The notes under the pieces are model-generated. The model worked only from the letters and a program-made list of their open reading frames with translations. It searched no databases and was not told where the DNA came from. A program made the translations under genes and the position numbers. Shown here piece after piece: positions 1 to 64,000 of a stretch of DNA of 64,000 nt. Origin of the DNA: a virus (taxonomy: Duplodnaviria > Caudoviricetes); IMG/VR virus record IMGVR_UViG_3300021400_000347, positions 68,917-132,916 of that record. One strand, 5' to 3'. Every line of letters begins with the position of its first letter. Within the stretch, counting starts at the first letter, position 1.

Positions 1-3000
1 CGCCCAATCTTTTAGACTATTAGCATCTACATTACTTAAAGTTCCTGCTAAACCATTGTTAATTAAATCAACAAGTTTCTATAAGAAAGAAGACACTGAA
101 TCCGCGAGCTCCGCCAGCTCACTGCTAATTAATTTATTTTTATCCTTAGCAAGCATAGCTAACTGAGTAACTATGGTAGGAATATTTGCTCCTTCGCTAA
201 TTGTTAAAATTCCATTTTCAATTGTCGCGCCAGTACCAAATAACCATGCCTGTATTTCATTTTCAGCCATTCCAAGTGTCTCAGTTAAATACGTTACATT
301 AATTTTATCGCCGGCTTTAGCTTCTCCAATGGCTTTAATTTCCTCAGTAATTTTTTTACCAACTTTACGATCTAATTCAATTAATGAGTCATTATAGGAA
401 TTGAAAGCATCTAAAACCGCTTCATTACTTGTATTTCCAAGACCAGGCACCTTACTAGAAAAAGTTTTCCAATCTTTTATACGAATTTTTCCATTTCCTA
501 ATGATTCAAGACCATATCCAACAGCATCGGCTATAACATCTTCTAACTTTATACCATAGTTTGCTAATAATTGGCCTAAAGTCTTATAATCCATACCGTC
601 AGCATTACCAAGAGCGTCTATAGCATCAATATTCTTTTGATCAATGGCAGTTAAAAGATCAGCATACGCATCATTAAGTTCAGCTGTAGTTGCTATGGCT
701 GCGTCTTCCATAGATTTGTATATCATAGCATAAGCTTCAACCATATTTCCGACAGCTTCCACAACGGCAGTACCATCGCCTAACTTCTTTATCTGGAATC
801 CTTTTTCTGTAAGTTTATCAAATATTCTAACTAAATCACCACTAATAATAGATCCAACAGTTACTTCGGCAAGTTGCTCCGCCGCTGTTTGTAACCTATT
901 AACTCGTGCACGATATACCGCCTCAATTTCATCTGAACTTACATTTTCCGCGCCCTTGATTTTTATTAATTGATCAACAGCGTCCTAACCACCATTAAGT
1001 AACGTCTTAATAATATCTGTATTAAACTCTTCTTGAGCAATTAGAGCCCATTTCTTTAACTGTCTAATTAATGTCTACGCTGCTTTTCCTTCATTAGAAA
1101 TATCAGAGCCAGTTATAAATCCAACAATATCAATTTCTTGACCAATCAATTGTTGCGCCTAACTTTGTAAATACTTAGTAATATATTCATTAGAATAACC
1201 TAATTTCTCTAGCTATTCGCGTTCGCTATCAATATACAACTATAACATATTATCTCTAATCACATAACTCTAAAGAAGATCGTCATAGTAAAATAAATCA
1301 TTTGTAGAACGAAGTAATGTATCAGAGCTAATTTTATTATAGCGCTAAGTAAACTTCTCCATTTCAGCAACGCTGTTTGTTCCAGATATACCAAGCTATA
1401 AATTACTATTAAAAGCATTTAATGCGGCATCCTAAGCCTCGGCAATACTAGTAGCAACACTATTATAGATTGTATCAGCAGTGTTTTGAGAAATAATTCC
1501 TTTGTTCACGGCGCCTGTCAACTGCTATCTTAATGCACTTGGATCTAGTATTCCTTTGTCTAAAACATCGTTAATAGAAATTCCAATCGCGGATAATGAA
1601 GCATTTAATCCATCATAAAATTCTTGTTGTTCTAAATCAGTAGCACTACCATCAATAATACTATCCCAATTTAATTGACTAATTTTAGCAATAACAGCAG
1701 AAGTAGCATTATTCATTGCTTCATCAATTTCATGCTGTTGTTCTGGTGTTGCTTTTCCGTTTGGACCGACAATTTTATTTGTTAAATAATCCTAATAGGC
1801 ATCAAGCTTTAATATATAGGCATCGCCAACTTTAATAAAGAAGCTTTCACTTAAATCATTTAGATTTAATCCACCATTCTCAGCTAAATTAGCAATATCA
1901 CTATCTGATAGATTAAGAATGTTATCACTAATTCCGGTCCAAGCAGTTTGCGCGCGATTAATAACTTCTTGTGCAGTTTTCCAATTCTTAGCTAAATCTT
2001 GTTTAGTCCAGCCGTACTGTTCATATAACTATTTCTCATCTTTAATAGTAGATAAATTTAATATAAAATCAGAAGCCCAATGAGCATACTCTACAGCATC
2101 AGTAATTGTTAAAATACCATTCTCAAGAGTAGCTCCGCTAAGTTCAGCACCTTCTTCTAACTCAAAAGCACTTACATTTAATTGAGCGAATGGCTCAATT
2201 TGACTAAATAAATTATTTGCACTCTTATTTAAATATTCTGTATTGGCTGTAGCATCTTCAATTAAGCCGTCCACATAAGAAGAATATGCATTTCTATACT
2301 CAAATGTATCTTCAATAGAAGAAAAATCTACTCCATAAGTCTTTGTAAGCACAGACTTAAATACATCCCAATTGGTAATTTTAGTTTTACCAAACGCATC
2401 TGTTTCAACAGCATTCTCTAGCCCTTCCTTCCAAGTACCAGTTCTAGCATCGAATACTTGCGCTAATTCAATATCCAATGCTGTAAATAGATTATTAAGG
2501 CCATCTATACCTAAAGATGCACCATTACTTAATCCCTCAACAATAGCGTTATTATCTTCGTATTTTTTGGTTAGAATTTCAGTATAAGCTTTATTTCGTT
2601 CGGCATTATTTAATAGCCCATCTTTGGCCGTTTCGTATAAAGTAATTGCTGTATCTACATAATTTGCTGTAGCCGTAGCAGCTGCTTGTTCCGCGGTCTA
2701 AGCCTATTGAACTTGCTGCATTAAAACAACTGTTGGCTCACTATATGCTGTTTCGGTTCCAGCAAGCACTTCCGTAATAGCAGTAGCAACTTGCTTAGAT
2801 CTTGCTTGCGTTGTTGAATTGACAGCAGCGGCTTGAGCAGCGGCTTTTGCTTCTTCCGGAGCGTCAGCATATGCCTACTCCAAATATTTTTCTCGGACTG
2901 ACTACCAAGTGTACCCTTCTTCCATACCCAATTCTTTGGCTAACTAATCAATATATTGCTAATTAGCGCCAGTAAAATCAGTGCCAGTTGCTAAAGCATC

Positions 3001-6000
3001 CCAGTCAATTGCTGCATAATATTGATTTTTCTTATTTGCTTTTAAATTATTTAAAATTTCTTCGCTTAAATTTAATCCTTTTAAGCCATCAGCATAATAC
3101 TATTCTACAAATTCTATAAAATGCGCCCAACTTTGATCTACTTCGTTTCCAAAAGCTGTAAATAAATCATCATATTTACTCTTGTCTTCATCACTTATCT
3201 CAAAAATCTAATAAGCCTGCTCTTTAGTCCATTTTCCAGCAACTTTTGCCCATGCTGTTCTCTAAACTCCAATTTTTCCATTATCTTGTATACCAAACTT
3301 CTTCGCATAATCATTATATAATTTAGTTGACTATTCAATATGTTCCTATCTATCCGCTATATTTTTATCATATTGTTCCATGGCTTTTGCCAAGCCTTCT
3401 GGTGTATAAACCCACTTCTATAATTTAGCATCAAAATCAAAAGTTTCATCAAAACTTAATTTACTACCCGCCGCGCTGAGCTATTCAAATGCTTCAATAG
3501 CTTTATCAAAACTAAACCCACTTTTCGCAGAGCTCAATAAACTATCTACTTTTTTCGCGCTTTCTCCAGCCTCTTTTGCTAATTCATTCGCTAAAGTATT
3601 AGTATTTACTACAAGATCTCTAATACTTTGATCAAATAAATCAGTTATTCCTTTTACATCTACTTTATTTTTTTTACCGTATTCTTCAACAGCACGTTTT
3701 CCTTTTACAACCGAAGCATAATCAGAAAGATCTACATTAGAAATAATACCAAATAATTCATTCTGCTACGTTGATGTAAAATTACTTAAACCATCTAATA
3801 ATTGTGTTAAAATATTTAATCTATGCTAAGCAACATTTTCATAACCATTTTCTGCCAAACCATTAATTTTTAATAGTTCATCTTTTACGAAGTCACCATA
3901 TTTAGATATTATTTGATCATTTTGAAAAAGTTGTCCAATCTCTTTTACCTGATCGCTATTATTCTGCATTAATGATTTAAGTGCTTGATCATTTAATATC
4001 CCCTTATCAATATCTGTCCATATTAATTCTAATACTTTCTTTTTTTGTGTTGCAATACTTTCTTTCCATTGCGCTTCTAATGCAGGTTTAATATATTCAG
4101 TCTCATCACCGGTTAAACCTAATTTAGTAATAATATCTTCTACATTCGTATATTCCGTAAAATTTAAATTCTCTAATAACGTTTTCTAAGAATCAGTTAA
4201 TTTAGAATACCAAGCAATAAACTCATTAGACCATTTACCTATTGTATCATTGTATTCTTCAGGAGCTTTTTGAGCCCACTCTGATACACTGTCATAATCC
4301 TCATTATTATAAGCACCATTCTATAAAACATGCTTAAATAACGAACTATATGAATTATTCTTCTATAAACGAGCTCTCTAATCTGTACTTAAAGATGACG
4401 ATAAATTTGCATTTTCATATAATGCAATCTAACTAATTACAATATCATCTTGTAAACTTAATGCATCCATTAACTATTGATTTTCAGCTAATTTACCTTC
4501 AACAATTTTTTTAGCCTACTTTATATCAGATTCAGAAATTTTTTCTGTTTTATTTGGCTTTTTTAATAAATCATAAATGTCATTAGCATTATCAAATAAA
4601 TCAGGAAATTCATGTAAAATTGAATTAATCTAATCTAATGAGTATGACCATTCTACAGGTTCTGCACCGAGATCATTCATCCTAAGTACATCTTCTTTAT
4701 ACTTTGTCCAATCAATATCTTTAGCAGACTATCCTGAACTAGGCGCCTCATAAGCATCTGATTCTATAAATTCTATAGTTTTTATAATTTCATCCCAAGT
4801 AAGAGGTTGCTCGTCATAATCTCTGGTTTCACTTTCTTCTGGATGCTTCTACATATAAGCATCAAGTAATGCCTGATCATAAAGAATTTGATTTGTCTAA
4901 TCTCTATCTCTTTTAGAAGATATAACATATTGAACGCGACCGTCGTTTTGTACTGCACGAGTAGTATAACTAGCACCGTAGGTAGATATAACACCAGTCC
5001 CAATATTGCCATTGCCAGCTTTTTCTTGTTTGTCTATCGCTCCTCTAGCTTTCAATAAGGCTTCTCGCTCTTTCTATCTTAATTGTAGTTCTTTTTCTAT
5101 AGCCTATCTAGCACTTCTGGCACCATCTAACCGTGCCTATGCCAAAGCTTCTTCAGCTTTCTATAAATCAATTATAGCATTACCAGCTTCATCATATGAA
5201 CCAATCAGACTAGGATATTCCTCTGCCATCGCTGCCATTGCATCTTTATAATTCTTCATATCTTCTTCAGAATTATACATAACTTTTTGCAGAGCTTTTA
5301 AATTTTCAATAGAAGAATCTAGACCAGTAACTTTAGCTTGTTTTTTTAAACTTTCGTTCTTCGCTTCTTCTGTTTCGTCCCTCAGCATATCAATCTATTC
5401 TGATAGCTTAACTTCCAATCCATCAAGAATTGCACCTAGGCCACCTATTAAGAAGCCACCAATTGCACCTGCTGCCATACCCCAAGGGCCCAATGCGCTT
5501 AATGCCATTGCTCCAGTACCAGCCATAGAAAAACCATTGCCAATACCAGTTAATATTTTAGATTTTTCATGCTTATCTGAACTTTTATCTTTCGTAGAAG
5601 CTCCTACCGCGGCAATAATAGGACCGGCAATATTAGCTACCATAGCTCCAATTCCTAAACCAGTAGCCCATTTCTCTGACGCGCTCTTTCCTTGTCCTCC
5701 TGCTCCGGCTCCTTTCGCGCCTGCTGCCTTTGAAGAACTGTTCGCTTCTGCTTCATCTGCTGCTGCCGCTTTTAAGGATGCTTGCGCTTCAGCATCATTA
5801 GCGTTTTTCTTATTATATTCAGAATTTGCACTAATACGATTGCTATTAGCTAATACTTCATTGGACTATGCTACCCCATACGCTGTGCTTGCTTCTTGCT
5901 ACTTTGCCTATGCACTTGCTACTGCCGCATTGGCCTCTTCTAATCTTGCTCGTGCTGTAATTGCTTTATCCGCTAATAATTCAGCATCTCCCTAACGATT

Positions 6001-9000
6001 TGCTAATGCATGGGCTGCTGCCGCCTAAGCCGCATCATAAGATGCCTACGCCTCCGCCGCTTCGGCCTGAGCACTTCGAACAGCAGCATTCGCGGCTTCA
6101 AGATTTGAAGTCGCAGCCCTGCCTGCAGAACTCTCTAAATCAGTAAGCCCCATTCCTAAAGTTCGAACCGGGCCAGTAGCATCATTCAAATTCTCAGAAA
6201 AAGTACTTGTTGCCGCAGAGAAGTCTGCTAGCATTTCGTCCATAATACCGCCAAATGAAGTCTCAGTATCAATATCTAAAGACTCCATAAAAGACTTGCG
6301 ACCAGATTCATCACCCAACTTTCCTAAACCATTGACCAACGCAGTATTGGCATCCTCATCTGACATACCAGTCATTCTTAGCATACCAACGAGTGCGCCT
6401 TTATTACCCGCGTTATCCGCAAGTGCCTATGAAGCAGTATTTGGTAAGGTCTAATCATCTGTTTTCACATGGACTTCTTTAGTTATCGGCTCTGCTGCTT
6501 TGTTATTCAATTCTTCAACTTTCTTTAATGCTTTATCTGTATTTACATCAACTTGTTTCTTATTATTCCGCAGTTCTCGTATTCTATCCATAGCTTTGGA
6601 TAAATACTAAACACCGCTCTTCAAACCTTTACCAAAACCAAAGATACTCATTAAAGAAGGAAGCAGCCCCTTCAATACTCCTAGTTTTCCAACTGTTTTT
6701 AAAATATTAGTAAAAAAGTCATAAACGCCTTTTAAAGCATCTTCAATATGAAAACTTAAATACAGCTATGACCAAGCATTTTTTAATTGCTATGTTTTAG
6801 TCTCTAAAGAATCCATTGTTTTTGCTACTTGTACGATGCTGGCATTTTCAGAGTTGTTAGCAGTATCCATAGCTCTTGATAGCTCTTCATAGTTAGATAC
6901 CAAAGCAATAAAACGAGATTGCTGTCTGTTACCAGCCATAACTGTAGCGATATAACGCTATGTATTTTTATCTAATGTATTCCATTTCTATGCCAACTCC
7001 ATAATGACGTCATCAAAATTACGGAATTGACCAGACGCATCTTTAATAGAAATACCAACTGACTTTAATGCTTCATCAGTTTTATTATAAGATACTTCTT
7101 CTCCTTCAACATTCATCAATGAATCAGGAGAGGCTTTCATTTCACCATATCTTGAAATAATAGACTTCAACGCGCTACCAATGTTCTATGCAGACTCTCG
7201 TGTGGTTTGCTCCATAACGCTGATAAATGCAGATGTACTCTGTAGAGTCATGCCTACAGAAGCAGCAGACGAAGCTGTTTTTTCCATAGCGTTAGCGATT
7301 TCAGCAGAGCTTACAGCAAACTTTGCTGCCAAAGCACTATATGTGTCCGTGACTTGCTGTGCGTCTGTCATCTCAATCTTAAACGCACGCACAGCTACTG
7401 TCATAGCATTAGCGGCTGATGAATAATCAATACCAGCAATCTTTGCCATCTTTAAAGTCTCTGCAGTCAGTGACATTACCTATGCAGTTTGTAGACCTTG
7501 CTGATAGAAAATCTATGATACTGTATATACATCTTTAGTAGCAACACCGTACTACTAAGCCATGTTTGTATATTCGCCAATTTTATCCCATAAATCAGAT
7601 TGAGACATATTAGTAACTACGGCGATAGCTGTAATAGTCTTATCCAATTCTTTTACTTCGCCAATCATATTACGAATAGCGCTGGTAGCTTTATTAATCA
7701 AGGCATAGGCACCAAACCATCTTTGAACAAAACCAGACATGCTATTTAATGTCTGAGTCTACTTGCTCATACCTTGTAATTCATTTTTAGCTTTATTAGC
7801 ATCCTTTTCAGTCTCTTCTAGATTTTTATTTAATTGCTCTACCTAATTAACACCAATTGACTATACTTCCTATTGAATAGGCTGAGCAGCATTAGCCAAC
7901 TAGCGCTTCTAATCGTTTAAAGACTGCTACGTTGTAGTAATCTCTTGCTGATGAGAGCTAGTCATCGTAGCAAACTGAGCTGACGCGCTTCTTACGGTTT
8001 CACGTTTTTCCTTCGCTTTTTCTAGCGATCCAGATATCTCTGTAGCATTTTCAGAAGCCTCTTCAATTTTACTTGCTAAACTAGCTTGCCCTTCTTCAGC
8101 AGCTTTTTTAGCTCTTTCATAAATCTACTTAATAATTTCTGCAAGCTTATCGAGATCTCCGCTAGAATAAGCAGTAGTTATTTCATCTAACTCTTTCTTT
8201 GTTGCTTCAGGAGAAATTAGCTCCATTAATCTATTATATGTTCGCTCAGTATCTCCTAAAATAAAATTAGACATCTACCGTGCGGAAGTATTTCGATTAA
8301 ATCCTAAAGCGTCGCCTAAAAGCTTACTTTTATTTAAATGTAAACTACGCCCTGTCTTTCCAGTAGCGATAGAGAAAATTTCTGTAATCTATTGCTCAAA
8401 ATCAGAAGCTAACTATCCTTTATCATCTAAAGTAAAGGCAGTTCTAATTCTATTCTTTAGATCTTCCGCAGCCTGCTATAAAGCAGGATTATCTCCAAGC
8501 CCTTTAGTTGCCTCAGTAATATTCTAAATTAAAGTATCGGCAACCTGCTGCGCGCGCTCCTCTGATGGCTTTAAACCTTCTAATAAACCATCTAAGCCTC
8601 CGCCTTTTTCAACAATAGCAGGTGTTTTCATCTCACTTTGCTGTTGTTGTAAATCAGCGAGCGTCTACTAAGCTTGGCGTAATTTCTCTTCATATCCCTG
8701 AACCTCATTAGTCGCACTCTGGAACATATTTCCAAGTTTTGTTCCAGCCGCGGAAACACTGAGTGTTTGAATATTTAATCCTAAACTTTCTAGCGTAGAA
8801 GAAAATTCAGCAAAATCACCCTTAGATAGTAGATCAGATAGTTTCATACCTTTGAGCTAAGTCAAATGTTGCTGAGTAGCTTCAATAGATGCCTATAGCT
8901 AATCTGTCTATTGACGTATACTATCTAAATTAATATCTTTTATTGAAACGCCACTAAGAGTTTGACCAATACTTACTCCTAAGCTGTCAATTTTCTCCAG

Positions 9001-9234
9001 CGCGGTCATAAATTTCTAAAGTTCACCTTCAGAATAAAAGCTAGGTGTGCTGTCTTTACTCATAGACGCTACTTTACGCTTATATTCTTCTAGCATTCTG
9101 CCTAAAGATTTACCAATAGAACTACTCGGGTCAATATTCCCCATAGCCTTCTAAAAATCTTTTATGCTATTCTACCAACCAGTTATTCGCGCATTAATGT
9201 CCATAGTAATAGAGTTTCCACTTGAACCACTCAT
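1..9234 (-). CDS. Tail tape measure protein (>3,070 aa, runs off window start), TAG read as Gln
   Basis: ATG at 9234 after GAGGTG RBS. ORF-track fragments 7555-7740, 7186-7476, 6988-7170, 6046-6384, 5395-5643, 5161-5388, 2029-2478, 1525-1716 and 79-762 are all in this frame, and the ends I checked are TAG. Tape-measure core (FAVSSAEIANAMEKTAS; IATVMAGNRQQSRFIALV) and Ala/Gly-rich hydrophobic segment. Confidence 0.9.
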
Positions 9235-9303
9235 GATTACCACCTCTCCATTTACTCATTTTACCTATAAAAAAAAGGGCCATTTCCTGTTTAAGGAAAT
9301 GGC

Positions 9304-10254
9304 TCAAAAGTCCTCGTCTTCAACCTAGTCAAGACGAGTGATCTCCAAAATCATATCTCTCTTCCCAGTTTCATTAACTGGTAATCCAAGAATATTAAAC
9401 ACAGATACCGTAGGATTAGCCTTTTCCCCCAAGCGCAAGTTAATATCGCTCAAAATTCTAACTTTTGGCATATACAACAAATTAATGTAATTCTTGCCAT
9501 CGTTCTCATCCTTGGAGTAGAACTTACCCTCAAGGGTGAATAATCCATTAAATCTATCGCGCGAAAGCGTGTATACTAACGGAGCTTCGGCTCCCTAACG
9601 GCTTTCTTTGCTATATTTATAGTAGTAATCTGCTACGCAATATTCATAATTATCTTCTAATAGCGAAGTTAAATTTTTATCATTATATAATACAAGTAAT
9701 GTCTCTGTCTCATCATGCGCGTTAGTTACAAATTTGCCATATAACTTAACCTAGATATTATCACGCGCGAAAGCCAAAAGAAAGACCTTGTACTATGGAA
9801 GCCTAATTTCTGGCTAATGAGATAGCTAAATAAAATTAAAATATTCTTCCGGTTCATTCTTGCTCTCTGTGTAATCCCTTAAGGTACACATTGACTTCTA
9901 AATAATTAGCTATTCATGATGTGGAAGTAATAAATAATCATCTTCCTTCGCTGTCTCACAGTGAGAGACGGCGTTCGCGCTTAATAAAATACTCATCCCT
10001 ACTGATGACATAACTCCTTCCTATAAAGTGAAAGTAACATCATCGCGGCTGTCCCAGACAACACGAGGCCGGTTTTCCCAACCTCCGCGCGCGGAAACCA
10101 ATGAATTTCTCTCATTAAGCGTAGACATACTTACATTCTCAAAATATAAAATAGGCTCTCCTGCTTCCACTCGCCGCGAACCAAACCACATATCGGTTCG
10201 CGCGCGAAGGGTAACCTGCGAAAGTTCTTTTAATCCAAAATACTAATTAAGCAT
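9304..10254 (-). CDS. Tail-tube-like paralog (TAG-recoded)
   Basis: ATG 10254 to TGA 9304 with internal TAGs. N-terminus FGLKEL...ARGGWENRPRVVWD parallels YGIKEV...ATGGWGNPKLVSWD of the adjacent major tail protein. Confidence 0.6.
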
Positions 10255-10274
10255 TTCGCATCACCTAAAAAAAT

Positions 10275-10307
10275 AAAGGGGCAGCAGCTTAATGCTGCTG
10301 CCCTTTA
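10275..10307 (-). terminator. Intrinsic terminator after major tail gene
   Basis: GGGCAGCAGC-TTAAT-GCTGCTGCCC imperfect hairpin followed by a T-tract on the minus strand. Confidence 0.7.
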
Positions 10308-10316
10308 TTGATTAAC

Positions 10317-11294
10317 TTATAGTGAGCCAGAACCTACGGAACCGTGGTCATCCTCACTAGTGCTGCCGCTGCTGCTAGCAATAGCATAACGGACTAGCTT
10401 CATCATTTCATTCTCGCCGCGCTCATTAGTGCCGCGTAGAACGTTTAGAGTCATCTCGAAGGTTGAAGGATCGCCCTCAGCCTCTAGAGTGATGGTTACC
10501 TCGCTGGTTACCTTGGCCTTATTAATTACGAACTGGAAGGGCTCGTCCTTACCAGTCTCAGCAGAACGCATGAATGTATCGCCTACTACCTTGTAAGTGC
10601 CAGGGAAGGTATCAGGAGAAATAGTTACTTCAATAGCAGTCTCAGAACCAGTCTCGTTTTCAATAACCTCTTCCCAGAAAATACGAACATGGTCGCCAGC
10701 CTTGGTCTCTACTGCGGCTGGAGAACTAGAATTTTGAGAATCCATACCAATTAGAGCAGGATTTACGAAATTAATTTTCTTAGTACCATCTAGAGTTACG
10801 TCTGCATTGCTATTCTTCTCAAAAGTTAACTGAGTGCGAGCACCGGTAGTTAAATTAATGAGACGAATAGGATGACCCTTCTTAGCGACTGGATGTAATT
10901 CTACACCAGTTAAATGGTCCTTTGGTAGAGGTAGAAGACCATTAGCGTCACATACAACTTCCTCAGTATGACGAACAATTACAGGCTCCTTAGCACTAGC
11001 CTTATGAATAGCGCCACCAAGCATAAACCGTAGAGACTCGAGAGAAATTAGAGCGTCCTCTAGAGTGATGGTAATCTCCTTACCATAGTCCCAAGATACT
11101 AGCTTAGGATTGCCCCAACCACCAGTAGCGTCAGTGGTTTCAGCAGTAGTTTCAATAGTAGATACCTTTAGAGTATCAAGGAATAGCACGATGTCGCCCT
11201 TGTACACACCAGCCTTTAGATCGTCGTCTAGAGCCTCAAAATATACGTTGGCAACCTCTTTAATGCCATATTTATCAAAAATATTTACAGCCAT
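10317..11294 (-). CDS. Major tail (tube) protein
   Basis: 325-aa ORF with strong RBS (AAGGAGG), position upstream of tape measure, downstream terminator, beta-rich composition, no in-frame TAG. Confidence 0.7.
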   Translation of the reverse strand: MAVNIFDKYGIKEVANVYFEALDDDLKAGVYKGDIVLFLDTLKVSTIETTAETTDATGGWGNPKLVSWDYGKEITITLEDALISLESLRFMLGGAIHKASAKEPVIVRHTEEVVCDANGLLPLPKDHLTGVELHPVAKKGHPIRLINLTTGARTQLTFEKNSNADVTLDGTKKINFVNPALIGMDSQNSSSPAAVETKAGDHVRIFWEEVIENETGSETAIEVTISPDTFPGTYKVVGDTFMRSAETGKDEPFQFVINKAKVTSEVTITLEAEGDPSTFEMTLNVLRGTNERGENEMMKLVRYAIASSSGSTSEDDHGSVGSGSL

Positions 11295-11327
11295 GTTGAG
11301 TTACCTCCTTTTATAAAACATGTTTTA

Positions 11328-12098
11328 TTAGTCAGAACTAGCAATGGAGCGCATCCAATGCTTAAGCTGTTCTTTCTTAATCTTTGCGCCGGCCATGGCA
11401 GCCCTATTATTTAGGTCAAACTAATCTCGCCATCCCATGCGCGTTATCTAATCTTGAAAGGCGTAATAGGTAATATCCCAAATATTTGCCATATTTAATC
11501 CGCAATTATTAATAGTGATACTTCCTAATAAATCAGAAAATTTTAAACCGCTTTTATCGCGTTCAGCCTTCTTCGCCTTTGCTCTGCGTACCTTTTCACG
11601 ATTAGCTTTCATCTGCATTTTCAACCTTTTAACTGCAGGTGAATCGTCAGGATTTATTATAATTTCATCGGCATCGCGGTCCATAAAACACATTTTCCGC
11701 AGGATACGCTGAAATTCAATAAATTTACTTTCATCCATAATGTGTTTTTCTTCCACTGGCCCAACGACAATCTGCGCAGGTTCCAAAGAAAAATTTATAT
11801 CCTCATGAATGAAAAATCTAAATGCTTTCTTTGCTAATAGATTAGTTGGGGCATCCATACTAGTCATCAGCAAGAAATACTAAAAATCTGTAATTTTTTC
11901 TAATAACTGTTCCATCTCTTCATTTTTGCCTGTTGGCGCAGGCTTTTCTGCGGTCAATAGTGAAAGATAGATTTGAAAATTATCATAACCTTCTGATACA
12001 ATTTGACCAAGCTTTGGAGAGTAAATCGCGCAGATGTCATAAAATAAAATTGGTGCCCCAGATAAAAACTTTAAAGTTTCATTATCAGTTAAATTCAT
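11328..12098 (-). CDS. Virion morphogenesis protein (TAG-recoded), function unknown
   Basis: ATG 12098 to TAA 11328 joins track fragments 11880-12128 and 11448-11873 in one frame through TAGs. Confidence 0.6.
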
Positions 12099-12660
12099 GA
12101 ATCTAATACCACATAGAATAACCACCAATCTAAGGTGACAAAGTTAAAGCGGATGCGCGCACGAACTATAATGTTCCAATGCCACTAATTTGCGCTTCAT
12201 TGAACATTTTGTCTAATTCTTGCATAATCAAATATGGCCGCAACGAACGTGAGTTAGTGTTATTCCACTTTATAATATCATCATAACTACTATCGTCTAC
12301 TGGTGGAATAATTTTACTTCCATCTATTACCCACTCATCATATGGGCAGGCAATATCAAAACGAATTGTAGACACCTTAAACTCGGGGTTAATCTAATTT
12401 ACAATAAAATCATTGAATAAAACTGTAATGTATGACATCTTTTCTACGCTATCATCATAGATTTTAGGAACAATTAATATCTATTTATGTAACAAGTCCA
12501 TGCCATCTATATCTTCATATTTTTCAGTATTAAATGGATCACGAACCTGATATTTAAGTAGTCGACAGATATTTTGATTATTCATAATTCTAAGCGCTAT
12601 TTTGAACATATTATTGCCCATAACAGCAAAACGGCGTTGTCCAGCAATTTCTTTACTCAT
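12085..12660 (-). CDS. Putative tail completion/terminator protein (TAG-recoded)
   Basis: ATG 12660 to TGA 12085, includes fragment 12166-12375. Function inferred from position only. Confidence 0.5.
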
Positions 12661-12672
12661 TTAGATCTCCCC

Positions 12673-13923
12673 TTATGTCCATAGAGAACGGATTTCAATT
12701 TCTTTTTCAATGATTTGTCCATTTACTGATGCTTGTAAAATAAACGTACTAGACTTATTACGCTTCTTAACAGTAACCTTAGCTGAATTATCTTCTTTAT
12801 TAACCTCTAAAACAAGGTACTTATCATCTTCAGGATCTGTATTTGGAGCAATATTCCATGTATATGAAGCGCCTAACTCATAATCTTTTAAAGTATAAAT
12901 TGCATACCAACCCTCACGAATATAATCGTTACCAACAATCACTGGTGTACGTGCTATATTTGCGCCTTGTTCTACAATAGTACAAGTAAAAGAATTAGTT
13001 TCACTATTAATTATTGCGGTAGGATAATTCTTAAAATTCACAGTCACTTTAACAGTGCCTGGATGTTTAGCAATTAATCCGCCATCAGTAGTATCTAAAT
13101 ACCACGTATCAGCAATATCATAATTAAACTCATAAGAAGCATCGCGCTCAAATACTACATTATTCTTCATGACAATAATGTCTGGAGTAAAAGTCATACC
13201 AACTGCAATTTCAGTTGGGGCTTTAATAATAAATGAATATTGCGCTTCTTTATCAGTATCAGCAAGTGGTTCATCTAAATCATCATAAATGAAATTTACT
13301 TTATTCTCTGTCAAAGACATATAAATAGTTCCTGGCACACTAGAAAAATCTGCTTCAATCATATTCCAAGACTCATTCTATACAATAAAATTTGTAGAAC
13401 GATCTACTGGATAATACGGCATAACAATTTCTGCATATTTATTAGGTTGAGGAGTAATTAAGTTATGCCATGTTCTATAATTACCCTTAACTTTACTATC
13501 TACTGAACTGACGAAATAGGCCCACGACTATTGCCTATGTCCCTATCCATCAATCCACTTAAGCAAGTAATTACACCTAACAATGAAAAATGTTCTATAA
13601 GTGCCATTTACTTTCTTTTCTTCTTGCAGTAGCAACCATTTCTCGATTGAGCCGTCATCAATCGTCCAATTCATAATATCTCCGACTTTTAAAGGAATAT
13701 CGTTAGCTACATTTAAATACATATCTTTACGATATTCTTTATCAACTTTTGTTAGGATAATTCCATCAAAATGTATTCCTCGTTCAACAGATAACTCTCG
13801 AACGGTATGAGGCGATTCTGCCATCCATTTATAAAAAGAGCGAATCCCGCCCTCGCGAATACGTTCAGCGGTCGTTTCACCCAGATGGTTCACGCGCGCG
13901 AAAAATACATCACGATAACTCAT
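12673..13923 (-). CDS. Putative head closure protein with C-terminal Ig-like domains (TAG-recoded)
   Basis: Fragments 13543-13944 and 12673-13362 are in frame across TAGs. C-terminus is beta-rich (GTVKVTV, TFILQASVNG). Confidence 0.55.
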
Positions 13924-14185
13924 GTGGCTCTTCAAGGCCTCCAACTAAATTCATACACTCAAAAATTGTTTTACGAAAATACTCATAAGACAAGTGTCGT
14001 AATGAATTTAGTTTGCCAATAATTGCCCAGTAATTTATTGAATTCGCGCCCAAACCTTCCAATTCAATTATAATTGAATCCAAGAATTTTTCCCATTCAC
14101 CGTCTTTTTCTTTCTCGCAAAGCAAACCATATAATCGGCCCTTCAATTTATTTATATAGCCTTCAAAAGTTTCGTCATACGACAT
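13910..14185 (-). CDS. Hypothetical virion-module protein
   Basis: MSYDETFEGY... ORF overlapping its neighbours within the operon. Confidence 0.6.
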   Translation of the reverse strand: MSYDETFEGYINKLKGRLYGLLCEKEKDGEWEKFLDSIIIELEGLGANSINYWAIIGKLNSLRHLSYEYFRKTIFECMNLVGGLEEPHELS

Positions 14186-14636
14186 TCTTTTTTCCTGCCA
14201 ATTTCTTAAATAAATCTGCGGGATTCTTATTCCTAGACCGATCATAAATTCCCTCGGCCTTATGTACTTCAAGAGCAACCGCGGCCTCGAGTTTATTTAA
14301 TTTATCTAAATGATTTGCTTGAGAGAAATCCTTATCTGCATATAATTGACGAATATTTTCCCAACTGGCAATACATCTTTTTATCCATTCATGCTTCATA
14401 TATAAAGCGAGAAGCTGAATTTCATCATTTGTTAAGTCACCAACGAATTGCCATCCATCCTGGTCGCTGCCCTACACAGTAAGGTCTACGCGAGGATATT
14501 TAAAACGGAATACAGCCATCTTTAAAAGCTCTTGCCAATCCCGCTCTACAATTGCAAGCTCTTCTTCAAGAGTCCATTCGTCTGCGGTTATTCTAGCTAA
14601 AAAAGCATCATAAATTGATAAAAATTGAGTAGCCAT
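14175..14636 (-). CDS. Putative head-tail adaptor (one in-frame TAG)
   Basis: ATG 14636 overlaps the upstream stop and is in frame with fragment 14175-14399. Helical protein downstream of capsid. Confidence 0.55.
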
Positions 14637-15076
14637 TACTTCTCTTCTGCCTGATGCTTGATACTAATAGCTTGAATAATATCAACATCACAATATTTCT
14701 TAATTAGAGCGGCAAATGCATTATCAGTTATATTATTAGCTACAAGATATTGTATTACTGTCTCCCTCTCAGCGATAGAAGCAGTAGGAATAAATTTAGT
14801 AAAAGCAGCGTAATCTTTGTCATTAATCATCTTGATAATCTCGGTCGCTTCAAGAGCATGAGATGACTCAATAGCCTGTGTCTCTTCCTCGATGCCTTCA
14901 ACCTTAATGTAACCAGTTTCAATAAGATTACGAATACCCGGATCAAACGCCAATTCATCATATTGCTCTTGAGTCAATGGAATTGAGCGGCCCGGTACCA
15001 GACTACGATTAAATCTAATATCTGGATAAGATAATGCTACAGTAGCAGAACTAATGTTTTTTAAAGTGATTCCCAT
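14636..15076 (-). CDS. Hypothetical protein downstream of capsid
   Basis: 146-aa intact ORF with AGGAGG RBS. Confidence 0.7.
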   Translation of the reverse strand: MGITLKNISSATVALSYPDIRFNRSLVPGRSIPLTQEQYDELAFDPGIRNLIETGYIKVEGIEEETQAIESSHALEATEIIKMINDKDYAAFTKFIPTASIAERETVIQYLVANNITDNAFAALIKKYCDVDIIQAISIKHQAEEK

Positions 15077-15102
15077 AATAATATCCTCCTTTTACTCGCA
15101 AT

Positions 15103-15128
15103 TGGGGCGGGATTAGCTCCCGCCCCAT
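15103..15128 (-). terminator. Hairpin after major capsid gene
   Basis: GGGGCGGGA-TTAGC-TCCCGCCCC inverted repeat. Confidence 0.55.
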
Positions 15129-15139
15129 ATTAAATTATA

Positions 15140-16252
15140 TTAACCGTTTAAAGCTGCCTTCTCAGCTGCGGTCAATAGATTTTGGTTATAACTATACCAA
15201 GGATTGCCATCCTGAGCAGTACCAGCAAGGCTGCCATTGTAATAGATACCCCAATAATTAGGAGTGCCAACTACAGCAATACCAACCTTTAGATAACCCT
15301 GTAGAACGATGCTATTATCGCCCTCATGGTCATCCCAAGTACGGAAGTAAGGAGAGCCCTCAAAGCCTAGCTTTACAATCTTGCTATTTTGGCCAGTAGG
15401 CATAACATAAGCAAAGCAAGGATTCATAACAGTCTTCTCATTCTTCTCGTCAGTATAGGACTGTGGTAGTACTACTACAGGTACGCCACGGAAACGACCG
15501 ATATAGCCGCGCTCGCGCACCTCTAGCATATCCTGATCAGAAATCTTGACGGTGCTATTATAAACAATAGCATTTACCATCTCAGCAGCAAACTCGGGAG
15601 TGCAATAGATAACAGGATCGCCATAAGCGCGCACGGTGTTGCAAAGCTTTACCATAGCGGCGGGATCAAATGTATTAGACACAACCTTGTTAGCAGCTGG
15701 ACGACCAGCCTGATTCCAAGTATTTAGTAGGGCTTCCTGAACCATCTCAAAGATACGGTCAGTAATACCTTGCTGAATGATCTCATAGATGTCAGTAATG
15801 CTCTCTAGACCATCTAGATAACGCTCAAAGTCAACGTAACCGGCGCCACCAATAGCCATTGGATAAACGTCAAAACGGTCACGGTCTAGACGGAAAGTCT
15901 CATAGTTGCCAGACTCGGTAGCACGAGTTACAAACTGGCGGCCACGTTGCTTACCACGGGTTACATGGAACTCAAGGCGATCGCCTTGGCCAACGCGGAT
16001 AATTTCGCAGAACATATCTAGAGCATTCTCTAGGCTGCGAGGAAGAACCTCTTCGAGATTCTGGGTTAGTAGTTCAAATAGGTCAATCTTGTTGCGCTCA
16101 AACTTATAGCGATTTAGACGACCCTTGTCATCACATAGAAGCTTTACTAGCTCATCATGTAGAGCAGCTTCATAATCGTAATCGGCGGCTGCGAACTCAG
16201 CAGGAACCTTGCGGCCGAATACACCATTCATTAAAATCTGTAGATTATTCAT
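15140..16252 (-). CDS. Major capsid protein
   Basis: About 370 aa, after scaffold and decoration genes, HK97-type late motif (GYIGRFRGVPVVVL), biased codon use, no TAG. Confidence 0.8.
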   Translation of the reverse strand: MNNLQILMNGVFGRKVPAEFAAADYDYEAALHDELVKLLCDDKGRLNRYKFERNKIDLFELLTQNLEEVLPRSLENALDMFCEIIRVGQGDRLEFHVTRGKQRGRQFVTRATESGNYETFRLDRDRFDVYPMAIGGAGYVDFERYLDGLESITDIYEIIQQGITDRIFEMVQEALLNTWNQAGRPAANKVVSNTFDPAAMVKLCNTVRAYGDPVIYCTPEFAAEMVNAIVYNSTVKISDQDMLEVRERGYIGRFRGVPVVVLPQSYTDEKNEKTVMNPCFAYVMPTGQNSKIVKLGFEGSPYFRTWDDHEGDNSIVLQGYLKVGIAVVGTPNYWGIYYNGSLAGTAQDGNPWYSYNQNLLTAAEKAALNG

Positions 16253-16267
16253 AGTTCGCACCTCCCA

Positions 16268-16828
16268 TTATAGACTCACGATCTGATACTTAACAGCAGG
16301 CTCGCCGTTAGGTACTGTGTAGAATTTTACAACTCTGCCATAAATGCCAGAGCCGGGCTTGGTCTTGGTTAGCTGTGGTACAGCAGAACCAGCTACAGGA
16401 GCTACATATAGAGTATTAGCAGCTACACTTAGATCCTTCCGTAGATCAGCATAAAGAGCGTCAACAGTGGGCCAAGTACTATCATTGTACTGTAGGCAGT
16501 TTGTAGTTACGGTATCACCAATGCCTAGGATACCTACGCGAGGATAATCACCAGCGACCTTGCGGCCGAAGGTCTTTAGACCATAATGGAAAATGTCATA
16601 TTCTTTCTCAGTAGTATATACAATACCAATTGGCTTGTCAGTAGCAGCGGCGGGTGGATTAATAGCACCAGCGGCCTTGTCAGCGACTACCCACATGCCA
16701 TTCTCACAAGGAGCGTCAGCGGTAAAAGCAGAGCCTAGTGGAGTCTGAGAAACTACCATGCCAGTCTTTGGGAAAGCTACCTGATTTAGCTCTAGAGTGG
16801 CATATTGTTCAACAGGAAATCTTTTCAT
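16268..16828 (-). CDS. Capsid decoration/cement-like protein
   Basis: 186 aa between scaffold and capsid, strong RBS, no TAG. Confidence 0.6.
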   Translation of the reverse strand: MKRFPVEQYATLELNQVAFPKTGMVVSQTPLGSAFTADAPCENGMWVVADKAAGAINPPAAATDKPIGIVYTTEKEYDIFHYGLKTFGRKVAGDYPRVGILGIGDTVTTNCLQYNDSTWPTVDALYADLRKDLSVAANTLYVAPVAGSAVPQLTKTKPGSGIYGRVVKFYTVPNGEPAVKYQIVSL

Positions 16829-16842
16829 AGCTAAGTCCCTCC

Positions 16843-18075
16843 TTAATTTTTGCGATATTTTTTAATTAGTAAAGCGAATTGAGACTCTTCAGGCTCTTGT
16901 AGTGGGACTTTCGCCACAGCAGGAGCTTCGTCAGCCATCTTCTTATGCGCAAAAACAATGGCTAATTTGCCTTCCAATTCTTCATAAGACAAGTCGTTTA
17001 CCTTGTCCTTAATTACATTAATTTCTTCCGCGTCAAGAATTTTTTCATACTTTTCTACTAGATTATTCTTTCTATCTAGTTCAGCCTTGGCAGCGGCTGC
17101 TTCATATGTTGCCACAGAAGCTTTTAGAGATTCATTAAGCGTTTTTAGATTATTAACTTCATTTGAAAGTTCGTCGCGAGAATTTACAACTTCCTCATAA
17201 AGAGCCTTTAGGTCAGTATAGTCCTTATTTAGCTTGTCAAAAGCAACCTGTAGCTCATTTACCTCGGGCTCAGCTACTTCTTCCTCTTCTACAGTTGGCT
17301 CTTCCGCGGAGAACTCCTCAGCAGGAGCTACCTCTGGCTCTTCAACCACGGGCTCTACCTCTGGCTCTTCTACAGCAGCAAATTCCTCAACTACAGTTTC
17401 AATTTCTTTATTCTCATCCATCGCTTTCTCCCCTCCTTCTTCAAGTTTCGCAACTCTTGATTTTAGATCAAGCAGTAAGCTTTCAAATTTTTCAAACTAA
17501 CTATTATATTGTTCATCATTCTTAGAAAAGAATGAGGATACCGAAAAACATGGCTCATGCGCGCCAATTATACAGAAGCCAAGCATATTAGCCTTTGTAT
17601 AAACGAAATAATAATCATTATTAATTTCCGCCCAATCGCCTTCAATTGAATTAGGGTCTAATTCCATACTCTAATTCTAACCACGAATATTACGAGCTTC
17701 CTCATAATAATCGGTAAATAATACGACAGAGAATGTCGCATAATCTCTTACAACACCATCGGTATCAGTCATTGGCTCCCATCCAAGGAAACTTTCTACA
17801 TAACCATAACCATTGGCTAAAGTGGGCCCAGTATGTGAAGCCCAGGTTTTAGTTTCTGGGTCAAAAAAACCAACAACTGGAGTGCTACCATTAGTAGCAC
17901 TTTGAATTAATTGCTCTGCCACGGCATCTGTAATATATGAACCATTCCTGTTCGCATATTTAGTAAATACCGCAACCTTTAGCCTGTTTAAATTAGGTTC
18001 GGATTCTGAAATCACTTGAATAGGTGAATCAACAACTTGTACGTCAAAATAAACTGGTATTTTTCTCTCATCCAT
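16843..18075 (-). CDS. Prohead protease-scaffold fusion (TAG-recoded N-part; internal start at 17421)
   Basis: Fragment 17677-18075 ends in TAG and is in frame with the acidic coiled-coil ORF 16843-17421. Position between portal and capsid. Confidence 0.7.
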
Positions 18076-18086
18076 TGTTATTCACC

Positions 18087-19607
18087 TCATTGCTCTGCGC
18101 TAATGTTTTGTTGCGTACTTTCTTGCTTCTGCGCGTCTGGCACTTCTGTGCGGCCACCCTACTCATTTGTAGTAGTAGTAGTACTAGTATTTGTACTAGA
18201 GCTAGATCCGCCACCACCAAAGGCACTACCAGAAGTTGTATAGGAAGATTGTAGTGGTACCATCTTAACAGACATTTTAAGAATATCGTTCTCAAAATTC
18301 ATTAAGCTAAGCTGATCGCGCTGCTTCATACCCATCGCAACACCAGCATACATTTTAGAGTAGCCATATTGTGCTCCGCGGAAATATAAGCCTTGTAATT
18401 CTTCTCTATTAAATACAGTAAGAGGAAGAATCTAAAAATCAAAGGTCAAACCAGCGCGCGAAAAACGCTCATTTATAAGATAGCAAATCCACGTTTCATA
18501 TACGTTTAAATACGCATTCATTAATGCTTCGTCTTTTTTCATAGCCATAGCCAATGCTGCGCTGCCATCAGGATTGAATAGAATGTGCGCCCGACCCATA
18601 GCATCCCAAGCATTGTTCTTATACTTGGTAATGCGGTCGCTAGACTGGGTTGCCGCGCTTGAATCCTACACGTTTTCTAGAGTCGTATCTCCAAAAGTAG
18701 TAAGCACATCAACAGTGTCAGTCTCGGATAGCATTTGCGCGATAGAACTATGTATGTCTGCTGTTTCAGTTAAGTCAAAGACAAGCTCGCCATTACTATC
18801 AATAGGCATCTTTTGAATGAGCAACTTATGTAGCTCATTCTCGTCACGCTTCTCTTCGCGCGCAACGGCGTCCGCGAGTTTCTTCAATTGAGGAATACTG
18901 GCAATTAATAACGGCATTCCATCTCCAGCGAAACTGAAACTAACGCCCCCGCTACTCGCGGGTAGTTCCACCCAGCAGCTAGTTTTCTTATTGCCTCGTA
19001 TCCATGCTCGCCACGCCTTTTGAACCTCTTTAGGAAAAGTCGTAATGGCCTCTTCGCGCGCATTGTCGTCTACGATTTGTAGGAAGTAATTTAAATCAAA
19101 TTCCAATATGTCTAAATTATGGAAGTCTTTAAATCTAACTCTACAATATTGCTGCGGCAAATCTTGAACAGTGACCAAATCACCATCTTCGCGCAGGACA
19201 CCGTAGTAAATACCATTTTTTAGCCATTCTGTTGTAATATGCGCCAAGGTGTTAGGCAAATCCATATTATCAATAAAAGTACAAGCGCGATAAAAAGCTT
19301 TTAGAATCTATTTATCCGAGCCTTTGCCTTCCTAATAAAGTGGAATCACTAGCGTTTCATAAAGTGGTAGATGCGCGAGGAAGTCAATGTTATTTCTATA
19401 CTCACTATTAGTGCGATAATAATATCGCGATAATTCTCTTAAAGAAAGCAAGTCACCAGAGCGAATTATCTCTTCAATCTCTTCTATAGAAAAATCATGA
19501 GCGACAGCATCAGTCTATCTATATCCCCAACGATAATAAGATGATTGTGCTTTTATCGGGGTGCGTTTTATCTTCTCTCTAAAAGTTTGAAAGTCTTTTC
19601 CTTCCAT
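18087..19607 (-). CDS. Portal protein (TAG-recoded)
   Basis: ATG 19607 to TGA 18087 (506 aa) joins fragments 18666-19265 and 18159-18353. Directly follows terminase. Confidence 0.75.
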
Positions 19608-19613
19608 AGCATA

Positions 19614-21380
19614 TCACCCCCTAGTATGTGGACTGAAAAAGATAAAATCTTTTATATTTTTTTTCTTATTACGCTTCTACATTTTATCTTCATAATACTT
19701 CACTCTGTAAAGTCCATATTCAAGAGCAGAGAAGCGGTCTTTTTCAATTGAGCGCGAAATACGTTCAATTTTAAACTAATTCTAAACGCCAGTAGCCTTA
19801 AGCCGCAAATTGTTTAGCTCGTCAATAAGCCTAGATGTCATCTCGTATGGCAATAGGAATACTCTTCTATCATACAAAGACATTTTTTTGCCTTTATTTG
19901 TATTCATTAATTTGTCTTTTACTATCCGTTCATGTGCTAGAAATTCTACGCTTCCGTTATTAATTTGTGTGAAAAAATTTGAATGAATAATATCTTCATT
20001 CTGCGCGCCCGCTTTTATATCATAAATAATTGCGTTAAATTGCGGACGAGGTTCTTCAGCTTCAGCCTTCATCTCAGGAGGTAAATGATGGTCGTTATTA
20101 AAGACAAAATATGGTGGAAAAGTCTCACCAGTTTTTATATCTACAGACGCAACAGCCATAGCATCTAGCAAACCAATACCAGGGCCATTACCGTCAATAA
20201 CAATCTCTCGAGGATTAAAAAGCTAAATTAATTTTTTCAAACGAGGCGCTTGTTCAGTTATATAATTCGCGCCGTGTATAATCTCAGTATACACTACCCT
20301 TTTCGCGCACATGTTCTACTGTGGCAAAACCTTGATAACCATAATAGCAGTGTTCGCTGAATAGCGTGCAACGTCCACTCCTATTATATAATAGGTATTA
20401 GGATTAGTGGGATTCTCCTATGCTTTCCTCTCACATTTTAACAAAGTTCTTCTTTTATTTAATCGTTTAGAATCAAGCCAAGCATCTTTGTTGTTACCAG
20501 ACCAGATTGATAGAGATTCGCGCGCAAAGCTTTCCTCGCTTACGGTGTTGGAATAACGCTGGTCCATCAATGTAGCCTTATCTAGAAGTCCATAATGTAA
20601 TGGTACTTCATATGATAGCCCCCAGCAGAAATACTCTTTCGGCCGCAGCACGGCATTTACTGCGCACTCAATGAGTTTACTATACATAAAAACAGTACGT
20701 TCTGCGGCGGTAGTAATGAAAATTTGTGTACTTGATGGCTCCTCTGGATTTAAAGAACCATCTACTTCGTGACGTTTAATGTTCATTTGCGGCCAAAGTA
20801 CTTCATTGTATGATGTCTCATCAATTAGAGCGCACTCCTCCAGGATGGCTGCGTTCGCGCGCAAACCACGAGAAGTATCTTTAGAAACAACTGTAATTTG
20901 GCTGCCATTTTTAAACTTAAGCTCATAGTAGTTTGAACTAGACTTAATACCAGTTTTTCCGTCTTCTACTCGAGTAGCCAATTCTTTCCTAAGTAAAGGC
21001 CAATGGTTAAAGATTTCCTCGAACTTGGCTTCTGCGATTTTAATAACGGTTCCTTTAACGTCAGAGGCGAGCATTATAGTTGAGCCAGGCAGTAGGACTG
21101 CGCGCAGTACTGAAGCAAGGTATGCCGTGAATGATTTAGAGGTCGCGCGCGTGGCAGTCCAAAAGTGGTAGCGATAGCGCATACAAGCGCGCAGCGCAAT
21201 ACGCTGATATGGAAGAAGATGAAAGTGCTTCGCGTCCGTGGTTGACTAAATTGTATCTAAGAATATATCTGGATACAGTATCCACAAGTTCAAATATTTA
21301 GTAAATAGCTCTTCATTCGCGTCCAAAAACTCTCGAGTAAGAACGACGCCTTTTTCAATAGCAATCTCATTAGTCTCCAT
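19614..21380 (-). CDS. terL: Terminase large subunit (TAG-recoded)
   Basis: LLPYQ motif, Walker A-like ATRATSKSF, RGLRANAAILEE (Walker B), ITTA coupling motif, nuclease GVDVAR ... IDGNG ... KDRFSA. 588 aa only if TAG is read through. Confidence 0.9.
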
Positions 21381-22305
21381 TTAATTCACCTGCCAATTCG
21401 TCTTCGCCTTCGTACTGAATATCAGCAGTTTCATCAAACTCAACCTTCTCGTTCTCAATCTCTTCAAGACGCTCTGTCATATTGTAGCGTTCGCGCTTAT
21501 CTTCAACCTGCTCCGCGAAGTTACCCTCATTAACAACCAGACGCTTCAAATAATTCTAAATATTCTCCATCATAAAGTCAATAGAATCTTTCGCTTCTGT
21601 ATGCCATTTTGGATGCCAGCCCTTCTTCCCGTAGTAAACCATAAGCTCACCAACAGACTCGAAGTCGGCTGCGTTCTTTGCGCTCGTAGCCTCAAAGTGC
21701 GCGATTTTAATAATATTATCACGCGCGTCCATATCTTTCTTAATATCTTCGCCCGCGCGCAAACCCTTCTTAATGCGAAGCTCAATTTCACAAAGGTCGC
21801 GCGCGTAGTGCTGTAAAATTGGAGTAGATACATTTTGTGTAGCAAGTATCTAATTATAGAAACTATCCAAGAAAAGCAATTCATCATCTTTATACGCGGC
21901 TGACCACTCCTTACGGAGTCGGCGCATTTTTGCGTCCTAAATAGCTTTAATGTCCTCGTCAATCGTGCCCTATTCGCGCGCGAGACGCCATCTTTCATTC
22001 TCGTCCGTCCACTAAAGTGAAGCATAGTGGTCGTTCGAGAGGAGGGAAAAGTAAGCAGTTAGCGTATGATCCTTATAGGTTGGATATAACTATGTCCATT
22101 TATTCAAATCAAATGGTACATCAAGGTAGCGGCAAAGCCTATCAACTTCGCCCAAATTGCTCTGATCAACCATCTGCTCCAAGCAATTAGTACAAATAAG
22201 TGAAAGATGATTAGGGAAAAATTTGGATGGTGTTCGCGCAAATTCATTCTCCGGCTTTTCCTGTCTACATCTCATGCATCTACGTTTCTTTATTTCTTCT
22301 GTCAT
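21370..22305 (-). CDS. Zn-finger protein upstream of terL, possible terminase small subunit (TAG-recoded)
   Basis: CMRC...CTNC at N-terminus; in frame with fragment 21556-21762; TAA at 21370. Confidence 0.5.
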
Positions 22306-23572
22306 GAGTTGGCTAACCTCCTTCAATACGCCTATTGCGTTCGCATTCCTTACAGGAAGATGAGAATCCATCTTTACGGCCCTTATTCAAACAAAAGAAC
22401 AACTTATGGCGTGGAAGCTCGCGGCCGCAGGTGGCGCATTTTTTACACTCCTCTAATGGGGTTTCAATTAACAGGCGATGACGCTGCGCGGCGTATGCTA
22501 TTTTTTCCGGGATTTCTTTGGCCAAAATTGTACATAGGTAGTTTTCGGTATACTTAATGCCATACTTGACTTGGAGGTTATGAACAATTTCGCCGTATGG
22601 TATTCGCGCGAGCTTTAAGTCAAGAATGTAGTTACGCGCCTCGGACAGATTGGCCATCGCGCGATAGCGTTCAAAATCAAGCAGAAGTGTATACCCATAC
22701 GTATCCAATTTTTCGTGAAGCTAATCATAAAGGCCATCAAACTAATTAATTAAATGCTTAATATGGTTGGGGTTCTCCCAGTCAAAAGTATGCGGCTGAA
22801 CCATCCACTTGTATTGGGGTTCGCCATTTGGGCCTTCGCGCACCTCATAGTCCTCAATGTTGCGGGAAACGCGCGAAGTTAGCGAATGGGCAATTTTTTC
22901 CTCAAGTTCCGCGCGCGAAATCCAATAGAAGGAGTCGGCCGTCCAGTCAACGAATTGGGTTTTTGGATGGTCTGCGCCCGCGAAGTGCAATGTAGGTTTA
23001 AATATGTCTTTTAGGTAGTACTAATGGCGGCGCATATCAATTAATTGATGCTTGAGCTGATATAGGCGATAACTATCCTTAAGGAGGGGAGTGTGGTCAT
23101 CGTAAGGTACCTTGCCCTCATTAACGGCCACGATATGCTCTACGCGCGCAATATCATCCCAGAGTTGCTACATGCCGGGAATGTCGCTGTCGCCCGGATC
23201 GATTAGTTCGCCCGTTTTCTTATTATACTTGGGCTTGTTGATAGTGGGCTTTGGGCGTTTGTATACGGAACGTTTATTTGCGGATTGAAGCTCCCGTTCG
23301 TCCGTTGCGGGGTTCTCCAGTATTTCGTCTAGGGAAAGAAGTTTCTCGTCTGCGGTCTTAAATGAATTGTAGCGTTTATTGTCGTCCGTCATTTCGCCAC
23401 GCTACTTTGCGTTCTTGCCTTCTTCGTCCTTCCCATATAAGATGTAGTTGGCCATTTGCTCAAGTTCTGTATTAGTTGGATTTTTATCCAATGTATCCAA
23501 TATATCATAAATAGCTTGAACGCGGTCAACGTCACGTTCAATGCTATAGTCTAATGAATATGCTTTTTTCAT
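22244..23572 (-). CDS. Putative DNA-binding/transcription protein with HTH-like and C-terminal Zn-ribbon regions (TAG-recoded)
   Basis: Joins fragments 23168-23392, 22742-22990 and 22313-22708 in one frame. LSEARNYILDLKLARIPYGEIV resembles a sigma region-4 HTH; CATC...CKEC. Own TTGACT/TATAAT promoter at about 23593-23621. Confidence 0.55.
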
Positions 23573-24059
23573 GGGATCACCTCTTGAGTATATTATATCA
23601 TAGGGGAACAGGAGAAGTCAAGTATTTGGGTTGGGAGAAAGTTTGAAAATAAAAAAGTTGGTGGAATTTGGGGTAGGAAATAAAAAAAGTTGGTGGAAAT
23701 TGGGGAGCGCCCCATCCGTTTGGGGTATAAAAATTACTTTTTTCCCGAAACTAACCCCCGGGACCTGGTTCAAAGCTAGAAACCTGGGCCTCGCCTCCAC
23801 TTCCGCGGCGTTTCCTACCAAAATTTTCCTATTTCCACCCCGCTTTTTTCGCGGGCCCGCCTATTTCAAAATTGAGGCGCCCCCTATTTCAAAATTTTTA
23901 TTCAAACGGGGGTGGTCTAAAATTTTCCAACCGGGGGTAGGCATTCAAACCGCACCGGGGGGGTACGTATTTCAAAACGCGCGCGCACGTGCGAGGAGGG
24001 TCGCGGATTTTCTAGGGCGTACCGTTTTGAATACCACGGGCCCGTTTCGTTTGGCCGGC

Positions 24060-24770
24060 CAGGCTTTTACTTTAACACATTAAAGTGCTAAAGTAGATCG
24101 ATTGTTAAACTTATAACAATACTCCGCCCATTGTTAAACTTCGGGCCGGTCGTTACCGTAGATCGATTGTTAAACTTTTAACAATCCTCCACTGTAGATC
24201 GATTGTTAAACTTTTAACAATCTAACTCGGGGCCCACTTTAGCGCGTTAAAGTGATAAAGTCCGTCACTTGTTAAACATCAGGCCAGTTAGTTATAACTA
24301 ACTTGATACTGTAGATCGATTGTTAAACTTTTAACAATCGGGCCGACCGGCCAGGATCGATTGTTAAACTTTTAACAATCTTCCGCGCAGGCGTTCCGGG
24401 CCAGTTAGTCATAACTAACTTGAACCTTAAAAAAGGTTCTCCTCCACCGTCTTTATTATAGCGGATAAAGTCAAGTTTGTCAAGGGGTTTTTGAAAATTT
24501 TTTTTAGTTAGTTATGACTAACTAAAACGGGCCCGAGATTGTTAAACTTTTAACAAACTTTAGCGCGCTAAAGTACAGGCCAGTTAGTTCAGACTAACTA
24601 ACTCGTGGAGATCGATTGTTAAACTTTTAACAATCTCCGGGCCGGTTAGTTATAACTAACTTGAAGGGGGGCTTTTACTTTAACGCGTTAAAGCGTTAAA
24701 TAATCGGTCGCGCTCTTGTCATCGGTGTTTAAGGGGGAGCAAGATTGTTAAACTTTTAACAATCCTCCAC
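24060..24770. repeat. Dense cluster of three palindromic operator-like motifs (TTGTTAA-N4-TTAACAA, ACTTTA-N6-TAAAG, GTTAG-N6-CTAAC)
   Basis: TTGTTAAACTTTTAACAA at 24167, 24203, 24320, 24361, 24539, 24616 and 24745; ACTTTA-N6-TAAAG sites at 24068, 24235, 24556 and 24676; five GTTAG-N6-CTAAC sites. Confidence 0.9.
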
Positions 24771-24843
24771 CCGTCGCAAAGCAAGGCAGGGTGCGGGTTT
24801 CACGGGCCGGCCAGAGCAAGGAAAAGAGCGCCTTTCGGCGCCC

Positions 24844-25035
24844 TTACTCCCAGTCCTCCCGCCACACCTTGCCGTCCTCGTGGCACCGGATGAACATCCC
24901 TTCCTCGTGGTAGCACTCGCTTTTGTCATGCATGCGGCAGTAGGTTTCCGCTTCTTCGAAGGTGTCGAAGGTCTCTTCGATGTCCTCATCGTAGCCGCCG
25001 TTGTAGTAGGAGATGACTTCGTAGAAATTCTTCAT
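24844..25035 (-). CDS. Small acidic early protein
   Basis: Own TTGACA/TATTAT promoter, GAAAGGAAG RBS, downstream hairpin. Confidence 0.7.
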   Translation of the reverse strand: MKNFYEVISYYNGGYDEDIEETFDTFEEAETYCRMHDKSECYHEEGMFIRCHEDGKVWREDWE

Positions 25036-25178
25036 TGTTCTTTCTTCCTTTCTTGTGGTGGGCTCTTGTCCCTTTCCACGGTCTTATAATAGCATACTTT
25101 TGCCGGTTTGTCAAGCACTTTTTTTATCTTAAGCAAACTTTTTTTTGCTTGTCATCCAAGAGAGGAAAGAGGACTTTT

Positions 25179-25418
25179 TCAGTCCTCTTCCTCCTCCGCC
25201 CACGCTTCTTCTTCGGTATACTCCGCAAGGACTTCATCCATATACAGGAGCGCAACGCGCGTCACGCAATCGCCCACGGCTTCCAGAGAGGACTCGTAGT
25301 CTTTCACCGCTTCGTCCCACTCTTCGGGGGTGTACCATTCAGTCTCCACCTCGCCGTCCGTATAGTCAGTTTCCACTATCACGGTCAGACCAGACATCAT
25401 GTTTTCGGGCTTCTTCAT
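25179..25418 (-). CDS. Small highly acidic protein
   Basis: Own promoter, GGAGG RBS; about one third Asp/Glu. Confidence 0.7.
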   Translation of the reverse strand: MKKPENMMSGLTVIVETDYTDGEVETEWYTPEEWDEAVKDYESSLEAVGDCVTRVALLYMDEVLAEYTEEEAWAEEEED

Positions 25419-25562
25419 TGTTTTGTTCCTCCACTCTTTTTTGTTTTGTGGCTTTCCCTTTCCACGGTCTTATAGTAGCACATTTCGGCCGGTTTGTCAA
25501 GTGTTTTTTTCATCCTCCACAAACTTTTTTTTAGTGGAGGGGAAGAGGGCTTTTCAGCCCTC

Positions 25563-25712
25563 TTAATCGTCTCGCCGCTCCACGCGGAGGAACTTTTCCC
25601 CAAACAGTTTAGCCATCCGCTCGCCGTCCGCCATAGCGGCCTCTTCCGTGGGGTATGCGGTGCAGACGAAGGCGTTGGTCAGGATGATGAAGTAGCGAAC
25701 CCTTTTAGTCAT
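25563..25712 (-). CDS. Small hypothetical protein
   Basis: Promoter and GGAGG RBS before ATG 25712. Confidence 0.6.
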   Translation of the reverse strand: MTKRVRYFIILTNAFVCTAYPTEEAAMADGERMAKLFGEKFLRVERRDD

Positions 25713-25829
25713 TGTTTTTTCCTCCTTCTTCTCTGTGGTGGCTTTCCCTTTCCACGGTCTTATAATAGCACAGATCAACCGGTTTGTCAAGTACTTTTTT
25801 CAAGATTGAACAACTTTTTTTATGCCATA

Positions 25830-26176
25830 TAACACAGCATACAGCACAGCACACAGAACACACACAGCACAGCAAACAGGTACACAGCACAGAGATACAC
25901 ACAGCACAGCACACAGAGCACACAACACAGCACGCACACAGCACACAGGTACACGCACAGCACACACACACAGAGCACAGCACACACACAGAGCACACAC
26001 AGAGCACAGCACAGAGATACACACACAGCACAGAGCACAGCACACAGGTACAGTATAGCACACAGGTACACAGCACACACAGCACACAGATACACACAGA
26101 GCACACACACAGCACACAGATACACAGCACAGCACACAGGTACAGTACACAGGTACACCACACAGCACAGCACAAC
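25830..26176. repeat. Low-complexity (CA)n-G repeat tract (CACAG/CACAGAG/CACAGGTA units)
   Basis: About 350 bp of irregular CACAG-based units, nearly devoid of T on the plus strand. Confidence 0.95.
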
Positions 26177-26285
26177 AATAGTACCATATATAAAAGGCAC
26201 CTTTTCCACCATCCTTATTATACAGGATAAAAGTCAAGTTGTCAATAGGTTTTTTAAAAATAATCAAAAAAAAGAGGATGGGCAT

Positions 26286-26633
26286 TTATTCGCCCATCCA
26301 CATCTGTACCACTTCCATACCGCCAAATCCCGCATAGCGCGCCTCTACAATCATATCGTCCTTTACGCTTGCGCTATAGTTATCAAACATAATCATTGAC
26401 ACGAAATCGCCCACGGTGTAATCTTCCACGCCTTCCATAATCCACACCATACCAGCGGCGTCCACCATAACCACGATATCCTCTTCCACGCTGATCTCGG
26501 TGATGATTGCCATATGGGAGTAAAGGTGATTATAGTCAAGAGTCACATCAGGGAGAAACACAGTAGCGGACGCGGTGGAGATGGTCAGGATGGCAATCAG
26601 GGCGAGGGTCAGGGCAATCAGCTTTTTCATCAT
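26286..26633 (-). CDS. Secreted/membrane protein, paralog family A (copy 1)
   Basis: Signal peptide MKKLIALTLALIAIL; shared VDAAG...EDxxxGD.VS..MFDN...DD motif. Confidence 0.75.
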   Translation of the reverse strand: MMKKLIALTLALIAILTISTASATVFLPDVTLDYNHLYSHMAIITEISVEEDIVVMVDAAGMVWIMEGVEDYTVGDFVSMIMFDNYSASVKDDMIVEARYAGFGGMEVVQMWMGE

Positions 26634-26722
26634 TGTTTCAAGTCCTTTCCGGTTTTAAGGGTTTTCCTTCCCTTCTTGACAAGTCAATTATAGCATATGG
26701 AAACCGGTTTGTCAATAGGTTT

Positions 26723-26986
26723 TTATCCACAAAATGAATCTGTGGATAACTTTTTTCTGTGGATAACTTTTGCGCTCCTCCACCCGTGAAAACATAGACG
26801 TAGTGCGGCTTTCCAGACGCGCGCAAACATAGGCACAGTGCGGCCGGGCCGGCCACCACAGCAAAATAATAGAGACCCTTAAAAAAAGGGTCTCCTCCAC
26901 CGTCCTTATTATAGCGCCTTTTTGTCAATCTGTCAAGGGGTATTTATCCACAAAATTAATCTGTGGATAACTTTTCCTGTGGATAA
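26723..26986. promoter_or_regulatory. Two triplets of perfect DnaA boxes
   Basis: TTATCCACA at 26723 and 26944; TGTGGATAA at 26741, 26758, 26962 and 26978. Confidence 0.85.
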
Positions 26987-27141
26987 CTTTTAGCGCAAAA
27001 GTTAGTTATAACTAACCATATTACTTTAACAGGCTAAAGTTTGTTAAACTTTTAACAATCTTGCGCGCGCAAAAGAAAAGGGCGCAAGCCCTTTTAGAAT
27101 GCGGTTTTCCCGCGCCGGCCTGAGCGAGGTGTGGCGCGGTT

Positions 27142-27333
27142 TTACCCGCGCCGCGCCACCACGACCGCCAGCACAATCAGCACCACCGCAAGCGCCGTGG
27201 AGATCCACAACGGAGCCAGCACCCAGACCCACGCCCAGTCGATGACGCCGCACAGTTTCAGGACGATGAAGGCAATGGTCAGGAGACCGGTAAAGCCGAT
27301 GCCGCCGCGGGTGTTGTTCTCGTTCTTCTTCAT
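27142..27333 (-). CDS. Small two-helix membrane protein
   Basis: GGIGFTGLLTIAFIVLKL.GVIDW.W.WVLAPLW, a pattern common in phage membrane proteins; own promoter. Confidence 0.75.
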   Translation of the reverse strand: MKKNENNTRGGIGFTGLLTIAFIVLKLCGVIDWAWVWVLAPLWISTALAVVLIVLAVVVARRG

Positions 27334-27829
27334 TGTGATGTTCCTCCTCTTCTTTTCCGGGGCTTCTCTCTCCCCGTGACTATATACTAGCATATCGGCC
27401 GGCTTTTGTCAATACCTTTTTTTCATTCAGGGACAACTTTTTTTCACCCTCCACCAGTTAGTTATGACTAACTTATATCCTCACTTCCCCCTCCTCCACC
27501 ACTATCATTATAGCAAATAGAAGTCAACTTGTCAAGAGGTTTTTGAAAAATCGTGTAAACCCTTATTTTAAGCCATTCAGGCCAGGTCGAGCCGGCCAGA
27601 GTAAACAAAAGAGAGCTTTTCAGCCCTCTTCCTCCGGGTGCTCCTCCAGCCACCGCCGCAGCGCTTCCTCTTCTTCCAGCCGATCCTCCATCAATTCCAC
27701 GTCCGTATAGTACATTCTCTCGTCCTCCTCTTCTGTAGGGCTTTCCTCCCCACGACTATATATTAGCATATCGGCCGGCTTTTGTCAACCCTTTTCCGCA
27801 ACTTTTTTAGAAAAAGAAAAGGGCTTTTT

Positions 27830-28075
27830 TCAGCCCTTTTCCTCCAGGTCACCCCACGGGGAGATTATGAACCATTCCATTTCACCCTCCGGATCGTCCC
27901 GCCGCTCTTCCTCCATCCGGATCCGCGCGTCCTCAATGGTTTCATCGGAACCCATGATCCACCAGTTATCGGCATCCTGTACACAGATAACCACATACCG
28001 CTCACAATTCATCAGGTCGTGCTCCATCCATCCATTCACTTTCAGGGTCTTGCGGCCGGTCAGCTTAATCTTCAT
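27830..28075 (-). CDS. Hypothetical early protein
   Basis: Own promoter, RBS and terminator. Confidence 0.7.
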   Translation of the reverse strand: MKIKLTGRKTLKVNGWMEHDLMNCERYVVICVQDADNWWIMGSDETIEDARIRMEEERRDDPEGEMEWFIISPWGDLEEKG

Positions 28076-28173
28076 TGTTCTTTCCTTCTTTCTTTTCTGT
28101 CAGGGCTCTTTCCCTCCCTGCAAGTATATAATAGCATAGTCGCCGGCTTTTGTCAAGTACTTTTTTCAAAAAG

Positions 28174-28218
28174 TTATCCACAGATTTTGCCTGTGGATAA
28201 CTTAAGGTTGTGGATAAC
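28174..28218. promoter_or_regulatory. DnaA box triplet
   Basis: TTATCCACA 28174; TGTGGATAA 28192 and 28210. Confidence 0.85.
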
Positions 28219-28397
28219 TTTGCGCGCAAAGTTAGTTATAACTAACCTATATATAGTTGCCCCTCCTCCACCGTCCTCATTATAGCATATAAAAGTCAAG
28301 TTGTCAATACCTTTTTTAAAAAACGTGGAAAAGCGCATTGCGCCTTGATCTGGCCGGCCGGCCTGAGCCAATAAAAAAGCGCCTTTCGGCGCTTTCC

Positions 28398-28700
28398 TCA
28401 GCAGTAGATGAGGCTCATATCCGCCCACTTAAGAACAGAAATCTGATTGTGGGCGCGTCCGATTTCAAGAGCGGCTTTTTTCGTAGCAACGCGGAAGGAG
28501 TGATCCACATAATACACACCATCGGAGAACCAGATCCCGCAATCGCCGTTCATATCCTCCACCGCTTTGATCGTCTCTTCCACCGTGCGGCACTCCACAC
28601 CGTGATCCGCAACCTGATAGCCGCTTTTGTAGGTAATGGGCTTGCCGTGCCGCAGGGTCAGACCGTCGTTATTGTGAAGGTTCGCAATCAGGTTCTTCAT
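28398..28700 (-). CDS. Hypothetical early protein
   Basis: Own promoter, RBS, terminator hairpin. Confidence 0.7.
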   Translation of the reverse strand: MKNLIANLHNNDGLTLRHGKPITYKSGYQVADHGVECRTVEETIKAVEDMNGDCGIWFSDGVYYVDHSFRVATKKAALEIGRAHNQISVLKWADMSLIYC

Positions 28701-28779
28701 TGTTTCCGTCCCCTTTCCTTTGGTACGTCTGTATTATAGCATACCAAAGCCGGCTTGTCAAGGGGTTTTTGAAAAAAAG

Positions 28780-28824
28780 TTATCCACAGATTTCTCCTGT
28801 GGATAACTTTTGCCTGTGGATAAC
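28780..28824. promoter_or_regulatory. DnaA box triplet
   Basis: TTATCCACA 28780; TGTGGATAA 28798 and 28816. Confidence 0.85.
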
Positions 28825-29367
28825 TTTGGAGTTAGTCAAGACTAACCTATGTTTTCACTCCCCTCCTCCACCATCCACATTATAGCATATAGGCAAGCGC
28901 TTGTCAAGAGGTTTTTGAAAAAAACTTGCGCGCGGAGTTAGTTATGACTAACCGGGGTATTTTCGGGCCGGCCAGAGCAAATAAAAACGCGGGTTTGCGA
29001 ACCCGCGTAGAGCAAGGGTTTTAGCCCTTTTTGTTGTTCAGGGGCTTGCGGCCAAGGGGCGCGCAATTGCGCCAGGTGTTGGAAACGGTGACGATCAGCA
29101 GGGCCTTGACGGTGTTGCGGTTGGAGTTGGTGATCTTCCACATTGTTCATTCTCCTCTCTTTTCCGGTGGGTTCCTCCCTCCCGGTGACTATATATTAGC
29201 ATATTCGAGCCGGTTTGTCAATAGGGAAAATCACTTTTTTTCAACTTTTTTTGCCGTGGTTAGTCAAGACTAACTTATGCCCTCGCTCCCCTCCTCCACC
29301 GTCCACATTATAGCATAGCCCAGCCGGTTTGTCAAGACCTTTTTCTAGTTATAAAAAAAGAACCTTT

Positions 29368-29805
29368 TTACAGGTTCTTCAGCACTTCCATAATCTGGCA
29401 AGGCTCATAAGCTTTTCCGTTTTTCCAAGCGTTGCGGTTGGGCGTCTCGTCATCAAACAGGATGGAATCCGCGCCGCCGCAAACCGTCCATTTATTTACC
29501 CCATAGGGCACGATATGGATGGAGTCAAAATGTACGCTTGCGAGGTGCTTTTTCAGCCATACCAGTTTAGCCATTGTCACGGCCTTGTCATAATCCGCGG
29601 TGCTGTACTTGCTAAGCCAGCTGATCACGGTGATCTTGTGGCCTTCCGCCTGCAGGCGGTTCAGCTTGCGCGCAAGGGTGGAAAGATTCACCAGCGGCTT
29701 TGCTACCTGATAGGGAATAGGGCTATAATTGTTAAGATAATCAAGCCAGTTTTCCACGCCGTACAGGTTAGCAAGGGTTCCGTCAAGGTCGAAGCAGATG
29801 TTCAT
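29368..29805 (-). CDS. HAD-family phosphatase (5'(3')-deoxyribonucleotidase-like), copy 1
   Basis: FDLDGT motif I, conserved Lys, ILFDD motif IV. Confidence 0.8.
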   Translation of the reverse strand: MNICFDLDGTLANLYGVENWLDYLNNYSPIPYQVAKPLVNLSTLARKLNRLQAEGHKITVISWLSKYSTADYDKAVTMAKLVWLKKHLASVHFDSIHIVPYGVNKWTVCGGADSILFDDETPNRNAWKNGKAYEPCQIMEVLKNL

Positions 29806-30036
29806 CGTGGGCCCTCCCTTCTTTACGGTTACATTATACACGATAGACCGGCTTTTGTCAAGGGGTTTTTAAAAAAAAATTAGGGGTTGACAACTTGACT
29901 TTTATATGGTATAATATAATGGGGGAGTGAGGACTATAGTTAGTTATGACTAACTCCGCGCGGGCCCGGCCTGGGCGCGCGGCCCTCCTCCACCGTCCTT
30001 ATTGTATCACACTTTTGTCAAGTTGTCAAGGGGTAT

Positions 30037-30103
30037 TTATCCACAAAGTTATCCACAGGCGTATGAAGTTATCCACAAGGGTTGTGGATAATTCTGTGGA
30101 TAA
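30037..30103. promoter_or_regulatory. Five DnaA boxes between divergent promoters
   Basis: TTATCCACA at 30037, 30049 and 30069; TGTGGATAA at 30083 and 30095. Confidence 0.85.
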
Positions 30104-30197
30104 CTTTTTCAAAAAACCTATTGACAAATCGCCGCCCATATGCTACTATATCATTGTCAGCCGGGGAGACCGGAGACAAGAGAGGAGATAGAAAACA

Positions 30198-30500
30198 ATG
30201 ATGAGCAAAGCCACCGCCAACTCCATCGCCACCGCGCGCGCCGCCTTCGGTACCCGGGAGTTCACCATCCACGAGTGGGACGCCCTCCATACGGGCTCTC
30301 GGCTGGAAACCGTTGTCTACCACGGGGGAGCTGAGCGCATTACCCGCACCACCCGCCAGTATTACACCGTGGCCGAGCTGGTGGAGCACCTCAACGACTG
30401 CGCTGGCGAGGACTGCTACGGCTGCGACTGGTACTACCAGCTGGACGCTGACGGTCGCGCCTATCAGGACTTCACCACCACCACCTACCGGATGACCTGA
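30198..30500 (+). CDS. Hypothetical protein (against the local strand trend)
   Basis: TTGACA/TACTAT promoter, GAGGAG RBS, GC3-rich codons, terminator. Confidence 0.7.
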   Translation: MMSKATANSIATARAAFGTREFTIHEWDALHTGSRLETVVYHGGAERITRTTRQYYTVAELVEHLNDCAGEDCYGCDWYYQLDADGRAYQDFTTTTYRMT

Positions 30501-30858
30501 GAGGGCGCCGCCCCTCTCAAAGCTGCCGCAAGGCAGCTTTTTTTCGCAGCTGGATAACGGGCCGGTTAGTCATAACTAACTCATCGGGCCGGCTGGCCTG
30601 AATAAAAGGCCTCCTCCACCATCCTTATTGTAGCATAAAAAGTCAAGCTTGTCAAGGAGGTTTTTAAAAAAACTTTTTCACAAAAAACCCTTGACAAAAG
30701 CGCCCTGATATGCTAATATAATAGTCGCAGGGAGGACCGCCCTCCCACCCTTAAGGGGCTCAGGCAGTTCGGCTGTCGAGCGGGGTAAAGCGGCGGGGAA
30801 GGTGCGCAAGCGCCTTTTTCTTTGCGCGGGCCGGCCGAGCTGGACTAAAAAAAGGCTG

Positions 30859-31002
30859 TCAGTCCTCCAGCTGACGGCCCTTGTGCTTGGGCGGCTTCCG
30901 CCGCTTGTCAGGGATAACGCGGGTGACAGGATTGACGTTGCCCCAGCTTCCCCGCATACCCTTCAGGATCTCCACCTGAGTCTTGACCTTGTTCTTCTTC
31001 AT
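30859..31002 (-). CDS. 47-aa basic peptide (copy 1), not in ORF track
   Basis: MKKNKVKTQVEILKGMRGSWGNVNPVTRVIPDKRRKPPKHKGRQLED; own promoter and RBS; paralog at 40791. Confidence 0.75.
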   Translation of the reverse strand: MKKNKVKTQVEILKGMRGSWGNVNPVTRVIPDKRRKPPKHKGRQLED

Positions 31003-31099
31003 TGCTTTCCCCTCCTGTTCTTTGGTACGGTCTTATAGTATCACATCCCGGCTAATTTGTCAAGTGGTTTTTCAAAAAAAAAAGCACTCTTGCGAGTGC

Positions 31100-31258
31100 T
31101 TACAGGTCGGGGTTTTCCATCATCACGCCGCCGATGGACTCGGCCACCTCGAGCGCCTTGTGGGCGTCATCCCAAGCGCCCCAGAAGTAGGTGTCACCGT
31201 CAACGCGGCGGCCAACCCAGTAACGGAGAGTGTAGGCGTAAGTAGGAACGTTCATCAT
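31100..31258 (-). CDS. Small protein, VDGD/WGA family (copy 1)
   Basis: NVP..AY...R.VDGD...WGA..D..KA...A..IGG shared with 38464-38649. Confidence 0.7.
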   Translation of the reverse strand: MMNVPTYAYTLRYWVGRRVDGDTYFWGAWDDAHKALEVAESIGGVMMENPDL

Positions 31259-32002
31259 GTGGTAACCCTTCCTTTCTTGTGGAGGTTTCCCCTCCTGACA
31301 ATGTAATAGTAGCACATCCCGGCCGATTTGTCAAGCCCTTTTTGAAAAAAACTTTTTCTAAAAAACCCCTTGACTTTTTCAATGGTTTGTAGTACTATAT
31401 AGTCACAGGGAGGAAGGTTCTCACCCCGAACGGCACCTCCCCTGAGCCTACCTCCACAAGGGGTCGAGTACAAGGGCTCTCAAAGATGAACAAAAAAAGG
31501 TTGTGGGGCGCGGAGTCTGGAAGGACTCCATTCTTATGTGGCAGGAGTTAGTTATGACTAACCGACGGGCCCGTCGATGAGCCAGCCCGACGATGGCTCT
31601 CCTCCACCATCCTTATTATAGCATAGCGAATGCGGTTTGTCAAGGGGTTTTTACAAAAAAAAAGTGGGGCGATGTTGCTCCCCTAGGCTTCGGGAAGTGG
31701 TCAATGGAGAACCTTGACCACAATCCCGTGGCAATCGGTGATGAGGTCAATGACCTCATCCCAGAGGTCATTCGCCTCAATCCACCGAACCGCCGCCCAG
31801 TGGTGCTGCCCCACCACGCGGTCGCTCAGGTACATTGCGCAATCTCCTTTCCGGAGGCGGGTCATCTCCCGCTCCCTTGGTACGGTCTTATTGTAGCACA
31901 CTTTTGCCGGCTTGTCAACCCTTTTTTCAAACTTTTTTCAACCGGCCTGAGCCAGCGCCTATGCGGGTTTTCACGACCGGCCCGGCCAAGCAGTGGGGCG
32001 GC

Positions 32003-32164
32003 TTAGCGCCGCCACACCACCGCGTGAATCGTGAACGCCTGAACCTCCCACGGTTCGCCGCTCGTAGCGGCGCGCACGCGCGCGGCCTCCACGGCCTCGG
32101 CCTCGGTCCAGTAGGTCACGCCGCCATAGAACCCGCCGCAATGAATCCGGAAGTAAGTCATCAT
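32003..32164 (-). CDS. Small hypothetical protein
   Basis: Promoter and GAGGAGG RBS. Confidence 0.6.
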   Translation of the reverse strand: MMTYFRIHCGGFYGGVTYWTEAEAVEAARVRAATSGEPWEVQAFTIHAVVWRR

Positions 32165-32349
32165 TTTCGTTTCCTCCTCTGTTTTCCGGGGTCTCTCCCG
32201 GTGTCTATATACTAGCACATTTTACCCGGCTTGTCAAGTACTTTTTTCAAACTTTTGTAAACCCAGGTGGCAAGCCCATCGGGCCGGCCCGCTGACACCC
32301 CAGTTAGTTATGACTAACTCTTTCTCAAAAGAAAAGGGCTTGTCAGCCC

Positions 32350-32553
32350 TTACAGCGCCCAGCGCGGAATATACACCAGCTCATAGACGCCATCATCGTC
32401 CACGCCCACGCCCACTGCGTGGTCATCCTGCCAAATAGTCATCTCCCGCCAAGTCACACCATCCTCTTCCCCAGGAGTGTCCTCCAGAATCTCCCAGCCG
32501 TTGGTCTCCACCATCCGCAGAATCTGCTCATAGGTCATGCCGCGCTCAATCAT
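32350..32553 (-). CDS. Small acidic protein
   Basis: Promoter, AGGAGG RBS, terminator. Confidence 0.65.
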   Translation of the reverse strand: MIERGMTYEQILRMVETNGWEILEDTPGEEDGVTWREMTIWQDDHAVGVGVDDDGVYELVYIPRWAL

Positions 32554-32667
32554 TTTTGTTTCCTCCTTTTTCTTACCGGGCTCCTCCCGGTGACTATATA
32601 TTATCATATCCGGGAGGAATTGTCAAGCGTTTTTTGAAATTTTTTCAATCTGGCGGGACGCCCTGTC

Positions 32668-32850
32668 TCAGGTGACAGGGCGGTAGTCCTCCACAACTTC
32701 CACGGTCAGCCACGGCTCATAAGCCTTTTCGGCCGCCATTTTAGCTTCTTCCTCCGTAGCATACTCCCCGATATCAAACCACGGATTAGGAGCGAAATGG
32801 GGATCACTATACCACTGACCGATGACTTTCCAAACCTTTTTGTACAGCAT
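32668..32850 (-). CDS. Small hypothetical protein
   Basis: Promoter and AGGAGG RBS. Confidence 0.65.
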   Translation of the reverse strand: MLYKKVWKVIGQWYSDPHFAPNPWFDIGEYATEEEAKMAAEKAYEPWLTVEVVEDYRPVT

Positions 32851-33166
32851 TTTTCGTTTCCTCCTTTATTCTACCGGGTTCCTTCCCGGTGTCTATATAG
32901 TACCATAGTCAAGGGGTTTTGTCAACCCCTTTTTTCACTTTTTTTGAAAAGAAAAAAATCGCAAAAACCCCTTGACAAACCTCCACCGGTATGGTATAAT
33001 ACAATCGCACCGGAGGGAGAGACAGGGGAGAGTGAAGGCATTAGTTAGTTATGACTAACTCAACGGGCCGGCCAAGTTAGTTATGACTAACTGGGGTATT
33101 AGAAAACCGCCAAAGCCAGTCAGGGTGCGGCTTTGGCGAGCCCGGGAAACCAAGGCGTGGTGCAGC

Positions 33167-33433
33167 TTACCGCACCTCCACCTCCTCCACATAGTAGGTC
33201 CAAGTCCACGAGGTGGTAAGGATAACCATCCGATCCATCAGGTTCTTCACCGTCACCACCGCGTCCCGCTCATAGTAGAAGCGATCGGTGTGGGAGTCCC
33301 GCACAGTGACCTTTTTCGCGCTGTCCATCAGCGCAAGCAGATACCCATACACCTTGCGCTTGCTGGTGAACACCGCCACCCGCTCATCCACCCGATAGGA
33401 ATCACGCCGCCGCAGAACATACACCTTCGTCAT
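33167..33433 (-). CDS. Hypothetical protein
   Basis: Promoter and GAGGAGG RBS. Confidence 0.65.
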   Translation of the reverse strand: MTKVYVLRRRDSYRVDERVAVFTSKRKVYGYLLALMDSAKKVTVRDSHTDRFYYERDAVVTVKNLMDRMVILTTSWTWTYYVEEVEVR

Positions 33434-34089
33434 TTTCGTTTCCTCCTCTTGTGGTGGGCTTTCTGCCCCTCTCCACGGTCTTATTGTAGCATATCCCGGT
33501 CAGTTTGTCAAGGGGTTTTTGAAACTTTTTTTCGGGGTGGAGGGGAGGGCTTAGCCCTCCTCCTCCTGCTCCTCCCGGAGGCGCTCCCGCTCCTCCTCCG
33601 TGAGTTCGGCCCAGAAGATATCGTCCCAAGTCTCGAGCATCTTGCTCCCTCCTCTCTACGGTCTTATCTTACCACATCTGCCGGGTTTTGTCAAGTACTT
33701 TTTTGAAACTTTTTTTGAAGTCTTCCATCCCGCCGTTGCCCCAGTACACCCAAATCATTGCGGCGGCCCAGCCGAGAATCACGGTGGCAATCAGGATAAC
33801 GTCCAGCATCTTGTTTCCTCCTTCCCTTTGGTACGTCCTTATTGTAGCATATAGCCGGCTATTTGTCAAGCGGTTTTTGAAAATCTTTTTTTCAAAAAAC
33901 CCCTTGACAAGATGGGCGCGGTATGATAGTATATAGTTGCACCGGGAAATGGAGAGACAGGGGAGAGTGAATCCATCGGTTAGTCAAGACTAACTCGGCC
34001 GGCCTGGCGCAAGTTAGTTATGACTAACCGCGGATCCAGAAAACGACCAAAGCCGCATTCCTGCTGGCTCTGGCCGGCCCGGAAAAGGC

Positions 34090-34410
34090 TTACAGGTCGT
34101 CCCCATAAGCCTCCTCCACGCAGCAGGAGCACACGCAATGCCCATCCGCGCAAGCCCACCAACCGACATCAAAGAAGTCGACCTTCTCGCCACACTCTTC
34201 ACAAGTGAAGCACTTGTTACCGCGGATCCCGCCGCCCACAGAGTAGAACAACTCCCGATAGCGCTCGGTCCGGACGATATCATCGTAGGAGCGCCGTACC
34301 ATCTGACCGTGCCGCTTGTAATAGTGGGGCACCCGCTGGGTCTTCTTCTCCTCTTCCTTCATCTCGTCCACCAGCGCGAACACCTTGCGAATCTCAGCCG
34401 TCATCTTCAT
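34090..34410 (-). CDS. Zn-finger-like protein
   Basis: CEEC...CSCC; promoter and RBS. Confidence 0.65.
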   Translation of the reverse strand: MKMTAEIRKVFALVDEMKEEEKKTQRVPHYYKRHGQMVRRSYDDIVRTERYRELFYSVGGGIRGNKCFTCEECGEKVDFFDVGWWACADGHCVCSCCVEEAYGDDL

Positions 34411-34798
34411 TGTTGTTTCCTCCTCTTTCTTTCCCGGGTTCCTTCCACCCGGTGACTATATACTAGCACATCCAGTGCGATTTGTCAAGGGGTTTGAGCA
34501 CTTTTTTTTGGAGGACCTTCGCACCCTTTTGGGCACCCTTTAGGAGTTGCTCATCTCCCACTGTCATCATTGTAGCACAGTCAAGCCGATTTGTCAACCC
34601 CTTTTTTCACTTTTTTATTTTCAAAAAACCTATTGACAAAACCCTCCCCATATGCTATAATTAAGGCGCACCGAAACGGAGAGACAGGGGGAAGTGAAGG
34701 GGTAAGTTAGTCAAGACTAACTCTACCGGGCCCGGCCGGCCTGCCGAGTTAGTTATAACTAACTCGAATCCAAAGAAAAAAGCGCCTGGGGCGCTTTT

Positions 34799-35143
34799 TT
34801 ACTCCATCCGGCTCTTCCATTCATTCATAAGGTCAAGCCCGCCAAATCCCGCATAGTACGCCACCATCACGGTATCATCGGTTACCCCATCCGTGAAGTT
34901 GTCAAACATCATCAGGGAAACCAAATCACCCTCGATCCAGTCCTCCGCGTCCGGAAAAATCCATTCAAGTCCAGCCGCGTCAACACAGCGGACAAAATCT
35001 TCATAGCGGTTTACCTCGATCACGATCGCGGTATTGGGATACAGGCGATCCGCGTCAAGCGTGAAACGGTACTCATACGCGCAAGCGGTGGAGATAGACA
35101 GGACAAGGGTCAGAGTCAGGATAACGGCGATCAGATTCTTCAT
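34799..35143 (-). CDS. Secreted/membrane protein, family A (copy 2)
   Basis: Signal peptide and family A motif. Confidence 0.75.
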   Translation of the reverse strand: MKNLIAVILTLTLVLSISTACAYEYRFTLDADRLYPNTAIVIEVNRYEDFVRCVDAAGLEWIFPDAEDWIEGDLVSLMMFDNFTDGVTDDTVMVAYYAGFGGLDLMNEWKSRME

Positions 35144-35221
35144 TGTTTCAATCTCCTTTTCTTTCCGGGTTCCCTCCCGGTGACTATATAGTAGCATATC
35201 CGGGGAAAGAAGTCAACAGAG

Positions 35222-35265
35222 TTATCCACATAATTTGCCTGTGGATAACTTTATCCTGTGGATAA
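35222..35265. promoter_or_regulatory. DnaA box triplet
   Basis: TTATCCACA 35222; TGTGGATAA 35240 and 35257. Confidence 0.85.
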
Positions 35266-35364
35266 CTTTTTTTCACTGGCCGGCCAAAAAGTACTTGACA
35301 AGCGCGTCCGGATATGCTATTATATACTTGCACCGGAACGGAGGGACAGGGGGGAGTGACGAGA

Positions 35365-35790
35365 TGAGTTAGTCAAGACTAACTGTGTTATTTTTTTAAC
35401 AATGTCTAGCAGGCCCGCCGAGTTAGTTCAGACTAACTAACTTTAGCGCGCTAAAGCGTTACGCTTTAACGTATTAAAGCGGGCCCGGAGTTAGTTCAGA
35501 CTAACTAACTATGAGATACTTCACTTGCCGAGGTATATCGGCTGTCGATATACTTCACCTGCCGAGGTACCTCACTTTAGCGCGTTAAAGTGTTAAAGTT
35601 AGCCGTGCCTAACTTTAACGCATTAAAGTGTTGAAGTTAGCCGACCCTAACTTTAGCGCATTAAAGCGTTAAAGGTCAAAGTCAGTCAAATGTTACAGAA
35701 GTATTACAGAAGTGTTACAACCCGTCTCTAATTTGTTTAACATTTCTTAATACTTTATTCACAAATCTGTAACACTTTCTTAACAAAAAG
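35365..35790. repeat. Central concatenation of diverse operator-like motifs at the strand-switch point
   Basis: Five GTTAG-N6-CTAAC, five CTTTA-N6-TAAAG, two TACTTCACYTGCCGAGGTA, GGTCAAAGTCAGTCAAA, and two runs of roughly 11-bp-period direct repeats. Confidence 0.85.
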
Positions 35791-35856
35791 GGCTTGACAA
35801 GGTGGCCGGCATACTGTATAATAGGCACGTAAGATGAAGCAAGGGAGGCCACCTCG

Positions 35857-36303
35857 ATGGAGTACAAGATGGAGATGCTCAACACCTACAACGCGCGCAA
35901 CGCGGCGGACGCCTATGTTCTCGGCTTTACGCTTGACGGCTGGCTGTATCGGATCGAGCTGGCGGAGATCCCCGCCCATATGGTGGGTATGACCCGGATG
36001 AGCTCGGCTAAGGGCGGGTTCCGCAAGATCCGCGTCAAGCTGAACAAGGCCGCAAAGCTGGAGCTCATCGCAATGGGCGCGGAGCTGATGGGCCCTGCCT
36101 CCCTGCTGGAGCAGGACGCCGCCCACAACCGCGGCGAGAACTTCGAGCGGCTGGTGGCCGAGGCCGCTGGAAAGACCTGGGTCAAGGACTCCGTTCCCTT
36201 CTGGGTGGCCGGTGACCTCCGGGTGAACGGCCGGGAGCTCCAGATCAAGCTCGATGGCGCCGAGCTGGCAAACGAGCGGAGCCTGGCGCGGGCGATGGCC
36301 TAA
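35857..36303 (+). CDS. PD-(D/E)xK nuclease-like protein, family B (copy 1)
   Basis: GENFER ... VAGDL ... ELQIK pattern (E...D...QxK). Confidence 0.55.
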   Translation: MEYKMEMLNTYNARNAADAYVLGFTLDGWLYRIELAEIPAHMVGMTRMSSAKGGFRKIRVKLNKAAKLELIAMGAELMGPASLLEQDAAHNRGENFERLVAEAAGKTWVKDSVPFWVAGDLRVNGRELQIKLDGAELANERSLARAMA

Positions 36304-36833
36304 CCGCCTCGCCCCACCGGGGGCTTGACAAGCCGGGGCAAGTATGGTATAATAAGCTACAACCTGAAAAGGAGCTGACTGAAATGACCTTCACCATCAT
36401 CGACCTCATCACCAACGCCACCACCACCATCGACCTCGAGACCCTTGACGACCTGACGGAGCTGGCGGATCGTATGGGCTGGCGCGAGCTGCGGGTGGAT
36501 ATGCGCAACCTGACCATCACCGTCACCCCGTGAAAACGGGCCCGCCCGCGCGGGCTTTTTTCGTGCCTAGCGGGCCGGCCAGGCCCACTTGTTAAAAAAA
36601 TAACAAACTGGCCGGCCAGTCCGGTTAGTCATAACTAACTGCCATACCGGGCCCGGCGAAAGGGTCTCCTCCACCGTCCTCATTGTACCACAAAAAAGCA
36701 ACCTTGTCAAGGGGGTTTTTGAAAAAAACTTTTTCCAAAAAAAATGCGAAAAGGGGTTGACAGCCGGGGCGGCATATGCTATAATCCATAGTGTCAGGGG
36801 GAGAGACCCCAGACAGAGAGAGGAGAGACCGCT

Positions 36834-37277
36834 ATGCTGAACACCCTGATGAACTGGTATGACGCCCACTCCGCCGCCCATCGTTACGACATCGGTTTCA
36901 CCCTTGACGGGGAGCTGTACAGCGTTATTCGGGACAAGCTGCCCCGGGGCTGGCTCCGGCTGGACCGGATGAGCTCCAAGCGGGGCGGCTGGGCCAAGGT
37001 CCGGGTGCGCATCCCCGCCGCCGTCAAGCGCGAGCTGGTGCTGTCTGGTGAAGCTGCCCACCGCGGCCCTGCCACTATGATGGACTTCGCGGACAGCTAC
37101 AACAACGGCGAGCACTACGAGCGCGTGGAGACCGAAGCGGCTGGGCAGACCTGGGTGAAGGACAGCGTGCCGTTCTGGGTCGCTGGGGATATCCGGGTGG
37201 ACGGCTGCGAGGTTCAGATCAAGTTCGACGGCGCGGAGGTCGTCAACGAGCGGATGATGGCACGGCTGGGGGCTTGA
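36834..37277 (+). CDS. Family B (copy 2)
   Basis: SSKRGGW; GEHYER; WVKDSVPFWVAGDI; EVQIKFDGAE. Confidence 0.55.
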   Translation: MLNTLMNWYDAHSAAHRYDIGFTLDGELYSVIRDKLPRGWLRLDRMSSKRGGWAKVRVRIPAAVKRELVLSGEAAHRGPATMMDFADSYNNGEHYERVETEAAGQTWVKDSVPFWVAGDIRVDGCEVQIKFDGAEVVNERMMARLGA

Positions 37278-37371
37278 CCCCCGCCGGGGCCACGCCCAAA
37301 AAATTAGGCTTGACTAACTATGGCAGCTGGGTGTATAATCTAGGTGTAGAAAAGAAAAGGAGCTGACAACA

Positions 37372-37698
37372 ATGAAAAAGATTCTCGCGCTGACCCTCAT
37401 CCTGTGTGCCCTCGTCCCCGCCGTGGCTTGCGCCTCCACTGATATGGATCACGTCTATCCCCACGTGTGCGTGATTTGTTACTTGGACTATGCGGAAGAT
37501 GTGGTCTATATGGTGGACGCCGTGGGTCATGTGTGGACGATCGAGGAGGTCGAAGATTGGACAGTAGGCGATCTCGTGGTGACCATTATGTTTGACAACT
37601 TCACCCCCAACACCGTCACGGACGACAGCATTGTAGAATACCAGTTCGGTGGACACGCGGGTATGGACTTGCTGACCAAGTGGATGCGGGGAGATTAA
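37372..37698 (+). CDS. Secreted/membrane protein, family A (copy 3)
   Basis: Signal peptide MKKILALTLILCALVPAVAC and family A motif. Confidence 0.75.
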   Translation: MKKILALTLILCALVPAVACASTDMDHVYPHVCVICYLDYAEDVVYMVDAVGHVWTIEEVEDWTVGDLVVTIMFDNFTPNTVTDDSIVEYQFGGHAGMDLLTKWMRGD

Positions 37699-37920
37699 TC
37701 CCCGCATTTTTCGGGCCGGCCTGCGCGCACGTGATTCATCGGGCCGGCCAGGCGGAAAAGGTTCTCTCCCAGCATAGTCATTATAGCACGCGGAAGTCAA
37801 TCTGTCAAGAGGAAAAATAAAAAAACTTTTTTTCAAAAACCCCTTGACACCGGCCGTCAAAGTGCTATAATGTAGTCACCGGATGGGGGAAGGAAACCCC
37901 ACGGTAGAGGAGGAAACAAG

Positions 37921-38364
37921 ATGTTCGCCATTATGCTTAATTGGTACCTGACCCACAGCGCCGCCACCGCCTACGATATCGGTTTCATTCTGGATGGTCT
38001 GCTCTACCACGTTCGGGTTGACCACCTCCCCACCGAGTGGCTGAAAGCTGACCGCTGCTCCTCCAAGCGCGGCGGCTGGGCGAAAATCCGGGTGCGGCTG
38101 AGCGCGAAAGTGAAAGCTGCGCTGGTGGCCACGGGCACCGCAAAGCTGCTCGGCACCGCCGACCTGCTCAACACCAACGACCGGTACAACAAGGGTGAGC
38201 GGTTCGAGCGCATCATCACCGAGATGGAAGGTCAGGAATGGGTAAAAGATTCCGTCCCCTTCTGGGTCGCGGGTGACATCTCCATCAACGGTGAAGAGAT
38301 TCAGGTCAAGTTTGACGGCGCGGAACTGACCAACGAACTGACTATGCGGCGGGCGGTCATTTGA
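37921..38364 (+). CDS. Family B (copy 3)
   Basis: GERFER; WVKDSVPFWVAGDI; EIQVKFDGAEL. Confidence 0.55.
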   Translation: MFAIMLNWYLTHSAATAYDIGFILDGLLYHVRVDHLPTEWLKADRCSSKRGGWAKIRVRLSAKVKAALVATGTAKLLGTADLLNTNDRYNKGERFERIITEMEGQEWVKDSVPFWVAGDISINGEEIQVKFDGAELTNELTMRRAVI

Positions 38365-38463
38365 CCCCCGCTTTTCCGGCCGGCCCGCCGAAAATTATTT
38401 TCCTAAACCCCTTGACAAGCGCCCGCCGCGGGTGTATAATGTGCTCACAGAACAGGAAAGGAA

Positions 38464-38649
38464 GTGTCCAGTATGTACCGCATCCACAACATTCCCCTTC
38501 ACGCCTATGATTACAAGTTCATTATCTTCCGCATCGTGGATGGCGATCTGTGGTATTGGGGAGCTGACAACGATCCCAACAAAGCTGCCAACATCGCAGC
38601 TTTGATCGGTGGAGGCTGCTGCTTCACCGATAGCGTCATCGACGCGTGA
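38464..38649 (+). CDS. VDGD/WGA family (copy 2)
   Basis: Similar to 31100-31258. Confidence 0.7.
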   Translation: MSSMYRIHNIPLHAYDYKFIIFRIVDGDLWYWGADNDPNKAANIAALIGGGCCFTDSVIDA

Positions 38650-38892
38650 GCGAGCTGGGAGCTGTCCCAGCTTTCTGGCCGGCCCGAAAGTTAGTCTCCC
38701 CTAACTTGAAAAAAGTACTTGACAAAAATCAAATTTTGATTATAATAGATAGTGTCAGGAGGGGAGGGGAGCCAAGAGACCCAAGACCCCGAAAAAAAAG
38801 TTCCCCAAACCTCTTGACAGGAATCAAAATCCGTGGTATAATAAGACATCAAGTGAAGGAAAACACTTAAAAACCAGAAAGGACTCACCTCA

Positions 38893-39222
38893 ATGAAAAA
38901 GACGACCATCCAGACTCTCGTTTCCTACCTGAACGGCACTCCCGTGACCAACCTTGACGAGATCAAGGCGGAGCTGGAGAAGGAGCTGAACCGCAACGCG
39001 GAGAAGGCTCAGGCGAACCGCGACCTGTACGAGGAAGCTGGCGCTGTGGTGCTGGCTGCGCTGACCTCCGCGCCCGTGACTGTGGCGGAGCTGTACGAGG
39101 ACATCGCGGACGAGCTGCCCGAGGGCTTCTCTCGCGGCAAGCTCCAGTACGCGCTCTCTCGGTGCCTGTGGGATGGCATTGTGAAGATTGACGGTTCGCC
39201 TTGTACCTATCGCAAGGCGTAA
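38893..39222 (+). CDS. Coiled-coil + winged-helix protein, family C (copy 1)
   Basis: PVTVAELYE...LPEGF..GK.QY...LW...K....Y winged-HTH pattern. Confidence 0.65.
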   Translation: MKKTTIQTLVSYLNGTPVTNLDEIKAELEKELNRNAEKAQANRDLYEEAGAVVLAALTSAPVTVAELYEDIADELPEGFSRGKLQYALSRCLWDGIVKIDGSPCTYRKA

Positions 39223-39329
39223 TCCCACCGCCGCCAAGGGGCCACCGCGCCCCTTGGTCGGGCCGGCCAAAAAATTAGGCTTGACTAACTCCCGCGGCTA
39301 TGGTATAATACCCTTGCGAGGTGAGGAAG

Positions 39330-39758
39330 ATGAAGATTGGGCTTATGGAATGGTTCTGTGACCAGATGACGGGCGAGTCTGTGGAACTCTACCGCAACAT
39401 TGAAGATGAGTGGTGTTGCGTTACCTATACGGGTCATTGTATGATCGGCTATGCCGAGAGCGATATCAACGGTGATCAGGATGACAACTTCCTGCGGGCG
39501 TGTTACATTTTTGACCCCTCTATGCGCAACATCGCGCCCATCACTTTGACTCTCGCCCACGAGGTCGGCCACTGGATGACCCGCCGCAAATACAATAAGT
39601 ACGCCGCTTTGCGCGAGTACAAGCGCGCCGTGGACGCCGCGACCCCCGAGGAATATCCCTTCATTGCGGCAGAAAAAGACGCCACTATGTGGGGCATCGA
39701 GTGGATTAATACCCATCTTGAAATCGTCAAGCGGTTTGAAACGATGTGGGCAGAATAA
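39330..39758 (+). CDS. HExxH zinc metallopeptidase-like protein
   Basis: TLAHEVGH plus downstream EKDA (ImmA/IrrE-like arrangement). Confidence 0.6.
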   Translation: MKIGLMEWFCDQMTGESVELYRNIEDEWCCVTYTGHCMIGYAESDINGDQDDNFLRACYIFDPSMRNIAPITLTLAHEVGHWMTRRKYNKYAALREYKRAVDAATPEEYPFIAAEKDATMWGIEWINTHLEIVKRFETMWAE

Positions 39759-39863
39759 TGCCCACGTCGGGCCGGCCCGAAAAAAGTTTCGCCAAACCTA
39801 TTGACAAGGCATTTCAAATGTGCTATAATCAAGGTGTTCCAAGAGAGAGGAGAGCGAAAGACA

Positions 39864-40367
39864 ATGACTGACTACATCACCCGCGCTAACCGTTTCCTCC
39901 ACGAGATTGCGCCCTACCTGATTGGCGCGTACACTGTCAACGAGGTTATCAACCGCGTTTCGCAGTACAACGAGGATCATCACCGCGCAGTCCAGATCGC
40001 GCACGGCGCGACCCGCATTGCTCTCATCACCTCCGACTATGTGATCAAGTTCAACTATGGCGATGACGTGAACGAGTACGGCGGTTGCGAGGAAGAAGAA
40101 GAGTTCTACGCCTACGCGTGCGAAGAGGGCTTCGGTGCCTACTTCGCGGCAACCACGGGTACCACGGTCAGCGGCCGCAAGTTCTGGATTATGCCGCGCG
40201 CAAGCGGTGTGGGCAGGGTGTGGCTGTATCGCAACGTTCCCGCCGTTGTGTATGAGTGGATTATTGACCACGTTTACGACCTCCACAACGGCAACCTCGG
40301 TATGATTGACGGTCACGTTGTCATCATTGACTACGCTTTGAACACTCTCAACGACCCGCAGGCGTAA
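39864..40367 (+). CDS. Minimal protein-kinase-like enzyme
   Basis: HGATRIAL (Gly-loop), VIKF (catalytic Lys), DLHNGN (catalytic loop), IIDY (DFG-equivalent). Confidence 0.7.
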   Translation: MTDYITRANRFLHEIAPYLIGAYTVNEVINRVSQYNEDHHRAVQIAHGATRIALITSDYVIKFNYGDDVNEYGGCEEEEEFYAYACEEGFGAYFAATTGTTVSGRKFWIMPRASGVGRVWLYRNVPAVVYEWIIDHVYDLHNGNLGMIDGHVVIIDYALNTLNDPQA

Positions 40368-40790
40368 GCGGGTCGGGCCGGCCGCGCGAAAATTAGTCTT
40401 GACTAACTGCCTGTTGTATGCTATAATGCGTATGAAAGGTGAGGTGAGCCGAATGAGCAAATACTTCGACAAGACCCACGTGGAGATTGTCTTTGAAGAG
40501 AGCACTTGCGAGGAGTGCGGCGGGACTTGGTTCTGGAGTCTCCAGCAAGTCAAGTGCTTTGTCAAAACTCCCAATGATGAAGACGCCGCCGTCATCAAAT
40601 GCCCCTACTGCTATAACGACTATCTGTTCATTGTATGAGGAGGAAATAACATGATCACTCTCTATCGGTACATTTTCGCGGACGGTTCTACCATCACTAT
40701 CTCCCACCCCTTGGAGTTCTCCGACCTCAAGATTGTCATTGATACCCACGGCGCGCTCGTCAAGTGCTACAAGAAGGCGGTGATTGTCGC

Positions 40791-40937
40791 ATGAAGATCA
40801 AGAAGAAGGTCAAGACCAACGTGGAGATCATCAAGGCACAGCGGAGCAATTGGGGTGCCATCTCTCCCGTGACTCGTGTCATTCCCGACAAGCGGCGCAA
40901 GGCACCGAAGCACAAGGCGCGGCAGTTCGAGGACTGA
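40791..40937 (+). CDS. 48-aa basic peptide (copy 2), not in ORF track
   Basis: MKIKKKVKTNVEIIKAQRSNWGAISPVTRVIPDKRRKAPKHKARQFED. Confidence 0.75.
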   Translation: MKIKKKVKTNVEIIKAQRSNWGAISPVTRVIPDKRRKAPKHKARQFED

Positions 40938-41220
40938 CGGGCCGGCCCGCGAGATTGACAAAAACTTGTCAATCTTTTTTTTGAAAAAACTACTTGACTT
41001 CTATCGGGTTTTGAGTATAATATCAAGTGTCGGGAGGACAGGATGACCTCCCGAAAGGGACAGGGAGAGGGACTCATCCCCCAAAATCTGCCAAAGGCCA
41101 CGGCGGCTCTCCCCAGTCTACGAAAAAAATCCTGTCAAGTACTTGACAGCAACCAAAATCCGTGCTATAATAAGACATCAGCTGAAGGAAAACAGCAAAA
41201 AACCAGAAAGGAAGTACCCC

Positions 41221-41574
41221 ATGAAGATTTCTACCCTGAACACCGTCATCTCCACCCTGAACTCCATCTCCTTCGACAACGCCGAGGTGATGGGCGAGCT
41301 GGTCAAGGAGCTGGAGCGCGCCGAGCAGGCTGACGCCCGCAAGGTTGCCCAGCGGAACGCCAACCTCAAGGGCTACGATGCCGTGAAGGCCATCGTGATG
41401 GAGAATCTGTCCACCGAGACTCCCGTGACCATCGCGGAGCTGTGGGACGCTATCTCCGAGAGCGTTCCCGAGGGCTTCACCAAGGGCAAGCTTCAGTACG
41501 CCGTGACCCGCCTGTGGGAGGATATGGTAGAGAAGCACGAGGGCAAGGTCAACTCCTACACCCTCAAGGCGTAA
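41221..41574 (+). CDS. Family C winged-helix protein (copy 2)
   Basis: PVTIAELWD...VPEGFTKGKLQYAVTRLW. Confidence 0.65.
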   Translation: MKISTLNTVISTLNSISFDNAEVMGELVKELERAEQADARKVAQRNANLKGYDAVKAIVMENLSTETPVTIAELWDAISESVPEGFTKGKLQYAVTRLWEDMVEKHEGKVNSYTLKA

Positions 41575-41617
41575 TCCCCCTCTCACGGGGAGGGCGCAAG
41601 CCCTCCCCACCCCCTAT

Positions 41618-41702
41618 GTGGCTGTGGTGGAATTGGAATACACGCACGCTTGAGGGGCGTGTCCCGCAAGGGATTCGGGTTCGACTCCCGATAGCCACAC
41701 CA
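41618..41702 (+). tRNA. tRNA-Leu(GAG)
   Basis: Cloverleaf with long variable arm, anticodon loop TTGAGGG, GGTTCGACTCC T-arm, encoded CCA. Confidence 0.9.
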
Positions 41703-41703
41703 T

Positions 41704-41790
41704 GCGGCTATGGTGAAATTGGAATACACGCAGGATTCAGGTTCCTGTCCTAGCAATAGGGTTCGGGTTCGACTCCCGATAGCCGCACCA
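41704..41790 (+). tRNA. tRNA-Leu(CAG)
   Basis: Anticodon loop TTCAGGT, long variable arm, CCA. Confidence 0.9.
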
Positions 41791-41935
41791 CGCGCCGAAG
41801 GGCGCCTTTTTTTATTTTCGGGCCGGCCCGCAGTTAGTTGCCGCTAACTGGAAAAAATTTCTATGAAAAAAACTCTTGACAAAAATCAAAATTTGAGTAT
41901 AATGTAGGTGTACCAAGAAGAAAGGGGTATGAAAA

Positions 41936-42280
41936 ATGAACCAGATGGAAAAGAAGCTTGCCGCTCGTACTCTCACGACCAACGCTCTCGCCAAGACTCT
42001 CGAGGAACTCGCCGCTGTTCAGTTTGGCGATGCGTCCTTCGCTGTCCTTCAGGAAATCGAGGGTCAGGAGGTGTGGACTGAAATCACCATCAAGGCGAAG
42101 GCGTTCACGCCCACCAAGGTCAGCCCCGCTTTCGACCCCTTCGAGGTGGCCGAGGAATGGAAGGCCGAGAAGGAAGCCAAGGCGCAGGAAAAGGCCGATA
42201 AGGCCAAGGCTAAGGCGGACAAGATTGCGCGGGATGCCGCCGCACGCGAAGCCAAGCGCAAGGCCAAGGATGGGGAGTAA
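41936..42280 (+). CDS. Hypothetical protein with Lys/Ala-rich coiled-coil tail
   Basis: Promoter and RBS; tail AKA.K.ARD resembles 48160-48495. Confidence 0.7.
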   Translation: MNQMEKKLAARTLTTNALAKTLEELAAVQFGDASFAVLQEIEGQEVWTEITIKAKAFTPTKVSPAFDPFEVAEEWKAEKEAKAQEKADKAKAKADKIARDAAAREAKRKAKDGE

Positions 42281-42581
42281 TCTCCCCACCCTGGCGGGCC
42301 GGGCGAAAAGTTAGGCTTGACTAACCACCTCTTGTGTGCTATAATAGCGGTGAAAGGTAAGGTGATTGGAATGATGGTATACATCAAGAATCAGGCGGGG
42401 CAACAGACTGTGCGGGACTTGCGCTGGTGGGACGCAATCTATATGCGGATCATTCTTTGGCATAGGTACCCGAAAGACAAGCGACCGATTGTTAGATTTC
42501 TTGTCTAAAACCCCTTGACAAAAACGGGGGTATCTGCTATAATAAAGGTACCCCAAGAGGGGAAGAAAGGAAAGACAGGAT

Positions 42582-43010
42582 ATGACGATTTGGTTCGATA
42601 TGGATGGTACGATTGCTGACCTCTACAGCGTGGATGGTTGGCTTACCGATTTGGTCAACGGTAGCACCCGCCCCTATGACGTGGCGCGGCCGATGATGAA
42701 CTTCTCCCGCCTTGCGCGGCTCCTCCACAAGGCACAGCGCAACGGCCACAAGATTGGCATCATCTCGTGGACTTCCAAGGGTGGCTCTGACCTCTACAAC
42801 GGCGAGGTTGCCCTTGCCAAGATGTTATGGCTTCATAAGCATCTCCCCTCCGTGGAATGGGACGAGATCAAGATCGTGGCCTACGGCACGAACAAGCGCA
42901 ACGCCACGGGCGGCGGTATTCTGTTCGATGACGAAGAGGACAACCGCGCCGCGTGGGGCAAGGGTGCGCACACTCCCGCCGAAATCGTCCCCGTGCTGAT
43001 GGGCATTTAA
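42582..43010 (+). CDS. HAD-family phosphatase, copy 2
   Basis: FDMDGT ... ILFDD; clearly homologous to 29368-29805. Confidence 0.8.
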   Translation: MTIWFDMDGTIADLYSVDGWLTDLVNGSTRPYDVARPMMNFSRLARLLHKAQRNGHKIGIISWTSKGGSDLYNGEVALAKMLWLHKHLPSVEWDEIKIVAYGTNKRNATGGGILFDDEEDNRAAWGKGAHTPAEIVPVLMGI

Positions 43011-43468
43011 TTGCCCATCAGCTTCGGGCCCGGCCCGCGAGTTAGTCCCCACTAACATTGTTAAAAAAATAACTTGCTGTCAAGGTATTGACTTTCGTCG
43101 AAATTTGAGTATAATAGATAGTGTCGAGAGGGAAAGCGAACGGGCGCGAGGTACCCGCCCCTGTCCCACTTGCGGACGCGCAAGCCCAAAATAACAAATA
43201 AAAAAAGTTTGGGAAACCTCTTGACAAACCCCACAAACTATGGTATAATCCATAGTGTCAAGAGGGGAAGCGAGGAAATGCCACTCGACTGGTACACCTT
43301 GAGATTCCCTACCACGGGTATCCAAGCGCTTGGTATAAGCACACGCAAGAGTCGCTTAGGTATGCGCGACAGAAAAGTTCCTCAATTTCCCTCTTGACAA
43401 ACCCCACAAAGTGTGGTACAATGAAGATGTTCCAAGAGGAACGGACGAAAAGAAAGGAAGGATGACCC

Positions 43469-43801
43469 ATGATGACTCTGACGACTCTGACCGCTCTCCG
43501 TACCCTGACGACCGACCCCGCTATGATTGCGGAACTGGATGCCGAGATTGCCCGCGTTGAGAAGGCGCAGGCTGTGAAGGCCGAGCACGCCGAGGCCAAG
43601 GCCGTGGCTTACGCGGAGGCCAAGGGCGTGGTTGTGGACGCTCTGCGGGATATCGGTGCTCCCGTGTCCGCGGCTGAACTCTACGAGGAGGTCGCTGACG
43701 CTCTGCCCGATGGTTTCACCAAGGGCAAGATGGTGTATGGTATGACCCGCCTGTGGGGCGATGTCATCGTCAAGGAGGGTAGCACCTACTCTCTGCGGTA
43801 A
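43469..43801 (+). CDS. Family C winged-helix protein (copy 3)
   Basis: PVSAAELYE...LPDGFTKGKMVYGMTRLW. Confidence 0.65.
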   Translation: MMTLTTLTALRTLTTDPAMIAELDAEIARVEKAQAVKAEHAEAKAVAYAEAKGVVVDALRDIGAPVSAAELYEEVADALPDGFTKGKMVYGMTRLWGDVIVKEGSTYSLR

Positions 43802-43990
43802 AGGGCGCTTCGGCGCCCTTTTCTTTTGCCCTTGTGTTAGTTATAACTAACGCGGGCCGGCCGCGAAATGTGCCCTTTATTGCCCCTTAAAAAACTTTCA
43901 AAAAACCCTTGACAAGCCCCCTCCCCCGTGATATAATCAGTTATGAAAGGTGAAGGACAACACCACAAACCAGAAAGGACATCCCGAAAA

Positions 43991-44704
43991 ATGCGTGATT
44001 TCTTCCTCGTCTTTGATAGCGAAACCGCCAACACCCCCAAGGAAAACGGTCAGCTTTCTACCCATTCCGCGCAGGTCTATGACCTCGGTTGGCAGATTGT
44101 GGACTGTGACGGTAATGTGTACGAATCTACCTCTCTCGTGAATCGCGATGTGTTCGTGGATATGCCCGAGATTATGGCGCAGGCGTACTTTGCGGAGAAA
44201 ATTCCCCAGTACTGGCAGGATATTTGGGAGGGCAAGCGGGAACTTGTCAACACGTGGGAAATGTGGCGGCGGTTCCGTGACGCTTGCGCCCGTTGGGACG
44301 TTCGGGCGGTGATTGCCCACAATGCGCGGTTTGATGTGCGCGTGCTTAATACGACTATGCGCTATCAGACCAAAAGCAAAAAGCGTTATTTTCTGCCCTA
44401 TGGTATGGAAGTGTGGGATACTATGAAGATGGCAAATGATACCATTTGTAAATTGTCCTCCTATCGGCAGTTTTGCGTAGAAAATGGCTACATGACCAAG
44501 CACCCCACCCCCCAGGTTCGCAAGACCGCCGAGATTATTTGGCGCTTTCTTACCCATAACAACGACTTCATCGAGAGCCACACGGGTTTGGAAGATGTTT
44601 CCATCGAAGCACAGATTTTCGCGGAGTGTGTGCGCCGCCACAAGCGTATGGAGCGCGCCGCGGAACTTGACCCCGATGACATCGAAGAGAGATGGGCACT
44701 TTGA
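43991..44704 (+). CDS. DEDDh 3'-5' exonuclease (DnaQ-like)
   Basis: FDSET (ExoI), AHNARFD (ExoII), HTGLED (ExoIII). Confidence 0.85.
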   Translation: MRDFFLVFDSETANTPKENGQLSTHSAQVYDLGWQIVDCDGNVYESTSLVNRDVFVDMPEIMAQAYFAEKIPQYWQDIWEGKRELVNTWEMWRRFRDACARWDVRAVIAHNARFDVRVLNTTMRYQTKSKKRYFLPYGMEVWDTMKMANDTICKLSSYRQFCVENGYMTKHPTPQVRKTAEIIWRFLTHNNDFIESHTGLEDVSIEAQIFAECVRRHKRMERAAELDPDDIEERWAL

Positions 44705-45217
44705 TGCCCATTTTTCGGCCGGCAAAAAAACTCTTGACAAACCTAAAAAGGTATGCTATAATCAAGATGTCAAATGAAGGAGGAATGAAAATGTTCAAGA
44801 TCGAGTATGACGTGTTCATCGGCGGCCACCTCTACACCTTCACCTACAACCACCTCTTCCTCACTCTGTATCTGGCGGCGCGTATGGCTCAGCACATCCG
44901 CAACACCAAGCACGCGGATGTCTACATCATCAACGCCATCACTGGCACGACCGTCGACTACTACTGGGCCGATTAACGGGCCGGCCCGCAAGTTAGTTAT
45001 GACTACATAACTAAAAAAAATTTTTCTAAACTACTTGACTTTTGTCGAAAATTCGGTATAATAGTAGGTGTCAGGGGGAGAGAGTAGGGTACCGACTCCC
45101 TCCATCCCCGACAAAAAAGTTTCAAAAAAGTCTTGACAAACCCAACAAACTGTGGTATACTCAAGACGTACCAAAGGGAAGGACACCCTACAAAAACCAG
45201 AAAGGAAGGATTGCCCT

Positions 45218-45547
45218 ATGACTATCACTACTCTCCAGACCCTCATCAACACCGTGAACGCCCCTGAGATCGTGGAGGAGCTGAAGGCCGAGCTGGCGAA
45301 GGCGCAGAAGGCCGCCGAGAAGAACGCCCAGAAGGCGACTGAGCGGAACGCTGTCTACGAGACTGCCTTCAACGTGGTGAAGGATACCCTCGCCACCGCG
45401 GGCGTGCCGCTGACCGCTTCCGAGATTTGGGAGGACGTTCAGGACAAGGTGCCCGATGGCTTCACCTTCGGTCAGCTTGTCTACGGTCTGTCCCATCTGT
45501 GGGCGGTTGACAAGGGTGATGGCAAGGTTCGCACCTACACCCTGTAA
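45218..45547 (+). CDS. Family C winged-helix protein (copy 4)
   Basis: PLTASEIWE...VPDGFTFGQLVYGLSHLW. Confidence 0.65.
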   Translation: MTITTLQTLINTVNAPEIVEELKAELAKAQKAAEKNAQKATERNAVYETAFNVVKDTLATAGVPLTASEIWEDVQDKVPDGFTFGQLVYGLSHLWAVDKGDGKVRTYTL

Positions 45548-45577
45548 GGGATAGGGCGCAAGCCCTTCCCCCTCCGT

Positions 45578-45661
45578 GGGCGGGTTCCCGAGTGGTCAAA
45601 GGGAACAGACTGTAAATCTGTCGCGATAGCTTCGGTGGTTCAAATCCACCCCCGCCCACCA
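45578..45661 (+). tRNA. tRNA-Tyr(GTA)
   Basis: Anticodon loop CTGTAAA, long variable arm, CCA. Confidence 0.9.
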
Positions 45662-45665
45662 CTTT

Positions 45666-45740
45666 GCCCCATTGGCGCAATGGTAGCGCAACTGACTCTT
45701 AATCAGTGGGTTGCGGGTTCGAGTCCCGTGTGGGGTACCA
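45666..45740 (+). tRNA. tRNA-Lys(CTT)
   Basis: Anticodon loop CTCTTAA, GGTTCGAGTCC, CCA. Confidence 0.9.
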
Positions 45741-46283
45741 ACGCCGCTTAATGCGGCTTTTCTTTTCCAAGCGGGTTAGGCACAGCTAACGGGCCGGCCG
45801 CAAATTACCTCTTGACAAAACATCACAAGTATGATACAATAGTCTCGAAAGGTGGGATACCTAATGAAGAAGATGGGTATTGGTTTGAGCACTGTCGCCA
45901 CGTTCGCGGGTATGGTTTGGGGAATCTTCTGGCACCCCCTTGTCATCCTGACTTTTGTCGGGCTGATCGGCGGTTGGGTGATCGCGAACTGGAACGAGGA
46001 GGAATAATAATGAAGTACACGCTGTTGACTATCTACGATAACATTACCACAAAGACTGAACGTACTGATGATTTCCGCGCAGCTCTGTCCGCCGCGGGTA
46101 TCTACCTCGCTGATCGCGATGTGATCGGTGTAAAGATTTGGGACAACCAGACAGGCAAAACCATTCTGGACTACTGGCGCGACTGACGGCCGGCCCGAAA
46201 AAGATTTTCAAAAAGTACTTGACAACCCCACATAGGTATGCTATAATGGGCTTGCCCGATGAGGGAAGAAAGGAAGTAATAAG

Positions 46284-46565
46284 ATGAGAGATGCGGAGCG
46301 CGGTACCTACAATGGCGACACCACCTTCTGCCCCGTGAACGCCTACGGCGATTGCCCCTATTGCGACCAGTGCGGCGTATGCCACATTGATGACCCGATG
46401 GAGGATTGCGAGGACTGGCGCGCGTTCTGGGATAGTTGGTTTGACTGGCAGAACGCCGACACCGTTGACCCCGATGCGCCTACGGATTTCGCGGAAGATG
46501 AAATCCGTTGGGCGGGCGATGTGTATGGCTATGAAGATACGATGGAGGATAACAGCGATGAGTAA
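46284..46565 (+). CDS. Acidic Cys-rich protein
   Basis: CP...CPYC...C..C; promoter and RBS. Confidence 0.6.
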   Translation: MRDAERGTYNGDTTFCPVNAYGDCPYCDQCGVCHIDDPMEDCEDWRAFWDSWFDWQNADTVDPDAPTDFAEDEIRWAGDVYGYEDTMEDNSDE

Positions 46566-47420
46566 GAAAACCGCATTGCGACAACAAGTTGAAGCTATGG
46601 CTGAAAACTTCAACGAAACTTTCCTTGATGCCTATCAATGCCAAGACTGGGGCGTCACCGCAAAAAAGTTCGCCCGCTTGTGTATTGAGGAATTGACTAA
46701 ACAGCTTACTCAGCTTGCTCACGAACTGGATGATGAGAGGTATGATGATAATGACTAAAAAAACCGCGCTTATTGTCGCTTGTAACATAATGAGTGATAC
46801 ACTGTACGATATGGAGAGCGAGTTCGGCGTGAAAGAAGCGCGGAGCGACTCCTACTACAAACAGGTTCAGGAGGCCATCGAGATTCTGGGGCGTATGCTT
46901 GACGAAGAGGTGTAAGCCTCTTCGGGCCGGCCAGCAAATTAGTCTTGACTAACCCTAATCCATATGCTATAATAAGGTCGAAAAGAGGACAAGGACAGTC
47001 CTAAAAACCAGAGAGGATGCTAATATGTACATTCTGTTCGACACCGAAGGAAACTCCCATTTCATTGAAGATGAACGCGAACTGGACCGTGAACTGCTGA
47101 AGCTGTGTTTCGCGTGGACTAATGACGACCGCTATGAAGATGATATGGACTATAAGGCGCTGTTCAATTCGTGCCGTGAGAACCACGACTTTGGGGACAT
47201 CGCGCAGGTGTTCAAGTGTGATAAGTCCGAGATTGGCTTCTATCTCACTGAGGTAGGCGAAACTATCACGCTGACGCGCATCTATTAAGGGTAGGAAACT
47301 ACCCTTCGCGCCGGCCCCGCAAAAAACTTTCAAAAACCCCTTGACAAGCAACCCACAATGCGCTATAATAAGCGTGTCAAGAAGAGGAAGGCAACCTCCC
47401 AAACCAGAAAGGCAACCGCT

Positions 47421-47840
47421 ATGAAGATTACCCCCGCTATGCTCCACGACCGCAACTCCAAGTACTTCACTACCTACATCTACTACTTCACCTCTGACAA
47501 GCCCCTGAATCAGCTTCGCTATCGGCTGGAGCTCCTGTCCCATATCGGTATGATGCTTGACAAGGGCGACACGTTCACGGCCGAAAGCTGTGGCCTTAAT
47601 GGCCAGAGCATCTCCATTATGGCGCGTGATAATGACGACAGTGCTTTCTTCAACAAGCTCCCCTTCACCCGCGTGGAGCAGGAGAAGGTCACCATCCATA
47701 TCAATATGCTGACCTACTTCGGCAGGGAAGAAATTGAGAAGGAAGTCCCCCGCTGGATTTACCGTATGGACTGGACGAGCGAAGAGGTCGCGGAGTTCGT
47801 GCGGGCGGTCTATGAGGATCTCGGCATTGTGCGGCGGTAA
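47421..47840 (+). CDS. Hypothetical protein
   Basis: Promoter and RBS; GC3-rich codons. Confidence 0.65.
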   Translation: MKITPAMLHDRNSKYFTTYIYYFTSDKPLNQLRYRLELLSHIGMMLDKGDTFTAESCGLNGQSISIMARDNDDSAFFNKLPFTRVEQEKVTIHINMLTYFGREEIEKEVPRWIYRMDWTSEEVAEFVRAVYEDLGIVRR

Positions 47841-48159
47841 GCCGCACTCTGGCCGGCCCGCAAAAGTTAGGCTTGACTAACTCAATATTATATGCTATAA
47901 TAGTCTCGCAAAGGAGGGAAAAATATGACTACTCTCATCAATGCTCTCATCCGTTTCCTGTGTCGGCATTGCCACGTTATGTATCAGGACACCTTCTATC
48001 AGGTGTGCGAGACTTTTAGTGGTAAGTATGACAAATATCACGAAAAGCCTTTCTACTACGCAAAGGCGTGGGCTATCTGGAAAAATACCCATTGACAAAT
48101 TGCCCACCATATGCTATAATAACATCGTTCCCAGAGAGGACAGAAAGGAAGGATTCAAG

Positions 48160-48495
48160 ATGGAGAAGTTCAATCGTGCGACCGTTGATCAGGATCTGCG
48201 TGACCGTGTGTTTACTGCCCTGTTTGACGACTTTGACAGCGATTTCCTTGTCAAAATCAATGACCGCCAGTATGGCTGTATTCTTGTCGATAAGAATGGC
48301 GTGGAGCGCTATTGCCGCGTGGGCGTCATTGTTGCGGAGGAGCGCGAGGACTTGACCGCGCGGGAACTGATGGCGCAGGAGATTGCGGAGCATCAGGAGA
48401 AGGTCGCGGCGCGTGAGGAAAAGGCACGCGCAAAGGCCGAGAAGGTCGCCCGCGACAAGGCGCGGCGCGAGAAGGAGGGTCAGGAAAATGAGTAA
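48160..48495 (+). CDS. Hypothetical protein with charged coiled-coil tail
   Basis: Promoter and RBS; similar layout to 41936-42280. Confidence 0.65.
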   Translation: MEKFNRATVDQDLRDRVFTALFDDFDSDFLVKINDRQYGCILVDKNGVERYCRVGVIVAEEREDLTARELMAQEIAEHQEKVAAREEKARAKAEKVARDKARREKEGQENE

Positions 48496-48713
48496 GAACT
48501 TCGACAAAGAGGCTTGCCCCGTGTGCGGCTCCGAGGACTACGACTGCGTAGACTATGAAGAGGACTTCAACGGCGAAGAAGCCTGGCAGCAATGGCGTTG
48601 CCATTGTAATAAATGTGGCTGTGAGTTTGATATGGAGCGCATTTACAAACTCATAGACGTTTCTGTCAGTCGCGCCCACGGGAACTAATGTTCCCGTTTC
48701 GGGCCGGCCAGTC

Positions 48714-49127
48714 TTAGCCCATAGACTTGCAAGCCCATTCATACTGACGACCATTGATGGATTGGAGGGCTTCAAAGGCAATAGCAACATAGGTAAAGAA
48801 CTTGTTGCGCGCACCCTTCAAAGTATTGACATTCATACAACGGAAGTGGTCATTACCACAGTGAGACATATTGCAGTTGGCCTCGTACAGAGAACGCACA
48901 TAGGCTTCAATGAAGAGCCTGTCTGCCTTCGTACCCACGAACTCAACATACAGAGTGATGGGCGTATCTACCGTATTCTTGCGATGCTTGATGTTGGAAG
49001 TCTCACCAATTTTAATGGTGGCATTCCTTTCACGACCATAGCGCACAACCCGCTTCTTCATCTGGGTGAAATTCTTCCAAGTGTGTCCATCGTAGAAAGT
49101 TCCGAAGTAGATGTAACTGGTCTCCAT
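48714..49127 (-). CDS. GIY-YIG-like protein
   Basis: YIYFG ... IKIGETSNIKHR ... E; own promoter. Confidence 0.4.
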   Translation of the reverse strand: METSYIYFGTFYDGHTWKNFTQMKKRVVRYGRERNATIKIGETSNIKHRKNTVDTPITLYVEFVGTKADRLFIEAYVRSLYEANCNMSHCGNDHFRCMNVNTLKGARNKFFTYVAIAFEALQSINGRQYEWACKSMG

Positions 49128-49367
49128 TGTGGTGTCCTCCTTTGTCTTTCAACAGCCTTATTATACCATACTATAACAGTTTTGTCAAGAGGTATTTTAA
49201 AAAATGTGTCGACAGTCGGGCCGGCCCGCCCATACAACCTCCCTCCCCCATTATACCACAGATCCCGCCCCTTGTCAAGGGGCTTTTTTTTATTTGCCAA
49301 TTTTTACCAGGCCCGCTCTGTCAGATTTTACCAGCCGCGCGCCCCTTATATACCGCGGGGCGCCAAT

Positions 49368-49690
49368 AAGCTGCGTCGGGAGCTGGGAGCTGGAACAGGA
49401 GCTGGATCAGGCCGGCCCGCAAGCTGGAAAAAATTACCAGGGAGCTGGAAGAAGCTGGGAGCTGGGCGGAGCTGGGCAAGCTGGGTCGGGCCAGCTGGGA
49501 GCTGGGCGAGTCAAGTATTTGACAGCTGGAAAAATCTCGGATATAATATAATGGGGAAGTATATATATTAAAAAAATATATATTTAAAAAACGGGCCCGC
49601 CAAATAAGCTGCGACTCCGCAGGAGCTGGGCCAGGAGCTGCGTGCGGGCCAGCTGGAAAATTTTGGCAATCGCGCAGGGAACTGCTGGAT
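49368..49690 (+). repeat. Co-oriented AGCTGG repeat cluster
   Basis: About 14 AGCTGG copies on one strand in about 300 bp of non-coding DNA. Confidence 0.85.
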
Positions 49691-49708
49691 CAAAAAAAGA
49701 GCGAAGCA

Positions 49709-51073
49709 TTACTGCTCCGCTACTTCCTCTGGCTCCGTCATCTTTGCCTCAACTAACTTGAGGAAATTATTATCCGCAAGCACAACATCGTGCCACTCGC
49801 CGTCAATGTAATAACACTGTTTCAGCTTTCCGTCAATCCTCTTTTTCTTCTCCTCCACAGTGTAACCAATTGTAGGCAGGCACTCCTTCAAGCTGTTCCA
49901 CGTCATTACGCGCGTGCTGTGTTTGTTTTCCTTGTCCAGTTCGGGCACCTACATATATTCCGCAAGTTCCCGACACTTGTCCATCGTGAGCCACGTGCGC
50001 AGATATTCCTGTGGTACTTCGGGCGCAAAAGCCTTGAGATGCCGCTGGTAGGTGAATGTCTAACGAGCTGCTTGCGTGCGCTCCGTCTCGTCATACGAGT
50101 CAATGATCACGTTATCGAATCTACGATCACGGATCGTGATCCCACGCTCGAGCGCCTTGTTTACTACAACAAAGTCGTACCCAAGCGGAACCATACCAGT
50201 TGTAACGATCGTGTTATAAACGTTCATCTGCTCTTCTGTCATTGGCTTATCAGTGTTGTTTGGAGAGTGTAACTCGATCGCATTAAAACCATTCTACTTC
50301 GCCAGCTCAACAATACCCTGATTAGGCCCGATGTAAGGCGAGTAGCACCAATAGCCGTGGCCTTCGCGCGGCTCAAGGTGCTTCACGTGATCAGCCAGAT
50401 TGTAGAAGTAAATATCCTCCGCGATCCTATACGCCATCTCCAGTTTACCTTCATTGCTAGCTGTAACAAGAGAATGGTAGAACGCGCGCGAACGTTCAGG
50501 TGTAGCAGACAGGCCAATACACATAATACGCCCCTCTAGGATCAGAGCCTCCCACGCGCCCAAAAGGATCAGCGGCATATATTCCTTCTTTGTAGAATAA
50601 CGCTGGATCACAGCTAGCACTTCCCCATTGGTTAAGGTTTTTCGCGCAAAGTCTGTCTTCCTCGCTTTCGCAAAGGCTTGGGTCGCAAAGTTAAAAATAC
50701 TATCGCACTCGTCCCAGCAGATCACGTCAATGTAATCTAGGAAATCAAGCTCTTGCCGCGTGGCCCGAGCACCTAATGCCTAATAGCACATAACCCCTAT
50801 CTTCTCGGGGTGCTCGCCCCAGGAGCTGGGATTCTCCCACATCATATCCGCATCCACACAGTTGTCATACTCCGTGATAATCTGCTCCTTAAGAGCTGTG
50901 GTATCAGTTAGGAACAGTATGCGGTTCAGCTTACCATCGCGCGTGAATTGCTATAGATTATTTACTGCCCAATAAGTTTTGCCTGTACGAACGCCGCAGT
51001 CAATAATATTATAGGTGCCGCGGCGAAAAGTTAATTGATTTGTTATTTGTAAATCAGTAACAGTAGTTGCCAT
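49709..51073 (-). CDS. SF2 (DExD) helicase-like replication/origin-binding protein (TAG-recoded)
   Basis: GVRTGKT Walker A and ICWDECD Walker B; fragments 50294-50725, 50060-50242 and 49709-49948 are in one frame through TAGs. Confidence 0.75.
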
Positions 51074-51129
51074 AATAATAATCCTCCTGTTTTTTTAATT
51101 ATAGCCGATTTTTTGAAGAAAGTCAAGCA

Positions 51130-51430
51130 TATAACTTTTTTTCTCATTTAAATTGTAAAAAAGTATAACATTATATTCTATATTTTATTATTAAAATAAA
51201 AATATTTTTTAGAAAAAAATCTGTATATTTTTTTGGCTACCTCCCCCCCCCCATATAAGGTAGCCAAAAAAATATACACTTTTTATTATATATATAATTT
51301 ATATATATAATTAATAATTTAATTAAATAGCGAGCGAAGCGAGCTATTTAATTAAATTATTAATTAGCGGACGCGCAGCGTCCGCCAGTACCAAGTCCAG
51401 TAACCAATTATTAAACTTAAATAAGTAACT
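51130..51430. other. Candidate replication origin: AT-rich region with long inverted repeats
   Basis: Inverted repeats TATATTTTTTTGGCTACCT/AGGTAGCCAAAAAAATATA and TAATAATTTAATTAAATAGC/GCTATTTAATTAAATTATTA, upstream of the helicase-like gene. Confidence 0.5.
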
Positions 51431-53080
51431 TATCAAAAACTCAAAAGTCAAATACTTGACAGGTAGTGAAAATTATGCAGGCCAGTTATTTTAAACAAAA
51501 AAAAATGTATTCAAAAAATGAATCTGCTACAATTTCCTCCAGGAAAAAACTTGACAGAAGTTGAAATTTGTGGTCGCAAACCCACATATTATCCACTTCT
51601 CCTTATCCCACGGACATTTTACTACCCTCCCCTCCTTACCCATATAGTCAAAAATTGACCCTGCCACCATTTTTAACTTTTTTCTTTCCTTCTTTTAGTA
51701 TTCCCGATGTACCACCCATAACCCAACTATTTGACTTTTTTCACAATTTCAGTTATAATTTTTTTAGAAAAGAAAGGGAGGAAGATGTAATTTGAAAGTA
51801 CAAGACCTAGCCCGCCTTACCAGAGCAGGTATTTCAAAATGGAGCTCTACCAACCCCCTAGGTATGGAACGCGCATACATTGAAAAAGTATGTACCGCCG
51901 CAGCAGAGGATGGCCAATGGTATACGTTCATTGAGGAGCTATACCCCGATACCATTAAGTGGCTGCGCGCGAAAGGCTTCACGGTGATTGGGAACGACGA
52001 CAATGGCTATCATATTAGTTGGGGAGGCGATTATAAATGGAGAGCGTAATTTGTAACTACTGCCATACGAATAATGTCTGGAGCAATTTTAACTTGGCGC
52101 AGGCCGCCATTCCCTATAAGGATGGCAATGGCTGGGTACCTAACCCCTACCCCCTCTATCGTATCAAGCAGTGCGTCTGTCACAACTGCGGCAACATTGT
52201 AGTAATTTCGGAACATATTGTGGAGGAGAAGTAAAATGGAAGAGATCGTGAAGATTCTTATGCGGCGGGACAATATGAGTCGGGAAGACGCTACTCAGTA
52301 CTTGGATAACTTTAGGGAAATGCTTTACGAGGAGATCGAGTATGGCGCTTCTCTTCAGGAACTGGAAGACCTTATTGCCTGCGAGCTTGGCCTTGAACCC
52401 GATTACCTCGACTATTTCATTATGTAAGGAGGGGATTTCAATTTACGCGCGAATTAAACTTTTTGATTTAAGTTACCGCCCCGGTTATTATTGGACCTAC
52501 CCCCACTTATTCTTTAAGGATATTTGGCGCAACCTTAAGAATATGAGGATGCGTATTAAACGAGGTTGGTGCTGGCAAGATCTATGGAATATGAATGATT
52601 GGCTACTTGAGATTTTGCCTGATATGCTGCGCGCGCTTGCCGATAGATCAGTTGGCTATCCGGGATCACCTCCGTTTAATACAGACGAAAAGTGGCGCGA
52701 TTGGCTTACTGATCTGGCCCGGCGTTTTGAATACTGTCAGGAGGATAAGGTATTCGCGCGCAATAAGTATGATAAGGAATATCATAAGGTGTTTCCTTCA
52801 CAGGAAGTGCGCGAACTTTACTATAAAGAAAATGAAAGACTTTTTGTCGAGCGTCAAGATATGTTGAAGCAGGCGTTTAATGAACTAAGTGAAAATATTG
52901 ATCAACTATGGGACTAAGGTAGGTGATTTGATTTGATTTCATATTTAAAATGGGTGAATATGAGGTGGACGTGCGCGAACTGCTTTATGGCGCAGAAGCC
53001 CCCCATCTAGGGGAGTTGCTGGTTTTGCGGCGCCATCTTTAGTAACTTTGAACAATTTAAAATTGAGGAGATTGAGAACA

Positions 53081-53296
53081 GTGAAGAGTATTTACGAGTA
53101 TCAGGGCAGAACGCACCTCGTGTGGAACCGAAAGAAGTATTGCCCGAATTGTGCGAATCACGAGATTATGATGATGAAGCAGATTACGCCGATGACGAAT
53201 AAGCCGTACTTTGTGGAGTGTTGCGCTTGCGGTTACAGTACGGAAGAAGCAGAGACGCGCGCGAAGGCTATGCGCAATTGGATGGGTGATGTGTGA
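53081..53296 (+). CDS. Lar-like Zn-ribbon protein
   Basis: CPNC ... YFVECCACG ... A...W pattern. Confidence 0.45.
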   Translation: MKSIYEYQGRTHLVWNRKKYCPNCANHEIMMMKQITPMTNKPYFVECCACGYSTEEAETRAKAMRNWMGDV

Positions 53297-55983
53297 TGAA
53301 TTGGAAGAAAGTAATTTGCGTTTTACTACTTTGCGCGCTAAGTGCCATCATACTTACGTCGTGCGAGCAGACCTCTACCCCCGAGATAACGCAGTGGGCC
53401 GTCCTGTATATGCCCGATGGTAGCATCATCGAAGGTGTATGTGATTCTTGGCAGCGATGGTCATCGGGAATGGTAGACGTTACTATTGATGGCACTCATT
53501 TCTATTGTACCGAATGGCGTGTTGTGATATATGATATTGAAAATTAATCTTGCTTCGGCAAGATTTTTCTTTTACTTGACTTTTTCTAAAATTTTTGATA
53601 TAATAAATATAGAAGAGTGAAAGGAGCGATCAGGATGAAAATGGCTGACCACGATGAAGCCGAGCGCGCGTGCTTCACCTGCGCGAACGCTTTTGTCGAT
53701 GACAATGATCGCATTGTTTGTATCCTTGACGGAAGAAATAAAGATGATGACCAGACATGTGATGAGTGGAATTGAAGGAGTGGGATAAGATGCCTGACCG
53801 GGTTAGTGTGATGAGTTGGCTAGAAGGACTAACGCAGGATGATTGGCGACAGTACAACTCGGACAGTGAGGTACAGAAGATTGCCCGAAGTGCTCTAGCA
53901 TTACTGGAAAAGCAGGAACCTGTTGAACCGATTGAAGAAGTGAATGTACAAAACGGATGGTTTCGGTGCTGGGGTGGTTGCGGTAATTGCGCAGAACTAC
54001 TGTATGGCCAGTGGAACTACTGTCCAAACTGTGGAAGGAGAGTAAAATGGTGATAAACCGAGAGAAGGTAATCCGGCAATGGGAAGGAATTATAGACCAG
54101 ATCGAGCAAGGGAACTTGCGCCGTCCCATTACAACGACTTTGATATACGACACATTCGCCATGTTAAAAGAGCAAGAGCCTGTTAAGCAGGAGCCTGTTG
54201 AACCGTTTCATATTTGTATTAATGGAGAGAAGTTGCGTACACTTATTACAAACAGATATTTCATATTCTGCCCGTACTGTGGACGGAGGATTAAGTGGAA
54301 TGATTGATAGAGAGAAAGTTATCCGGGGACTGGAATGTTGTGAACACCCCTATGAGAAGAAGTGCGATGCTTGTCCATATATCCTATACACGCCAGACTC
54401 AATGGAGTGTACAGCATATCTTAGTAAGGATGCTCTGGAATTGCTGAGAGAGCAGCAAATGGAAATAAAGAGCGTTAGAGCAGCGCGCTTTATAAACCTA
54501 AAACATAGGAGAAGATGTGTGGGATGATTATTGTCTATGAACCATCATTCCTCATAGGATTCTTGGCGGGACTCGGGGCATGTGTGTTCGGGACGCTTAT
54601 TATGGCGATACTTTTTGGAGGCGAAGTTAATGGCTGATCAAGAAAGAGCTTTGCGCCTGCTGAATAGCGCAATTGACACAGCATTTGGCGCGAATTGTGA
54701 ATTGGTGAAACTACCTGTAACGGTGGCAATTGAAATCGAGGATCTGCTAGCAGAACGGGAAAGATCGAAGCCAAGCGAGTTTCATCATGGCAATCGTATC
54801 GACTATTTCTGTAGGAATTGTACAACAGAAGTTGGGATGTTGTTTTTAAACGAGGACACATGGCGATTCCATTATCGTTTTTGCCCATATTGTGGAAGAG
54901 AGGTAAATTGGGATGCCTGACTTCTGGGTTGGATTTCTGTGTGGCGCTTTCATAGCATTGGTCACATTGTCTTTGATCGCAATATGTATTGACGAGAGGG
55001 GAAGGTGAAATGGAATGGATTTTAGAGGAGAGTTCTTCATCGCTGGTATGACGTTTGGAATGATACTCGCTGCGCTTATCATTATGTTTCAACAGTTTCC
55101 GCATTGAAGAGGTAAAGTGGGATGGGACTAACAGAAAAACATTGGTTTGAGGATGAAGAACCCGAGCTGACTGAGAGCCAGCTTGAGGACATACTTTGGG
55201 AGAACAATAAGATATTTGAAAGAGGATATCAAAAAGGATTCTCCGATGGAAGATCAGCCCTTCTCCGAGAGCAGGAACGTATAAAACCTACCAAAAATCA
55301 AAGTCTTCTCGCCAATTTTATAGGATGGAATTGCGGGGCGTGCGGCTTCCCGCTTTTAAGCGACGGCTATAAATATTGCCCTCGCTGCGGAATGAGAGTA
55401 GATTGGAATGGACAATGATACTACAATCATCAAGCACGGTATATTTTTCAATAGTCCGCCCCAGTTCAAGTGTGAATGTGGATGTGTGTACGAGACAACA
55501 TCCATCTGTGTGGATATTCTCGATCGTCGCGGCGGACCGAAGGGTAGTAAAGACGCATTCTGCTTGGCAAACTGTCCTGAATGCCACTCGAGGAATAGTG
55601 CGCACAAATACTTCACTGAGGAAGAAGCAAACGAGGAGAGGTAAGCAGAATGGCTGAGTTTAATATGGACGTAATCAAAGAGTGTGTTAAAAACGCGCTG
55701 AACGAGCCCGTTATAGAAGGCAAGTCTATCATTGAGTGGGCAACTATTGGGCTAGAAGCTCAGCATTGGATTAGTGTCAAGGAACGGGTACCAGAAGATG
55801 GAGAGGATGTACTAGTGTACATTGAACATGATTCATGGACATGCGGCACAAACTCGGTACAGCGAAAACGCGAGATTGCGATAGGCTATCTCGTATGCGG
55901 GTATTGGCATGCTGATGGATTCGATAATGTTGTTGGTATATGTTGGATGCCGCTACCAAAACCACCCCGGGAGGTAAACAAAA

Positions 55984-56340
55984 ATGCGCTTAATTGATGC
56001 GGATGCGCTTAAAGAAACCATTGGTGAATGCCCAGAAAACTGGACAGATTCACCCGAAGAAATTGTAGCGTTTAATACATGGCATCGTATTATGGATGAC
56101 ATAGATTCTACCCCTATCATTGATGATTGGATTAGTGTTGAAGACAGGCTGCCAGAGGATGAGCAGGATTACATTATATGTATTCTCGCGTATGACGGGA
56201 CAAAACATGTAACGACTGGAACGTATAATCGGTGGTATAACAGGTGGATTGATAAGATTGGCATTATATGGGTACCTGATCGTGTCACTCATTGGAGACC
56301 TTTCCCTGAGCCACCAGAGGAGGTAGACAATGATGAGTAA
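55984..56340 (+). CDS. DUF551-like protein
   Basis: WISVEDRLPE ... VTHWRPFPEPP; related ORFs at 55650 and 57085. Confidence 0.65.
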   Translation: MRLIDADALKETIGECPENWTDSPEEIVAFNTWHRIMDDIDSTPIIDDWISVEDRLPEDEQDYIICILAYDGTKHVTTGTYNRWYNRWIDKIGIIWVPDRVTHWRPFPEPPEEVDNDE

Positions 56341-56893
56341 GATGTGGAGGCATTTCAAAACCGTTTGTAGGCACAAGGCAGTTGTATATCGGGAATGTAA
56401 AGCCTGCGGTATCTGGTGGCAAGGCGTTGTACATGATCTGTCCAAGTTCAGCGTACAAGAGTTTGTTCCATCCGCGCGGTATTTCCAAGGGAATAAGAGT
56501 CCCATTGAAGCAGAGAAAGAAGTAACTGGATATTCAAACGCTTGGCTCCATCACAAAGGGCACAACAAACACCATTGGGAATACTGGTGTGATTATAATA
56601 AAGAGACTGGAGAAGTAGTCCCATATAAGATCCCGTTGCGATATGTGATTGAAATGGTGTGTGATTGGATTGGCGCCGGAATGGTGTATAGCGGTGAAAA
56701 GTGGACTGAAGATGAACCGCTGAACTATTACAACAAAGTCAGGAACGGACGGCATTTCCATCAGGATACGGAAAACCTACTTGTCTACCTTCTCATAACA
56801 ATTAAGCACCTCGGGCTCGCAGAGTTTCATCGTGTATGCCGTTCAATGTTGAATGGGGAGTGGAAACCGGAGGAGGCAAGCAGGAATGGGTAA
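56330..56893 (+). CDS. HD-like metal-binding protein (DUF5662-like)
   Basis: HDLSK, HHKGHNKHHWEYW, EMVCDW. Confidence 0.65.
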   Translation: MMSKMWRHFKTVCRHKAVVYRECKACGIWWQGVVHDLSKFSVQEFVPSARYFQGNKSPIEAEKEVTGYSNAWLHHKGHNKHHWEYWCDYNKETGEVVPYKIPLRYVIEMVCDWIGAGMVYSGEKWTEDEPLNYYNKVRNGRHFHQDTENLLVYLLITIKHLGLAEFHRVCRSMLNGEWKPEEASRNG

Positions 56894-57104
56894 CGTGATG
56901 ATGCTGATCTTAGGACTAATCGTAGGCTTTCTTTGCGCGGCTTACGCGGCGGCATAGCTTGTTAAAGATGAGTCGCATAAAAGTTATCAGGACGGTCTAC
57001 GAGATGGTATGAAAGCGGCGCAGTCAATATGGGAGAATTAGATGAAAGAAAATGTAGTATTCGCTAAAGACGCGGAAGAGGTAAGTGAAAATGCGGACGA
57101 TTGA
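56886..57104 (+). CDS. Small membrane protein with two in-frame TAG, not in ORF track
   Basis: Fills the gap between overlapping neighbours exactly if TAG=Gln; N-terminal hydrophobic helix. Confidence 0.6.
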
Positions 57105-60100
57105 CGCAGACGTATTGCTTGAAAAGGTAGAGGATCATGTAACTACTGTATCATGTTGCCCAACTGCTGACTGGTCGAGAGGTAAAACTCAGATGAAAGA
57201 GCAGATCATCGAAGACATTCGCAATGCTCCAACTGTTGGCGACTGGATTAGCGTTCAAGACAGGTTGCCGACTGGCGAATGTATTGCCTGTAGCGCGAAG
57301 TGGTTTGAGATGATAATCGGTTATATCTACAAGTCAAGGCTGAGTGATACAGGTTACGAGGCCGAAAATGAACACGAATGTTTGCGCGATGTCACCCATT
57401 GGATGCCCAAGCCACAACCACCAACTGGAGGAGTAAAATGATTATTTTTGATAATGAAATTGCCTATGAGATCCCTATTGACCTAAATACTGTATGGGGC
57501 ATTAATATCTACGACCACGATGGCTCAGAGGAGTTTGAAGTTATCCTAAAAGAGTTCGATGTATATACGTTTTCTACCGAGGGTTCGCGCGCGAAGCCCC
57601 TTACGCGCTGCTACTCCGTCGGTCCTACTGACATCGCCGCTTGGGCTAAAGGGAGGGTTCGCGCGTGAAGCTAAAGATTTTTGACTACGAAGGTATCGAC
57701 TACGAAACCAAATACGACCTAGAAGATATTGACCACATCACTTGTATTATTCTCACCGGAGATGAGTTTCTTCGCGTGTATCTAAAGGATGGGTCAGTTG
57801 TGGAACTTGACGCGGCCAGCTTCTCCAATAAGCCGCGCATTGAGAGCTATTTTGATGGAGTGGACGATATTCCTAATGATGAACTTTATGAGTGGAATCA
57901 GCGGCAGAAAGCACGTGTTTGGTATGGAGGTTAATAAGGATGAATAAGGTTCTACCTCTAGAAGATACTACGCGCGCGGAACCTATGTGGCTAGAACTGC
58001 GCAAAATGGGGGACTTTGTTTTCCCGCTTGAGCAGGTACAAAATGGACAGAAAGAAATTGCTTGGGATATGGATGAGAAGGAGAATCCTATTATTTACTT
58101 CCCGGGCAACTATGCCTTCTCTTGTGATACTTATGAAAAGTATTGGCGTTGTTGGAATAATAAACCAACCAATGAAGAACGAAAGAAAGTACGTTGGAAG
58201 TGAGAATTATGGAAGAACTAAAGTTTAATATTTATCTAGACGATGTTGTTTGTGTTGCGAAGGAAGTTCCCGGCGCTTACCTGAGCGTATTTATTGATGC
58301 GCTAACACAGAAGTACTGGGAAGAGTGTAAGATTGGAGAACTGACTATCCGAATTGATTCTGTAGAGGTGAATAAGAATGAGTATTAAGGATATTTATGA
58401 TCATTTTAACGAGGCTTTTCTATGGGCGCAGGATTGCGGCAACCAGTACGTTGAGGTTAATATTGACGAGCTAAACGCAGTTCTACTTTATCTTGAGGAT
58501 CATTGGGACGAGAATTGGAATGTCGATTAAAGTTTGTAAAATACACAATTGTCAGTTTGAATGGGTGCGTGTGGGTCAGTCTTTTTACTATAAATGCCCT
58601 CAGTGTTTATTGACTCATGTTTCGCGCGCGGCCGATACTGATGAAGAAGAGGAGTGGGATTATGAAGATAGATGAGCTTCCCGTTCCCCCTCGTTCTACT
58701 TTGGTGATGCCAGATGAGAATATGACTAATTTTAGTGAAGAATTAAATAAAATTGTTGATGACATAAACGCACTTTATAAGCATCACACTTGTGCGACTT
58801 GTGGCAAAATTACTCTTGATTTGTATGCTCATACTTGGTTTGATAAGAATAAAGAGCATATGTATGTCGGTTTAGTTTGTGGTGATTGTAAAGATTTCCT
58901 AATGGGATATGAAGTGGTGATGGATGAATGAGATTGATTGATGCAGATAAACTTTTAGAAAAGATGGAACACCGGCGCGATTATGTCGGACGCCCATCCG
59001 ATCCTATTTGCTTAATTGAAGACGCACCAACCGTGGCGGTTCAGTGTAAGGATTGTATTCATTATGGCCATATGGATGGAAAAGAAATTGTATTTCCAGA
59101 TTATGTCTGCCCTTGTCAATGTGATGATTATTGGTATTCTTGGCTACCACCCCCGGATTGGTTTTGTGCAGATGGCGAAGCAGGCCCAACTGATTGTGAA
59201 TGGGAGGTAGAATAATGAGACCAATTGATGCTGATACAATGAAAACGGATATTAAAGTAAGTCCTTGGGCCGCGCCTGAAGAGATTAAGAGAGCAGAACT
59301 TATTAAAGAATGGATTGATGCGCGACCGACGATAGATATATGTGATGTTGTTTCTCTAGACCCCGTGTATCCAACTCCAGTTCACGACGTACTGGCACCT
59401 AGTGGTATAGCTTATACCTGCAATCGTTGTGGTGTCACAGTTATCAGACGATATAATTACTGCCCAGTTTGTGGCCATAAAATAGATTGGAGTAAAGTAT
59501 ATGGAAGCTGATGTAACCGATGCCCTCACTCATTGTAGCACTCGGATGAAATATCCTGACATGGTAAGTTGTAATGGATGTCCTTATCATCATGTCGAAC
59601 CTAACTGTTGGACACAGCTTTTTGATGATGCGCTCAAGCTCATTCGCGCGCAGGAGCGTATGATTGACATTAATGAGAGGTATATTCACGAAGCAACTGT
59701 ACTTATGGATGAAATTGTTGGCAGAAAAAATTGACTTTTCTCAAAAATTTTGATATAATAGATATGGAAAGTGAGAAAGGAGCAAATTGATATGCCTAAC
59801 TATGAAGAGGTTATGAAAGCTTTGGAAATGTGTACCGAGTCGCGTCCTAACTGTCCTGATTGTCCTTACTTCGGTGCTGCGGCCCAATGTAGCCTGGAAA
59901 TGGTGAAGGACGCGCTTACTTTATTGAGGGAGTATAGTAAAAATGGATGACGCATTTTATGCCGCACTCGCGCTGGGACTATTTATGATTGTGGTACTTG
60001 GCTTATGGATGTGGGTGATTGGAAACTATGACGATTGATAGAGAAAACGTAATTCGTGACTTAGAAAACTTGGGAGCATGGCATACTCATCATTACGCAC

Positions 60101-60337
60101 CTTTTCATTATGAAGCGGCAGAGACAATTCATAATGCCCTTGTTCTACTAAGGGAGCAAGAACCTCAGCCTGCCAAATGGCTTTGGGATAGACCGCACCA
60201 TTTTAAGTGTTCCAACTGTGAATGGTTTGCTGGTGTATCAGCCACAATGTATTCATTTTGTCCTAATTGTGGCAGGAAGATGGAAATGACTGTGGGAGAA
60301 CTAAGGAAAGAGTGGCCAAATGCGGAGGTAGTAGCGT

Positions 60338-60757
60338 ATGAATGACTCTCACCTGTTTAAGGCCGCACGAGAAGCCAGCCGTGCGGCCGATTACACTGGG
60401 TATAATGCTGTAAAAATTGGATGCGTCGTTGCCTACAAGGGTACTATCCTTGCGAAGGGATGTAATAGCGATAGAACGCATCCTACGCAGGAAAAGTACA
60501 ATATTTATAGATATAAGGATGTAGGCAATCGTTATCTTCCGTCTAAGATCCACAGTGAAGTGGCGGCTCTACGGAAGATACGCTATCTCGACATCGACTT
60601 TTCGCGCGTCCATGTTTATATCTACCGAGAGCTTCGTGATGGGACTCCTGCTCCCGCACGGCCATGCCCCGCTTGTATGGCGTATTTGCGCGAACTCGGT
60701 GTAAAGCACGTCCATTATACTACCGATATGGGCGTGGCACATGAGGTGATTAAATGA
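60338..60757 (+). CDS. Zn-dependent cytidine/dCMP-type deaminase
   Basis: HSE ... PCPAC motif. Confidence 0.8.
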   Translation: MNDSHLFKAAREASRAADYTGYNAVKIGCVVAYKGTILAKGCNSDRTHPTQEKYNIYRYKDVGNRYLPSKIHSEVAALRKIRYLDIDFSRVHVYIYRELRDGTPAPARPCPACMAYLRELGVKHVHYTTDMGVAHEVIK

Positions 60758-62067
60758 GATTTAAAAAGAAACCTGTTATTGTTGAAGCGATTCAATGGCT
60801 TGGAAATAATTTTAGCCAAGTTCATGATTTTTGTCCTGTCTGTTTTATGGATGAGGGTTTCCTATGTATTAGCACTCTTGAGGGCGTAATGCGCGCGAAC
60901 CCTAGAAGTTGGATTATTCGTGGTGTTAAAGGTGAATACTATCCTTGCCGAGAAGATGTATTCTATGATACCTATGAGATGGAGGAATAATAGATATGGA
61001 TCTTGGGGCATTTATGTTTGGCGAGAATAAAATGGTAAGTAAGTATGTGCGCGAAAATTTTGGCGTAGTTCCGCACTATCGTGGAGTACGGTTTATGAAG
61101 TTTGAAACCCCGCAAGTATGTAAGAATCGGGGCGCACAATCTGCCATGTTTGCGCAGTATTGTGGTCAAGATGTTATTTACTTCCATATCTATGATGATG
61201 GCGCGGACAATAAAGTTGACGAATGGTGTTCAAATTATTGCGCATTTTTCCTAAATGCTGTACAGGACCAAGAGAATCCAGACTATAAAGATTATTATTT
61301 TCGAGCGCCTCAAACTCCTGACTATGAATTTGTTTGTAATGGAATTAAAAATGGAGAGATTTAATGAACAAACAAGATTATATTGAGTACGAGTATCAAC
61401 TCGATGTTGCTCGTGCGCAACTACCACTAACATTAGCACAATTACGGGATCCTCATTATACTGATAATAATAGAAATATGGTTGGATTTCTTGAGAGAAA
61501 AGGTAAGAAACCAGAAGCTTGTATTGTCGGAATGAGTATGCCTGGAATTTATGGAGTACAATTAGTCAATGGTGCTATGAACTTTTATTTTGAAAAAGAG
61601 TATAATAAATCATGGCGTATTTGGAAGATGCCTATTGAATCAGATTTTCCATGGATTGAAGATAAAGGAGAAGAAGTATGATTATTAAGTATTTTATCAA
61701 TAAGGAAGAGCGGACAGTAGTCTGCGTGCTAGAACAGTGCGAGTATGACTTTGTTGACTTTGTGAACCGCCTGGATAATCCGCTAACGTATGCTCCCCCT
61801 CGCTTTTCATATCGCATGCCACGAACATTCCGCGGTCGCGCACAGTGCTCAGAGGAAGATACTTGGGACGAGGAGTACGGTAAGCGGCTTGCCTATCATC
61901 GCGCAAAGAACGCGCACGATAAGAGTCTATTTAATCGTTGTAATAAGCTTATGAATTATATTGATAAGAAGTCTGACGAACTTGCAGATACACTTGCTCT
62001 ATTTGGCCATAAGCTTAGCCGCAACTTCGAGCGGCGTGAGAAGGCACTTAAAATTGAGTAAAAAAAA

Positions 62068-62097
62068 TAAGAGGGGCTCATGCCCCTCTTTTTTTTA
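62068..62097. terminator. Bidirectional terminator between convergent blocks
   Basis: A-tract, AAGAGGGGC-TCAT-GCCCCTCTT, T-tract. Confidence 0.8.
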
Positions 62098-63612
62098 TCT
62101 AAAAATCTTGGATAAGAAACCTTTATTTTCAATCTTTTCGCGCAATTCCTTAACTTCTTCGCGCAATTCTTTCACCTGATCAAACAACATTTGAATAACG
62201 TCATCTTCAGGTGTCTCGTCTACGGTTTCGTCTTCTGGATCTTGTGGTTTCTCTTCTCCCTTCTCTTGAGTCTTAAGTAGAATCTCCCAAGTCGCGGGAC
62301 CAACAAGACCATCTACAGTTAGTCCGCGATCTTTCTGGAAGGCTTGCACGGCGGTTTGAGTCTTAGAACCAAACTTACCGTCGGCAACGCCGCAGTCATA
62401 GCCTAAACCGTTCAAAATCTGTTGTAATTGCATAACCTCTTCGCCAGAAGAGCCTTTCTTTAGGGTTGCCATGCTAATCACCTCTCCACTTTCTTTAATT
62501 TCAATTTCATTATATAGTCCTTTTGGAATAGCAAAATGCGTCCATGCCTTATCGCTCGTGCGCCCCGTCTATACACCGACTTGGCAGTGAATAATATTTC
62601 CATCACCAATATGTAATCCTGTATGCGCCATACGGCCGAGGCTATTTTTTTGGAATACACAGCATACAACATTTGGCATGTCTTTAATTTTTCCTTGCTT
62701 CATCCAGTTACGTGTTGTATTATACTATGTAGTTGCGCCGCCGCCACTAATTTCAATGCCGGCTTGCTTTAAACAATAATAAGTAAAGCCGCGGCAATCA
62801 AAAATAAGTTGCCCTTGATGCTTACATCCTTCGCAGCTTGTGGCTTTGCTTTTAGGATTAAGTACTTGGCATCCAGTAACAATAGTTGGATGTTCTGCGC
62901 GAATGCGGCGACGCCTATTAGAAGGAGTACATTCTTCGCCCCATGCGCCATAGACATAGGGGAAGCCCATACAGGCTTTCGCAGTTTCAATAACTTTATC
63001 TACTTTTTCATTTAAAGAAATTACTTCTTCCCCATTACCATAATCGCGCACAAGTTTAGTGCCAGGGTAATAGAATTTTAAGATTTGTAAATAATTTTGT
63101 CCATGCTGACCCGCATATCTTGCGCCACGCTAACTCATACCTACTCCGTGGCCAGTGCGTCCAGTCCCAGCTGATGCGTCCCAAATATCGTATTGCGCGA
63201 TCAGGTATGCGCGCGCACCGCCCCAGCGTTCTTTGGAGGAAACAGTATATCCTCCATTGCTCGCAGAGAAGACGGCAATTATTGGCTTTCCACCATAGGT
63301 AAGAATCTGACCCGCAGTAGCCATAGTGGCATCAATACAAGTTTGATACTTGCTATTGTACCTATTCGCGCGATAAGCTTGCGCTGTGGAAGAAGAGTCA
63401 GAAATTACTTTTCCATGTAATACTCCACGCGCGACTGCGAAAGTACGGCTGGCTACTGCCTATGCGCGGCATCCCTAGGAGCCGCCCGAAGCGAATTCTG
63501 AGGCGACTACAGCCGCGACATATTCCTCAAATTCAACCTCTACGATGTCATCAATTGCGCAATTAAAGAAGGTCGCGTTCTCTTGACGAGTAATTTTAAC
63601 TTTGATTTTCAC
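62095..63612 (-). CDS. Multi-domain endolysin: SpoIID/LytB + NlpC/P60 + peptidoglycan-binding domain (TAG-recoded)
   Basis: EEYVAAVVASE, A*AVASRTFA and GHGVGMS*RGA (SpoIID); PYVYGA, FDCRG, HTGL (NlpC/P60); LKKGSSG..V..LQ..L...GY....ADG.FG..T..AV..FQ (PG-binding). One frame from GTG 63612 to TAA 62095. Confidence 0.85.
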
Positions 63613-63798
63613 TGAAATCACCTCGCATATGTTGCTACTAGAGTGTAATGGTACTCACCCCAATCATAACTTTTTTAAGCGGACGGAGAAAAAACAGGAT
63701 ATTTATAGTAGATGGAATACAGTTAATTAGATAGAATGAAATCTTCTTCATTCTTATTGGAGTAAAATATGCGCGAAAGCGCGAAGGAGGTAAAGGTT

Positions 63799-64000
63799 AT
63801 GGCGGAAGAAAAAATATTAAACCCTGAATTAAAGACATGGGTTGCTGGCGAAGAAATAACCGAAGATAAGTTAAATAGTATTGAAACCCGTATTTCTAAT
63901 ATTATTACAGCTTTGAGTTCTTCACAATATAATTTCACAGAATCGCCTGAGTTAATTTCTACATTAACAACTATAAAGAATAAGATTGGTAACACCGATA
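63799..64000 (+). CDS. Partial ORF, possible baseplate/tail-fibre protein
   Basis: AAGGAGG RBS; TWVAGEEITEDKLNSIE N-terminal motif of the kind seen in tail/baseplate proteins. Confidence 0.45.
   Translation, partial: MAEEKILNPELKTWVAGEEITEDKLNSIETRISNIITALSSSQYNFTESPELISTLTTIKNKIGNTD

Follow-up and report, generated by a model that had tools for sequence, protein, structure and literature searches.

The window, by which we mean the whole stretch of 64,000 nucleotides that was analysed, is part of a 132,916-bp (133-kb) contig of a large gut or rumen phage in which TAG is read as glutamine. The early region between 24 and 48 kb holds about 50 small genes that are free of TAG and follow the standard code, and most of them have a sigma-70-type promoter of their own. 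Allowing for up to two mismatches we counted 76 promoter-like sites in this region, and 32 of the 37 perfect promoter-like sites of the contig lie inside it. The TAG-recoded late operon is read from a sigma-70-type promoter on the minus strand (23592-23621), and the two CCAAATTCCACCAACTTTTT repeats upstream of it are also present in the relative L027. The first rightward early gene, a member of a 148-aa family, has a perfect consensus promoter on the plus strand (35794-35822). The minimum of the cumulative GC skew falls near 34-36 kb, at the same place as the switch in gene orientation. The phage shares its layout with the TAG-recoded gut and rumen phages that are described, in the passages used here, as having TAG-rich late genes, early genes in standard code and predicted Firmicutes hosts (Borges et al., preprint 10.1101/2021.08.26.457843); the passages of that paper matched by a term search do not mention operator arrays in the early region.

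The spacers of the early region contain four repeated exact motifs, as the earlier note had claimed, in numbers far above those of the shuffled sequences that we used as the chance expectation for the window (means of at most 0.6 per motif). The DnaA box TTATCCACA occurs in 20 exact copies (shuffle mean 0.63, maximum 3), the Rex-type palindrome TTGTTAA-N4-TTAACAA in eight perfect copies and a further two that deviate at one position (mean 0.02), the DtxR-type palindrome GTTAG-N6-CTAAC in 34 copies (mean 0.08) and the HisR-type palindrome CTTTA-N6-TAAAG in 10 copies (mean 0.13). The counts first given for the DnaA box, the Rex-type and the CTTTA motif (20, 8 and about 10) were reproduced, and for GTTAG we obtained 34 against the 35-40 or so noted before. 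The number of DtxR-type sites in this one genome depends on the form that is searched: the perfect 18-bp form gives 19 and the 16-bp core gives 34. All four motifs are confined to positions 24,070-47,881 and there are zero copies elsewhere in the contig.

Many of the sites are gathered in two clusters. The left cluster (24060-24770) separates the last leftward early gene from the late operon and is composed of seven perfect and one one-mismatch Rex-type, five DtxR-type and four HisR-type sites. Inside it, a gene-less perfect consensus promoter on the minus strand (24455-24483) reads through the sites at 24070-24440 toward the late promoter. The central cluster (35365-35790) is found at the divergence point of early transcription and combines five DtxR-type and five HisR-type sites with GAGGTACCTCAC-type repeats, a CtsR-like repeat (35672-35690), WalR/PhoP-like direct repeats (35691-35785) and an AT-rich stretch (35730-35790). 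It is read through from a gene-less near-consensus promoter on the plus strand (35295-35323) and adjoined by a trio of DnaA boxes (35222-35265), and its motif order is kept in the relative L119. For both clusters a simple scan in the direction of transcription found no convincing intrinsic terminator between promoter and operon. The clusters had previously been described as having no gene to regulate; their motif content is as reported, but each of them lies downstream of a gene-less promoter and upstream of a major operon.

The remaining sites are dispersed. The 20 perfect DnaA boxes form six clusters in which the boxes are invariant and the spacers between them differ, and for 14 of the boxes a -35 element follows within 40 bp. 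Trios at 26723-26766 (one box forward, two reverse) and 26944-26986 are each located 7 bp upstream of a minus-strand -35 element. Two more precede a minus-strand -35 element by 17 bp (28174-28217, followed by a DtxR-type site at 28231) and 18 bp (28780-28823, followed by one at 28831), and five boxes stand between divergent promoters (30037-30103). A small cluster at 27001-27058 holds one site each of the DtxR, HisR and Rex type. At the junctions between left-arm gene cassettes there are 16 dispersed DtxR-type sites (27457-34763), many of which are placed about +25 to +45 relative to gene-less consensus promoters; three pairs of sites flank GGCCGGCC (33044/33076, 33979/34013 and 34706/34748). 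Nine are distributed over the right-arm cassette junctions (36624-47881) in the order terminator, GGCCGGCC, DtxR-type site and next promoter, and those at 42310 and 47866 enclose the -35 element. We found 33 copies of GGCCGGCC, all in this region (24053-49417) and mostly beside DtxR-type sites, and relatives carry GCCGGC at the equivalent position. Overall, 13 of the 34 DtxR-type sites follow a -10 element at a distance of no more than 60 bp and two enclose a -35, and none of the 18 Rex-type (8) and HisR-type (10) sites is near a promoter core.

In order to identify the regulators that the motifs fit, we compared them with known operators. All 20 DnaA-type boxes match TTATCCACA, the textbook high-affinity consensus, exactly. 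Paired AGTTAG-N6-CTAACT sites were detected in more than 120 bacterial contigs, mostly of gut and rumen Bacillota, where they overlap promoters between -35 and -10 and at +1. Among the 118 ORFs flanking these pairs, 52 are FeoA, 19 are DtxR-family repressors (carrying Fe_dep_repress and Fe_dep_repr_C) and eight are FeoB. The motif is present at feoA/feoB and DtxR-family genes of gut Bacillota, and we assign the GTTAG palindrome, as predicted operator, to a DtxR-family iron repressor with a feoAB regulon. The classical 19-bp DtxR/IdeR box, TTAGGTTAGCCTAACCTAA, was rejected as a candidate: the half-site GTTAG is common to both, but the arms of the classical box are 1 bp apart and those of the palindrome 6 bp. 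Judged by its sequence, the palindrome is the operator type of another DtxR-family branch and not the corynebacterial box.

The HisR consensus is a 20-bp palindrome, cacTTTAnnnnnnTAAAgtg, that was validated in vitro (PMC9413887). The 3' side reads gtg in five of the 10 HisR-type sites, and the best full 20-mer match, at 35575, is one flank base off the consensus. Of 17 HisR-type matches in 401 Clostridia genomes, five, in five genomes, fall between the -35 and -10 elements of Trp_repressor-family or SBP_bac_3 genes; in the same 401 genomes the strict form CTTTARC-NN-GYTAAAG was not commoner than a control pattern. The motif overlaps promoters of hisR and amino-acid ABC transporters in Clostridia, and its assignment as a predicted HisR (TrpR-family) operator is supported. 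The Rex-type palindrome agrees exactly with the published clostridial consensus, TTGTTAANNNNTTAACAA (PMC9600882). One perfect Rex site was found in five bacterial genomes, upstream of a class-V aminotransferase gene, a location that is uninformative about the regulon. The CtsR operator is the direct repeat (A/G)GTCAAA-NAN-(A/G)GTCAAA, which has no exact match in the window, where the closest sequence (GGTCAAA-GTC-AGTCAAA) has one spacer mismatch. The WalR/PhoP box consists of hexamer direct repeats 11 bp apart, TGTWAH-N5-TGTWAH, and has three exact matches in the central cluster. The regulator identities given in the earlier note are mostly borne out, by consensus matches for DnaA, Rex, HisR and WalR/PhoP and by the genes beside the motif for the DtxR family, whereas CtsR falls one mismatch short of its strict form.

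Across the sites the arms are constant, the centres and linkers vary, and mismatches in the arms are uncompensated. We therefore rejected RNA hairpins and regard the palindromes as protein sites on DNA. Homologues of DnaA, DtxR, HisR/TrpR, Rex, CtsR and OmpR-type regulators were found neither in the contig nor in four relatives, which extends to all of these genomes the earlier statement that the cognate regulators are not recognisable in the window. The sites could instead be occupied by unrecognised DNA-binding proteins of the phage, with the likeness to host operators being mimicry (acting on host promoters too) or coincidence. About 50 early proteins are without a family match, small winged-helix proteins whose similarity to the DtxR helix-turn-helix is below threshold (E about 2e-4) are encoded by the complete relatives, and a confident model of the 148-aa family adjoining the central cluster shows no known fold. 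We consider this quite improbable: at least four unrelated proteins would need to converge on the exact consensus of different host regulators, none of the six regulator families occurs in the contig or the three complete relatives, and the mix of site families differs between relatives.

Relatives have expansions of their own. In G002 there are 57 DtxR-type sites, among which are about 30 tandem copies with a period of 20 bp and a 17-copy array; the genome also has four DnaA boxes at a 12-bp period that adjoin the central cluster. G001 has 22 DtxR-type, 12 HisR-type and 31 WalR-type sites, the latter mostly placed some 10 bp ahead of -35 elements with an almost constant spacing. The expanded sites of both genomes are all in the early regions. 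Exact CtsR consensus matches occur in L123 (three), L015 (two) and L120 (one), and L027 carries an array of 17 copies that recur about every 48 bp.

One possible reason for such arrays is that the central cluster, perhaps the left one too, is a replication origin served by host DnaA or a partition site, with the arrays as iterons or centromere. DnaA boxes adjoin the central cluster both here and in G002, the AT-rich stretch and the skew minimum are close by, and the L027 array resembles centromere arrays of the sopC type, which we counted for partition. The sopC array of F, the dispersed sites of N15 and the omega-protein heptads of pSM19035 are likewise short palindrome or repeat arrays, some in promoter regions. 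However, those are bound by one dimeric protein that the element itself encodes, and we found no ParB-type or cognate protein in the phage; a search of the phage proteins gave no ParB_N protein. Furthermore, the skew minimum coincides with the gene-orientation switch, most DnaA trios are scattered at promoters and not gathered in one place, and the palindromes were identified as host repressor operators, which to our knowledge no known origin or centromere uses. We regard an origin or partition site as unlikely.

A DtxR-type site about once per cassette beside GCCGGC suggests an organising or insulating role. The arrangement is similar to the PeSL cassettes of T4-type phages, where intergenic modules made up of a strong early promoter and a palindrome recur beside many small early genes of a plastic region. 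The repeats might be mainly recombination substrates that shuffle cassettes, like the T4-type promoter-early stem-loops, and their operator likeness would be secondary. In all relatives almost every small early gene is bordered by a junction module composed of terminator, GCCGGC, GTTAG palindrome and promoter, gene-less promoter-leader units resemble emptied cassettes, and early gene content varies between relatives. This reading leaves unexplained the exact matches to four host consensus motifs, the tandem arrays at a 20-bp period and the conservation of the arms only, and we give it very little credence. The PeSL palindromes also differ in being RNA or DNA stem-loops without an assigned protein, whereas those of the phage match host operators and keep their arms without compensating changes.

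The enrichment of the motifs, their identity with host operators, the lack of phage homologues and the lineage-specific expansions lead us to propose that the phage carries host-regulator operators in bulk, which may act first in cis and then as a sink; we put the chance of this somewhat short of even. Such operators could titrate host regulators or let the phage read the state of the host. As no cognate proteins come from the phage, host proteins should occupy the sites after injection, namely the DtxR-family iron repressor of feoAB, HisR, Rex and DnaA; the central cluster adds boxes that resemble those of CtsR and WalR/PhoP. While the genome is present as a single copy, the sites linked to promoters (the DnaA trios, the DtxR-type sites at junctions and the two clusters below gene-less promoters) would tie early and late transcription to the host state. 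Once phage DNA replicates, the sites would exceed the operators of the host in number by orders of magnitude, and the excess would strip regulators from the chromosome. Genes for iron uptake, histidine uptake and fermentation would be derepressed and DnaA depleted. Binding, titration and a benefit to the phage are what we infer here.

Site number favours host reprogramming by titration: there are 34-57 DtxR-type sites per phage genome compared to 2-6 per bacterial genome searched (perfect 18-bp sites in five genomes), and the same genomes have 0-1 perfect Rex sites each versus eight in the phage. The position of the Rex and HisR sites far from promoters suits a sink, and that of the DnaA boxes, 14 of 20 near a promoter, departs from what a sink calls for. 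The promoter-adjacent DnaA trios, the WalR-type boxes of G001, the junction DtxR-type sites and the order kept in L119 point to roles in cis too. Among known systems, datA of E. coli is similar in that clustered high-affinity DnaA boxes affect the pool of free regulator and not a neighbouring gene, with an effect that scales with copy number, as we propose for the phage arrays. In contrast to these, datA is chromosomal, acts on one regulator and works for the cell's own cycle; the arrays lie on a phage genome and would address several regulators with tens of sites per genome. Engineered decoy or sponge arrays, in which multicopy DNA with consensus operators in tandem titrates a repressor so that its regulon is derepressed, offer a further proposed likeness, although they are man-made; the literature searched contained no natural phage example.

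It is also possible, though clearly less probable than the combined reading, that the sites act only in cis as sensor, timer or insulator and that regulator depletion is without physiological weight. Bound host regulators would then be roadblocks or upstream modulators that gate read-through into the late and rightward early operons, cassettes would be insulated, and early promoters would be tied to DnaA or WalR status. This is consistent with the location of both clusters between a gene-less consensus promoter and a major operon without a convincing terminator, with the DtxR-type sites just downstream of -10 or around -35, with the DnaA trios 5-18 bp and the WalR-type boxes about 10 bp upstream of -35, and with the motif order common to the window and L119. 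Precedents for control in cis come from the tox gene, which is under DtxR control, and from stx1, which is under Fur control; in these a host metal-repressor operator likewise sits on a phage without the repressor gene. Those operators are single, overlap one promoter and regulate one gene, whereas the phage arrays comprise 34-57 sites, some in tandem, combine several regulator families and overlap a promoter core at only 2 of 34 sites in the window. A sensor needs one to four operators rather than a tandem array of 30 or a total of 57 per genome; the promoters, being perfect consensus already, do not require an activator, and the Rex and HisR sites are far from them. Many high-affinity sites on replicating DNA should moreover cause some depletion by mass action.

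A bolder version of the proposal that operators are carried in bulk is that the phage family takes over host regulons (those of the iron repressor, HisR, Rex, DnaA and stress and cell-wall regulators) by DNA alone. Depletion would at the same time lift the roadblocks below the gene-less promoters, so that genome copy number would time read-through into the late operon; we put this forward tentatively, as doubtful rather than probable. Over about 30 bp all eight Rex units share one sequence and thus possibly reflect recent duplication instead of selected dosage.

We counted the repeated motifs of the window against shuffled sequence. There were 20 copies of TTATCCACA, the textbook high-affinity DnaA box (0.63 expected), 8 perfect and 2 one-mismatch copies of the Rex-type palindrome TTGTTAA-N4-TTAACAA (0.02 expected), 34 copies of the DtxR-type palindrome GTTAG-N6-CTAAC (0.08 expected) and 10 of the HisR-type palindrome CTTTA-N6-TAAAG (0.13 expected). 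Each motif count of the earlier note was reproduced, far in excess of the shuffled expectation, and the two dense clusters it described were found at 24060-24770 (left cluster) and 35365-35790 (central cluster). Outside the early region we found zero copies of the four motifs elsewhere in the 133-kb contig. All three palindromes are built alike, from two 5-bp arms with six bases between them, which is typical for dimeric helix-turn-helix proteins. In the window and in ~100 further copies from related phages the arms are constant and the six central bases and linkers freely variable; arm-mismatched copies, e.g. AGTGAG...CTAACT in the related locus L123, show no compensating change in the other arm. 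For these reasons RNA hairpins were ruled out; such a pattern marks DNA sites recognised by a sequence-specific binding protein, not a stem-loop. Rfam detected four tRNAs in the window and nothing else; tRNA genes for Leu-GAG, Leu-CAG, Tyr-GTA and Lys-CTT lie on the plus strand among the rightward early cassettes (41618-41790 and 45578-45740). We also rejected the GTTAG palindrome as a multi-frame stop cassette, as one frame per strand stays open.

The phage record is linear with 132,916 bp and an estimated completeness of 76%, and the window corresponds to its bases 68,917-132,916. Read with table 11, the left 23.5 kb of the window are nearly devoid of long ORFs. A TAG to Gln reading opens a minus-strand late operon (1-23572), in which one frame of 4,825 codons contains 120 TAG, begins before the window and stops at 9243. 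This operon comes with a sigma-70-type promoter of its own (23592-23621, minus strand). TAG-recoded phages of the gut and rumen, whose early genes stay compatible with the standard code, are described in a preprint (10.1101/2021.08.26.457843), and the recoding pattern of this phage matches the published one. The early region (24-49.5 kb) has a G+C content of ~50% versus 34-45% in the rest and holds ~50 small genes with zero TAG, the majority with their own sigma-70-type promoter, in a leftward (24,844-35,143) and a rightward set (35,857-48,688). We counted 76 promoter-like sites in it (at most two mismatches to TTGACA-N16-18-TATAAT), and 32 of the 37 perfect consensus promoters of the contig fall here. 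Among GenBank phages, megablast showed zero matches to 24-36 kb, and a Pfam scan of 20 early proteins gave only weak NT5C-like ones. The rightward early operon opens with three paralogues of a 147-148-aa protein (35857-36303, 36834-37277 and 37921-38364), a family which is kept in all ten relatives and has the invariant motifs NxGExFER and KDSVPF..GD...G.E.QIK.DGAE. The AlphaFold model of the 148-aa protein beside the central cluster had a pLDDT of 91.7; it gave no Foldseek match at E<=0.001, a top VIA-align Z of 2.6 and no PDB fold match. In two plus-strand stretches (30691-30830 and 31365-31560) a promoter-like site leads into 110-190 nt of structured sequence that has no ORF, and the first stretch closes with a terminator-like hairpin; both gave no Rfam match and may be small RNAs. 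A low-complexity repeat of the CACAG/CACAC type (~340 bp, 25830-26170) lies between two early cassettes and is preceded by a minus-strand promoter-like site.

Paired AGTTAG-N6-CTAACT sites, no more than 30 bp apart, were sought in 185,579 species genomes and found in at least 120 bacterial contigs. Among the matches listed, these were mostly gut and rumen Bacillota (Lachnospiraceae, Oscillospiraceae, Erysipelotrichaceae and Acholeplasmatales), and the typical layout had one site between TTGACA and TATAAT and the other at the transcription start. We extracted the first ORF on each side of 91 loci among the matches listed and scanned the resulting 118 proteins with Pfam: 52 were FeoA, 8 FeoB and 19 carried both iron-dependent-repressor-family domains, with DUF3793 (9) and heavy-metal-associated proteins (4) besides. 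Because FeoA, repressor-family and FeoB genes flank the paired sites, their genomic context identifies the GTTAG palindrome as the predicted operator of a DtxR-family repressor controlling ferrous-iron uptake in these bacteria. The half-site is identical to that of the classical corynebacterial DtxR box, but the arms are 6 bases apart here and 1 base apart there. The idea that GTTAGTTAYGACTAACTAACTAT is a T7-like promoter was abandoned after the motif turned up at bacterial feoA promoters; a search of the contig for RNA_pol (PF00940) gave no match, an uninformative result, as the control also matched nowhere. Among the bacterial feoA-operator contigs (L129-L208), the commonest phage variant, AGTTAGT-N4-ACTAACT, resembles the operators of Erysipelotrichaceae, Anaeroplasmataceae and Acholeplasmatales, and AGTTAGC-N4-GCTAACT is the form in most Clostridia. 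The likeness of the phage variant may serve as a weak hint about the host.

All ten phage CTTTA copies share the HisR core and half of them the gtg flank. The Firmicutes HisR consensus cacTTTAnnnnnnTAAAgtg was validated in vitro with Ruminococcus gnavus HisR; in Clostridia the HisXYZ transporter belongs to the regulon, and autoregulation of hisR is frequent (PMC9413887). Among 401 Clostridia genomes sampled, 17 had the stricter form CTTTARC-NN-GYTAAAG versus ~19 for the control, and only matches within promoters are informative. Five of the 17 matches share the architecture TTGA-CTTTAGCnnGCTAAAG-TG-n-TAAnAT, with the operator between -35 and -10 of a gene for either a Trp_repressor-family member or a family-3 solute-binding protein; we assign these five to the predicted HisR regulon. 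The motif quoted as typical for Rex of Clostridiaceae, TTGTTAANNNNTTAACAA (PMC9600882), has eight perfect copies on the phage; a scan of five genomes from candidate host clades found one perfect Rex site, in an uninformative gene context. Five of the six DnaA-box clusters are trios, in which the boxes are invariant and the spacers divergent. The identities proposed in the earlier note, its most doubtful part, held up in independent tests against genomes and the literature for the DtxR-type and HisR motifs, and in sequence tests for Rex and DnaA. The note's PhoP/WalR-like repeats stand, with three exact TGTWAH-N5-TGTWAH matches in the central cluster, one of them directly upstream of the main rightward promoter, and its CtsR-like repeat in the same cluster misses an exact match by one spacer base. 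We are fairly confident that the repeated motifs are operators of host regulators.

Profile searches in six frames covered the contig plus four relatives, of which three are complete genomes. They found no HisR/TrpR, Rex N-domain, CtsR or OmpR-type output domain, and a search of the contig found no DnaA, in agreement with the earlier claim that no cognate regulator is recognisable in the window. For a phage-encoded DtxR there were only sub-threshold matches to small generic winged-helix proteins of the relatives, which have no metal-binding domain. The contig alone is weak evidence for absence, being incomplete, and the case is stronger because the relatives searched include complete genomes. 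We gave small weight to the possibility that unknown phage proteins occupy the sites. Two repeats of CCAAATTCCACCAACTTTTT upstream of the late promoter (23640-23720), kept in a relative (L027, 9060-9120), probably serve a late regulator encoded by the phage itself, in contrast to the host-type operators.

The sites differ in their placement. All eight Rex-type and all ten HisR-type sites are distant from every promoter core. Among the 34 DtxR-type sites, 2 have a -35 element inside them; another 13 follow a -10 by at most 60 bp, mostly below consensus promoters that have no gene, 6 precede a -35 by no more than 40 bp, and the other 13 are more distant. Of the 20 DnaA boxes, 14 precede a -35 at a distance of up to 40 bp, and the trios begin 5-18 bp from it. 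An origin or partition site is a reading to which we attach lesser weight; its ParB/centromere form was dropped, as there was no ParB_N match. Both clusters have a gene-less consensus promoter upstream and a major operon downstream, the late operon beyond the left and the rightward early operon beyond the central cluster, with no convincing intrinsic terminator between promoter and operon in the direction of transcription. The motif order of the central cluster is kept in the closest relative. Promoter-linked placement, cluster position and this conserved order argue that at least some sites have an additional cis function, whether as roadblock, insulator or upstream modulator. That they act purely in cis seems unlikely to us.

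Gene-less perfect or near-perfect promoters were located on the minus strand at 27507-27535, 28279-28307, 28879-28907 and 29307-29335 and on the plus strand at 29887-29915, 32972-33000, 33904-33932, 34633-34661 and 35295-35323. Their transcripts have predicted purine-rich, Shine-Dalgarno-like leaders (GGUGGAGGAGG... or GCACCGGAGGGAGAGACAGGGGAGAGUGA...), often followed by GTG and a mini-frame of 3-9 codons which ends in or at a DtxR-type palindrome. The central cluster also holds GCCGAGGTACCTCAC-type repeats with the 10-bp palindrome GAGGTACCTC (35520-35572), kept in the closest relative (L119, 3785-3822).

Proteins and small RNAs are known means by which phages redirect their hosts, and it is textbook knowledge that a phage gene can carry a single host-repressor operator. 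In the literature searched there was no description of operator arrays as phage decoys, nor of a genome region in which the consensus operators of four to six different host regulators number in the dozens. Five bacterial genomes with the feoA operator contain 2-6 perfect 18-bp DtxR-type sites and 0-1 perfect Rex sites each; one phage genome contains 19 (34 by the 16-bp core) and 8, respectively. After replication of the phage DNA its sites would exceed those of the host by orders of magnitude, and we infer that the regulators, if they bind at all, would be depleted via mass action. Our tentative preference is a combined model, in which host regulators occupy the sites, with some cis wiring at low copy and an unavoidable, probably exploited sink at high copy. 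If the predicted binding is true, this would be a naturally occurring case of viral DNA titrating regulators, a new route from phage sequence to the prediction of host and host physiology, and a source of ready-made decoy-engineering parts for Clostridia. The conservative reading would also be new for lytic-type large phages, with ~50 early promoters wired to the iron, histidine, redox and replication status of the host.

The operator-array theme is common to more than 100 viral contigs, with a regulator mix that varies by lineage. The 18-mer AGTTAGTYMWRACTAACT occurred in more than 116 IMG/VR contigs, many of 90-180 kb, and a relative of the first rightward early protein is encoded at ten loci (43-62% identity). 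All ten share the cassette layout, and the GTTAG palindrome adjoins a GCCGGC core at the cassette junctions. In the present phage GGCCGGCC has 33 copies, exclusively in the early region (24053-49417) and usually separated by a few bases from the DtxR-type site of such a junction; the GCCGGC variants TGCCGGCA and GCGCCGGC occupy the equivalent position in relatives. Recombination scaffolds, a reading that touches on these junctions, received a smaller share of our weight. In IMGVR_UViG_3300037400_003374, ~30 tandem palindromes with a 20-bp period precede the gene for the homologue of the first rightward protein, next to four DnaA boxes with a 12-bp period and three CtsR boxes that match exactly; 17 copies form another array where the early and late regions meet, and the fragment has 57 sites in total. 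A complete relative of 169 kb (G001) carries 22 DtxR-type and 12 HisR-type sites and 31 WalR-type boxes. All of them are confined to the early region, and most of the WalR-type boxes precede a -35 element by ~10 bp. Loading the early non-coding DNA with operators of the host is thus a family trait with a lineage-specific regulator mix. Among the relatives compared, the DnaA and Rex expansions are confined to the present phage, and the exact Rex-type 22-mer has just two single matches in IMG/VR, so the Rex array is restricted to this lineage. G001 (128-169 kb, L276-L278) has a further palindrome, AGTTAA-N7-TTAACT, in 6-9 copies, all within its early region.
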